Source of the DNA: Heterodontus francisci | Lineage: Eukaryota | Direction of reading: 5' to 3' | Length of the DNA: 64,000 nt | Assembly (NCBI RefSeq): GCF_036365525.1 | Contig: NC_090376.1 | Location: 44,501,157 to 44,565,156, forward strand | Shown here: in pieces, positions 1 through 64,000 of the stretch | Position numbering within the stretch: position 1 is the first letter of the stretch | Layout: every line of letters begins with the position of its first letter | The notes under the pieces: generated by a model | What the model saw: only the letters and a program-made list of their open reading frames with translations | The model's database searches: none | Told to the model about the DNA's origin: nothing | Translations under genes and position numbers: made by a program

Positions 1-1298
1 AACTTCTTTTTGTTACCTTTTTAAGACAGATTTTCGGTTTTTTGCGGCTGTGCCCCTTTTAAGAGTGAGAGACTACATTTTTTTTGATCTGAGACAGCTT
101 GTTTACACAGCTTTTCCTTTTTGTTTTAAATCAAGAGATCAGCTTTTTGTTGACTCAGCAGTTCAAATTTTTTTCTAAAACTTAGCTTTTTTTCAAATGA
201 GAGAAAGTTTTTTTTAAAGATGGCTAGAGATTGCAATACCAACAGCTGCCATATCCAGCCTTTCTTACTGTGCTGGACCTCCAGTGGCACTGTTGGGTTC
301 TTCCTGCTCTTTTTGGCTAAGCCCCCCCCCCCCCCCCCCCCCAATGAGCAAAACACTGGCAAAACTTAAATACTGATGGCTTCAGCTACTGCTTTCCAAA
401 TTTTCAACCCAATGCCAGAGGTCAAATCTCCAATCTCCTGGCAAATTGCTTGCCGTACTTGCAGAGTTTCATTTGCAGAGGGCGGCACAGTGGCGCAGTG
501 GTTAGCACCGCAGCCTCACAGCTCCAGGGACCCGGGTTCAATTCTGGGTACTGCCTCTGTGGAGTTTGCAAGTTCTCCCTGTGACTGCGTGGGTTTTTGT
601 CGGGTGCTCTGGTTTCCTCCCACAGCCAAAGACTTGCAGGTTGATAGGTAAATTGGTCATTGTAAATTGCCCCTAGTGTAGGTAGGTGGTAGGGATTATG
701 GGATTACTGCAAGGTTAGTATAAATGGGTGGTTGTTGGTCGGCACAGACTCGATGGGCCGAAGGGCCTGTTTCAGTGCTGTATCTCTAAATAAAAATAAA
801 TAAATAAAAGTTTCAACACTTCCTGGGATCCTGTCTGTAGGCTAGCTCACTGCAGTGTTGTGGCGTATCTTGGTAACTACTTTCCAGGATCTTCAACCAC
901 TCCAGGGAGGCAGTCTGCTGTTCTCTGTTTGCTCTTGGTGTGTTCTTCAGAAAAAAAATCTGACATTGCCACAATGTAATTTTTGGTGGTCTTCAGAAAA
1001 TAAATCCCAAATGTTGCCACCATGTACTATTACTTGATCCTTTGGTATGTGATCTATTGTGAGACTCACAGGACTACAAGTAATATCCAAAGTAAATGTG
1101 GGTTTTATTGTACTTTAACTGGAACATATATATACAATTACTGCACAAGCTATATCTAAACACATCTTGCTCTGTTTGGCTCCACCCACAACTCCCAGGT
1201 CAGGTGTGACACAACATCACTTCAGCAATGATCTTCATTTAAGCGATGATCTTCACTTACAGCTCCTTAAGGTGGTTCACTCTTAAGGTCGTCCCACA
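1..1298 (-). mobile_element. LTR retrotransposon remnant: LTR 1023-1298, PBS 1013-1022, internal region running off the left edge
   Basis: Minus strand TGTGGGAC...GTACA with a TATA-like run and AATAAA, followed immediately by TGGTGGCAAC (PBS-like); interrupted by an HE1 SINE. Confidence 0.5.
480..809 (+). mobile_element. HE1-type V-SINE
   Basis: tRNA head with A box TGGCGCAGTGG and B box GGTTCAATTC; V-domain (GTGGAGTTTGCA...GGTTTCCTCCCACA); CR1/HER1-type tail GGGCCGAAGGGCCTGTTTCAGTGCTGTA; (TAAA)n end. Confidence 0.92.
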
Positions 1299-1499
1299 AG
1301 AAGTACTACTGCCGGGATGTTGTCAGAGCCCGTAGCCTTTGCTGTATCCAGTGCCTTCAGCCGTTTCTTGATACCACGTGGAATGAACCAAATTTGCTGA
1401 AGGCTCATCTGTGATGTTGGGAAGCTCAGGAGAAGGTCGAGATGGATTCATCCACTCATAGTTCCTACCCATGTAATTTCCTAGCTGAGGTGAAAAGCC

Positions 1500-1900
1500 A
1501 CATAAAAACTGAGGCCGATTAAGAGGAAAAAATTTGTACAATTCCTCTCCGACCCCTTTCGGCAATGAAAACTAAGGCAAGAGATCACATTGACCCTGAT
1601 TCATATTGCAGGGTACCAACCTCTTTTACGAGGTGATTGCCACCCCAGCCAGAAAGAGTCCTAGCTTTCTTGTGAAGGAATAGCACAAATTCAGCATTCA
1701 CCGCACCAGCTGGCAACTTGCTCCACTGTTCTCTGGAAAAAGAACTACCTAAAATGCAACTAGTTCTGCTCTGACTAACTTCTAAGTGTGATCCCCTGGT
1801 CCTCCCTAACCTATTTAGTTGAAACAATTGGTCCACAAACACAAACTTGTCCTTTGATTATTTAATAAACCTTGATAAAGTTGCCTGACTCTACACTTTC
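1500..1900 (-). mobile_element. Old CR1-like LINE 3' fragment
   Basis: Translation RTRGSHL...WSKLPAGAVNA resembles the CR1 ORF2 C-terminus (TRGH...WNxLP..VV.A). Confidence 0.55.
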
Positions 1901-1919
1901 CTGAAGTATAAAGACCCGA

Positions 1920-2412
1920 GAGTAAAATTCGATAGTCCCTGAAAATGGGCGCAGAGATCGTGATATGCAATTAACCCTTGCCTGTTGCTGTCAGTGCAGG
2001 CAGCACACCAACTTTGTGCTGCCTGCAACTTTGCATGATTGCTACATGCAGCCATCATGAAATATCCTGTTGATTGCTGCACATTTCAGCAAGGCGCCTA
2101 AGTTGGTGTGAGGCTCGCACCATTTAAAGCTAGTGTGCACTTCTCAAAGCCAGCCTGTATCTCTTAAAAAACAGGTGCATTCTGACTGTAGCAATACTGG
2201 AACTGTTTGTGGAAGAAAGTCTCATCAGGAAGAAGAGTGAATTATGCATGCTCCAAGGTTCTCTGACTTGCACTGGACACCTTGGAGGAGGTGGAGAGGA
2301 GGAACTATGTGATTATCCATAAAGGGCCAGAAGGCCCTTCAGACAGACTTTGAAAAGGCAGCGGGACTGGATAGCCATAATTGTTAATGCTAGGAGTCAA
2401 GATCCGAGGACC
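1920..2412 (+). mobile_element. PIF/Harbinger transposon relic with a decayed Myb/SANT-like ORF
   Basis: 2250-2412 translates with frameshifts to APRFSD...LEEVERR..V.YP..ARRPFRQTLKRQ.DWIAIIVNARSQDPRT, the pattern of Harbinger/NAIF1-type Myb/SANT DNA-binding proteins. Confidence 0.65.
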
Positions 2413-3030
2413 CTAAACATTCCCTCCCTCCAGCACTGGCACACCATGGCTGCAGTGTGTACCATCTACAAGATGCACTGCAGCAACTTTCCAAGGCTTC
2501 TTTGACAGCACCTTCCAAAGCTGCAAACTCTACTGGTTAGAAGAACAAGGGCAGGAGATGAATATGAACACCACCATGTCCAAGTTCCCCTCCAAGTCAC
2601 ACACTGTCCTGACTTGGCCATACAATGTTCAATGACCTCACACAGGTGGTCAAGGTCACTGATTTTTTTTTTGTTTATCATGGGATATGGGCATCACCGG
2701 TAAGACCAGCATTTATTGCCCATCACTAATTGCCCTTGAGAAGCTAGTGGTGAGCCGGCCTTACTGAACCATTGCCATCTGTGTGGTGTAGGTACTCCCA
2801 CACTGCTCTTAGATAGAGAGTTCCACGACTTTAACCTAGTGACGATATGTTTCCAAGTCAAGATGTTGTGTGACATGAAGGGGACCTTGGAGCTGTGATG
2901 CTCCTCTGCACCTGCTGTCCTTATACTGCTAGATGATAGAGGTCGTGGGTTTGGAAGGTGCTTTCAAAGGAGCCTTGGTGAGTTGCTGCAGTGCACCTTA
3001 CAGATGGTATACACCGCTGCCACTGTGTCC
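2413..3030. mobile_element. Two tail-to-tail 3' fragments (2413-2620 +, 2663-3030 -) of the LINE family at 43066-46155
   Basis: Share GTGTACCATCTACAAGATGCACTGCA and CTCAAGGGCAATTAG..ATGGGCAATAAATGCTGG-type sequence with 45760-46150. Confidence 0.8.
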
Positions 3031-3925
3031 CATAGGATCCTTTATGATGAGATTATTAATTAACCCAGTCTCATTACACAATACAAGGTTTAAAATAGCC
3101 AGTGAATGTTCTCATATGCATTCTATGAACTTGTCCTTTAAACTACCATTGCCAATTTGATTTGTCCATTCTATATGAAGATTAAAGCCCTCATGATTAT
3201 TGCATTATTTTTGTTACAAACTCCTTTTATGTCTTGATGAATTCTCTGTTCAATGGAATAACTACTGTTATGGGTCCTGTAAACTCCTGTCACGCCCACA
3301 TGAACTGCAGTGATTGAATATACAAGAACTCAAACTGAAGAATTATAAAAATGGACTTTTCTTTTAAAAAGTGGCCACTGAAGGTCAAAACTGTATTTCA
3401 ACAAGTCTTACTGTTTGGCAAGGATAAAAGGATACATTTGAAGCTAAGACATTATTAATTACACCCACCCTGAACCCATCAGCAAACATTTTTGAATTGA
3501 ATGGGTTCTTCTGAAACGAAGAAGGTGTGAAGTAGCCACATCCGGAACCATTGTCGGTCACCACAGGGAGGAAGATCTATGTCTCCTAACAGGCAAGATG
3601 TAAGACCATTTTGACCTTAAAAGTAGCTCTTTGGAGAGAGAGGTGGAAACAGGACAAACATCGCTAAAGCCTGTCCAGCTGAGAGCTGGGAGAAAATCCA
3701 GCAAGCCAAAAAGAAGGTACTCTGCTGTGAGTTCTACACTTCAACTTGTGCAGCACAGAACTGAAAGTGATCCCATCTCCAGACTTAAATTTCAACCAAC
3801 AGAGAAATCTACAAACAACCCAGGCCTGTAACTTTAAAGAAGAAATGGACCTCCGAGAAGGTTACTGTGAACCGCGATAACTTATCTCACTTCAAACCAC
3901 TTACCTCTTTTCCTCTCTATCTGTC

Positions 3926-3927
<2 letters not shown>

Positions 3928-3958
<31 letters not shown>
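3928..3958. repeat. (TG)n microsatellite inside the 5' LTR
   Basis: Direct run of about 15 TG units. Confidence 0.95.
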
Positions 3959-3961
<3 letters not shown>

Positions 3962-4668
3962 CACGTGCACATGCGCGAGTGAATACATGTGTGGGTGCAG
4001 TTGCGACCATTTCTGGAATGAATATTGCTCAATAAATAGTTAATTTTCTGTTTTAAACTTACAAGAATACCTAAGGCTGTCTGTTTATTTGACAAATCAA
4101 GTACAAAGGGGTTAAAAACCTAGTAACAAAAATACTTGCTGCTGTCAGTTGGGAGTTGAACACCCACGCCCTTCACCATATGTCTGTAACAAATTGGAGG
4201 CTCGATGCCATGATCGGAACCATCAGATAAGTGAGAGATTTGAAAATGGGAGGAAAATTTACCTCTAAAATTGTGGAAAAGTAAACAAACAGGTTTACTT
4301 GTATTCTTCTGTTTTTTCTCTACCATGCTAGAAACAAAAGATATGGCCACACTTAGTGCTGAAGATGTTGTAGAGCAGGGAGACATATCCCATGATAAGT
4401 TAAATAAATTAAGTTTTGATGATTGACAAAAAACTTAGCTACAGATGTGGGAATAACCTTCAAACAAAAAGCAAAGACTGGTGAAGAGCCTAGCTAACCA
4501 TTTTAAACTCACCCCTAAACCCGAGGAAGAGGCAAGCATGGGATCTGAAACTGAAAGGATAGCTCTTGCTAACATTCAGTTGAGAAGAGAGGAGTTGCAA
4601 TTGAAAAGACAGGAGATGCAGTTTCAGAAGGAAAAAGAGGAAAGAGAGATGCAAAGAAAGGAAGCAGC

Positions 4669-6609
4669 AAACATAGAAAATAGGAGCAGGAGTAGGCCAT
4701 TCGGCCCTTCGGGCCTGCTCCGCCACTCAAAAAAGATCATGGCTGATCGGCTAATTCAGTACCCTGTTCCCACTTTCTCCCCATATCCCTTGGCCCCTTT
4801 GGCATTAAGAAATATAATTATCTCCTTCTTGAATATATTTAATGACTTGGTCTCCACTGCCTTCGACGGTAGAGAATTCCATAGGTTCACCACCCTCTGA
4901 GTGAAGAAATTTCTCATCTCGGTTCTAAATGGCATACCCTATATCCTGAGACTGTGACCCCTGATTCTGGACTCCCCAGCCAATCGGGAACATCCTCCCT
5001 GCATCTAGCCTGTGTAGTCCTGTTAGAATTTTATAGGTTTCTATGAGATCACCTCTCATTCTTCTAAACTCCGGTGAATATAGGCCTAGTCAACCCAATC
5101 TCTCCTCATACTTCTATCCTGCCATCCCAGGAATCGGCCTAGTAAACCTTCTTTGCACTCCCTCCATGGCAAGAGCATCCTTCCTCAGATAAGGAGACCA
5201 AAACTGCACACAATACTCCAGATGTGGTCTCACCAAGGCCCTGTATAACTGCAGTAAGACATCCTTGCTCCTGTACACAAATCCTCTTGCACTGAAGGCC
5301 AACATACCATTCGCCTTCCTAACTGCTTGCTGCACCTGAACGCTTGCTTTCAGCGACTGGTGTACAAGGACACCCAGGTCTCATTGCACCTCCCCCTTTC
5401 CCAATCTATCACTATTCAGATAATAATCTGCCTTTCTGTTTTTACAACCAAAGTGGATAACCTCACATTTATCCATGCCATACTGCATCTACCATGCATT
5501 CACCCATTCATCCAACTTGTCCAAATCACATTGGAGCCTCTTTGTACTCTCCTCACAGCTCACCTTCCCCCCCCCCCCCCAGCTTTGTGTCATCTGCAAA
5601 CTTGGAAATGTTACATTTAGTTCCCTCACCCAAGTCGTTAATATATATTGTGAATAGCTGGGGCCCAAGCACTGATCCCAGCAGTACCCCACTAGTCACT
5701 GCCTGCCACCTGAAAAAAGACCCGTTTATTCCTACTCTCTGTTTCCTGTCTGTCAACTAATTCTCAATTCATACCAGTATATTACCCCCAATCCATGTGC
5801 TTTAATTTTGCACACTAATCTCTTATGTGGAACCTTATCAAAAGCCTTCTGAAAATCCAAATGCACCACATCCACAGGTTCTCCCTTATCTATTCTACTA
5901 GTTATATCCTCAAAAACTCCAGTAGATTTGTTAAGCAAGATTTCCCTTTCGTAAACCCATGCTGACTTTATCCAATCCCGTTTATGCTTTCCAGGTGTTC
6001 TGCTATCACATCCTTTATAATAGACTCTAGCATTTTCCCCACTACTGATGTAAGGCTAACTAGTCTGTAATTCCCTGTTTTTTCTCTCCCTCCTTTTTTA
6101 AATAGTGGGGTTACATTTGCCACCCTCCAATCTGTAGGAACTCCGCCAGAGTCTATAGAATTTTGGAAGACCACCACCAATGCATCCACTATTTCCAGGG
6201 CCACTTCTTTTAGTACTCTGGGATGTAGATTATCAGGCCCTGGGGATTTGTCAGCCTTTAATCCCATTAATTTCCCCAGCACTTTTTTTTTTTTACTAAT
6301 ACTGATTTCCTTCAGTTCCTCCCTCGCATTAGATGCTTGGTTCCCTAACATTATTTGTGTCCTCCTTTATGAAGACAGAACCAAGTATGTGATTAATTGT
6401 TCTGCCATTTCCTTGATCCCCATTATAATTTCCCCTGTTTCTGACTGTAAGGGATCTACATTTGTCTTCACTAATCTTTTTCTCTTCACATATTTATAGA
6501 AGCTTTTAGTCAGTTTTTATGTTCCCCAAAAGTTTATACTCTATTTCCCCTCGCTTAATCAACCACTTTGTCCTCCTTTTCTGAATTCTAAACTGCTCCC
6601 AATCCTCAG
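4669..6609 (-). mobile_element. 5'-truncated CR1 LINE inserted in gag
   Basis: KSPGPD, NYRLVSLTSVVGK, DFQKAFDKVPH, KFADDTK and [13 protein letters not shown] in several frames; 3' tail at 4669; gag reading resumes at 6610. Confidence 0.93.
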
Positions 6610-6693
6610 ACAAGCAAGAAAGTTTGAGTTAGAAAGGCTACAAGCACAAGATGAGGAGCATGCTACCAGACATTCAAATCTCAACTCCAAGAT

Positions 6694-7098
6694 GGGGAGG
6701 CAGTGGTGTAGTGATATTGTCACTGGACTAGTAACCCAGAGACCCAGGGTATTGCTCTGGGGACATGGGTTCGAATCCCATCACAGCAGAAGGTGGAATT
6801 TGAATTCAATTAATAAATCTGGAATTCTAGTCTAATCTAGTCTAATGATGGCCATGAAACCATTGTCGATTGTTGTAAAAACCCATCTGGTTCACTAATG
6901 TCCTTTAGGGAAGGAAATCTGCTGTCCTTACTGGTCTGGCCTACATGTGACTCTAGACCCACAGCAATGTGGTTGACTCTTACATGCCCTCCCTCTGAAA
7001 TGGCCTAGCAAGCCACTCAGCTCACCACCACTTTCTCAAGGGCATTAAATGCTGGCCTGGCCAGTGACGCCCACATCCCATGAATGAATGAAAAAAAA
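6694..7098 (+). mobile_element. tRNA-headed SINE sharing head and tail with the LINE at 43066-46155
   Basis: A-box-like TGGTGTAGTG; B box GGTTCGAATCC; core CCATCTGGTTCACTAATGTCCTTTAGGGAAGGAAATCTG; tail CTCAAGGGCA...GCCAGTGACGCCCACATCCCATGAATG plus poly(A). Confidence 0.88.
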
Positions 7099-7111
7099 TA
7101 TGGAGCAATAT

Positions 7112-7468
7112 GGGCGGCACAGTGGCACAGTGGTTAGCACCGCAGCCTCACAGCTCCAGCGACCCGGGTTCAATTCTGGGTACTGCCTGTGTGGAGTTTG
7201 AAAGTTCTCCCTGTGTCTGCGTGGGTTTTCGCCGGGTATTCCGGTTTCCTCCCACCACCAAAAGACTTGCAGGTTGATAGGTAAATTGGCCATTAGAAAT
7301 TGCCCCTAGTATAGGTAGGTGGTAGGAGAATATAGGGACAGGTGGGGATGTGGTAGGAATATGGGATTAGTGAAGGATTAGTATAAGTGGGTGGTTGATG
7401 GTCGGCACAGACTCGGTGGGCCGAAGGGCCTGTTTCAGTGCTGTATCTCTAAATAAAAAAAAATAAAA
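7112..7468 (+). mobile_element. HE1-type V-SINE
   Basis: Same head, V-domain and tail as 480-809. Confidence 0.92.
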
Positions 7469-9734
7469 CTTTGATGTACTGAGACACTCAAGACTAGTGC
7501 CAAAATTTAATGAGAAGGAGGTTGAGTCATATTTTATATCCTTTGAGAAAATAGCTACCAGGCTAAAATGGCCGATAGAATTTTGGGCTCTCGTCTTACA
7601 AAGCGAGTTCGTGGGTAGGGCCTGTGAAGCTTTTTCTCTTATCAGAAGAGAGTTCCTCTGACTATAAAGAAACTAAAACTTCAATTCTAAACACATATAT
7701 GAGTTAGTACCTGAGGCCTATTGACAGAAATTCAGACACACTAGGAAAAGACCCACATAGACTTGCTTTGAATTTGAAAGAATTAAACATATGGCTTTCG
7801 ATCGCTGGATACGATCTCTCAAGCTGGAGCCCTCATACGAAAACTTTCGAGAAGTGATGTTACTGGAAGAATTTAAAATAGCATCCCAGTTAATATAAGA
7901 ACCCACTTTGAATAACAAAGGGTTACAAGGGTAAGAGAAGTAGCAGAAATGACCAATGACTATGAGTTAATGCACAGATCCCCTAACTCAGAATAAATTT
8001 GTGTCTATTAACTCTTACAGGTCAGGGAGAGATAGCAGAGATGCAGATGAAGCAGAATTGGGCTCAAGAGAAAAGCAGAGTTGGGAAGGAAAACCAGATC
8101 AGTCTCCAACTTTTAAAAGGAGGAATCCAGGTGATAAATCAGTAGGGACACGCCCGATGTGTTTCCAGTGTGGAAAATCTGGGCATGTCCAGGCAAACTG
8201 TTGGCATTCCAAAAACTAACAGGGGATGCTGCAGTCAAGCCTGCGTCTGCAGCTATGAAAGTAATAAACATGTGTTCCAAAAGAACCCAAGAACAGAACA
8301 CCTACCAGAATTTTTCTATAAAAAAAGGCACCAGGCAAAGAGATAACGATCCTCAGGGATATCGGTTGTTTTCAAACACTACTAGTTGCCATGTTTACAG
8401 AAATGCCACCCAAAAGCAGAACAAATACCACGGTATTGGTAAAAGGGCTTACTGGCAAATGCTTGAAGTTTCCCTTAGTTAAAGTTTACTTACAGATTAA
8501 GTTGGTCAGCGCAGTAGTACTGCTCGGGGTCATTCCCGAGGTGACCAATGCAGGAGGTCAACCTATGGATGGGAAATGACTTGGCAGAAAGCACAGTATG
8601 TATCCAGGGCACTCCATAGAGACTAGAGAAACTGAGAGGAACAAACAAAACTCTGCACAGCTGCAGGGGGCCGAGGAAATCCCAAAAATCCCACAGGGGG
8701 AGATTGGGTCTGTAAAGATTTCAGAGGCTAAAGGAAAACCAATAGAATTTAAAAAGGCCAAATAGAGCCATTGGAATTTAAAGGAGCGGAGATAAAAGCA
8801 GCAAAGGTTGAAGCAAAAGCACCAGAGATATGATTAGCTGAAACCTTCTTTAAAGGTTTAAATAGGGACAATGAAAGTTCTGAAACAGGAAAGCCAAGAG
8901 TGAGGGAGATGTCTCACCCAGCTGAAGTGCCACAGGGGAGTGTACCACCTGCAAGCGGTAGCATACCAGAGAACATGGGAAGATTAGGGGAAAAACCATC
9001 CCTGAAGTAAAGAGAAAAAGGTAAAATACCCTAAGGTAAGCAATACTTGTGAAATCCACAAAAAGACTAAAAGTGATGTCAGTGTGGATGTGCTCACTGA
9101 AAAATCAAAAGGTCAGGTTCTAAATCCAAAGCTAACCCACAAAACAGATTCAGAACTCACTAAGGACAAAGTGCAGGAGGAGAACCCAGATGCCTCACAG
9201 GGAGTAAAAAAATAATTTATCAACCACCATCACACTAGAGATAATTATCAATGGGCCAAAACTTGAACTATTAAAAACATGTGTTGTGGAAACAGCAGTC
9301 AAGGGGTAAAAGCCTGAACAGGCAGTAAAATTTGCAAAACGCCAAGAACAATGCAACAACAGAAAATTGCAGATTACAAGCCTTGGAACAGTAAAAGTGG
9401 GAAAGATTTTTTTTTTAAAAACCCCAAATGTTCTAAACAGCTTTCCTGGGGCAAAAACTGCAATGCCCCAAAAAGGAAATTCAATTATAATTGTGCCTCA
9501 TCCAAAGAAAGGATGATGTAAAACTCAAACTTGAACAAGAAATGGCTGTGACAGACAATTCCAACTGTCGCAGTTGTGAGATTGAGGTGTGGGTGCCATG
9601 TGTGCAGTGGTGCGACGCCTATACCTTGCTATTTTCTTTCTTTCTACCTAAAGCTAAAAAGCAAACAACATAAAAATGAAATCCAAGGAATTTCATTTTT
9701 CCCCTTTTGGGGGAGGTGCCACACCCACACAAAG

Positions 9735-10128
9735 TTTTTTAAAAAATTCATTCATGGGATGTGGGCGTCGCTGGCCAGGCCAGCATTTATTGCCCATCCC
9801 TAATTGCCCTGAGTGGCTTGCTAGGCCATTTCAGAGGGCATGTAAGATTCAACCACATCGCTGTGGCTCTGGAGTCACATGTAGGCCAGACCAGGTAAGG
9901 ACAGCAGATTTCCTTCCCTCAAGGACATTAGTGAACCAGATGGGTTTTTAAGACAATCGACAATGGTTTCATGACCATCATTAGACTAGCTTTTTAATTC
10001 CAGATTTATTCATTGAATTCAAATTCCACCTTCTGCTGTGGTGGGATTTGAACCCATGTCCCCAGAGCAATACCCTCAGTCTCTGGGTTACTAGTCCAGT
10101 GACAATACCACTATGCCACCGCCTCCCA
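9735..10128 (-). mobile_element. tRNA-headed SINE (6694-7098 family) inserted in the 3' LTR
   Basis: Reverse complement of 6694-7098; LTR sequence resumes at AGTGCAGTGATTG. Confidence 0.88.
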
Positions 10129-13100
10129 GTGCAGTGATTGAAAATACAGGAACCCAAACTGAAGAGTTATAAAAATGGACTGGGACAATGTGCTGGAAAA
10201 AATGGCCACTGGAGGTCAAAACTGTATATTCAAACTGTCTTACTGTCTGGAAAGAACAAAAGGATACATTCTAAACTAAGCGGTGTCAATTACACCCACC
10301 CTGAACCCATCAACAGACATTTTTGAATTGAATGGTTTCTTTTGAAACAAAGGTGGTGTGAAAACTAGCCACATCCTGGGCCATTGTCAGTCATCACAGA
10401 GGCAAGGTTTGAGACCATTCTTACCTTAAAAAGTAGCTCCGGAAAGAGACAGACAGACAGAGAGAAGGAATCAGGACAAACATCATCAAAGCCTGTCCAG
10501 CTGAGAGCTGGGAGAAAATCAAGCAAGCCAAAAAGATTACTGCTGGGAAATCTACAGTTCAACTTGTACAGCAGAGAACTGAAAGTGATCCCATCTTCAG
10601 ACTGAAATTTCAACCAACTGAGAAATCTACAAACGACCCAAGCCTGCAACTTTAAAGAAGAAATGGACCTTGGAAAAGATTCAACAGGTTACCATGAACC
10701 CCGAAATTCCACCTCACTTCAAACTGCTTACCCCTTTTCCTATCTGTCTGTTCTTGTATGTGTGCTCGCACGCGCAAGTGAGTACGTGTGTGGGTGCAGT
10801 TGCGATTGTGACTATTTCGAGAATATTGCTCAATCTTCTGTTTAAACCTGCAAGAAAACCTGTCACTGTCTGTTTAGTTGACAAACAAAACACAAAGGGG
10901 TTAAAACCCTAGTAACAAAAATATTTGCTGCAGTCAGTTAGGAGTTGAACAGTGGGGGTAACCCACACCCCTCACCACGTGACCATAACAATACTCACAA
11001 CAGTGTTTTCTGTCCCTTGTTATTCCTTACCTCAACCCATACTAATTCTGCTTCCCGATCTTGAGCCAAGATCCTTTCTCACTAATGTCCTTATGTCATC
11101 CATTATTATCAGCTCCCCACCCACCCTTTCCATTCTGCCTGTCTTTTCATGTCAAGTACTCTGAAATACTTCGTTCCCAACGTTGGCCACCTTGCAACCA
11201 CATCTCTGTAATGGCGATTAGATCAAACCCATCTCTATCTCTGTCACTAGTTCATCTACCTCATTACAAATGCTTTGTAAATTCTGATAAAGAGCCTTTA
11301 ATTTTTTACTATTATTCTCTGCTTGGATCTTATTTGCTTATGTACTATTACCACTAAACTCTCTGTTCCTTTCAGCCATGCTCTAATTATTTTTACCCAA
11401 ATTGCTACACTGCTCTAGTGCCTTGACTTTTCTGTTTAGAATTTTAAATTTCCCCTCACCTGATTCCTACAATCCCCACCTGCCCTTTGAGACTAAAGCC
11501 CTACCTACAGTCCTAGTTATCTGATTTGCCAGGACACTGATCCCAGGCCGGTTAAAGTGGAGCCATCCAAACGGAACAGTTCTCCCCTTCCCCAGTACTT
11601 GTGCCAGTGCCCCATGACTTAAAACTCCTTCCTTCCACACCACTCTTTGAGCCACACATTTAACACTTTGATCTGCTTGATCCTATATCATACTGCACAT
11701 GGTTCAGATAGTAAACAGGAGATAATTACCCTTGAGGTTTTGCTTATTAATTTAGAACATAGCTCCTCAAACTTCCTCCACAAAACCTCATTTTTAGTTC
11801 TACCTATGCCACTAGTTTCCACATGGACCACAACTGGATCCTCCCCCTCCCACTTTAAGTCCTTCTCCAGACGTGATGAGATATCCTTAACCCTAGCACT
11901 GGGCAGACAACACAACCTTTGAAACAGCCAGTCACAGCTGCAGAGAACAGTATCTATTCCCCTGATTAGACTATCCCCTCCCACTACCAGATTACTTTTT
12001 ACTCCCCTGACCTGGATGGCCTCCTGTAGTACAGTGCAATGGTCAGTTTGCCCATCCTCCCTACAATCCCTGTTCTCATCTATACAGTAGCAAGTATCTC
12101 ATGCCTATTGGACAAGGTCAAGGGCCGAGGCTTCTCCATCATTACATCCTGGATCCCCATTCCTGCTTGATTCGCAGTCACATCTTCTTATTCTAAATCT
12201 AAAGTACTATTTAACCTAAGGGTGTGACTGTCTCCTGGAACAAAGTCTCCTGGTAACTCTCCCCCTCCCTGATGACCCACAATTTTTGCAGCTCAGACTC
12301 CAACCCAACATCTCTGAGCCGAAGCTCCTCAAAGTGCAGACACTTACTGCAGATGTGGTTCCTCAGGATCTTGTTGGTCTGCAAAAACCACATGTTGCAG
12401 TCATGGCACACCACCTGCTCTGCAATGTTTATCTAACGTTTTATTTATTTAATTGAAGAAAGATAGTGGCCTAGGGGGCAGGAGGTTGTGGGCCAATAAT
12501 CAAAAAGAAATAGGCAGAGAATATAGGCCCTCACAGCACTGTGAAAAACAAAAGTACTACCGAAACTGGCTAAGATTAAGCAGTGGCCATTGAAGGGATA
12601 GGAATTTATCACTTTCAAAAACTTTTTCAGGTTATGCCAGTGATACAGGTAGGAATGGGGCTTGAAATAAAAGGGTGAAGGGAATGGAGGAAAAAAAGAG
12701 ATGGAGGAAACGGAGGGTAAAATGGGGAAGGCGATGTAATTGAAGGGGAATTGGTAAATGTGAAATTAGAGAGGATTTGTAGGTGCAAAGTAGAGGAATT
12801 GAGTGGGAGATTGAGCAGGGCATAGGAATTTTTTTTGGAGAAAAGCAAGAAATTGCAAAGCTGATAAAATAAGGGGCAGCAGTGAAAAATGGGAGACAGG
12901 GAACATTTAGCAAGAAATGGCAAAGGGATATGGGTAAGTTATAGGGAGAATGGGAAGGCTAGAAGTTGAAGACAGTGAGGCAAAGGGTGAGGAGATCTCG
13001 AGAAGGGGAGAGTAAGGGCAGGAATGTAAGTGGCACATAATGAGGCAGTAAGGAGAGGCAGCAGTAGATGCGACCAGCAGCAGCTTCCTTTCCTGTCATC

Positions 13101-13692
13101 TCACAATGAAAAGAAAAAAAGCTAAGGCAGATAACACACACACACAGACAAAGTGCAATATCTGCAGCATGTAAACCGCAGGACTCCAGGTCCTGGTGGC
13201 ATCCACCCAAGGGTTTATAAACAGATGGTACAGGTGCTATGTGAACACCTTGCTCATATCTTCAACAGCTCAAAGAGTCACGGTTTGTTTCCTTAAATTG
13301 GAAGGGCACTAACAAAACAGCACAAGAAATGTAAAAAAAAAACGTTGATGCAGTCAGGAAAAGGATTGTCTCTTCATTGGCCTACTAAAATAATCTGGAC
13401 TGCTATCAGTGAGTCAAAGGCCCCAGCTCTGACTGTTCCCCAGCTCAGCATAGGAGCCAGCTGATTTCCCATCCTCCCAGGACTGGCAGGTTGCTCACAA
13501 GAAGAAAATGAAGCCCGGGCCTCAATATAGCTCAAGCTGCAAGCCAGCAAGAACGGGTGGGCAGTTGGCAAACTCAGACTACCTGTAGTTAAAATCAGTC
13601 CTATTGTATTTTCCAACTTAGTGTGCAAAACTATGGGAGATCCAATAGTAATATAATAAAAGTCTTGCATTTGCATACATTTCCTGAGACAC

Positions 13693-13698
13693 TTTATT
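13693..13698 (-). terminator. Candidate polyadenylation signal of the POLR1D-isoform-2 gene (alternative AATAAA at 14187-14192)
   Basis: Minus-strand AATAAA at the end of about 1.2 kb of repeat-poor AT-rich sequence below the stop codon; part of the palindrome TTTATTAATAAA (13693-13704). Confidence 0.45.
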
Positions 13699-14920
13699 AA
13701 TAAACACCCTTATTTTTTATAAAATATCCTTCGGCTTACCACCAGCAACGCCATGGGAGATCTGCTAGCATACTTTTAAAAATATCCATGAAGTTGCCTG
13801 ATTAACATTCAGCAGTATAGAAGTAGGTCTGTCCCATTGAATGTGCACATGTGGATCACAATATTAACCTAGATAATACCAACATATCCCAAAGAAGTCT
13901 CAATATGACAATTCTTAACATTCTGATGAACAGTATGCTGGTTAACTTTCCCAAGAAACAAATTCTTTGATAGTTACATGGACACAAATGTATTTTTGCT
14001 AAATGCTGTACACTGTTTCTGTTCATACTGACTTGTATATTGCTTCTCCTGATAAGATCATTTTATATTCTTTCAACTTCAGCAGCAAAATTTATATGGC
14101 CATTTGAGACAATCTGAAGACTCCACACCTTCAACTGCAGATTTTCAATGTGAAAAGATACATTACGCTACATGATGAAATTATGATTTATTGGTAAATG
14201 CGTAATGCAGTTTTAATGTAATCAGAACCTATACACTGAACCTTACCAGTCCGACAAAGGTTATGTTCATACAGAGTTTTTCAGCAAAGTATAAACCATA
14301 ACCAATAATTGAAAACTTATCAATGGCTAGGGTTTTCCATTGCTGCACTAACCAGCTTACAATCTTTCTGTCCATTAAAATGAGTAGGATGCAAACTGTG
14401 GGCCGGTAAGCATATAATCACAAAACCCAGCCAAGATGCGCACTAAAAAACAGTTTCTTACATTTAAAGTCACTTAAAACAATGAATAGGTCTAAAGTAT
14501 ATACACAAACTCCATAGTGTGACTATAAAAATAATTACCTGCATATTAAATAACCACTGCACCATTTTTATAGAATGTTATTTTTTTTTTACATGTCCTG
14601 CCTCTATTGATAATATAAGGGCAACTAAACACCTGGTTTTGAACTTGCCAAATACAGTATTCACTTAACAGTTCTTTGTGTGACACTGTTTACTATAGAC
14701 ACAATTATGCAGAACAAGTAAGTATATTGTTTGCATGAAATGTTATCTGGATATTATGGTCGGTGTGCTAGAAAACTGCCCATGAAGAAGATATTTGCCA
14801 GTTTTTCCTGTTCTAGGTCAAAGTCTGAAATTCTCTAAAGCAAGAACTTATTTTCTGTTCTAATTTGAGCTTGCTTTTATGGCCTAATCATCTTAGGCGC
14901 TTTGTTGGTGCACAAGATTT

Positions 14921-15206
14921 TCAATAATCTTTTGTGCCCTTGTACTTTTTAGTATTCCTCTTTGAGTCATTTTCCCGTGGAGAAGGAGACCTGTTAGCTT
15001 TCATCCTAGTTTTTGGTCCCTGTTTATATGGTTGGAAGCTGTTTTTGTGTAGCCTTTCTTTTTTCCTTTGTTCCTTCTCATTTAGATCTGAATCCTTAAC
15101 TTCTTCCTTTTGGCTATGGTCATATGTTTGTCTTTGAGACGGTATAGTATTCTTAACAGTATTGATGAGAAACCGTTTGTTGGCTCCTGGAAGAGGACAC
15201 TTCATC
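14921..15206 (-). CDS. POLR1D: Terminal coding exon 3 (MKCPLPGANKRFLINTVKN...DY*)
   Basis: Acceptor ttttttttaacag|G ATG AAG TGT; ORF track 14921..15205; conserved MKCPL..NKRFLINT.KNT.PS followed by a basic low-complexity tail; TGA at 14921-14923. Confidence 0.95.
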
Positions 15207-15399
15207 CTGTTAAAAAAAATACAAAGTATGGATATATTTTACTATTTGGAGAAGAAGGAGAAACACAAAAAAAAAAGATTTAATTTGCAAACAGTTTAAG
15301 TGACTGTTTGATTCAGGACCTCAAATTTCAGCTTAGGTCATTAAAGTGACATATTGAGTAAATTCCCAACTGGGTGAAAAGTCTTAGTTCTTTCTAAAT

Positions 15400-15930
15400 A
15401 ATTTACAGTGAAACAAAATCTTGCATAAGAAATTATACTTATATGGAATGTTTAACAATGCAAAAGTTTCCAAGTTGTTTCGCAAAAGGAATAATGGAGA
15501 ATGTGCAGGAGGTGGGAAAAATAGATTAGGGGAGCTAACCAAAGGCACAGATGAAGTAGGTTTTGAGCAGACCTTTAATAGTAGTAAAGTTATGGAGGGC
15601 TTTAGAAAGAATTTCACAGTGCAAGGTTAGACGTTCTAAAACTGAGGTGGAATGGGGACTGCCACATAAACAAATGTCCCGATTTAGAAGAGCAGAGGGT
15701 ATAAATTAGGACATAGAACTGGAAGATGCTACAGAAGTAGGGTGGCGCACGGTGAAAGGATTTGTAAGTGTGGATGAGAATTTTGATTTCAATGTTCTGT
15801 AGGTTTGAGAGCCAAGTGAAAATCAGCGAGGATTGGAGTGATGGCAGCACTGCACTTAGTACAGGATAGGATGTAGAGTGTGAAGTATAAGAGGAGTTGA
15901 GATTTGTATAGGGTAGAGACAAGGAGGCCT
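15400..15930 (-). mobile_element. Degenerate L2 LINE 3' fragment
   Basis: WL..LQNIEIKILIHTYKSFHRAPPYF resembles the L2 ORF2 C-terminus (WLP...RI.FKIL...FK.LHG.AP.YL). Confidence 0.6.
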
Positions 15931-15937
15931 GCATAAA

Positions 15938-16273
15938 ATCATAGATCATAGATAGATACAGCAGTGAAACAGGGCTTTTGGCCCACCAAGTCTGTGCCAA
16001 CCAACAACCACCCATTTATACTAATCCTACATTAATCCCATATTCCCTACCACATCCCCACAATTCTCCTACCACCTGCCTACACTAGGGGCAATTTACC
16101 ATAGCCAATTTACCTATCAACCTGCAAGTCTTTGGCTGTGGGAGGAAACCGGAGCACCCGGCAGAAACCTATGCGGTCACAGGGAGAACTTGCAAACTCC
16201 GCACAGGCAGTACCCAGTACTGAACCCGGATCGCTGGAGCTGAGAGGCTGCGGTGCTAACCACTGTGCCGCCC
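15938..16273 (-). mobile_element. HE1-type V-SINE (intron 2)
   Basis: Reverse complement of the HE1 head, V-domain and tail. Confidence 0.92.
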
Positions 16274-16671
16274 AAATCTTTCCTATTTCAAGATTGTAAT
16301 TTTTGTAGATGAAATTGCATACACACAAAGTACAAAGAACAAACAACCTTACTGTTTTTCCTTATTTTTGAATATTCCAGTTTAAGACCGACAATGGCTT
16401 AACTTTCAAGTCCTAAATGTTTCACATATTTAAATACAGGAATATTTGAAAGTTAAAAAATGTTTTAAGCTGACCACATGGTTGCTGTCATTGGAACTGG
16501 CATTATCATTTTTGCAGCATTTGAGATTAGACATTGAAATACCACATTTTATTGCATAGCCTTGACTCCCAAGACCCTCAGACTGTTCATTACTTTTAAG
16601 ACATTACTTTTTGTGTCTAGTTTAAGACCATTGACCCTAATCAAGCAAGCTATAATAAAATAAAAATGCAG

Positions 16672-17890
16672 GAAGATTTTTGACGAGGTAGCAGAGAAGG
16701 CTGATGAGGGTGATGCAGTTGATTTGGTGTATATGAACTTCCAAAAGGCATTTGATAACGTGCTACATAAAAGACTTGTCAGCAAAGTTGAAGCTCATGG
16801 AATAAAATGGTTAGTGGCAGCATGCACATGAAGTTGGCTGAGTAACAAAAAACATAGCATAGTGGTGAACTGTTGTTCTTCGGACTGGAGGAGGTTATAC
16901 AGTGGGGTTCCCCAAGGGTTGGTACTAGGACCACTGCTTTTCTTGATATATATTAATGACCTAGACTTGGGTGTCCAGGGCACAATTTCAAAATTTGGAG
17001 ATGACAGAAAACTTGGAAGTATTGTGAATGGCGACTTCAAGAGGATGTAGACAGGCTGATGGAATGGTTGGACTTGTGGCAGATGAAATTTAATGAAGTT
17101 AAGTATGAAGTGATACATTTTGGTAGGAAGGACGAGGTGAGGCAATAAAAACTAAAGGGTACAATTCTAAAGTGGGCGCAGGAGCAGAAGGTATATGTGC
17201 ACAAATTGTTGAAGGTGGCAGGGCAGGTTGAAAAAGTGGTTAAAAAGGTATACGGGATCCTGGGCTTTATAGGGAGAGGCATAGAGCACAAAAGCAAGCA
17301 AGTTATGTTGAACCTTTATAAAACACTGGCTCAGCCTCAACTGGAGTACTGTGTCCAAATCTGAGCACTGCACTTTAGAAAGAATGTGAAGGCTTTAGAG
17401 AGGGTGCAGAAAAGATTTACAAGAATGGTTCCAGGGATGAGGGGCTTCAGTTGTGTGGAGAGATTGAAAAAGCTGGGGTTGTTCTTCTTAGAGAAGAAAA
17501 GATTGAGAGCAGATTTGATAGAGGTGTTCAAAATCATGAAAGGTCTAGAAAGAATGGATGGAGAAAAACTATTCCCACTGATGGAAGGGTTGAGAACTAC
17601 AGGACACAGATTTAAGGTTATTGGCAAAAGAACCAAAAGCAACATGAGGAAAAATGTTAACGCAGTGAATGGTTACAATTTGAATGCACTGTCAGAGGAT
17701 GGTGGAAGCAAATTCAATTGCAGCTTTCTAAAAGGGATTTAGATAAGCATCTGAAGGGATAAAAATTGCGGGGCTACAGGAAAAGGGCGGTGGAGCGGGA
17801 CTAGCTAAATTCCTCTTGCAGAGAGCTGGCATGGACTCGATGGGCTGAATGGCTTCCTTCTGTGCTATAACCATTCTATGATTCTAAACA
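16672..17890 (+). mobile_element. CR1 LINE 3' fragment
   Basis: GVPQGLVLGPLLFLIYINDL, KFGDD and ALERVQKRFTRM; CR1 3' UTR ending TTCTATGATTCTA. Confidence 0.9.
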
Positions 17891-20163
17891 TTAGATTTAG
17901 TGAGGGATAGTTTCTTCAAAAATAGTCAAGAAAACCACAGAACATTATCCTGGACATTTCTTTTGACATTTATAGTTTTGATTTTACACAATGGTTAAAA
18001 AAAATACAATTCTGGTCATGGAATAGCTAAGGGTAACAACTTCACTGAAGATAGCTTCCACATAACAATTAATGTCCTTTTGCTTTAGTAGGGGCACTTG
18101 ACACAGTAGCCCTCTGAAGGCCACTATCTGAATGCAAAAACATCACAAGCAAGTAGGACTTCTGTGAAATGCAGATTTTGACATTTGGAAATTATAAATC
18201 ATGCATTGTATTTCCATAAGCTCTACCAGCTTTCATATTTGGAGGAGAGATAAGAACACATTTTGAAGATACCATGCTGAGAAAAAAAAAAGTCATAATA
18301 TATAAATTACTTACAGTTCTCAAAATACTTAAGTGCATTCTAGGTACACAGAACAGCTCTCCATTTTAAAATAATACGCATTCTTAACAGACAATTTGTG
18401 CGCAAGGAGGAAGTGGCCAGATTGGTTAATTGCTTTGACTGAATGAATAATGTCATACTGCCATCAGAAAGTTCTTTGTGGATAAATGTGAGAGTTAACA
18501 GTAATACTGGACTTTGTATCTGCACCTTTGCCAAAATGAAGAGAAAGAAAATCTATGGGACCATGCCAATTTTATTTCTCCAATCTCTTGCTGGATTTTT
18601 ATAATAGTCACAGTACACTAGACATCCATTATTATTTGGGCGATTGATGAAAAATTTACATTTATTTTATCAGTTCTTCATATACATCACTGAAATGTCA
18701 GTGGATCTGCAATATTTGGTGTTTTATAAACAAGTACAGAAAACCTCAAAACAGCCAAGAGTTAAATCACAGGGGAGGGAAGATACTCAATTACGTTTGA
18801 CAAATGCAATACTACCCAAGGGCAACATAAGCAGGCAGCTCCTTCGCAAAGCTTTTTAAATTAGAATATTCAAGGTTGAAGCTCTTCAGAGAGACATGAA
18901 GTATGAAAAAAAGCATACCTGTAGGGCAGCAGACTGTTTCCAGTTCAGGAGTTCAATATTGGATGAATGAAATAAATAATGCAATACAGATTGAAAAACT
19001 ATCAGGGAAAAGTACACGACCCTGTATAGGAGCCTAAAAATCATCTTAGTGCTTGACCAGATCTAAAGATACTTGGCTGGTGGATAAATTCTACCAAGTG
19101 TACAAGCTAGAAATTATCGGAGATGACGTATTCAGAGGATGAGAAAGATGTATAATTCCAGGCAGGTCAGAATGCTTGAGAGCTGCTCCATGAACTCTGT
19201 CATGCCCCACATCTGCAGAGAGAGCAAATATCTTGCTTTGGCAGATGTATTGGTGGAGGCTCTTCTTCTCAAAGGGAATGTGCCAGCAGACTCTCAGTAG
19301 TATCACTATAGGATGGGAAAGCTTGATCAACCATTCTGTCGAAAAGCTCTTCAGGAGCACCTCAATTACAGTATGTCACACTTTATGTGGTATTGTATGA
19401 AAGGTGGTATACCAATGTGATCAGAAGCCAGCATTGCCCGTTGTGCCACAGCTAATAAGGTTGTCAGAAACTATTACTGTAGGCTCTGACAATCTCATCT
19501 GGGAGTGACCATGCAGACCTATGCTTTCAGGGTCTGAAAGTGAGCTACAGCTCTGATCCATGGGCATATTCCTTGCAAGCATCTCCAGCAGTGCCATCTT
19601 GACCTCAGCAACCATCCAATAAGGGTCTGGATGCTGGACAGCACTGTCACTTGTCCACAGACTTATTCCTGTATCTAAGGATTCTTCTCTCTTAAACTTG
19701 CCCTGTCATTTCTTAACCCCCTACCTCATCTGCCATGGCAAAGGTTGCTGATGGGTTAAGATGCTTTTTAAGGCTCTGCAAAAGTCTTCTGATTGCATGC
19801 CCTCTCTACTGTGACATAACTCTTTAACGGTCTGACTTGACACAGTTTTCCTCTCTTACCAGTTGTCTCATCCAAGGTGCAGCTTCCGACTGAAGTTGGG
19901 AATAATGATACAACTGATCTTCAACGAGAAAATCAAGTACTATTTGCATTTGAAATTCAGGTAGGACCTAAAAGCACTGCAAATGATCTTAGAACTGACT
20001 TACCTACAGGCAAAATTGGTCCGAATGTCTCGACTCCTTTGCATTTCAGTTGCATGTTGTACTGCACTGTAAGATTCCATTATCATTTTGTATATTACAC
20101 CAATCTTCTTAATTGTATTATTTTGCAATTGGTGAATTTATTTAGTTTCAAGCATATTCTTAC

Positions 20164-20238
20164 CAGCCCATGGGTCCCATAGTTTCAGCCCTGGCTTTTC
20201 CACGCTTTGCCTCTGTAAGAAGTTCTTCCACAGCTTTT
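20164..20238 (-). CDS. POLR1D: Coding exon 2 (KAVEELLTEAKRGKARAETMGPMG + split W codon), 75 nt
   Basis: Minus strand: ttttgttttaaaatag|A AAA GCT GTG ... ATG GGC TG|gtaaga. Near-identical to human KAIEELLKEAKRGKTRAETMGPMGW. Confidence 0.95.
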
Positions 20239-20408
20239 CTATTTTAAAACAAAATTGTTTAATTGATGGAAATTAGAAGTTGAATATACAATTACTAAGT
20301 TTCCTACCATCTTCCCTCCTACCCTACTTCCAACCCTGATATGTTTGTTCCAGATTTCTTCATTCCTCAGTAAAAAGGTGTAGAGTAACATCACTAATCA
20401 AAGATAAA

Positions 20409-21044
20409 GGGCTGGATTTTGCAGTCAGCAGCGAAGCAATGGTGTTCACCGCTGACCTCGAAGAAAGCGCTCTTCGTGGCATTGATTTCCACTTTTCCAA
20501 CAGCATAAATCTGGTGCCAAGTCAAGAGGATCTCCAAGAGTCCAGCAGCAGTGAAATCAGCAAGCTGGGTAAGCAGCCAAAAACACTGAAGTATTCTATG
20601 AGACAGCAAAACAGGAAGTTAAAAACACTGATTATCTATCACCTTTAATTTAAATTTTCAGATAGCAAAATAAATGAATATGATTGGATTAATATAGAAG
20701 CTAAAATATCAAACTTTAAAAAATTAAATATGTGGAATGATATCATAATGGAGAAATTGACATTCTACAGTTATAAAATCAGATTTATAGGGCGAATAGA
20801 GGTGTTTAGCAATAATTATCAAGTCAATACGCTGTTAAAAACCCAGTTACACATTCTTCAATAAGGTGTACCTTTCTGAAGGGTTTTTACAGTGAGGCCA
20901 ACAGCGTATAAGTGGAAGTTCTTGTCAATTTATTGATGGCTTTGGGATTGCACTCTGAAGGGACCTCAACAGTGCACTCTCTGGAGGACTGTAGAATCAC
21001 TGGCAGCAATTTCTGCGTTATTCTGCCAAATCAAAATCCGGACC
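20409..21044. mobile_element. Non-autonomous TIR element (MITE-like, possibly Harbinger-derived)
   Basis: Ends GGGCTGGATTTTG and CAAAATCCGGACC; internal 20750-20900 recurs inverted at 27275-27425. Confidence 0.6.
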
Positions 21045-22054
21045 ATTGTTTGAACTTACTTTTCAATTTAAATCCTTTTTTATGCTTTAAGCTGAAGACC
21101 TGCATAGCAGGAAATAAAATAAATTACACAGAACGTACAATGATCCATATTATGAGGCTACATTTTCATATCGACATTTTAACTAACCTGCGCCAGACAT
21201 TGTTAAAGCCATGCTCAAAGTAGAATTCAGGAAACAGTCTGTCAGTACTGTGGCTCTTCAAGTTTTTTTGTGCTGAAGGAATGCTAAATTCACAGTCAGA
21301 ATAGCATGTGCTGTGACCAATATTTGCAAGGGCTAATAGTACCTAATAGCACTGAGAATGGATACTTTGAAAGAGTTAATTTACAATAACTTTCATTCTT
21401 GAGGTCCTGACTTATTCTACATACCTGCCATTCATTCATGTTTTGCGTGGGCAGTCAGTATTTTGGAAGACTGCTGACGTTTACAAATAAGAATCCATGG
21501 GATTTAAATTCAAATGGTTTCAGCATTGATTATGAGGAAGATTCCAATCCTCTGCTTCTCAGTGTGTTAATTCCAATCAGAGCAACACAACAATAGACTC
21601 CAATCACATCTTCCAGAAAAAAAAAAATTTCAGGAAATTAAGTGATTTTTGACAGTCTATTCAAATTGCTCTTCCCTACTCAGCATTATGATGCTGTGTT
21701 ACTGCTGTAAAGCAGTGATCTTTACAGGTTGATTAGTTGTAAAGTGTTGGTACAGTAACAGGCATTTTTACTGTTAATCAGTTGTGTAGTTATAGGATGC
21801 CTCCCTGCAGTGTTAATTTTTTAACTTATTTTCAATTAAAGTACTTGAATTTGCCAACAATAAAATGTAGAATCCAATGCTCATTGTACACGAAGACTGT
21901 CTCTGTTTTCCATCGATATAAATGTTTTGGACCTTGTTTCTGCCTGTCCACATCTGCAGCAAAAGAAACAGGAATTTAAGGTTCTCGCAACCCTTGAGAA
22001 TTGTCTAATGAGTTCACTTGACTCAGTTCTTCTCTGCAAGCACTGCCACCTCAC

Positions 22055-22740
22055 ATAAGTGAAAGTTAGTGTGCAGGTACAGCAAGCAATTTGGAAGACA
22101 AATGATATGTTGGCCTTTATTGCAAGGAATTGGAGTACAAGATTAAAGAGTTCTTGCTACAATTATACAGGGGTTTGGTGAGACCACACCCAGAGTACAG
22201 TATGCAGTTTTGGTCTCCATATTTAAGGATGTACTTGCATTGGAGGTCGCACAGCGAAGGTTCACTAGATTGGTCCCTGAATTGAGAGGGTTGTCCTATG
22301 ATGAGAGGCTGAGTAAATTGGGTCTATATTCTTTGGAGTTTAGAAGAATGAGAGATGATCTCATCGAAACATACAAGATTCTGAGCGGGCTTGACAGGGT
22401 AGACACTGAGAGATTGTTTCCCCTGGCTGGGAAATCTAGAACACAGGGGCAGAGTCTTAGGAAAAGGGGCCGATCATTTAGGACTGAGATGAGGAGAAAT
22501 TTCTTCACTCAAAGGGTTGTGAATCTTTGGAATTCTCTACCCCAGATGGTTGTGGATGCTTCATCAATTAATATATTTAAGGTTGAGATAGAGAGATTTT
22601 TGGACTCTCGGGGAATCAAGGGATATGGGGAACAGGCAGGAACGGAGTTGAAACCGAAGATCAGCAATGATCCTATTGAATGGTGGAGCAGGCTTGATTG
22701 GCCGTATGGTCTATTCCTTCTCCTATTTCTTATGTTATTT
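22055..22740 (+). mobile_element. CR1 LINE 3' fragment
   Basis: ORF 22210..22818 contains [21 protein letters not shown] and FFTQRVVNLWNSLP. Confidence 0.9.
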
Positions 22741-22959
22741 CAGGTGGGCATCCTTCTTCAAAACCAACAATCGACATTACTGATTAAACTCATAAGTAAG
22801 TACTATATTATATTCTAAAACTGAGCATTCGGGTCTCCATCTACCATAAGAGTGGATATTAGTGAAACGAGGCTGACAACAAACCCCATCAAACTTAATG
22901 ATTGCTGAGTAATACTAGACTATGGAAAGAGAGCAGCCAAATCTGGTGCAGCCAAAGAA

Positions 22960-23720
22960 GCACAGAAGGTTGTTGATTAAATTCAATACAGACAAATGCA
23001 AAATAATGTACATTGGAAGAATGCATGACAGACACACTTATGGATGAAGTAAAGAGGATGAAAGACATATGTGAGTTATGGTAGGCTCCATATTCAGCAT
23101 GAACCAGTCGTTAAGGAGCAGAATAAATAAAGCAAATAGAATTCTGAACTCTTGTGCATCTCACACTTCCTTTGTCCCACCATTAGTGGACTTGCCTTCA
23201 GCAATCCAGGCCCTAAATTGCTCCCCGTCTCCACCTCTCCTCCTTTACGGTGCTCCTTAAAACGTACCTCTTTGACCAAGCTTTTAATCACTTGTTCTAA
23301 TATTTCCTCCTTTGGTTTGGTGTCAATTTAAAAAAAAATCTTATTACATTCCTGTGAAGCATCTTAGGACACTATATAAATGCTAGTTGTTGTTAAATTG
23401 AACCAAATCAGCCGGGTATTGTACTGAGACCATCATGTTGAAACTGCCCTGGTCAGATGCAGCCTGAGTACTGTGTTCCATTTGGTCACTAAAACACAAG
23501 GAGAAACATCCAGCCTTGAAAATTGCGCACAGAAGACTCACAGGCTGATTGCTATGGTCAGAAGACTGAGATATGAAGATAGGTTAGAAAAATTTGGACT
23601 CTTAAGCCTTGAAATATATCTTTATAGATGCCATGTATAATACAAAAAGGTAAATTCAGAATATTCAAAATTATACATCAACTGCTGAACAGGACGACAT
23701 ACGTACACACTGGTAAAAGG
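22960..23720 (+). mobile_element. Very old CR1 fragment interrupted by an L2 3' tail (about 23165-23395)
   Basis: Degenerate GAGTACTGTGTTCCATTTGG CR1 block; L2 tail CTCCTTAAAACGTACCTCTTTGACCAAGCTTTT...CTATATAAATGCTAGTTGTTGTT. Confidence 0.55.
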
Positions 23721-24504
23721 CTGGACTGGTTGTAACTGATGACTTTATGATATCTCCTTCATTGTACCTAACTGCTTCTTGAATGCTTCCAATATGCTAT
23801 CCCTAAGGCTATACCAGATATTAATCATTGTTTGTATGAATAAATGTTTTTTGACATCAAGTTGAGCACTAGCTTGGCCTGAGCAGTGTTTATTAGGTTT
23901 ATGAGGACAGATTAACCTTTGCACTGGCACGATCAAGTGCTGACAAAAGTCAGTCATTGGTACCATTCAATAAGAAAATCAACAACGTCCAACAGACCTC
24001 AAATTCATCCTTCAACTCTAGCCAGTGGTAAATCTTTTGGAACAGGTCTAACAACTATGAGACCTAGGATGTTGCTCACTTCAAGACAACTAGATGCTGC
24101 ATCGCCATACAGATTTCTATTTTGGCAACAAGACCTGACCTTGTTGAATTTTTTTAGTTGCAGTATCTACAGCAAAGATGACTAGAATTTGAATGGCTAA
24201 GCCCTGGAGGTATCTGTCTCCAGTGCTGACTGAACATATAGATCTGAGAAAACAGCTCCTATCTTTATGGATTTCACCTTAGCAATTGCTTTATGTACTC
24301 CAATAAAGCAAGTGTGGTGCAGGCTTGGCAACAGCTGCCTGTGATGGTTGAAGGAGAATGTATGCTCCACAAAATCACTTCAGATACCTTCCATTTCTGA
24401 TATGATCCACAATTTTTTTTTTATTGTCAGCACTATTAGCTTTCAGATTCGGTCTTCCTACCAAGAGAAAGAAAATTAGTTTTCACAATTGCAAATGGTG
24501 ATTC

Positions 24505-24835
24505 AAACAATTGCAGTTCCAGGCACCCTGTGCCCGATTGTCAGGGCCTCCCCCCGGTGCGCTGAGAGGCCACCAGGTATCACTGGGTGGCCTTTCAAGT
24601 CTACCAGACACCCATTTGCCACGGGCAAAATACCTGTGGAGGCAGGCGAAGGCCCTTAAGTGGCCATGATTGGTTTGGGGCGGGCAGCCCATTTCACGCC
24701 CCTCCCGCGGCCCACGTAAAATGGGGCAGAGGCGGGAGCGAGCTAGGAAGGCCTCCTGGAGCCTCTCGCTCAATTTTACGCCACCCCCTCCCCCGGTACC
24801 ATCTGGCTCGCTGGGGTGGCGTAAAATTCCAGCCC
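24505..24835. mobile_element. GC-rich end of a TIR element with a subterminal hairpin
   Basis: Ends AAAATTCCAGCCC; perfect 16-bp inverted arms AATTTTACGCCACCCC (24772-24787) and GGGGTGGCGTAAAATT (24813-24828). Confidence 0.6.
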
Positions 24836-24851
24836 ACATTTCTACCTTCAT

Positions 24852-25131
24852 AACAGCAAAATACTGTGGACGCTGGAAATCTGAAATAAAAACAGAAAGT
24901 GCTGGAAATACCCAGCAGGTCTGGGAGCATCTGTGGAGAGAGAAGCAGAGTTTATGTTTCAGGTCTGTGACCTTTCATTTTTACATTTCTACTTTCCTTC
25001 AGTTCTGAAGAGTCATATCTGACTTGAAGCGTTAACTCTGTTTCTCTCTCCACAGATGCTGCCAGATCTGAGTACATTCAGCACTTTCTGTTTTTATTTC
25101 AGACTTCCGGCATCCGCAGTATTTTGCTTTT
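24852..25131. mobile_element. Foldback element, probably an inverted Penelope-like pseudo-LTR
   Basis: About 120-bp inverted arms (GCAAAATACTG.GGA.GCTGGAAATCTGAAATAAAAACAGAAAGTGCTG and its reverse complement) with decayed hammerhead-like cores near the inner ends. Confidence 0.75.
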
Positions 25132-25659
25132 ATTATAATGTAGGTAGAGTTTGCTTGTGTATCAGATAAGGCGATTGTTTCACCCATGCTAATTACTAGT
25201 TGCTACAATTAGTAACTTATGCAACCATTATAATTACTCTGCACAAATTAGAATATCTCTTATCTTAGCAGCTTCTAAGTGTCTGAAGCAAAATCAGTGA
25301 TGAAATTAACCTACGGAATAATTTAATTTTGATAACATATCTGATGTTACTCTTAAGGTTTTTACTTTCATGTGTAAATGTTAGTGTGCTATCCAGTTAA
25401 ATTTCTGCTATTACCCTTATTCCCTCCCCACCCCCTTAAAAATTGATTCAAGGTACAATTTTGATATACTCTCAAAATGTTCGCTTACCTTTAAGCAATT
25501 CATGGGAATAGCCCAGAAAACAAAATGGGAAATATGATAACATCTTTATAAGCATGAATGGTATTCCAGTAATCCATTATTCTAGCATGCTTGATCATGG
25601 GGATTGTTACTTTTCAGACTTACTAAGACATCCTGCCTTGATGGAATGTATCATATTAT

Positions 25660-27480
25660 GGCCCGGATTTTGCAGTGGTAATGATGTCAAAATTGTCAGC
25701 ATTCCGCATCTCCACTGAAATTGACAGCAACTTCAGAAATCTGCACATGCGCAGAATAAAGCTGAAATGCAGAAGTTGCTGTCAGCGAATCTATGCTCCT
25801 CCAGAGGGTGCTCTGTTGAGGCTCCCCAGACTGCAATCCGCAAGCAGTGAATTCAGGGACAGAAAGAGGCCATTCGGCCCATCGAATCCATGCCAGCTCT
25901 CTGTACAGCAATCCAGTCAATCCCAGTTCCTGACTCTATCCCTGTAGTCTGCAAGTTTACTTTCCTCCAGGGCCCATCCAATTTCCTTTTGAAATCATTG
26001 ATCGTCTCTACTTCCACTGCCCTCATTGCCAGTGGGTTCCAGGTCATTACCACTCACACTGCCCTGCAGCACAGCACAGCCACCCACCAACCCCCCCCAC
26101 TCCCCCCCGCCATCTCATGCCAAAACCTTAAATCTCCAGCCCTAGTCTTTGTGCAATCAGCTAATGGGAACAACCTTGCTTTATCTATCTTATCTAAACC
26201 CATCATAATCTCGTATACCTCTATCAAATCCCCCTAAATCTCCTCTGCTCCAAGGAGAACAACCCCAGCTTCTCCAACCTACCTTGTAGCTAAATTCCCT
26301 TATCCCTGGAACCATTTTGGTAAATCTCCTCTATGCCCTCTCAAGGACTTACATCTTTCTTAAAGTGTGGTGACCTGACGTGGATGCAATACATCAGCTG
26401 TCGCCTAACCAGAGCTTTATAAAGATTCAGCATAACTTCCCTACTTTTGTACTCAACACCTCTATTTATGAAGCTCAGGATCCCATATTACTCAATATGC
26501 TCTGCCACCTTCAAAGATCTATGCACATGAACCCCCAGGCCCCTCTGTCCCTGCACACTCTTTAGAAAAGTGCTATTAAGTCTATACTGCCTCTCCCTAT
26601 CCCTTCTGCCAAAATACATCACCTCACACGTCTCTGTATTAAATTCCATCTGCCACGTCTGCCCATTCTGCTAGCCTATCTATGTCCTGTTATTGTCGAT
26701 TGGTATCATCCTCACTGTTTGCCACATCTTCAAGTTTGGTATCAGCAAATATTGAAACTCTCGATTCCAATATCCAAGTCATTTATGTAGATCAAAAAAA
26801 GCAGTGGTCCTAGCACTAAAACTTGGGAACACTACTGTCTACCATTCTCCAGTCTGACAAACATCCATTTACTTTACAATGCCTCGCTGTTTTCTGTCCA
26901 TAAGCTGATTTTTTATCCAAGCAGACACTGACCCTCCTGTTCCATGAGCCTCAATTTTGTTAATCAGCCTTTTATGTGGTACTTTGTCAAATACTTCCTT
27001 AAAATCCATATAGACAACATCCACCGCATTCAATCTTATGTTACTTCATCAAAAATTCAATTAGATTAATCATACATGATATGCTTTTTGCAAATCCGTG
27101 CTGGCTCTCCTTAATCAACTCAAACGTCTCCCAAGTGCCTGTTGACTTTTTCCCCTGATTATTGTTTCTAAAACCAAACCCATCACTGATGTTAAACTAA
27201 CCAGCCTGTAGTTACTAGGAATGTCCTTACACACTTTCTTCAATAAGTGTGTCACATGTCACTCTTGAATCCTCGTCTTGCAGTAAAAACTCTTGAAAAG
27301 GTTACACCTTGTTCAATGAAGCATAATTGTATTTTTAAGTGTACCAAGCTCATAATTACAGCTAAACACCCTCACTAGCCCTGAAAAGACAATGTTATGT
27401 CTGCAAAATGTCAATTTTCTCCATGGTAAAAAAGCCGCATATTTTTAAAATGTTTTTTAAGTTTATGATATTTTAGCTTT
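25660..27480. mobile_element. MITE of the 20409-21044 family in opposite orientation, split by a CR1
   Basis: Starts GGCCCGGATTTTGC; 27275-27425 is the reverse complement of 20750-20900. Confidence 0.55.
25853..27272 (-). mobile_element. CR1 LINE 3' fragment
   Basis: CR1 3' UTR (CATTCGGCCCATCGA) at the left end; degenerate RT motifs to the right. Confidence 0.85.
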
Positions 27481-27943
27481 TTAACTTTTCAGACCTCAGG
27501 CTTCTGTGGCACCTTTGCTGTCCCATCTGGGTCTCTGTCATCTTTCTCCATAGGGTATATACCAAATTTTAATTTTTCACTTTTTTTTGTTCTTCAAAAA
27601 GTTTTTAACCTCTGTCACACATCCCTCCCTTATCCTCTTATGCTTTCTCACATCTCCCCTTTCTTCCTCCACACTTCTGTTTCAACCTCTCCACTCTTCC
27701 TGCATCTATTCCCCAGTTCTGCTCCAGCTGAGGTTACCACAATTGTCTCACTGGCTGCAGTAGTACAGGCACTTTCTCTAGATTTCAGTTCTGCAGTTGA
27801 AATGTCAGTGCCTGATCTATCTTACTAATAGGAGCCTGATCATTAACAAACCTATTTTCGGTTTTAACTGAAAACAGATTAAAAATGTAATTCATAGCTC
27901 ACAAAGATAATTTCGCATTTATGATTCAAAATAATTCTTCATT

Positions 27944-28640
27944 TGTTACGGTCAGGTGGTAAGGGGTGTGGGTGGTTCTCACTGTTCATCTCACAACTGA
28001 CTACAATCGTGTTTTGTCTAAAATGATGAATTAGCCCAAGTGTTTTTAGGGTCATATAAACAGATAAAGGACAGATTTTCTTGTAGGGTTAAAACAGAAG
28101 ATTAACTATTTATTGAAAAATATTCATTCCTGAAATGTTCGCTACACCACTCTCGCACGCATTTACTCTCACACGCACTCTCAAGGGAAGGTAGATAGAA
28201 GGTAAAGGGTTAGAGTTCAAGGTGTAGTAGGTGTTCGTGGTTTATGGTAAACCTGTTGAATCTTGTAAGTAGGACAGTCTATTTTAAAGGTTCAGGCCTG
28301 GGTGTTTGTAGTCTTGAACATGTTGAGGTGTTTCAGACTGGAGGTGGCGGTCACTTTCAGTTCCCTGCTGCACCAAGTTGAAGTGTAGAATTAGCAACAG
28401 GGCTTCTTCTCGTTTAGGCGAGATCTTTCCACAGCCTCTGGCTGGACTGCCTTCTGTGATCTCCCTCCTTCTCTCTCCAAAGGGTTACCTTTTAAGGCCA
28501 AATTCCATCAAATTAGAGTTTCTGTTAGTTGACTCATGGCCTTCTCTCCTGGTATGACCACACAATGGACCAGGATGTGGAATCAATAGTCATCTATTAA
28601 CATTTGAATGGGTACTATTCTGTTATGATGTGTCTACTTC
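27944..28640 (-). mobile_element. Partial LTR related to the 3288-4191 LTR
   Basis: Begins TGTTACGG on the plus strand; its reverse complement matches the 3' half of 3288-4191 (CAATAAATAGTTAAT.TTCTGTTTTAA). The right boundary is uncertain. Confidence 0.55.
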
Positions 28641-30653
28641 ACACATCTTGCAGCACATTGAAATTGATTTCTGCTTTTAGAAAGTGTACAAAGAGTCCAC
28701 ACTGAATAAAGTTTGTATCTTAAAAGTAGAATATGATATGTCTTTACTGGGGCATGACACATTTATTAAAAATATTGGGTATAGCACATACTTCCTACCC
28801 AATTTCTGTAATGCTTTTTATACAAAGTATAATGGGAAATCCATATACAAACAAGACAATATTTTATAACAGGAAAACTATATGTAAACAAGTCACCATC
28901 ATGGTTTTGGTGATGAACCAATTGGAATCACTGAAAATCATCTTTGGAAGTCACTCACCATTCTTTTCTCAGACAATGAAATTTTTAATATTCAAAATAA
29001 GGTTGAAAACAAAGTAAATTCATAAATTTATGTATATCACAACAGCATGATTACATTTATCCACTGAATTGTCTTTTGTTTGGTTTCACGCCATGACGTT
29101 TTTACTTGTAGGTTTCAGCCGTACCCAAGCTAGAGCACGGACATGATATTTTTGCTCAGTGCAGAGACTCTAAATTAAAGGAAAGTTCCGAGGAGGTGCA
29201 TTAAGCTGAAGGAGAGAAAAACAGAACTAGAGTTCTCATTCTAATTTTATTTTCTTTAATTAGCTGAAATTTGAAAATAAAAATGGATCTAATTATTATC
29301 TGCACTTTGTTGATACTTCGAAAAGGTAAACATTCAAATTGATAACAAATGTGAAAGTCAGATGGACAGATACCCGGGATGGGCAGGGGGGGGGGGGGGG
29401 GGCACAGAGAGTGGGAAGCAAAGTGAAGAGAAAGCAAGGCGCAAGAAGAATAAAATTTCAGAGATGTAATTTCAGAAACCAAATCACAGAACAGAAAATG
29501 TTATGTTTGCAAAGAGCTTTTAGAAAGATGCCCACCCCAGTACTATCAGGTACCTGTCTGCACTTTCAGCTCATTTGCTCCCTTTCCATAGTTCTGCCAA
29601 ACACCACATTCTCCTCTATAGACCAAGGGTCTTCCCGTGCTGGCAAATCTCAGCAGTATGATCACAGTGCTGCCAAACTTCAGGACTCCAAACTTGTCAG
29701 TGCTACCAAGGCCAAAGGCAATATCCAGGCGTAAAAAAAAAATTCAGGACCACCTCCAATCCCATCAAAGTGCAGGACTGTGCCCAGTGTTGCTAAACCC
29801 CACTTCCCCCTACACAGTAATGTTAAATGCCAAACATTAACTCAATCTGGTATATCTTGCATGCCATCCTGTGTATTGAGCTTTGAAACTTATAAAAGGG
29901 CAAAATAAAATACATAAGTACAACTCATTTATGATTTTCACAGAACAATGGACTGTCATGGAATTTGAACCTCAAAACATCAGTAAAAATTCCAGAACAC
30001 CACTTAATACAAATCTAATCTGACTTCTAGTTACAGTAAATGAGGGGACCAGATATTACCCTTTACATGGCATAAACATCCTCTGATTCTCTGTGAGCAT
30101 CACCAGAGCGGATCTGCTAGTACACAAAAAAAAATCTCCCTCAGACTGCGGTGTAAAAAAATCAGCTTATCTCATTGCTAAAATAGCAGGTATTCTTTGA
30201 AGTCAAGGTCAAAGCACTACTTTATATTTTTTATTCCACATTGTGTTGAGAGAGTGCTTCTTTTTTTGTAAAATATGTTTTTAAGGACTTATAGTTAAAT
30301 TATGGACATCGATTCATCTGGAAGCTTGAAGAGATGCTAAACTTGGTGTTTTTTTTTAAAAAAAAGGTCAACTGAAGGTTCCGGACTTGGCTTGTAAACA
30401 AGCTCTTACTGGAAAGTACCTGTTTTCAGATAAAATACCAACAGGGAGCTTGTTTGACTTGAAGATGCTTACAGAGAAGTGACAGGTCAAAATTTATAGG
30501 AGTCAGGAAGCTTGATTCTTGTGACACTGTTTTGGTTTCACTTTGGATAGTGAGTTGGAGTGTGAACTGCTTGGAAGACTGTTGGTTTTTGCCTGCCAAG
30601 GAAACCCAGCTCATCTCTTTCTCTCCCTTTTAAAGAAACCCTGTGTGTCCAGT

Positions 30654-31382
30654 GGAAAAGTCCTGGGGAAAATTGATGTACAGAGAGATTTGGGTGTTCA
30701 GGTCCATTGTTCCCTGAAGGTGGCAACGCAGGTCAATAGAGTGGTCAAGAAGGCATACGGCATACTTTCCTTCATCGGACGGGGTATTGAGTACAAGAGT
30801 TGGCAGGTCATGTTACAGTTGTAAAGGACTTTGGTTCGGCCACATTTGGAATACTGCGTGCAGTTCTGGTCGCCACATTACCAAAAGGATGTGGATGCTT
30901 TGGAGAGGGTGCAGAGGAGATTCACCAGGATGTTGCCTGGTATGGAGGGCGCTAGCTATGAAGAGAGGTTGAGTAGATTAGGATTATTTTCATTAGAAAG
31001 ACGGAGGTTGAGGGGGGACCTGATTGAGGTGTACAAAATCATGAGAGGTATAGACAGAGTGGATAGCAAGAAGCTTTTTCCCCAGAGTGGGGGATTCAAT
31101 TACAAGGGGACACGAGTTCAAAGTGAAAGGGGAAAAGTTTAGGGGGGATATGCGTGGAAATTTCTTTATGCAGAGGGTGGTGGATGCATGGAACGCTTTG
31201 CCAGCGGAGGTGGTAGACGCGGACACGATAGCGTCTTTTAAGATGTATCTAGACAGATACATGAATGGGGAGGAAGTAAAGAGATACAGACCCTTAGAAA
31301 ATAGGCGACAGGTTTAGATAGAGGATTTGGATCGGCGTAGGCTTGGAGAGCCTGTTCCTGTGCTGTAATTTTCTTTGTTCTT
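30654..31382 (+). mobile_element. CR1/HER1 3' fragment
   Basis: [20 protein letters not shown] and FFMQRVVDAWNALP; flanked by an imperfect TGTGTC(C)AGT duplication. Confidence 0.9.
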
Positions 31383-31816
31383 TGTGTCAGTCTCCTTTTT
31401 TCCTCCTGTATTTGAAGAAACCCTGCGTATCAAACGTGTGGGAACTGAAACCCTTGCTGCCGCTTTTCAGCTGTAAGGCCTATCTGAAACCTCTGTTGCT
31501 GAATTTCTTGGAAAGCCTACCCAAACTGATCTTCAACATCAACTGGAAAGAATGTTTTAGTGACAGCCATCTATACGCATTTAGGACACCAAAATAAAAC
31601 AAAGAAAATCTTTCCATATCTTTTCTTTCTTCTTCAAGAATTAGCTAGTATTTAACCGAAGTGTTTTTTGTCTGTTTTTTGTAATAGAGCTCTAAAACGC
31701 AAATCCCTTTATTTTTCTGGTTAATCGGTATATATATGTATGTGTGAGGGGCTAAAGTAAAAAGGGAATTTTAATATTTCAATTTGTGTGTTTATGCTTT
31801 ACCTCATTACAGGTTA

Positions 31817-34170
31817 GAACATAGAACATAGAAAATACAGCACAGAACAGGCCCTTCGGCCCACGATGTTGTGCCGATCCTTTGTCCTCTGTCAAGGACA
31901 ATTTAATCTATACCCCATCATTCTCCTTTATCCATATACCTATCTAAAAGCCGTTTGAAAGTCCCTAAAGTTTCTGACTCAACAACTTCCCCAGGCAAGG
32001 CATTCCATGCCCCGACCACTCTCTGGGTAAAGAACCTTCCCCTGACATCCCCCCTATATCTCCCACCCTTCACCTTAAATTTATGACCCCTTGTAACGCT
32101 TTGCTCCACCCGGGGAAAAAGTTTCTGACTGTCTACCCTATCTATTCCCCTGATCATCTTATAAACCTCTATCATGTCACCCCTCATCCTTCTCCGTTCT
32201 AACGAGAAGAGGCCTAGAATGTTCAGCCTTTCCTCGTAAGACTTATTCTCCATTCCAGGCAACATCCTGGTAAATCTCCTCTGCACCCTCTCCAAGGCTT
32301 CCACATCCTTCCTAAAATGAGGCGACCAGAACTGCACACAGTACTCCAAATGAGGCCTTACCAAGGTCCTGTACAGCTGCATCATCACCTCACGGCTCTT
32401 AAATTCAATCCCTCTGCCAATGAACGCTAACACCCCATATGCCTTCTTCACAGCCCTATCCACTTGAGTTGCAACTTTCAACGATCTATGCACATAGACC
32501 CCAAGGTCTCTCTGCTCCTCCACATGCCCAAGAACCCTACCGTTAACCCAGTATTTTGCATTCGTGTTTGTCCTTCCAAAATGGACGACCTCACACTTTT
32601 CAGGGTTAAACTCCATCTGCCACTTTTCAGCCCAGCACTGCAACCTATCCAAGTCCCTTTGCAGACGACAATAGCCCTCCTCGGTATCCACAACTCCACC
32701 AACCTTTGTATCATCTGCAAATTTACTGACCCACCCTTCGACTTCCTCATCCAAGTCGTTAATAAAAATCACAAACAGGAGAGGACCCAGAACTGATCCC
32801 TGTGGCACGCCACTGGTAACTGGGCTCCAGGCTGAGTATTTACCATCTAAGACCACTCTCTGCCTTCTATCAGTTAGCCAATTCTTAATCCAACTGGCCA
32901 CATTCCCCACTATCCCATGCCTCCTGACTTTCTCCATAAGTCTACCATGGGGGACCTTATCAAATGCCTTACTAAAATCCATGTACACCACATCCACTGG
33001 TTTACCCTCATCCACTTGCTTGGTCACCTGCTCAAAGAATTCAATCAGGCTTGTGAGGCAAGACCTACCCCTCACAAAACCGTGCTGACTGTCCCGAATC
33101 AAGCAGTGTCTTTCCAGATGCTCAGAAATCCTATCCCTCAGCACCTTTTCCATCAACTTGCCTACCACCGAAGTAAGACTAACTGGCCTGTAATTCCCAG
33201 GGTTGTTCCTATTCCCTTTCTTGAACAGGGGCACAACATTTGCCACCCTCCAATCACCTGGTACCACCCCCGTCAACAGAGAAGATGAAAAGATCATTGC
33301 CAGCGGCTCTGCAATTTCATCCCTTGCTTCCCATAACATCCTTGGATATACCCCGTCAGGCCCGGGAGACTTGTCTATCTTCAAGTTATTCAAAAACCCC
33401 AACACATCTTCCCTCCTAACGAGCACTTCCTCGAGCTTACCAGTCTGTTTCACACCGTCCTCTTCAGTAATACACCCCTTCTCATTCGTAAATACCGAAG
33501 AGAAGTACTCATTCAAAACCTCACTTATCTCTTCCGGCTCAACACACAGTCTCCCGCTATTGTCCTTGACCGGACCTACGGTCCCCCTAGTCATCCTCAT
33601 ATTTCTGACATACGCGTAAAAGGCCTTGGGGTTTTCTTTTATCCTACCCGCCAAGCATTTTTCATGCCCTCTCTTAGCTCTCCTAATCCCTTTCTTCAGA
33701 TCCTTCCTGGCCATCTTGTATCCCTCCAGAGCTATGCCTGTGCCCTTTTTCCTCAACCTTATATACGCATCCTTCTTCTTCCTAACAAGACTCTCAACCT
33801 CTCTTGTCAACCACGGTTCCCTCACATGACCATCCCTTCCCTGTCTGACAGGGACATGCTTATCAATGGCCCCTACTATCTGCTCCTTGAAAAAGTTCCA
33901 CATTTCGACCGTGCCCTTCCCTGCCAGCATATGCTCCCAACTTATGCTCCTCAGTTCCTGCCTGACAGCATCATATCTACCCTTCCCCCAATTGTAAACC
34001 TTGCCCTGTTGCACATACCTATCCCTCTCCATTACCACAGTGAATGCTACAGAATTGTGATCACTATCTCCAAAGTGCTCGCCCACCAACAGCTCTATCA
34101 CTTGCCCTGGTTCATTACCTAGTACCAAATCCAATATTGCCTCCCCTCTGGTCGGGCAGTCTACATACTG
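31817..34170 (-). mobile_element. Young 5'-truncated CR1/HER1 LINE
   Basis: Uninterrupted ORF2 from the EN C-terminus to the stop; 3' UTR GGCCGAAGGGCCTGTTCTGTGCTGTA shared with the HE1 tail; (TTCTATG)n end. Confidence 0.97.
31918..34170 (-). CDS. CR1 ORF2 fragment (EN C-terminus plus complete RT); open frame but no native start
   Basis: 738-aa ORF track entry extends upstream as QYVDCPTRGEAI; motifs GDSDHN, DFSKAFD, GVPQGS, FADD. Confidence 0.85.
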   Translation of the reverse strand, partial: QYVDCPTRGEAILDLVLGNEPGQVIELLVGEHFGDSDHNSVAFTVVMERDRYVQQGKVYNWGKGRYDAVRQELRSISWEHMLAGKGTVEMWNFFKEQIVGAIDKHVPVRQGRDGHVREPWLTREVESLVRKKKDAYIRLRKKGTGIALEGYKMARKDLKKGIRRAKRGHEKCLAGRIKENPKAFYAYVRNMRMTRGTVGPVKDNSGRLCVEPEEISEVLNEYFSSVFTNEKGCITEEDGVKQTGKLEEVLVRREDVLGFLNNLKIDKSPGPDGVYPRMLWEARDEIAEPLAMIFSSSLLTGVVPGDWRVANVVPLFKKGNRNNPGNYRPVSLTSVVGKLMEKVLRDRISEHLERHCLIRDSQHGFVRGRSCLTSLIEFFEQVTKQVDEGKPVDVVYMDFSKAFDKVPHGRLMEKVRRHGIVGNVASWIKNWLTDRRQRVVLDGKYSAWSPVTSGVPQGSVLGPLLFVIFINDLDEEVEGWVSKFADDTKVGGVVDTEEGYCRLQRDLDRLQCWAEKWQMEFNPEKCEVVHFGRTNTNAKYWVNGRVLGHVEEQRDLGVYVHRSLKVATQVDRAVKKAYGVLAFIGRGIEFKSREVMMQLYRTLVRPHLEYCVQFWSPHFRKDVEALERVQRRFTRMLPGMENKSYEERLNILGLFSLERRRMRGDMIEVYKMIRGIDRVDSQKLFPRVEQSVTRGHKFKVKGGRYRGDVRGRFFTQRVVGAWNALPGEVVESETLGTFKRLLDRYMDKGE

Positions 34171-34649
34171 AGACTTGTTTTATAATAAACAGATAATTTT
34201 GTTGTTTATTAAAGAAACTTGGTGTGTTTTATTCTGGAGTAAAAATAGAGTCTATGATTGATTGTATCGGTAAGTGAGAAAAAATTTAAATATATGTTGT
34301 GACCCATGGAGAAGTGGAACGAGAATAAACAGTGCACTCCTCCCGCCTCAGTCGTAACAGTTGGGATGTGGACATTGCTGCCCTTGAGGTGGTCAGGGTG
34401 GGCCTTCTTCTTGAACCACTCTGTAGTGGTTTAATATAATTGAGTGGCTTGTTAGGTCACTTCAGAGGGCAGTTATGAGTCAACCATGTAGGTGTAGCCG
34501 GACTGGCTAAGGACAGGTTTCTTTAAAAATTCAACAATTTTTTTTATTCTTGGGATGTGAGCATCATTGGCAAGGCCAATATTTATTGCCCATCCCTAAC
34601 TGTCCTTGAGAAGGTGGTGGTGAGCTGCCTTCCTGAACTGCTGCAGTTC

Positions 34650-36417
34650 ATAGAAACATAGAAAATAGGAGCAGTAGGCCATTTGGCCCTTTGAGCCTGC
34701 ACTGCCGTTCATTACAATCATGGCTGATCGTCAAAACTCAGTACCCTGTTCCCGCTTTCTCCCCATATCCCTTGATTCCTTTTGCCTCAAGAACTATATC
34801 TAACTCTTTCTTGAATATATTTAATGATTTGGCCGCAATTGCTTTCTGTGGTACAGAATTCCACAGGTTCACCACTCTCTGGGATGACCAAGGCGGGAGG
34901 AGTGTCCTGTTTATGCTAGTTCCACTTCTCCATGGGTCACAACATATATTTAAATTTTTTCCCACTTACCGATACAATCAGTCATCGACTCTTTTTACCC
35001 CAGAATAAAACACACCAACCAGGTTTCTTTAATAAACAACAAAATTATCAGTTTATTATAAAACCTGTCTTAATCCGTAATGAGGTAAAGCATAAACACA
35101 CAGATCGAAATATTAAAATTCCCTTTTTACCTTAGCCCCTCACACTCACACACATATATATACCGATTAACCAGAAAAATAAAGGGATTTGTGTTTTGGA
35201 GCTCTATTACAAAAAAACTTGGGTTAAATACTTGCTAATTCTTGAAGAGAAGATATGAAAAGATGTCCTTTGTTTTATTTTGGTGCCCTAAATGCATATA
35301 GATGGCCATCACTATAACAGTTCTTTCCAGGTGTCCAGTCCTGTCAGAACTTTGTAGGTTTCTATGAGATCCTCCCTCATTCTTCTAAACTCTAGCAAAT
35401 ACAAGCCTAATCAACCCAATCTCTTTTCATACGTCAGTCCTGCCATCCCAGGAATCAGTCTGGTGAACCTTCGCTGCACTCCCTCCATAGCAAGAACATC
35501 CTTCCTCAAGAGACCAAAACTGCACACAATACTTCAGATGTGGTCTCACCAAGGCCTTGTATAACTGCAGCAAGACATCCTTGCTCCTGTACTCGAATCC
35601 TCTCGCTATGAAGGCCAACATACCATTTGCCTTCTTAACTGCCTGCTGCACTTGCATGCTTACTTTCAGCGACTGGTGCAGAAGGACATCCAGGTCTGGC
35701 TGCACCTCCCCCTTTCCCAATCTATCGCTGTTCAGATAATAATCTGCCTTTCTGTTTTTGCCACCAAAGTGGATAACCTCACATTTATCCACATTATACT
35801 GCATCTGCCATGTATTTGCCCACTCACTCAACCTGTCCAAATCACACTGGAGCTTCTCTGCATCCTCCTCACAGCTCACACTCGCACCCAGCTTTGTGTC
35901 ATCTGCAAACTTGGATATATTACATTTAATTCCCTCATCTATATCATTTATATTGTGAATAGCTGGGGTCCTAGCATTGATCCCTGCGGTACCCCACTAG
36001 TCACTGCCTGCCACTTGGAAAAAGACCCGTTTATTACTATTCTTTGTTTTCTGTCTGCCAACCAGTTCACTATCCATGTCAGTACCTTACCCCGATCCCA
36101 TGTGCTTTAATTCTGCACGCTAATCTCTTATGTGAGACCTTACCGAAAGCCTTCTGAAAGTCCAAATACACTACATCCACTGGTTCTCCCTTATCTATTC
36201 TACTAGTTAGATCCTCCAAAGATTCAGCAGATTTGTCAAGCATGTCGTAAATCCATGTTAACTTTGTCCGATCATGTCATTGTTTTCCAAGTACTCTGTT
36301 ATTACATCTTTTATAATGGACTCTACATTTTCTCCACTACTGATGTCAGGCTAACCGGTCTATACGTCCCTGTTTTCTCTCTGCCTCCTTTTTTTAAATA
36401 GTGTGGTTACATTAGCT
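34650..36417 (-). mobile_element. CR1 LINE 3' fragment (similar to 4669-6609) containing an LTR patch
   Basis: LQCDLDRLSEWA and LVRPHLKYCVQFW; 3' tail CATAGAAACATAGAAAATAGGAGCAG. Confidence 0.88.
34884..35330 (-). mobile_element. Inverted partial LTR of the 30244-34359 family
   Basis: Reverse complement of roughly 31560-31816 joined to 34171-34355. Confidence 0.8.
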
Positions 36418-36906
36418 AGGCAGTTAAGAGTCAACCACATTGCTGTGGATCTGGAGTCACGTGTAGGCCAGACTGCGTAAGAACGGCAGATTTCTCCACC
36501 CCGAAGGACATTAGTGAACCAGATGGGTTTTTACAACAATTCCGTAGTTTCATAATCATGATTAACGAGACTATATTTTTATTCCAGATTTATTAATTGA
36601 ATTTAAATTCTCCCAGTGCCATGGTGTGAATTGAACGAATGTCTCTGGAGCATTAGTCCGGGCCTCTGAATTACTAATCCAGTAACATTACTACTATGCT
36701 ACCCTCCCAGGTCAATTTTAGTGGTGGTAGTAAAAAAAAAATTAAGATTTTTAAAAAACTGAATTAAAACTGCATGATGGGGTTTGAACCCTCATTTTCT
36801 GATTAGTCCAATCCTCTTCAATATCAGTCTAATAGAGTAACCACTATGCTATTGTACTCTTGGCTTACTGGAAAAGGAGCTTTATCTGGCATATAACCAT
36901 GCATCA

Positions 36907-39900
36907 TATTACGAGTGCTTTCATTTTTTTGTTAAACTTTGAAGATTTGCAGTTTAAAACTGAAAAGAAGTCCATGGAATTTTTTTTAAGGGACACTGAG
37001 CAGTCTGGACTGTAAACAGTTACTGAAAGGCACCTGTCTTCAAATAATTACCCAGCAGGGGTTGTTTTGGACTTGGGGAACGATGTTTTCAGGGAAGTGA
37101 CAGGTTAAGATTTATAGGGATCAGGAGGCTTGACTCCTGACATTTTTTATGGTTTCGCTTTCGACAGTAAATTGGGAATTGCCAAGGAAGCAAAACCCCA
37201 GTTCAGTCTGTTCCAGCACTTTGAAAACGCCTGCCAGTTTTCCATCTCGAGAAGCTGAGAGGCAAGTACAAGAAACTGCCTGAAACTGTTACTACATTTT
37301 TTCTAGAAAGCCTGCCCAATCTGATCTTCAACTCCGTCTGATTAAACTGTTCTAGGAAGATCCCAGTGACAGCCATCTATACGTATTTGGGACGCCAAAC
37401 CAAAAAGGACTTCTGACATCTTTTCATATCTTCTCTTTTTTTCTTCAAGAATTAACAAATATTTTGGCCAACATATTCTTTTTCTGTTTTTTTGTACTGG
37501 AGCTCTAAAAGAACAAAGAACAGTACAGCACAGGAACAGGCCATTCGGCCCTCCAAGCCTGCGCCGATCTTGATGCCTGCCTAAACTAACACCTTCTGCA
37601 CTTCTGGGGCCCATATCCCTCTATTCCCTTCCTATTCATGTATTTGTCAAGATGTCTCTTAAACGTCGCTATCGTATCTGCTTCCACCACCTCCCCTGGC
37701 AGCAAGTTCCAGGCACTCACCACCCTCTGTGTAAAAAACTTGCCTCGCACATCCCCTCTAAACTTTGCCCCTCACACCTTAAACCTATGTCCCCTAGTAA
37801 CTGACTCTTCCACCCTGAGGAAAAGCTTCTGAATATCCACTATGTCCATGCCGCTCATAACTTTGTAAACCTCTATCATGTCGCCCCTCCACCTCCGTCG
37901 TTCCAGTGAAAACAATCCGAGTTTTTCCAACCTCTCCTCATAGCTAATGCCCTCCAGACCAGGCAACATCCTGGTAAACCTCCTCTGTACCCTCTCCAAA
38001 GCCTCCACGTCCTTCTGGTAGTGTGGCGACCAGAATTGCACGCAATATTCTAAGTGTGGCCTAATTAAGGTTCTGTACAGCTGCAACATGACTTGCCAAT
38101 TTTTATACTCTATGCCCCGACCAATGAAGGCAAGTATGCCGTATGCCTTCTTGACTACCTTATCCACCTGCGCTGCCACTTTCAGTGAATTGTGGACCTG
38201 TACACCCAGATCTCTCTGCCTGTCAATACTCCTAAGGGTTCTGCCATTTACTGTATACCTCCCACCTGCATTAGACCTTCCAAAATGCATTACCTCACAT
38301 TTGTCCGGATTAAAATCCATCTGCCATTCCTCCGCCCAAGTCTCCAACCGATCTATATCCTGTTGTATCCTCTGACAATCCTCATCAGTATCCGCAACTC
38401 CACCAACCTTTATGTCGTCCACAAACTTACTAATCAGACCAGCTACATTTTTCTCCAAATCATTTACGTATACTACAAACAGCAAAGGTCCCAGCACTGA
38501 TTCCTGCAGAACACCACTAGTCACATCCCTCCATTCAGAAAAACACCCATCCACTGATACCCTCTGTCTTCTGTGACCGAGCCATTTCTGTATCCATCTT
38601 GCCAGCTCTCCTCTGATCCCGTGTGACTTCACCTTTTGTACCAGTCTGCCATGAGGGACCTTGTCAAAGGCTTTACTGAAGTCCATATAGACAACATCCA
38701 CTGCCCTTCCCTCATCAATCATCTTCGTCACTTCCTCAAAAAACTCAATCAAATTAGTAAGACACGACCTCCCCTTCACAAAACATGCTGTCTCTCGCTA
38801 ATAAGTTTGTTTGTTTCCAAATGGGAGTAAATCCTGTCCCGAATAATCCTCTCGAATAGTTTCCCTACCACTGACGTAAGGCTCACCGGCCTATAATTTC
38901 CTGGATTATCCTTACCACCCTTCTGAAACAAAGGAACAACATTGGCTATTCTCCAGTCCTCTGGGACCTCACCTGTAGCCAATGAGGATGCAAAGATTTC
39001 TGTCAAGGCCCCAGCAATTTCTTCCCTTGCCTCCCTCAGTACTCTAGGGTAAATCAGGCCCTGAGGACTTATCTACCTTAATGCTTTGCAAGACACCCAA
39101 CACCTCCTCCTTTTTGATAATGAGATGACTGAGACTATCTGCACTCCCTTCCCTCGGCTCATCATCCACCAAGTCCTTCTCTTTGGTGAATACTGATGCA
39201 AAGTACCCATTTAGCACCTCGCCCATTTCCTCTGGCTCCACACATAGATTCCCATCTCTGTCCTTGAGTGGGCCAACCCTTTCCCTGGTTACCCTCTTGC
39301 TCTTTATATATGTATAAAAAGCCTTGGGATTTTCCTTAATCCTGTTTGCCAATGACTTTTCATGACCCCTTTTAGCCCTCCTAACTCCTTTCTTAAGTTC
39401 CTTCCTACTGTCTTTATATTCCTCAAGTGCTTTGTCTGTTCCTAGCCTTCCAGCCCTTACAAATGCTTCCCTTTTCTTTTTGACTAGGCTCACAATATCC
39501 CGTGTTATCCAAGCTTCCTGAAACTTGCCAAACTCGTCTTTCTTCCTCACAGGAACATGCTGGTCCTGAATTCTAATCAGCTGACATTTGAAAGACTCCC
39601 ACATGTCAGATGTTGATTTACCCTCAAAAAGCCGCCCCCAATCTAAATTCTTCAGTTCCTGCCTAATATTGTTATAATTAGCCTTCCCCCAATTTAGCAT
39701 CTTCACCCGAGGACTACTCTTATCCTTATCCACAAGTACCTTAAAACTTATGGAATTATGGTCATTGCTGAAGAGTAAATCTCTATTTTTTCAGTTAACC
39801 GGTGTACGTTTGTGTGTGTGTGTGTGCGTGCGACAGACTACGGTAAAAAGGGAACTTCTATATTTAGACCTGTGTGTTTACGCTTTGCTTCATCACTAGT

Positions 39901-40093
39901 TAAGACTTGTTTTATAATAAATTGATAATTTTGTTGTTTATTAAAGAAACCTGGTTGGTGCGCTTTATTCTGGGATAAAGAGAGTCTATGATTGACCACA
40001 TTGTTAAGTGGGAAAAAATTTAAATATATGTTGTGACCTGTGGAGAAGTGGAACTAGAATAAACAGTGTACTCCTTCCGCCTCGGGCGTAACA
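36907..40093 (+). mobile_element. Solo LTR with 4-bp TSD ATCA, containing a CR1
   Basis: ATCA|TATTACGAGTGC...GGGCGTAACA|ATCA; homologous to 30244-34359. Confidence 0.85.
37509..39768 (-). mobile_element. 5'-truncated CR1/HER1 LINE with few lesions
   Basis: ORFs 39044..39733, 38776..39006 and 37772..38779 are consecutive ORF2 pieces; (TTCTTTG)n tail. Confidence 0.95.
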
Positions 40094-40239
40094 ATCACCT
40101 GGGAACAATTGATGCATCAGTATGTTCCAAAAATGAATAAAATATCAAACATGATCATCCTCATTTTAAGAAAATCAAACAAAAAATAAAATATGAAATT
40201 CACCTAACACATTTTAAAAGGAAGAAAATATGCCAATGG

Positions 40240-41045
40240 AAACATAGGCACGTAGGAGTACATAGGAATAGACGCAAGCTGGTCGAGTCTGTTCTGTCAT
40301 TCAGTGAGATAATGGCTGATCAGCAATGCCTTTGCCCATATTCCTTAATATCTTTGGCTAACAAAAATCTATCAATCTCAGATTTAAAAATTATCAACTG
40401 ATCCAGCAGCAGTTGCTGCTTGCAGAAGAGTTCCAAACTTCTATAACCTTTTGTGTATAGAAGTGTTCTTAACGTCACTCCTGAAAAGTCTGGCTCTTAA
40501 CTTTTAGGCTTTGGCCCCTAGTCATAGACTCTTCAACCAGCGAAAATAGGTTCCATCTATCTACCCTATCTGTTCCCCTTAATATCTTGAAAACTTTGAT
40601 CAAATCTCCCCTTAGCTTTCTAAATTCCAGGGCAACAACCCTAATTTGTGCAATCTCCTCATAGATTAAACCTTGCAGTCCAGGTATCATTCTGGTAAAT
40701 TTATGCTGCACTCCTTCCAAAGCCCATATATCCTTTCTAAGGTGTGGTGCCTAGAACTGCTCACAGTCCAGATGTGATCTAACCAGGGCTATGCATCGCT
40801 AAAGAATTTCTTCTACCCCCTTGAATTCTAGTCCTCTAGATATAAAGGCCAACATCCATTAGCCTCTTTGATTATTTTCTGTAACTTCATTACATTTGAA
40901 TGATCTAGGTACCTGGAGCCCCAACTATCTTTGGACCTCCGCTTTTTCTAGGTTTTCACCAATTATAAAGCACCCTGTTCTACCTTTTTTAGCTCCAAAG
41001 TAGATGACCTCCCACTTGTCCACACTGAAATCTATTTGCCAGTTT
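40240..41045 (-). mobile_element. Old CR1 3' fragment
   Basis: EGVQHKFTRMIPGL and LRGDLIKVFKIL. Confidence 0.8.
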
Positions 41046-41536
41046 TGCTTAAACTCTGCAATTTTATACACAACTTGCTCTGCCATATCTTTGTCTGGAT
41101 TACTTACAAGTTTGTTGTAAGTTTTCTTTTGCTACACACTACTTATACTAAGCACTAAAACACTGGGCAAAAAATGTTAATACTTACTGCCTGAAGCTTA
41201 CACAAACCACAGGTATTGCGGGCAAAATGCAGCACTGCATTTTCACTCTCACCAGATTCCCCACTTATGCACTCTGTGTGTTTAAGATAACATGCTTCCT
41301 TTGTACATTAAACGAGACAAAAAATTCTAATTAATATTTTGCCTGTCCTATCAGACACCTTCCATTTCAGGTATCTCTTTTCTGCTGGGAACTGCTCTGC
41401 TGATGAGAGAACGGTAGTAAGCAATCCAACTGAAATTCTTTAAATCAGCATTAGGATGGTTACCCCTTGATGCCAATCACGTATCTCAAATCAGGAAAAA
41501 TTAGGAAAAAGCTGAATCTACATAGGGTAAAGAAAG

Positions 41537-42580
41537 TGTTATGGCCAGGTAAAGAGGAGGTCTCAGGCTCCCCTTTCGCCCCTTCTCTGGTTTGACCGCA
41601 ACAAGGATTTATCCTTTTTTAAACACAGTGGTTGAACTTAGCACCTCTGTGAGCGCTTGCTCCTGTTCTTCTAATGTAATTGCAAAAGAAGCAGACAGGT
41701 TTTCTTGCGTTTAAACAAGAATGATGTTAGCTTATTACTCTTAACACTCTAAACACAGCTAAAATGCTAATATACGCTACACATTCACACACACATTCAC
41801 ACGAGAGTCACACACAAATAGATTACAGATGGAAAACAGATTTGGTGGTTGGATTAAAATCTGGAATAAATGGAATTTAAATACAGTTTTGAGTCTCAAG
41901 TCCGCAGCTGAAGTTGTATTCCTGAAGTCCTCGCTGAGCCACGTGCACGGTGGTGGGCTTGCTTTTGTCAGATGTCCTGAAGGCAGAACAGGGGTTCCAC
42001 CTGTGGTGGTCTGTAGGCTTGAGTGGGGGCTTTCCAGTTGCAGCCAGGCCATCACGTAATATTTACTGGAGAGAGAGATAAAGAGAGCGAGAGAGAGACC
42101 TGCCTCATTGATGGCTTTTCAGTGACTCCTATGCATTGTCTGTGACAAAGCTTACAGTCTCTCCAGAGCTGCGCAGGCAGTCACATGACACTATCAAACC
42201 CCTTTGTTCTGTTAATGAGGTTTTTCTGGAATCTTCTCTGAGATTCAAGGCGTTACACCTCAAGACATCCAGTCACATTTGGAGGGGATTGGCTCTTTCA
42301 AAGTCAATGGGTGTAGATGGCCCTGACCACCGTGTTGATAAGGCCATTCCAGGTAATTTAATCACGGAGAGCACCTCATGGTTCTGGCCAGGTTGAATCA
42401 GACTTGTCGTCTCCAATCTGATCTTTTGGTGTTTCAAGTGTAAATTGTAGTGGCCATCTTGGCTGCCAGTAACTTTTTTTTTAGTAAAGTTACTTGTAAG
42501 AATTTCCAGTAAAAGTGTAATGCAAGGTTCCAACCGATGAAATTAATATTTCCCATTTGGCATATCGGGTTTTCATGACA
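41537..42580 (-). mobile_element. Intact solo LTR (1044 bp) with 4-bp TSD AAAG
   Basis: AAAG|TGTTATG...CATGACA|AAAG; TG...CA termini with a short inverted repeat. Confidence 0.85.
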
Positions 42581-42890
42581 AAAGCCTTGCATTTGTATAG
42601 TGCCTTCCACGACCTCAGGACATCCTAAAGTGATTTTCACCAATTAAGTACTTTTGAATTGTTTCTTTCCAGTGTAACTTCTGTTGTAATGTAGGAAATG
42701 CGACAGACAATTCTGAGCACAGCAAGGTCCACAAACGGCAATGTGATAATATTCAGATTTTTAGTGGTGTTGGTTGAGGAATAAATATTGACCATGACTC
42801 CCCTGCTTATCTTTGTAGTAGTGCTGCAGGATCTTTTCATTCACATGAGAGGGGGGACAAGACCTTGGTTTGACACCTCATCCGATAAAC
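42581..42890 (-). mobile_element. Deu-domain SINE (SacSINE1/AmnSINE-like) fragment
   Basis: GGATCTTTT..TTCAC.TGAGAGGG..GAC....CCTTGGTTTGACACCTCATCCGA resembles the reverse Deu core; L2-type tail TTGCATTTGTATAGTGCC. Confidence 0.7.
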
Positions 42891-43065
42891 TAACATTCAG
42901 GACAGATCCAGATAAAAATCAAAATGTCCTGTAGAGTGACTTGCTGACAACTATTGAAAGTATAATCCTACACTTTTCTTATATTAAGAAAAAACAGTTC
43001 CAATGTTATCAATAACAAACAACACTCCTTATTCCATAAACATAAATTCATCAACTAGTACACAT

Positions 43066-46000
43066 GGGGGAGGTGGTGGCGTATGGTAATATCACTAGAC
43101 TAGTAACCCAGAGCCCCAGGCTAATGCTTTGGGGACATGGGTTTGAATCCCACCACGGCAGATGGTGAAATTTGAATTAAATTAATAAATCTGGAATTTT
43201 AAAAAAGCTAGTCCAATGGTGACCATGAAGCCAGTGTCAATTGTTGTGACATCCCATCTGGTTCACTAATGTCCTTTAGGGAAGGAAATCTGCCATCCTT
43301 ACAGCATCGACCTAGGCACCTGAAACGACAATGGCAAACCCAGCCCTGTCGAACCTGCAAAGTACTCCTTACTAACATCTGAGGGCTTGTGCCAAAATTG
43401 GGAGCACTGTCCCACAGACTAATCAAGCAACAGCCTGATATAGTTATACTCATGGAATCATACCTTGCAGACAATGTCCCAGACTCCATCATTACCATCC
43501 CTGGGTATGTCCTGTCCCAGCGGCAGGACAGACCCAACAGAGGTGGCTGCATGGTGGTATACAGTCAGGAGGGAAGTTGCCCTGGGAGTCCTCAACATTG
43601 ACTCATGGGATCAGGTCAAACATGGGCAAGGAATCCTCCTGGTGATTACCACATAACTGATGAATCAGTGCTTCTCCATGTTGAGCACCAATTGGAAGAA
43701 ACACTGAGGGTAGAAAGGACAAAATATGTACTCTGGGTGGGGGACTTCAATGTCCATCATCAAGAGTGGCTCAGTAGCACCACTACTGATCAAGCTGGCT
43801 GAGTCCGAAAGGACATAGCTACTAGACTGTGTCTGCAGCAGGTGGTGAGCAAACCAAAAAGAGGGAAAAACCTACTTGACCTTGTCCTCACCAATCTGCC
43901 TGTCACAGATGCATGACATGTCCATGACAGTATTGGTAGGAGTGACCACCGTACAGTCCTTGTGGAAATGAAGGCCCGTCTTCACACTGAGGTACCCACC
44001 ATCGTGTTGTGTGGCACTACCACCGTGCTAAATGGGATAGATTTCGAACAGATCTAGCAATGCAAAACTGGGCATCCATGAGGTGCTGAGGGCCATCCGC
44101 AGCAGCAGAATTGTATTCAACCACAATCTGTAACCTCATGGCCTAGCATATCCCCCACTCTACCATTACCAATAAGCTGAGGGACCAACCCTGGTTCAAT
44201 GAAGAGTGCAGGAGGGCATGCCAGGAGCAGCACCAGGCATACTTAAAAATGTGTCAGTCAGGTGAAGCTACAACCCAGGACTACTAGCATGCAAACAGTG
44301 GAAGCAGCATGCAATAGACACAGCTAAGCGATCCCACAACCAACAGATCAGGTCTCAGCTCTGGAGTCCCGCCACATCCAGTTGTGAATGGTGGTGGACA
44401 ATTAAACAACTGACAGGAGGAGGAAACTCAACGATGGGGGAGCCCAGCACATCAGTGCAAAAGACAAGGCTGAAGCATCTGCATCCATCTTCATCCAGAA
44501 GTGCCAAGTGGATGATCCATCTCGGCCTCCTCCTGAGGTACCCAGCATCACAGATGCCAGTCTTCAGCCAATCTGATTCACTCCACGTGACATCAAGAAG
44601 CAGCTGAAAGCAGTGGATACTGCAAAGGCTATGAGCCCTGACAATATTCCAGCAATAGTGCTGAAGACTTGTGCTCCAGAACTAACTGCTCCCCTAGCCA
44701 AGCTTTTTCAGTACAACACTGGCATCTACCCAACAATGTGGAAAATTGCCCAGGTATCTCCTGTGCACAAAAACAGGACAAATCCAACCCGGCCAATTAC
44801 CGCCCTATCAGTCTACTCCCTATCATCAGCAACGTGATGGAAGGGGTTGTCGACAGTGCTAACAAGCGGCACTTGCTCAGCAATAACCTGCTCAGATGCT
44901 CAGTTTGGGTTCCACCAGGGCCACTCAGCTCCTGACCTCATTACAGTCTTGGTCCAAACATGGACGAAACAGCTGAACTCCAGAGGTGAGGTGAGAGTGA
45001 CTGCCCTTGACATCAAGGCAGCATTTGAGCGAGTATGGCATCAAGGAGCCCGTGCAAAACAGGAGTCAATGGGAATCACGGGGAAAACTCTCCGCTGGTT
45101 GCAGTCATACCTAGCACAAAGGAAGGTGGTTGTGGTTGTTGGAGGTCAATCATATCAGTTCCAGGACATCACTGCAGGAGTTCCTTAGGGTAGTGTCCCA
45201 GGCCTAATCATCTTCAGCTGCTTCATCAATGACCTTCCCTCCATCATAAGGTCAGAAGTGGGGATGTTCGCTGAAAATTGCACAATGTTCGGCACCATTT
45301 GCAACTCCTCAGATACTGAAGCAGCCCATGTCCAGATGCAGCAATACCTAGACAGCATCCAGGCTTGGGCTGATAAGTGGCAAGTAACATTCGTGCCACA
45401 AAAGTGCCAGGCAATGAACTTCTCAAACAAGAGAGAATCTAACCATCTCCCCTTGACATTCAATGGCATTACCATCGCTGAATCCCCCACTAACATCCTG
45501 GGAGTCACCACTGACCAGAAACTGAACTGGACCAGCCACATAATTGCTGTAGCTACAAGAGCAGGTCAAAGGCTGGGGAATTCTGCAGCGAGTAACTCAC
45601 CTCCTGTCTCTCTGTCCACTAACTACAAGGCACAAGTCAGGAGTATGATAGAATACTTTCCACTTGCCTGGATGGGTGCAGCTTCAATAACTCTTAAGAA
45701 GCTCGCCACCATCCAAGACAAAGCAGCGCCCTTGACTGGCACCATAAACATCACCTTCAACATTCACTCCCTCCACCACCAACAAACAGTGACAGTGTGT
45801 ACCATTTACAAGATGCACTGCAAGAACACATCAAGGCTCCTTCAACAGCACCTTGCAAACCCACAACCTCCACCTAGAAGGACAAGGGCAGCAGGTGCAT
45901 GGAAACACCACCATCTGCAAGTTCCCCTCTAAGCCAAATGCTATCCTGACTTGGAAATATATCGCCCTTCCTTCACTGTCGCTGGATCAACATCCTGTAA

Positions 46001-46155
46001 CTCCATCCCTAACAGCACTGTGAGTGTACCTGCACCAGATGGACTGCAGCGGTTCAAGAAGGTATCTCACCACCACCTTCTCAAGGGCAATTAGGGAAGG
46101 GCAACAACTGCTGGCCTTGCCAGTGACACCCACATCCCATGAAATAAATAAAAAA
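43066..46155 (+). mobile_element. About 3.1-kb CR1-group (possibly Zenon-like) EN-RT LINE with a tRNA-like SINE head and no ORF1; coding region decayed
   Basis: Head 43066-43302 matches the SINE at 6694-6930. EN motifs TNI*GL, PDIVILMES, GDFN, LDLVLTN, SDH; RT motifs NYRPISLL, QFGF, LDIKAAF, GVP*GS, FAEN; tail matches the SINE tail, then poly(A). Confidence 0.88.
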
Positions 46156-46181
46156 CAGAATCAGGCAGTGAAATTGCAGCT

Positions 46182-46854
46182 CACACTCGACATGTTCCCA
46201 AGTGCGTGGACGGGTTGGCGGGACGTGACATGTTTCTTGCTGTGGTGATGCCCACAAATCTTGGACATATCACGACCCCAGCAATGCTCCTTAGTTAGTC
46301 AATGCCTGTATAACGTCAAGCTAAAAATACAGATTATTTGGACATCATATTGCTGTTTCTGGGACCTTAGATCACTGCTGAAATGAAATCAGTACTGTGC
46401 CAGTAGCTACAATACAAAGGCAACATAGGGAAGCTCTCAACCCTCAAAATTAAATGGAATATTTTCAAAGAACGTAGACTACCTGTAGTGACACTTCACA
46501 TTTTTATTTGATTTTCAAAACATCAGCAGTAATTGAAAGATCATAAGCCACACAGTATACATACGCATGCAATGTTGCACAGGTGAGGCTGGTTATGTGA
46601 GTGACATGTTATGGCGTAACGTGCCAGGTTTCTGAACTCTAACACCTGCCTGGCTAACTCTGGCATTCAGCGTGAAGGCAACTTGACTTTATACAGGCAC
46701 TGACTGACCAAGGTCCGCTGCTGGGGCCGTGACATGTCCAAGATCTGTGAGGTGGGCATCACCACAGCAAGAAACACGTCACACCAACCTGTCCACCCTG
46801 TATGTATATATACATACTCACATATATACACACACTTGGAACATGTCAAGCGTG
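46182..46854. repeat. Inverted repeat (arms 46182-46320 and 46682-46854) at the 5' end of intron 1
   Basis: TGTTTCTTGCTGTGGTGATGCCCAC versus GTGGGCATCACCACAGCAAGAAACA, with similarity along the whole arm; the right arm carries an extra TA/CA microsatellite. Confidence 0.9.
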
Positions 46855-46949
46855 CGGAGGCCTGAAACAGAGGCAACACAGAAAAGGTAATATGAAAAGC
46901 TTTAAATCGGTTTTGTTTTAAATTGGTCGTTCAGGCACACCAGATAAGA

Positions 46950-47650
46950 ACAGCAGGCCCTGTCCCGCCGATCACCTGGAGAACCTGGTCTCTATTTGAA
47001 AGGATTGAGGACGTTTCGCATTGTTTACCTCTCGAGCTCGCCATCTTTCTCCATGACAACCCCTCGCGCCTCCAACGTCGGTTTAACCTCACCAGTTGTT
47101 CGGTTATTTTTCAAAACAGCGTCTCAATGCACGAGCACTTTCCGGTTCCAAACCGACCTAGCGCGAGCACCGCGAAAGACCAGCTTCGCCCCGCCCCTAC
47201 ACACAAAGTATAAGGATGGCCTATCTCATCTGCCTGATCACAGCAAAATAAAACGGTCTATAGAAACAGTTGGTTGAACCATAAGACATTAAGCGTATAT
47301 CTGCGGGAAATATTCGACACTTTCTTGAGGAAATTTCTCTCTCCCTCTCCTCCACAAATCCTCCCCCTTTCATTCATACAGGCGACGTCTGAAGACAGAA
47401 AGATTTCTCCAGGCCGGGTTCGCTCCTAACTTGCTGGGGGGAAGGGGGCAGAATCTCTTGCTTTCTGCTCTCTGATTGGATTTCCCCACGTCCTTGCGTC
47501 TTCCAGGGGGCAGGAACGCGAGGTATCTCGTGTTACAATTGGACAATTCTCCTGTCAATTGGCGGATGGAGCATTTCAACCAAGCAAGTTAGTTTGACTC
47601 GTAATTTTGTGCAAATCTTAAGCATCGAGACCAAGTTTTTGGCGAAAAAT
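46950..47650. promoter_or_regulatory. CpG-rich, TATA-less, probably bidirectional promoter
   Basis: CpG density far above the rest of the window; GC box CCCCGCCCC near 47189-47198; ETS-like TTCCGG near 47140; three ATTGG (CCAAT) near 47476, 47538 and 47558; YY1-like AAGATGGCG overlapping exon 1. Confidence 0.75.
47029..47054 (-). CDS. POLR1D: Coding exon 1 (MEKDGELE + split R codon), 26 nt
   Basis: Minus strand reads gttgtc ATG GAG AAA GAT GGC GAG CTC GAG AG|gtaaac; lies in a CpG-rich promoter; resembles human MEEDQELER. Confidence 0.9.
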
Positions 47651-47879
47651 CCTGTTCGGTCTCCTTGAAATATTCAGTTACTTGCACGATTCCTTATGAT
47701 AATATGACATTGTATGGTCAGTGGATGCGGTTTACACCAACAGAAGGTAAAGTATATGTTAAAGAAACGGCTATATGATATTTATTATGCTGTTACTGAT
47801 ATCTTGACAACAGAAGAACCTTGGGAGCGTGTGAGAGAGGAAAAAGCCTGCTATTCCCACCCCTCCCAACTCAGTCTTT

Positions 47880-48375
47880 TTAATGTGAAATCTTCGCGCT
47901 CGGTGGAATGTTTTTCTACAGCCAGTGGTTGCGCAGGATGAAACGGTAGCCGCGGCTGCTGTGTGTGTTTCAGACTATAGGAGAGTACGGCTGATGTGAC
48001 AGTTATTCGGGGAGCAGCTGGAGTCAGGAGATGTGAACAGAGCGCTTCTTGGATTGGGCGCAGAGGCTGCTTTGATGTTGACTAATTGCGTCTACACATC
48101 TCGCCGTGCTTTCAGGAGTGTCTATTATTTCTCTCAGACGGATTTCCACGTGTATAATTTTAAATCTGCCACTTCTGAGTACACTAATAAACCGCAGTAT
48201 TTTGCTTTGGTATAGCTGTATAATGCGCTCATTTTTAACGACGAATTTCCATTTTCTACTATTGCTGTTGATGTCTTGTATCTTTCTCGTCAATCTGTTA
48301 TTTGCTCAATTGCTCTGGTCATTTTGGCTGTCCCTGTGACAAGTATAGACCCAAGTTTTTGACCTTGCACATTTT
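47880..48375 (+). other. Candidate non-coding first exon of a divergent gene (LNX2 by human synteny; not verified)
   Basis: Second CpG-retaining block ending at TTT|GTAAGT (GT at 48376-48377). LNX2 is head-to-head with POLR1D in human. No LNX2 coding sequence is seen in the window, so this is inference. Confidence 0.35.
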
Positions 48376-49073
48376 GTAAGTAGAAGCGTTTTGCTTAGAA
48401 AATGTTCTTGCATTAGCAAAATGTAAACTTCGACTTTTTAAAAATTGACTTGTGATTTACATGCTTCCATGCAGTAGATATGTGTTTTAATGACATTTTA
48501 GCATAAAATGTTTTAAATTAATGGGGTGGCTCAAATAAGCAGATTTTTATTTTGTAGCGACCATAATCCTCATACAAATGTTTGTATTTTGTTAGCCTTT
48601 CCAAATCGTAGGGGCTGTGACTGATTTTAAAAAAAAAATACTGCCATGTTGACGAGTAGTGCGAATCATATTTTACATTTTTGAATAAAAGTAAGGTATG
48701 TTTTAGTGTATCAATTTAACCATTTATTTAATTTTGGTTTGCGTTTTGGTCGTGTATTTAGCATTGCATAATATCTGACTGCCAATCAATTTTGATTGAT
48801 TTGGCATGGGTTTATTATAATTAGAAATTTTAACACCTTTGGACACCAGGGACTTTATTTAATGGGTACTTGTGAGAATAAGTTAATTTATATCTCTTTT
48901 CTGTACTTAGAATTGATTTTGTTCAGCAGTAACAAAATTAGATCAGTGAAACTCAATGTTATGTCATATCTTAGTCATGGTTTACATATGCCTAATTGGA
49001 AATCCAGATTTGGCTGCTTGCATTTCTTATTAGTAAGGAAGAAACCAGTAATAAATACCATTGTTGGATATGT

Positions 49074-49746
49074 GGGACCAGATTTTGCTGAAGCGAGACA
49101 TCTTGCAGTGTGTCCCATTAGTTAGATTTACAATTGCACGTTTTTTAGGTTTTACATTTTTTTTGGCCACAAAGTGTGAGCTAATGATGGCGCAGTGCTG
49201 GCAACAGGGTATTTGGTACCTTGTTGAACACTGGGACAAACTGTATCTCTTTAACCAATGAGATTAACCAACTGAAATAGTGGCAGGACTGCGATGGAGG
49301 CTGAATTAGAATGGGTGAATTCAATATCAAATTGGTACACTGGATTAAGTAACAAAGGAAAATAAGAATTTTTTTTCCCAAGAAAAAAACATTTTTACAG
49401 TTTCCGAAAACAAATCACAACCTGAAGGACTGCAACTCCACACTCTTAATTGTTCACTTTCTGGGCAAAAGAAGTTGATTGGCAGTCATTAACAATTAAA
49501 TCATTAAAAGAATGTTTGTTAATTGCTTTCTGTGTCAAGTTTAATGTGAGTTAATTGTCAAACACAGCAACTTGATGCAATCACGGTGGTTAAGCATGAA
49601 ATGTTTTTGTAAATGTAACTGTGGAGCAGCATAAATCCGCCAGCAATTTGTGGCGATTCATAACTCATGGGGTAGCTGTTGCTCACCGCAAGTCGCTGGC
49701 TAATTTGCACTGTTTGTAGCTGTTTTTACAGAAAATATTTGGTCTC
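49074..49746. mobile_element. Non-autonomous TIR element
   Basis: Imperfect termini GGGACCAGATTTTGCTG and CAGAAAATATTTGGTCTC. Confidence 0.5.
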
Positions 49747-51212
49747 TGATCTCAATATTGGCCTTTGCATAGTCTGTAATTGTGCTTACTTTGCTGGTAA
49801 AATGCTAAGACGAAAAGCAGAGTGAGAGTTTTTTTGATCATTAAATACTAGACCTCCTTTGTTACTGAATGGTGGTGGATGTTAAGTTTAAAATCATACA
49901 CACGACTGTATTAAGGCTTTTTCTACTAAAATTAGTGTGTGGCGAAATCTGCATCACTGTAGTCAAATCTGTGGCTCATCAGCAATTTGTATTGGACAAC
50001 TGATAAACTGTTGTTTTCATTAGGATTGGAAAAGCTTAAACCATCCTAGGACTAATGTAGATTTATTTACCTGAAGTCCCAGACATAACTGTACACTAAA
50101 CAGTTTTCTTGTCCAAATATTCTGAGCTTCTGATTAAATTTAATTGTAAAAACCCTGGAATCCCACTTAATTAAAATAGAATTTTATGCATGTAATTTGT
50201 AGTTCCTCGGAACAGTGATACATATTCTGGAATTCTATGCAATAAAACCGATTTCTTAAGCCACGAACATCTAGGACGTGGATTGATTCTGACAATCGGA
50301 CAAGGCCGTTCTGGGAGGGTTGTGGCTTTGCACAATTTTTTTCATACTTGATATCTGAAGTGCATACCTTTTATGTTACTTATTCATATGGATATACATA
50401 ACCAAATTATACAAAGTGCAAAACGTAAGATTATGAAATCAGCTATTTACTTGTATTTATCAAGCACTAACCACTGTAGATAGCTGGAGCTCTGTAATTG
50501 TCCATCTGTAAAAGGAAGGGCAATTGCTTTTTTTCCTGGGGTGCTGTACCTTTGACTTAGAGAATTTATTTTTTCCCACTGCCAAAAAAAAACACACACA
50601 AGCATTAGGTGGAGGAGGTGATCTGCAGTAATTTTTATGTGATGAGGTATTATGCACAATCTTTTTTGTCAAAGGCTGGTATTTTTTGTTGGCAGAAACA
50701 AATACAGAAGTTAGTGAGTATATGCATTATTCATAAGAACCCATTTAATTTGTCAATCATTATTGGTTTAGCATAGTTTATGAATGCAAAAACGTTCACA
50801 TGATGTAAAACCCTTAGTCTACATTCTCTGGGCGTGTTTTCAAAGCTGCAATACAATTTTAGGGTTTCGATAAGTATTGTCTAATGGAAGATCCAGACGA
50901 AGGTATAATCTTAAAAAAGCTGTGACATTTAGGGGTGCAATCAGGAAGCACTTTTTCTACAAAGAGTAATGGAAATCTGGAACACTCTTCCAAAATGCTG
51001 CAAATGCTAAGACAACTGCAGCTTTGAAGACTAAGGTAGATAGATTTTCTTTTGTTACATAAGGGTGTCAAACTATTCTACTCTCAGTAAACTTGAGGTC
51101 ATCCAAACCTCTCCTGCCCATGTCTTAACTCATATCAAGTCCTGTTTCCCTAAGTACCCCTGTGCTCGCTGACGTATGTTGGCTCCAAGTAAAGCAATGT
51201 TGATTTAAAAAT

Positions 51213-52378
51213 TGTTACGATCGCCTGGTTCATGGTTTATATTTAATTTTGTAGAGATATAACTTAATTTGGGAATTGAATTTTTGAATTGCAAGACAAA
51301 TGAAAATGCTTGGTTTGGGAAGCTGACAAACCTAAGATGGTTACAAGTCAAAGGGTGGCCCATGTTTATTTGGTAAGGTCATATTGGCAAGTGTAAAGAC
51401 CCTACACAATGGGAGCCCCTCTTAAATTATTGATGGAGATGGTGTGTCTGCATCTATTGCAATTGGGGGTTCATATTATTCATATGATTTACCAGATCAA
51501 AAAAGATTTGGAGTTGGAAATATAGTTTAAATTGCTATCTGGGACTTCCACATGTACCACTGTGCTATGGCGATAGATGATTCAAGAGGTGCCAGTTGGG
51601 TTTTTGATCTGTGTGCTTACAGACACAGTCAGTCAGTTGGCTTTTGGAAGTCAGCTGGACTCCTGAGCAAAGAGGCCATCGGGAACTATGTGTTCCTGTT
51701 TTGAGTAAGGCCCGTGCTCAAGCTGGAAAGTCCAGATTCGGAAGGTGATCTGAGACAACTGAGAAACTAAAGAAATTAAAGTGAATTCCTAAGAGCTGTG
51801 GTACACTTTGGCTTGGTCCCAGGAGAGGTGAACAAACTGCCAAGATCCTGTAACAGGGGCGGCGCAGTGGTTAGCATCGCAGCCTCACAGCTCCAGGGAC
51901 CCGGGTTCAATTCTGGGTACTGCCTGTACGGAGTTTGCAAGTTCTCCCTGTGACCGCGTGCGTTTTCGCCGGGTGCTCCGGTTTCCTCCCACTGCCAAAG
52001 ACTTGCAGGTGATGGGTAAATTGGCTGTTGCAAATTACCCCTAGTGTAGGTAGGGAATATGGGATTACTGTAGGGTTAGTATAAATGGGTGGGTCTTGGT
52101 CGGCACAGACTTGGTGGGCCAAAGGGCCTGTTTCAGTGCTGTATCTCTTTATAAAAAAAAACATGTAGGGAAATTCTTGAGGTGGATGCAACAGTCAAAT
52201 AGGAGTTTTCTGTTCAGATTTTAATTTTAAGATGTTTACAAATTGTAAGTTAGTGTTTTGCCTTGTTTAACTCTTGTCTTTGTTTAAAGCGTGAAATCTT
52301 GTAGCATAATTCTCCCAGTAATAACTGGAAATTTGACTTTCTCTTTAAAAGTTAACAGTCCCTAATGGGATCGAAACA
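51213..52378 (+). mobile_element. Solo LTR with 4-bp TSD AAAT, containing an HE1
   Basis: AAAT|TGTTACGATC...GATCGAAACA|AAAT; inverted termini. Strand assignment is tentative. Confidence 0.8.
51857..52161 (+). mobile_element. HE1-type V-SINE
   Basis: Same head, V-domain and tail as the other copies. Confidence 0.92.
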
Positions 52379-52578
52379 AAATTCTCATCCTGTTTTTCAA
52401 ATCTCTCCATGGCCTTGCCGCTCCCTATCTCTATAATCTCCTTCAGCCCCACAACCCTGCAAGATATCTGCACTCCTCTAATTCTGTCCTTGTGCATCCC
52501 TGATTTTGATCAGTTGCCTAGGCCCTAAGCTCTGGAATACCCTCCCTATGCCACGCCACCTCACTTTCCTCTGAGACA

Positions 52579-53565
52579 TGTTAATTGTGTTTAATCAGGT
52601 GAGGGTGTTAATTAGGGTCTTAAATTTGAGTATATATAAGGAGACACTTACTGAAACTGGGTGAAGATTTGACAGAGGAACTGCATGTTTGTAATATTTT
52701 TACTTTGTAAAATAAATACAAGACAGAGTAAGGATTGGCTTCAGTATATTCCTTCAACAGTGGGCTTTCTGGAATGTAACATGGAGAGAATGGTTGCCTA
52801 AAGGTGAAGGTTGGATACTAAAAAACAATTTCACAAAGAAAACTAAAAGCCCAGTGACTATTTGTGGAAAACGGCAGAAAGCAAGTGTATATTGTCAGGG
52901 TATGATTACCCTCTGATGTTCTGAGTCTCAACCATATGACCAGTGGAAGAATGAAGTGGATATGTGGACACGAGTTACGTCCTTGCTAAAGAGAAAACCA
53001 TGTATGGCCTTGGCGTTGTCACTTCCCACCAAAAGTAAAATCAGATGTCAAATGTGAACTGGATACTGTCGGAGGTTTGGATCTTCTGTTCGAATTCTTA
53101 GATGAGATTTACAAGTAAGATGATCTGTTAAATATCTATGAGGCATGGTTAGACTTTGATAGATTTTGGAAACAGATGGTTCTTCAATGGAGGAATATAT
53201 CATGGACTTTAATAGGCTGTATAAAAGATTGAGGAAATTCAATTTGGAGATCCCTGGTTCAGTGCTAGCATTTAAATTGTTAGATTGTGCTAGGGTGTCA
53301 CCTATGGACAGGCTCCTGGTTCTACTGGGGGTTTGGTTCTTGGAAAAAAAACTCCCTGTTGGATCAGATGTCTGCTGCTTAAAAAAAATTCTGGGGAAAC
53401 GGTCATTTCATGCATCCTTGGTAGAACAAATGGGATATTCTACGGTGAAGGTATGAGTGAGGAGTTGCATGTTTTTATTTTTTTTACTTTGTAAAATAAA
53501 TGCAAGACTGAGCAAAGATTAATCAAAGCATAATCCTTCAACAGTAAGCTTTTTGGAATGTAACA
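52579..53565 (+). mobile_element. Internally deleted Ty1/Copia-like (GalEa-like) LTR element with 5-bp TSD AGACA
   Basis: AGACA|TGTTA; 203-bp LTR ending GTAACA at 52781; PBS TGGAGAGAATGGTT (degenerate iMet PBS); gag YDQWKNEVDMW and SMEEYIMDFNRLYKRL....IPGSVLAFKLLDCA; partial 3' LTR ending GTAACA|AGACA. Confidence 0.8.
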
Positions 53566-54049
53566 AGACATTCCTTAAAACCTACCTCTTTGACCAAGCT
53601 TTTGGTTGTCTGACCTAATATCTCTTTTTGTGGCTTGGTGTCATACTTTGTTTTATAATTGCTCGTGTAAAGTCCCTGGGATGTTTTATTAAAGGTGCTA
53701 TATAAATATAAGCTCTTCTTGTAAAGGTTAAAGAGCCACTATGTTAAATGGAATTGAAGTGCATCGTCTAATGGAATAACTTACTTATTCCTATATTGCT
53801 TCCTGAGTGTTTGACATGGTTGAACATTCAATCCTCATCCAATGTCTCTCCGCTATGATCCACTTCTGTGGCACTGCCCTCACTTTCCACATTTACCTGT
53901 CCCAATGTAGCTAGCACATCATCTAAAATGGCTTCTTTTTTCTGGATCTGCACTGTCACCTTGAGTATCCTAAGGTTCTGTACTAATCCTATCCTTGGCT
54001 CTGGTATCATTCTGGGTAAATCTCAACTGTATTCCCTCCAACGCCAATA

Positions 54050-55320
54050 TATCTGTTTAAAAAGGGAGCGAAGGATAAACCGAATAATTACAGGTCAGTC
54101 AGTTTAACCTCCGTAGTGGGTAAATTATTGGAATCTAGTCTGAGAGACAGGATAAACTGTCACTTAGAAAGGCACAGGTTAATCAAGGATAGTCAGCATG
54201 GATTTGTTAAGGGGAGATCTTGTTTGACCAACTTGATCGAATTTTTTGAAGAAGCAACAAGGAAGATAGATGAGGATAGTGCAGTTGATGTGGTCTAAAT
54301 GGATTTTAGCAAGGCTTTTGACAAGGTCCCACATGGCAGACTGGTTTAAAAAAAAAAAATAGCCCATGGGATCCAGGGAAATGCAGCAAGGTGGATACAA
54401 AATTTCTCAGTGGCAGGAGACAAAGGATAATTGTTGACGGGTGTTTTAGCGACTGGAGGGCTGTTTCCGGTGGCGTTCCGCAGGGCTCAGTACTGGGCCC
54501 CCTACTTTTTGTGGTATAAAAAAGATTTGGACTTAAATGTGGGGGGCATGGTCAGGAAGTTCGCAGACGACACAAAGATTGACCGTGAGGAGGATAGCTG
54601 TCGGTTTCAGGAAGATATTGATGGTCTGGTCAGATGAGCAGAAAAGTGGCAAATGGAATTCAAACTGGAGAAGTGTAAGGTGATGCATTTGGGAAAGTCA
54701 AACAAGGCAAAGGAATACACGATTGGGAAAATACTGACAAGTGTAGAGGAAGTGAGGGACCTTGGAGTGAATGTCCACAGATCCCTGAAGGTAGCAGGAC
54801 AAGTTGATAAAGGTGGTTATGAAGGCATATAGAATCCTTTCCTTTAATTAGCCGAGGTATAGAATACAAGAACAGGGAGATTATGCTGGAACTGTATAAG
54901 TCATTGGCTAGGCCACAACTTGAGTACTGTGTGCAGATCTGGTCACCTCATTACAGAAACAACATAATTGCACTGGAGAGAGTACAGAGGAAATTTATGA
55001 GGATGTTGCCAGGACTGGAAAAATGCAGCTATGAGGAAAGATTGGATAGGCTGAAGTTGTTCTCCTTGGAACAGAGAAGGCTGAGGGGAGATCTGATTGA
55101 CATGTACAAAACTTTGAGGGGCCTGGATAGAGTGGAGGTGAAGGGTTTATTCACCTTTAACAGAGAGGTCAGTGATGAGGGGGCATAGATTTAAAGTGAT
55201 TGGTAGAAAGATTAGAGGGGAGATGAGGAAAAACTTTTTCATCCAGAGGGTGCTGGGGGTCTGGAACTCACTGCCTGAGAGGCTAGTTGAGGTAGAAACT
55301 CTCAACTCATTCAAAAGGAA
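54050..55320 (+). mobile_element. CR1/HER1 LINE 3' fragment
   Basis: SQHGFVKGRSCLTNLIEFF, KFADDTK, PQLEYCVQIW and WNSLPE. Confidence 0.9.
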
Positions 55321-55433
55321 CACAGTAATACAGGTGGAGTCTGAGCAAGTTTCTGTATAACTGCAGCATCAGTTTTGAATTGTAACTCCCTGGAGATAAA
55401 AGCCAACGTTCAACTAACCTTTTTTTAAAAAAT

Positions 55434-55932
55434 AAAAGCAAAATATTGCAGATGCTGGAAATCTGAAATAAAAACAGAAAGTGCTAGAAATACTCAGCAG
55501 GTCAGGCAGCATCTGTGGAGAGAGAAGCCGAGTTAACGTTTCAGGTCTGTGACCTTTTATCAGAACTGGCTAAGGTTAGAAAAGAATTAGGTTTTGGGTG
55601 GTGTGGGGTGGTGCGGGGTGGTGGCTGGTGAGGAAGAGAACCAAAGGGAAGGTGTGTGATAGGGCAGAGGGAAGGAGATGTCTTTGACATCTGTCAATTA
55701 ATCTCTCCTGCTCTCTGTCCTATTACACACCTTCCCTTTTGTCCTTCTTTCTCCTCTTTTCCCCCCCCCCCCCCAACAACTCTCAAAGACTGTTACATTG
55801 CTAACCTTTGCCAGTTCTGATGAAAGATCAAAGACCTGTTTTCTCCCTGTACACAGATGCTGCCAGACCTGCCGAGTATTTCGGCACTTTCTGCTCTCAT
55901 TTCAGAGTTCCAGCATCCACAGTATTTTGCTC
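55434..55932. mobile_element. About 500-bp foldback, Penelope-like inverted pseudo-LTR with hammerhead cores
   Basis: Arms are complementary almost to the centre (about 55680-55705); same family as 24852-25131; hammerhead-like cores at 55531-55567 (-) and 55813-55838 (+). Confidence 0.78.
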
Positions 55933-58900
55933 TTAACCTCTGTTTGCTCTCTCTCCCACAATGCATGGAATTCACAATCCTTCCCACTACTGTCTTGCTT
56001 GTCTTTGCCTGTAACTTTCTCAAACCCAAATATAGCTTTGCACACCTTCTTTGTCTGGCTTTGGCCTACTCTGTGTTACTCTTCCTTCCTCTACTTCATC
56101 TTCACTAGCAGTCTTCAAGTCTTTCCTGAAATACTTCCGGCTTACTATCTCTTCCCATCTTCAACCTTCAAAGGCCTCCTCAAAACTTGCTTCTTTACCA
56201 TACCTTCAGTCACATTCCCTAATTTTCTCCTCCTGTCTGCTTTTGACACTTATGAAGTGCATTTTATTTTATTAAAGGTGCTGGTTAAATGCATATTGTT
56301 GACTAAATTGCACATTGAGTTAATAGACTATCCCTTCAATTCTAGGATACAGATCCACTCAGACTGAGAGTCTCCTCTGCCTGTTTGTTGTAAGGATCCT
56401 CCACAAAATGGGCTTGGGGCAGACTCACTCTTTTCATGAGTAGGGATGGGCCCACAGCACAATACTGGTACCCCACATTTGGCACAAAGATCAATTTGAC
56501 AATTTTTCTTAAAAGAGGCTACCTGCATCCCTCTTAGCCTGAAGTTAATAAAGCCACACTAAGATGAGTTTAACTTTTCTTTTAAGGCGAGAGTAAAGAT
56601 ACATTACATCATGGCAATAACGGTGACTATTTTAAACATTGAAATCGAGTGGGAGTGTGCATAAAAGTTCATTACTATTAGTTATTATTCCACAAAACTT
56701 CATGATCAGGCCTTTCTGTTTCTGACAGGTATAATAAGGATTAACAGACTAAATAATGAACAGGCTTTTATCCACTGCTGCTTTATGGGACCATACTATG
56801 AAATTGTGTAATTGTACTCTACATGGTTTGACAGTCTCTTTCAATCAAGATTTGGAATTCAGTACAATTGAGACAGTACATCTAATGGAGAGAAAGGTGC
56901 TGCTACAATCAAGTATTCAAACATTTGTTAATGCTTCAATTATCAGCAACTCGTCCAAACCGTCAGCAAAACACCATCTACTGATGGTCGCATCTTTCTT
57001 CTGAATTTTCCAAATGACACGAGGACTGAATTGAAGCAATAAAAATGTTCACCGTTGTGGTCACTGACGATAGCATCCAGCTGGTCAGCTGTCTGACCGG
57101 AAAAAAATAATTTATTCGATTTGGAATTGATTTTTTTCCCCCCACAGCACCTGAAATTATTCAGAAAAACATCAGTTGCCCTTTCTTTAATTGGCTTTTC
57201 ATAGATATCTTGAAAGGAATGCGAAGGCAGTGTTTGATTGTGTGACAGGTCGAATTGGAACAATGTTAGGTAGAGTTGCTATTTTGGTCTGGCATCCAGT
57301 CAACATCAGGACTGCATATAGCTCAGAACTAATAGACCATACCTCATTGTACAGAGCACCACCTGCTGTTTCAAGCAGCTAGGTACTAGTATTGGCTCAC
57401 ATTCACTTAGGTTATCAAAGATGGTTTGCAGCATTGAGTGAAGAATAGAAATGTTTTGATACATGGGGACAGTCATGCAACTAAAGGGACAGGAAAACTT
57501 ATTGCCATGGTAATATGCAATATAAAAAGCCACTGTCTCAGCTTGCATGAAGTAAAAGTTTAAAGTTCTTTTCTAAACTGCATGGTTCTCAGACAGGGTA
57601 CAGTGAATGTTGGGGGATAGTGGTCTAATATTGGGTTCATCCTCCATTACTTTTTATCTAGAAGCACAGAATCACATCTCTATGAATGAGGTGCAGTTGT
57701 TGAATTAGCTTTTCTGAAAACTAATCTGGAATCCAAGCTCTGCTGCCAACTTGCATTGAAGTGCAACAACCCAAACAGCCAAGTTAAGTTTTTGCACAAT
57801 ATCTCTTTCAAAAGCTGGCATCCAGAAAAGCTACAGGTCTGAATGACATATGCACTTGTATTCTTAAAGCCCTAATGAGGGAACAGCCTCTTCCAAAGGT
57901 CAACAAATTCAGTTATGTTCTATTTAGATGGCAGGCAGAAAGCATCTTGTTTAAGCACAGGCTAAGATAGAAGTAGTTCTAATAACTATATATGTCTTGA
58001 TCTTCACTGCCAGTCATTTCAAAATTCATGGAAACCTTTTTCCAACATCATTTTTCGGCCAGCACCGACATGATGGGCCAAGTGGCCTCTTTCTGTGCCC
58101 TAAACTTGCTATGATTCTATTCTGTAACATTGCAATCACAATAGTGCCATCTAGTAAATAATGTGGCTTGGAGGAAAAATGTCAGTTTCTTTATCCAAAG
58201 ATGTTGCTTTCATTTCATGATGCTCATTCAGTTCCTTTTAAGTAGTGTCCAGTCTATTTGGGTAACAGGTGACCATTAAATGTGGGGTAGGGGGAAGTGG
58301 TGGGCAGAGTGACAGGAATTGAAAGCTTATCCCTCATTATTGTAGGTAGTAAGTAATACAGCTATTCAAAGTTTCTGTTTGGTGTTTGAATGTTACAGTC
58401 CTGTTTGGCAGGCCATAGAGAAAATCATTCTGCTGCTGAGCCCTCTAATATCAAGTGTTGGAGACTGAATTAGGGTAGCATACTCCATGTCAAAGTCAAC
58501 TCTCTGCATGTTGGATGGATAAGCCTGGACTGGGATGTCAGTCCTCCTGTAAGACCTTGACTGGAGCAGCATTATATAAGTTTCTTGTGCGTAAATTGTA
58601 TTTTCATGCTAATGCCAGTATGTGACTGCACCTGAACTGTATCAATCGAAAAATCTGCATTGAATAACAGCAGTGAAGTTTCATAAACTATTTGCTGTTT
58701 TTGTGGACCTGTCTTCTGGACAATGTAATTGAAAAGCACTTCTATCCTTTTTGTAAAGAACTAAGTATAACTTGCTGAACCAGGGTTGTAGAAACATATG
58801 TGGACTTAATTTTTAGAAGTTGTTTGTGTTCCCCACTTGGAGATCAAACAATATGCACTCTTAATAGTTTCCTCTTGGCATACAGCCTTCCTATCACACA

Positions 58901-59199
58901 AACTAAGCGAAAAGAAACTTTGCAAGAGCTGATGACATGTTGGTTTGGAATACTATCTGTTTATTTCTGGAGCCACATAGTAATTCATTCTGGATTGAAG
59001 GAATGAAAATACCTTTCCATGGCTTTAGAAATATTTAAAATTATTTTAGAACATCTTGACCTGTTGCTGAGCATGTTTCGTCTACAGCATAGAACTGTCA
59101 AAATTCTGCACAAATTCAGCCTTGCTCGGACCAAGTTGATGTGTAAGATATGTAAAAAAGAAAATTGTAGACCAGGTAGCTTGCGATTGTATAAATTTC

Positions 59200-59690
59200 T
59201 GGGGGGGTATATTAGGAAGGATGCAAGCGTCCTTGAGAGGGCCAGGATTTACCAGAATGGTTCCAGGAGGTATTTTAGCTACAAGGTTTAGGTTAGAGAA
59301 GCTGGGGTAATTCTCCTTGGAGCAAAGGAGATTGAGGGAGATTTGATAGAGTTGTACAAGATTATGACGGGTATAGCTAAATTAGTCAAAGAAAAGCTGT
59401 TCCCATTAGCTGATGGTACAAGGACTAGGGAACACAGATTTAAGGTTTTGGGCAAAAGGTGGGGTGGGGGGGTGGGGCAGCTGTCAGCATTTATACGACT
59501 TGGAACTCGCTGCCTATGAGGGTGTTGGAAACGAAGATGATTGATTTCAAAAGAAAATTGGATGGACACTTGAAGGAAATAAACTTGCAGGGCTATGGGG
59601 ATAGAGCTGGACACTGGAACAGATTGGATTGCTCCACAAAGAGTTGGCATGGACTCGATAGGCTGAATGGCCTCCTGTGCCATAAATGAC
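59200..59690 (+). mobile_element. CR1 3' fragment
   Basis: WNSLPMRVLE...DFKRKLD plus CR1 3' UTR. Confidence 0.82.
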
Positions 59691-59703
59691 TGACTGACTA
59701 TAC

Positions 59704-60343
59704 GGGATGGATTTTCAAAAGGCTGCAGGTCGGGTCCCAGTTTGGGTGGGATATCGAAATTACCGTCCCGGAAGTCGGTCTCGGAATCCCAACGCTTCTG
59801 GGGCAGTTTTAAATTTTCAAAGGGCCAGCAGGGAGGGAACAGGAAATGCTCTCGCTGCCAATTAACAGCTTCTTAAGCTCCTTTCTGCAGTTGTGGTCAG
59901 AATTTCCAATCTTTAATTTGGTGAACCCGAACGGTCTGATGAAAATGCACAGTAGTCGGGTTTGCTGTGGGGTCATTAGAAACTTTCACTTAACTTTAGT
60001 TTAAGAAGACCTTTCTTGGACCTACTTGCGCCGGTTCAAGTGCTCTACCATCATCTAGCCTGCATGGCCACTTTCATCCTCGGGGATGCTGCTGGTGCTC
60101 TGAGGGACTGTCTGCTCTGAACCGCAAGGCAGCAGTAGCCCTCAACATGGCCCCTGTTTGCCTTTGCTGCTGGCGCCAGGCAGGCAGCTCCTGCTTCCTT
60201 GAGGTGCAGTGGCTCTCATTGGGCATCAAACTCACTTCCTGTGCCCATTTAGGGATTTCCGTTCGCAGCTCAGACTTGGACTTGGGACCTGGGGTGGCGG
60301 GTTCCTGACCCCACCATCACCCCCACTTTTAAAAATGCAGCCT
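59704..60343. mobile_element. GC-rich non-autonomous TIR element
   Basis: Imperfect termini GGGATGGATTTTCAAAAG and CTTTTAAAAATGCAGCC. Confidence 0.5.
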
Positions 60344-62699
60344 TATGACTCTATTGGAAGGAGATTCACTTTGCATTTGACCTATGAGTACTCTACTTAG
60401 GAATGTTTGATGCTAGCACTAGGGCACAATATAGAGAACATTCAATACTTATATCAGTCGCACAGAATTATATAACCATCCTCACCTGATGGCTAAACAA
60501 TGAAATCGCATTATACTTGTACAACTTCCACGAACAATACTTTCATTTTTTCTGCTTACAGTTTATGTTGCGGTTGGCCTGTCAATCAGTTGTTAAATTG
60601 CTATTGCAATATCAGTACGCGGCCAAATAGATGCTGAAATGCAAATGTATTGTTCTATTTGCTATACATTTATAGCAGCCAGTAATTCAGTAACTTGCAC
60701 TGTAGTTGAATGTACTACAGAAATTTTGCTGGTTAAAGTTTTTTTTAAATACAGTCTTAAAATAAAATACAGACTACTACTCAGTATTTTTATACTGCGA
60801 AATACCAAATTATGAAATATTCTTAAAAGAATGTTTTGACCTCAGTTGGATCTTGGAATTTAATTGCACAATCTCTTTGAATATGTTGTATCAAAGTACC
60901 ATAACTTTGTTGATGCATCAATTTTGTGGTTCGTCTGTGATTTGGAATTAGTCACAAAATTTGTTTCCAGTCTGCATAGTAAGGTGTGAAGCGAGAAATG
61001 TATTGATTAAAGGACTTTTTATTAAAATAAGAATTGAAGCGCACTAGTCCCAAAATATTCCCTCCATTATTAATAATCTGTTTAGCTTATTGATAGGCAT
61101 GATTGTTGGACATTTTTTATTTCCTGTTTAGCGGTCTGCCAAAATGTCTCAACTTGCATTGGAACTGAAGGATCTGCAGCAATTTTTATTGTAATTGATG
61201 AATAGAACAGAATTGTATGGGCATAGTATATAACTTGGAAAGAATGAATGCTAAAATTAATGGATAAGGAGGATTGGAAGATTTGTGTGTAAAAGTGGTT
61301 TCATTGTGAGAAACATAGTTGAACAAATGGAAATAATGATTAAGGGACTGAAACAGAAATGCGGTAGGAGTGTCTCTATCTTGGTTGCATCTTGATTTTC
61401 TGAAATTTATCAACATGATTATAAATTTGAACATTCTGACGCATTCTTTGATGTATTTTATCTAAATGATCTTCATGTATTAATTAAAAGCAATATAATA
61501 ATTTGCTGCCTGGGGCAAACGAGACGTGGAGGGTTGTTGCAAATGTGGTGTAATGACTTTGTTCTCTTTACTGTCAAAATTTTATAGAGGCAAGATCTGA
61601 TTGTAAATTATTCAGTGTCCGAGTTAAATGTGCAATTATTTTTTTCTTTATCCCCTCAAATGTATTTTGTGTAAGGGTGTGCAAGTACATGGTCCATGCT
61701 TTTTTTGTTTGTGATAGCTGTGCCTTTTTAACAGAGGAATGTAGGGGCAAATTCATTGCTTCCATGCTCCCAACAGGGAGCTGCACTCCAGGGGAGAGTG
61801 GTTTAGAGAATATTGTAGTCCTATCTCTGATTCACATACCCTTCAAGTGCAGCTTTCCCATGGCAACCACTGAATTTAACCAGTAATTTCTACAGGTTGT
61901 CTCACACCAGTGCAGTGATGAAAATCATAAATATAAGAAAAAGCTGTTGTAAATATGTGGGTATATTTGGTTCTGGTATAACATTTTTTATTTTGAGAGT
62001 GAGGTAAGCCATTATCTCTACTACCCTGTTGCTTGGGCCTCCCTATGTGAGGGCAGGTAGGCAATCTACTTCTGCCAATGCTACTCTGAAGTTAGACCCA
62101 TGAAGCTGAGAACAATCAGGCCAAGATGATCCTTTTTTTAAAAAAAAATTTCTCATGGCTAGGTGGCTCCTTGTAGGTTTGCAAATGAGATCAGATGCTT
62201 AGCATGTGGCAGTTATGAAAGCAAACCTGTACCCTTTTCACTGATACAGCATACTATAACTCTGCATTACCTATCAAGCTTGAAATTTTAATCTTTATAA
62301 ACATTTAATTTTGTGCTATACAGTAATCCCATTCATAATGTTAAGGAGTAAAGATTTATAACTAGGAAATCTAATGGGTTTGTGTTAATAATTGGTATAC
62401 TGAACAGTTATTAGCTGTCACAGGAATAGAATTACAGGTAGATATGTAAAGGTAAGGGGAATCCAGAAAACAGGAAATAGATTTATAATTAGGTTTGAAA
62501 CTAAAGAATTAAAATCAAAGATAAAGTTCTTGGCTGCAAAAAAGGCAATTGTAATGAAATGAAAAGGTAACTAGCCCAGATAAGCTCAAGAGAAATTGGT
62601 AAGTGAGGCAGTACACAAATAAAAGTTCAAATAGATAATTAGTGCAGATTAGACATACTCCCACAAGGAGTTTTTTTGGATGCATAGAGAAACTAAAAT

Positions 62700-63794
62700 T
62701 TTAAAAAGGACTTAAAAAAAGGCTCATGTGAAATCTAGGGCTGATAATACAAGAAAGAATCAAGCTGAATATAGAAACTACAGAAAGGAAGTAAAAGAAA
62801 AAATAGGTAACGAAAAATAATAAAGGATTTTATAAACCTATCTGGGATTGTGGGATTATCTTTGAGGAGAGATTGAGGAAACTAGGTCTTTATTCTCTGG
62901 AGTTTCGAAGAGTGAGAGGTGATCTCATTGAAACTTACAAAATTCTTACAGGGTGGATGTAGATAGGATGTTTCCCCTAGTTGGTGAGTCTAGGACCAGG
63001 GGACATGGCCTCAAAATAAGAGGCCATTTAAGACTCCGATGAGGAGGAATTTCTTTACTCAGGGTGGTAAATCTTTGGAATTCTCTACCCCAGAGGGCTG
63101 TGGAAGCTCAATCATTGAGCATGTTCAAGACAGAAATCGATGGATATCTGGATACTAGTGACATCAAGAGATATAGGGAAAGCTTGGGAAGGTGGCGTTA
63201 ATCAACCATGATCTAATTGAATGGCAGAGCAGGCTTGATGGGCTGAATGGCCTGCTCCTGTGTTCTTAAAGATGCAAAAGGAAATCTTGTGGAGCATGAA
63301 GGAATGGTAGAGATTTTAACTGAACACATTTGCTTCGGTTTTTATGTGTGTATGGAAGTGGGAATGAAAGGATATAAAAGGAGTGGAGAAATTAGACTAG
63401 ATAAGGAAGTAGGACTGTAAACATGGTGTAACTCTGGAAAAGACACATGGCTCTCAAGCAAGCATCCTCGAATTTTAAAATCAGTCAGGGAGGTAATATT
63501 GGAAATTCTGTCTAGAATCTTAAAGCATTCTTAGATATGTAAGTTGTGCTTCAGCACTGGATGGTGCCAGTCTAACGATGCTGTTTCAAAAAAGGGAGAA
63601 GAAATAAACCAGGTACATCAAAACCAATCATTCCAACATTTGTAGTGGGTAAGCTTATTAGAGTCCATAATAGGAACATAGGAACAGAAGTAGGCCATTT
63701 AGCCCCTCTAGCCTGTTCCACCATTCAATGAGATCATGGCTGATCTGTGACCCAACTCCATATTTCTGTCTTTGCCCCATATCCCTTAATACCT
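62700..63794. mobile_element. Cluster of CR1 fragments (old + strand piece, + strand 3' end 62840-63265, - strand tail 63670-63794)
   Basis: GAGGTGATCTCATTGAAAC and CTTTGGAATTCTCTACCCCAG; minus-strand tail CATAGGAACAGAAGTAGGCCATT. Confidence 0.75.
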
Positions 63795-64000
63795 GGGCGG
63801 CACAGTGGCGCAGTGGTTAGCACTGCAGCCTCACAGCTCCAGGGACCCGGGTTCGATTCTGGGTACTGCCTGTGCGGAGTTTGCAAGTTCTCCCTGTGTC
63901 TGCGTGGGTTTCCTCCGGGTGCTCCGGTTTCCTCCCACATGCCAAAGACTTGCAGGTTGATAGGTTAATTGGCCATTATAAATTGTCACTAGTATAGGTA
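63795..64000 (+). mobile_element. HE1-type V-SINE, cut by the window end
   Basis: Head with A and B boxes plus V-domain. Confidence 0.92.

Follow-up and report, generated by a model that had tools for sequence, protein, structure and literature searches.

Polr1d has been described as an overprinted gene whose second protein is old, dated to phylostratum 5 (Neme and Tautz 2013, PMC3616865), and the parts of that text consulted also place the two placental proteins at the same locus. One product is AC19 (RPAC2), a subunit of Pol I/III; the other, isoform 2, is given a UniProt accession of its own, P0DPB5 (PMC12249828). Human POLR1D lies at 13q12.2 (PMC8470852). Chimeric retrogenes within host introns are known from mouse Taf9 in Ak6 (PMC4772013), rodent Utp14b in intron 1 of Acsl3 and primate UTP14C in ALG11 (PMC5750009). 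The literature searched, which lay outside most subscription papers, held no account bearing on a retrogene or retrocopy origin of POLR1D except PMC3616865. The gene is not in the main texts of PMC4772013 and PMC3548309, though the supplements of the former may list it, and it gave zero matches in six supplementary files of PMC2584115 and in those files of PMC4868121, other than file 1, that could be searched.

The window analysed here is a 64,000-nt stretch of DNA from the horn shark, Heterodontus francisci. Three exons on its minus strand sum to 387 nt, encoding 128 aa and a stop, with GT/AG splice ends. The translation is letter-identical to RefSeq XP_067889657.1, annotated as 'protein POLR1D-like isoform X1' in the same species, so that the chain of 26, 75 and 286 nt in the original prediction is real. 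The features of the gene are as follows.

46900..47500, no strand: CpG-rich region at the gene start (CpG observed/expected 0.94, against 0.30 in the whole window), likely the promoter of the shark gene
47029..47054, minus strand: coding part of exon 1, 26 nt, the first nine codons (GT/AG ends, contigs)
20239..47028, minus strand: intron 1, 26,790 nt, with many LINE fragments and without AC19 coding sequence
23058..24457, minus strand: minor alternative exon spliced from the exon 1 donor, likely a terminal exon (acceptor 24458/24457; lower end estimated from contig size)
21425..21435, minus strand: coding segment of the first exon used instead in RefSeq isoform X2 (from RefSeq annotation)
20164..20238, minus strand: exon 2, 75 nt, encoding a long helix and the G-x-x-G-W of the conserved core
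15207..20163, minus strand: intron 2, 4,957 nt
14921..15206, minus strand: coding part of exon 3, 286 nt, encoding the last stretch of the core (helix N-K-R-F-L-x-N) and a basic low-complexity tail
13693..14920, minus strand: 3′ UTR (end inferred from the sizes of two contigs)

Splicing from the donor at 47028 was borne out by assembled contigs, which in three of four runs passed from exon 1 (47029) into the first letters of exon 2; from the fourth run no contig was placed. The RNA nature of the runs is predicted, none being recorded as RNA, and the contigs were used for junctions alone. This comparison covered the exon 1 region, the junction between exons 2 and 3 being taken from RefSeq and contig sizes. 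Contig cover of the 5′ UTR extended to 47110 in two runs and beyond 47300 in one, while the 3′ UTR ended near 13705 in two contigs, as judged by size, with an AATAAA beginning at 13698. The alternative exon was found in one contig of one run, at a depth of 23.9 versus 305.9. The idea that it hides an AC19 exon was rejected, as the frame from exon 1 closes after 15 codons in all. The coding part of exon 1 is the piece also common to placental AC19. Among window ORFs of at least 90 aa, no LNX2- or GSX1-like neighbour was seen by eye.

No part of the polymerase subunit could be detected in the window. The EDHTLGN motif, previously reported as missing, had zero occurrences in all six frames, and tblastn with 120 AC19 proteins as queries gave a best E of 0.041, indicating no AC19. 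Short AC19 exons within intron 1 were likewise not found with an HMM of 19 chordate AC19 sequences, which was compared with 4,083 stop-free segments of at least 8 aa (best E 2.4). When the AC19 of the shark itself was cut into 18 tiles of 12 aa, the best match anywhere in the window was 7/12. By six-frame motif search, tblastn, HMM and tiles, then, the Rpb11-like dimerisation domain (AC19/RPAC2, PF13656, PF01193) is not encoded at this locus. Horn shark AC19 was found on a contig of 107,907,199 bp and the window gene on one of 163,047,897 bp, both chromosome-sized, which supports the prediction of a stand-alone gene. The two genes were on separate contigs in all six comparable cartilaginous fish (Heterodontus, Callorhinchus, Stegostoma, Rhincodon, Narcine and Carcharodon). 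Sites and structures of AC19 genes outside the window were read from variants among protein records and from contig sizes rather than genome alignment. These data support an independent window gene of three exons, whose product, a PF28113 protein of 128 residues, is not a polymerase subunit. The annotation is misleading, as had been argued, but mainly through the gene name, the databases being less wrong than was supposed: RefSeq already separates the two shark proteins, Pfam has PF28113 and UniProt has P0DPB5.

The protein belongs to an old family. All 25 homologues carried a precomputed PF28113 assignment, the window protein's own cluster among them, and the Atlas score was 0.98. The gene had been proposed as conserved across jawed vertebrates; the family is older than these, being present in corals, jellyfish, insects and crab. 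The close match to human isoform 2 over the first ~57 residues was examined through other placentals, not the human record itself, and a bat orthologue was identical at 48 of 57 positions over residues 1-57. These residues form a conserved N-terminal core, with per-column conservation of 61-65%, against 20% in the tail, and with A11, R25, G30, G33, W34, N43, K44, F46, L47 and N49 kept in at least 90% of 81 sequences. Positions 1-9, encoded by exon 1, fall within the conserved core of 81 aligned relatives, coral among them (L7 in 85%). This indicates that exon 1 belongs to this gene, hereafter the host gene.

A scan with the local Pfam copy assigned no family to the window protein and, across 81 family members, only 16 scattered weak families, each in at most two members. 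PDB sequence searches with two profiles, which bear on a place in a solved complex such as spliceosome-associated small adaptors have, returned low-complexity matches (best E 0.52 and 2.1), Foldseek found no match, and the best fold comparison with VIA-align (Z 4.6) reflected generic helices. Atlas gave no usable match for residues 1-62 with PF28113 excluded. Run on the whole protein, it listed a plant cluster (0.88) and an NKAP-like cluster (0.82, below the usable level), which are leads at most. Helices were predicted for residues 1-50 at pLDDT 86-95 (pTM 0.32), and the tail is 28% K/R, with at least two RS/SR dipeptides in 51 of 75 tails. Isoform 2 appears in a nuclear-fraction proteome, in a list that contains membrane proteins too (PMC12249828). 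From these features, we tentatively picture a small nuclear adaptor, in which the 57-residue helix-loop-helix might dock on an RNA-processing complex and the disordered basic tail might serve RNA binding or nuclear targeting.

The exon 1 peptide was then located among AC19 proteins. It was found on 23 of 241, comprising 21 named placentals, afrotherians included, and two unnamed records with placental signature residues; the records listed held no xenarthran. It was on none of 12 marsupial and none of 3 monotreme AC19 records, and was missing from all 214 non-placental ones. In two bats, AC19 and the host protein had consecutive accessions, pointing to one locus. The suggestion that an AC19 retrocopy had captured the promoter and exon 1 of this gene is thus supported by evidence at the protein level, but the capture appears placental and not mammal-wide.

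These observations bear on the published account, in which AC19 was the original resident and gained two extra exons, and which would require an ancient two-product arrangement lost in the shark. Besides the text of PMC3616865, that account can draw on the coral Acropora muricata, where AC19 and the host gene are both on a contig of 33,923,032 bp. This co-location was considered as a shared-start arrangement and rejected, the two coral proteins having no common N-terminus. A second frame born at the locus of an older gene, as overprinting implies, was not what we found: the genes are separate in sharks, and the N-termini separate in corals. The account is further opposed by the absence of the exon 1 peptide from non-placental AC19, the separate contigs in cartilaginous fish, the different chromosomes of the two genes in platypus (described below) and the place of exon 1 in the host's conserved core, and many independent losses would be required. 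We regard it as largely refuted already, and as very improbable.

Sequence variants of AC19 were informative on intron content. A switch to foreign sequence exactly before a V-Q-A motif occurred in 27 of 154 other vertebrate-type records and in none of 26 with the placental signature (Fisher p 0.016, the rows not being independent). Further breakpoints in non-placental AC19 fell after M-K-N and after F-E, while variants with the placental signature switched at the linker, not before V-Q-A. An uninterrupted placental AC19 ORF was called on a contig of 42,994 bp (P0175). Indirectly, these records suggest that the coding part of placental AC19 lacks the parent's introns. Translocation of AC19 at the DNA level, with introns lost later and no mRNA step, seems improbable. 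It would allow the linker to derive from a parental exon with its own acceptor, but placentals lack all three breakpoints seen in other vertebrates, and the simultaneous loss of all introns fits retroposition (PMC4772013). Insertion hallmarks of such an age, a poly(A) remnant or a target-site duplication, may have decayed.

Chromosomal positions place the parent apart from the host. The host block, human 13:26.1-31.4 Mb, within which we take human POLR1D to lie, corresponds to platypus chr20, opossum chr4 and devil chr3. Platypus AC19 was on a contig of 51,493,492 bp, which is chr6. The AC19 chromosome in platypus thus differs from that of the host block, so that a placental retrogene in the host would stand on a new chromosome. 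Each of the 11 synteny blocks seen for platypus chr6 corresponds to part of the X in opossum, in devil and in human, and platypus chr6 is the future therian X at chromosome level (PMC4676107); it is at chromosome level only that the parent of an out-of-X retrogene can be called X-conserved here. Marsupial AC19 records with a size were all (11/11) on contigs of 344-545 Mb. In the devil, AC19 was on a contig of 464.9 Mb, and chr3 extends to 530 Mb in the synteny table. By these sizes, marsupial AC19 sits on a large autosome, not on X, and in the devil also not on the host's chromosome.

In the AC19 tree, placentals formed one clade (100/99) nested in mammals (95/80), on a stem of length 0.22, a value that terminal columns may inflate. 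Marsupials joined monotremes, weakly (94/70). Neither an ancestral-type placental AC19 nor a second marsupial cluster was among the best 120 of 267 matches. It is unlikely, but deserves weight, that AC19 left the X just once, in the common ancestor of therians, for an autosomal site of the marsupial type, and that the placental copy is a second-generation retrocopy of the gene at that site. No X-linked AC19 was seen in either therian lineage among these records, and marsupial records show no breakpoint, with several transcripts yielding the same protein; against this, the tree does not join marsupial and placental AC19, with weak support.

We therefore favour, with a probability of about 0.75 and on sequence records, a reading in which an intron-less, likely mRNA-derived copy of AC19 in intron 1 of the host took over its promoter and nine-codon exon 1, and likely replaced its parent. 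Since the shark gene encodes the small protein only, and the polymerase subunit is on another chromosome, human POLR1D probably came about by the joining of two unrelated genes. It likely formed in early placental mammals, from an mRNA-derived copy leaving the future X. The parent would have been a multi-exon gene on an autosome that later became the therian X. On the placental stem, a retrocopy would have inserted into host intron 1, where an acceptor ~24 nt before the old start codon would have joined exon 1 in frame, giving an 8-residue linker and leaving the old start methionine at position 18 (valine in some afrotherians). The X-linked parent would have been lost afterwards. In marsupials, AC19 would have gone to another autosome, probably as an event of its own. 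For the driver, we give about even odds to silencing of the X at meiosis, by which spermatocytes would be deprived of an essential Pol I/III subunit.

The merger might instead have been kept for co-regulation, and not just for a broad promoter, if the host protein had a functional link with Pol I/III or with the making of ribosomes. Both frames are retained across placentals, and nuclear proteins that are small and basic often reside in the nucleolus. The genes are, however, unlinked in sharks and platypus, and in one proteome RPAC2 and isoform 2 moved in opposite directions, up 45.2-fold versus 0.10-0.98 (PMC12249828). Such a tie is doubtful.

Under the favoured merger, a variant in exon 1, a knock-out or a deletion of the whole gene would touch both proteins in placentals, as would expression values taken per gene, while the same lesions in fish would touch AC19 alone, which offers a clean separate test of each. 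Human POLR1D is a Treacher Collins gene, hence the relevance to disease. A wider view is conceivable, though we lean against it: that an essential Pol I/III subunit was forced from the nascent X on two occasions, once among marsupials and once among placentals, the latter now keeping it solely as a guest in an unrelated, coral-old gene; that exon 1 lesions, deletions, amplifications and gene-level counts of POLR1D in people and mice affect two unrelated proteins; and that the overlooked one is a conserved factor of RNA processing in the nucleus, whose loss has a phenotype distinct from that of AC19.

The shark gene, the PF28113 family, the separate database entries and the class of mechanism are already known. 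What is new is the location of platypus AC19 on the future therian X and of marsupial AC19 on a large autosome. The window protein is a member of the group covered by PF28113, P0DPB5 and RefSeq 'protein POLR1D-like', and the shark gene is already annotated; those entries provide a name only, and one that refers to a polymerase subunit absent from the shark gene. The analysis also brings out a protein that this name has concealed and that is conserved between corals and mammals. The locus agrees with overprinted Polr1d, as far as described in PMC3616865, in its single location, common start and old second protein. That paper has AC19 as resident and the arrangement as highly conserved, whereas in the present records AC19 is a late arrival and the arrangement placental, so that the direction of the published example is reversed. 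Taf9, Utp14b and UTP14C are intron-less copies using a host promoter and exons, and the UTP14 copies derive from an X-linked parent, both as proposed for placental AC19 (PMC5750009). For UTP14, however, the X-linked parent is kept and the copies are testis-limited, while placental AC19 shares a coding exon with its host and has apparently lost its parent. In this it would resemble the orphan retrogenes RNF113A, TRMT12 and MARS2, which replaced their parents and have CpG-island promoters, in the parts of PMC4772013 and PMC3548309 consulted. With placental AC19, the retrogenes that are chimeric, stem from the X and replace their parents would gain a member from the core of transcription.

The host gene, a stand-alone PF28113 gene named POLR1D, was found to have the three exons originally predicted, and its 128-residue product is identical to cluster member XP_067889657.1. 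Searching with exon 3 for homologues brought up 'protein POLR1D-like' of Heterodontus francisci at 100%, and all 25 matches carried Pfam PF28113, which is POLR1D by Atlas naming. The gene starts within a CpG-rich stretch (0.94 vs 0.30).

Features of the host gene and its first intron in the window
47054-47029, minus: coding exon 1 (canonical splice ends throughout; 128 aa in all)
20238-20164, minus: coding exon 2
15206-14921, minus: coding exon 3
24457 to about 23058, minus: intronic acceptor and exon, a short dead-end product off the exon-1 donor, one contig
31918-34179, minus: LINE reverse-transcriptase frame in intron 1, 753 aa stop-free, PF00078, E 1e-36

The main junction from the exon-1 donor (47029) led to exon 2, in contigs of three of four runs (guessed to be RNA, at most two samples). 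The second acceptor, at 24457, was used in one contig of one run (depth 23.9 vs 305.9), and its product was ruled out as a hidden AC19 exon, the frame being closed by a stop after 15 codons. This shows that the donor can be captured by sequence inside intron 1; a placental AC19 copy would have used the same step. The LINE frame, far longer than other LINE fragments, is probably a young insertion.

AC19 (RPAC2) was searched for with relatives of a seed taken from a metagenome locus. Its motif was missing from the window, as claimed, and tblastn with 120 AC19 relatives gave no AC19 match (best E 0.041). Likewise, no AC19 was found in 4,083 stop-free segments by an HMM of 19 chordate sequences (best E 2.4). 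When the shark's own AC19 was cut into 12-residue tiles, none agreed with the window at more than 7 of 12 positions. That protein, XP_067903719.1, lies at another locus, as expected, on a 107,907,199-bp contig; the host gene is on one of 163,047,897 bp. The two genes were also on separate contigs in Callorhinchus (81.2 vs 17.9 Mb), Stegostoma (114.8, 74.9 Mb), Rhincodon (108.6, 70.8 Mb), Narcine (216.9, 179.7 Mb) and Carcharodon (at most 169.9 vs 173.5 Mb). Cetorhinus and Scyliorhinus were excluded as ambiguous, their records spanning several contigs. All statements outside the window rest on protein records and the sizes of their contigs.

The host family, proposed to be conserved across jawed vertebrates, is older than these. 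With an E-value cutoff of 0.001, a profile search gave 315 relatives (150 listed). Ten distant ones were looked up, and the seven that carried names came from a coral, a jellyfish, a damselfly, a mayfly, two dipterans and a crab. In an alignment of 81 members, conservation covered residues 1-57, those of exon 1 included, and not the tail. Several distant predicted proteins turn foreign just ahead of the exon-2 equivalent; such gene-caller errors suggest that intron 1 itself is old. Exon 1 is therefore the host's own.

AC19 was represented by 241 records (the best 120 of 444 matches, the best 120 of 267, and listed cluster members), with 15 of 199 members from the main placental cluster and no xenarthran. 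The exon-1 peptide, the nine-codon start of the host protein, was present on 23: 21 named placentals, including elephant, golden mole and manatee, and two unnamed records with placental residues. Four further placental-type records begin inside or just ahead of the linker, the eight residues between the peptide and what is mostly the methionine starting AC19 elsewhere. The proposed mammalian sharing of exon 1 therefore held for placentals and not for marsupials (0 of 12 records, 114-115 aa) or monotremes (0 of 3). In two bats, host protein and AC19 have consecutive accessions.

Residues preceding the AC19 start methionine in a Chelydra record (P0168) resemble the linker, a hint that it may be parental 5' UTR. 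Two opossum models (among records P0228, P0236 from Monodelphis, and P0257) differ C-terminally, one ancestral-like and one placental-like, hinting at a possible frameshift origin for the placental C-terminus. A degenerate 'RPAC2-like' protein of Molossus nigricans (P0214) also has the exon-1 peptide; its contig is 121 Mb long, while host-gene records reach 114 Mb. The merged transcript likely gave rise to it as a processed copy.

For intron traces, 180 of the 241 records fit a vertebrate-type pattern and 61 were dropped. Foreign sequence was joined exactly ahead of V-Q-A in 27 of 154 records without the placental signature (one placental, P0269, counted among them) and in 0 of 26 with it; platypus and echidna share this breakpoint. 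Others fall after M-K-N and after F-E. These breakpoints suggest an ancestral AC19 gene with at least three introns that seem to be missing in placentals, whose AC19 is likely a retrocopy. Gene calling on a 42,994-bp contig gave a placental AC19 ORF free of interruptions, and zebrafish polr1d possesses a first intron (available part of PMC4957770). In a 41-row tree, placental AC19 formed one clade (100/99) within mammals (95/80), with a stem of 0.22 vs 0.047 for marsupials; the order in which the three mammal groups branch had weak support. Two metagenome contigs (L001:1411-1764 and L002) hold AC19 frames of animal type that run uninterrupted, either transcripts or another intron-less AC19.

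Platypus AC19 is on a 51,493,492-bp contig, matching the chr6 end coordinate (PMC8081666 Supplementary Table 8). In the available part of Table 26 of that source, 11 of 11 chr6 blocks map to the X of opossum, devil and human, and monotreme chromosome 6 is the future therian X in the available part of PMC4676107. All 11 marsupial AC19 records with a size come from contigs of 344-545 Mb (devil, 464.9 Mb). The marsupial X is below 100 Mb, its available blocks ending near 77 Mb. From 13q12.2, we take POLR1D to lie in human 13:26.1-31.4 Mb. The block corresponds to chr20 in platypus, chr4 in opossum and chr3 in devil, the last extending to 530 Mb, and the available part of PMC7230465 agrees. With platypus AC19 on chr6, marsupial AC19 on contigs far above X size and the host block elsewhere, protein records and contig sizes thus indicate that AC19 left the X in marsupials and placentals alike and now sits at a different site in each. 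Meiotic X silencing, from the general pattern in the available part of PMC4676107, would be the driver. The wall-lizard Z is syntenic with platypus chr6. With Lacerta agilis AC19 (P0122) on a 47,440,541-bp contig that we take to be the Z, AC19 may be sex-linked in lacertids.

In the AlphaFold model of the host protein, residues 3-34 form a long helix and, beyond a loop, residues 44-54 a short one, all at high confidence; disorder follows (pTM 0.32). No match was found among PDB sequences or folds. The aligned tails are basic, and many are rich in RS. Adaptors docking onto large RNA-protein machines are built in this way, pairing a short helical peptide that is conserved with a disordered, basic tail, and by this likeness the host protein could be a nuclear RNA-processing adaptor, at roughly one chance in three; the main rival has it acting in ribosome biogenesis. 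In the available part of PMC12249828, isoform 2 occurs in a HEK-293 nuclear-fraction proteome and changes opposite to RPAC2.

In Acropora muricata, AC19 and the host gene (records P0045 and P0432) share a 33,923,032-bp contig; the two proteins have no common N-terminus, and the co-location is likely due to chance. Chimeric and orphan retrogenes are already established in the available parts of PMC4772013, PMC3548309 and PMC5750009. The main texts of the first two contain no POLR1D; PMC4772013 may list it in its orphan table or supplements, which lay outside our scope. The available parts of PMC11546311, PMC10513380 and PMC4657279 do not settle POLR1D gene structure. The observation is real, and its class is itself already known. 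The available part of PMC3616865 describes Polr1d as an AC19 to which two exons were added and calls the arrangement highly conserved; our records reverse that direction, making AC19 the latecomer to the host gene's locus.
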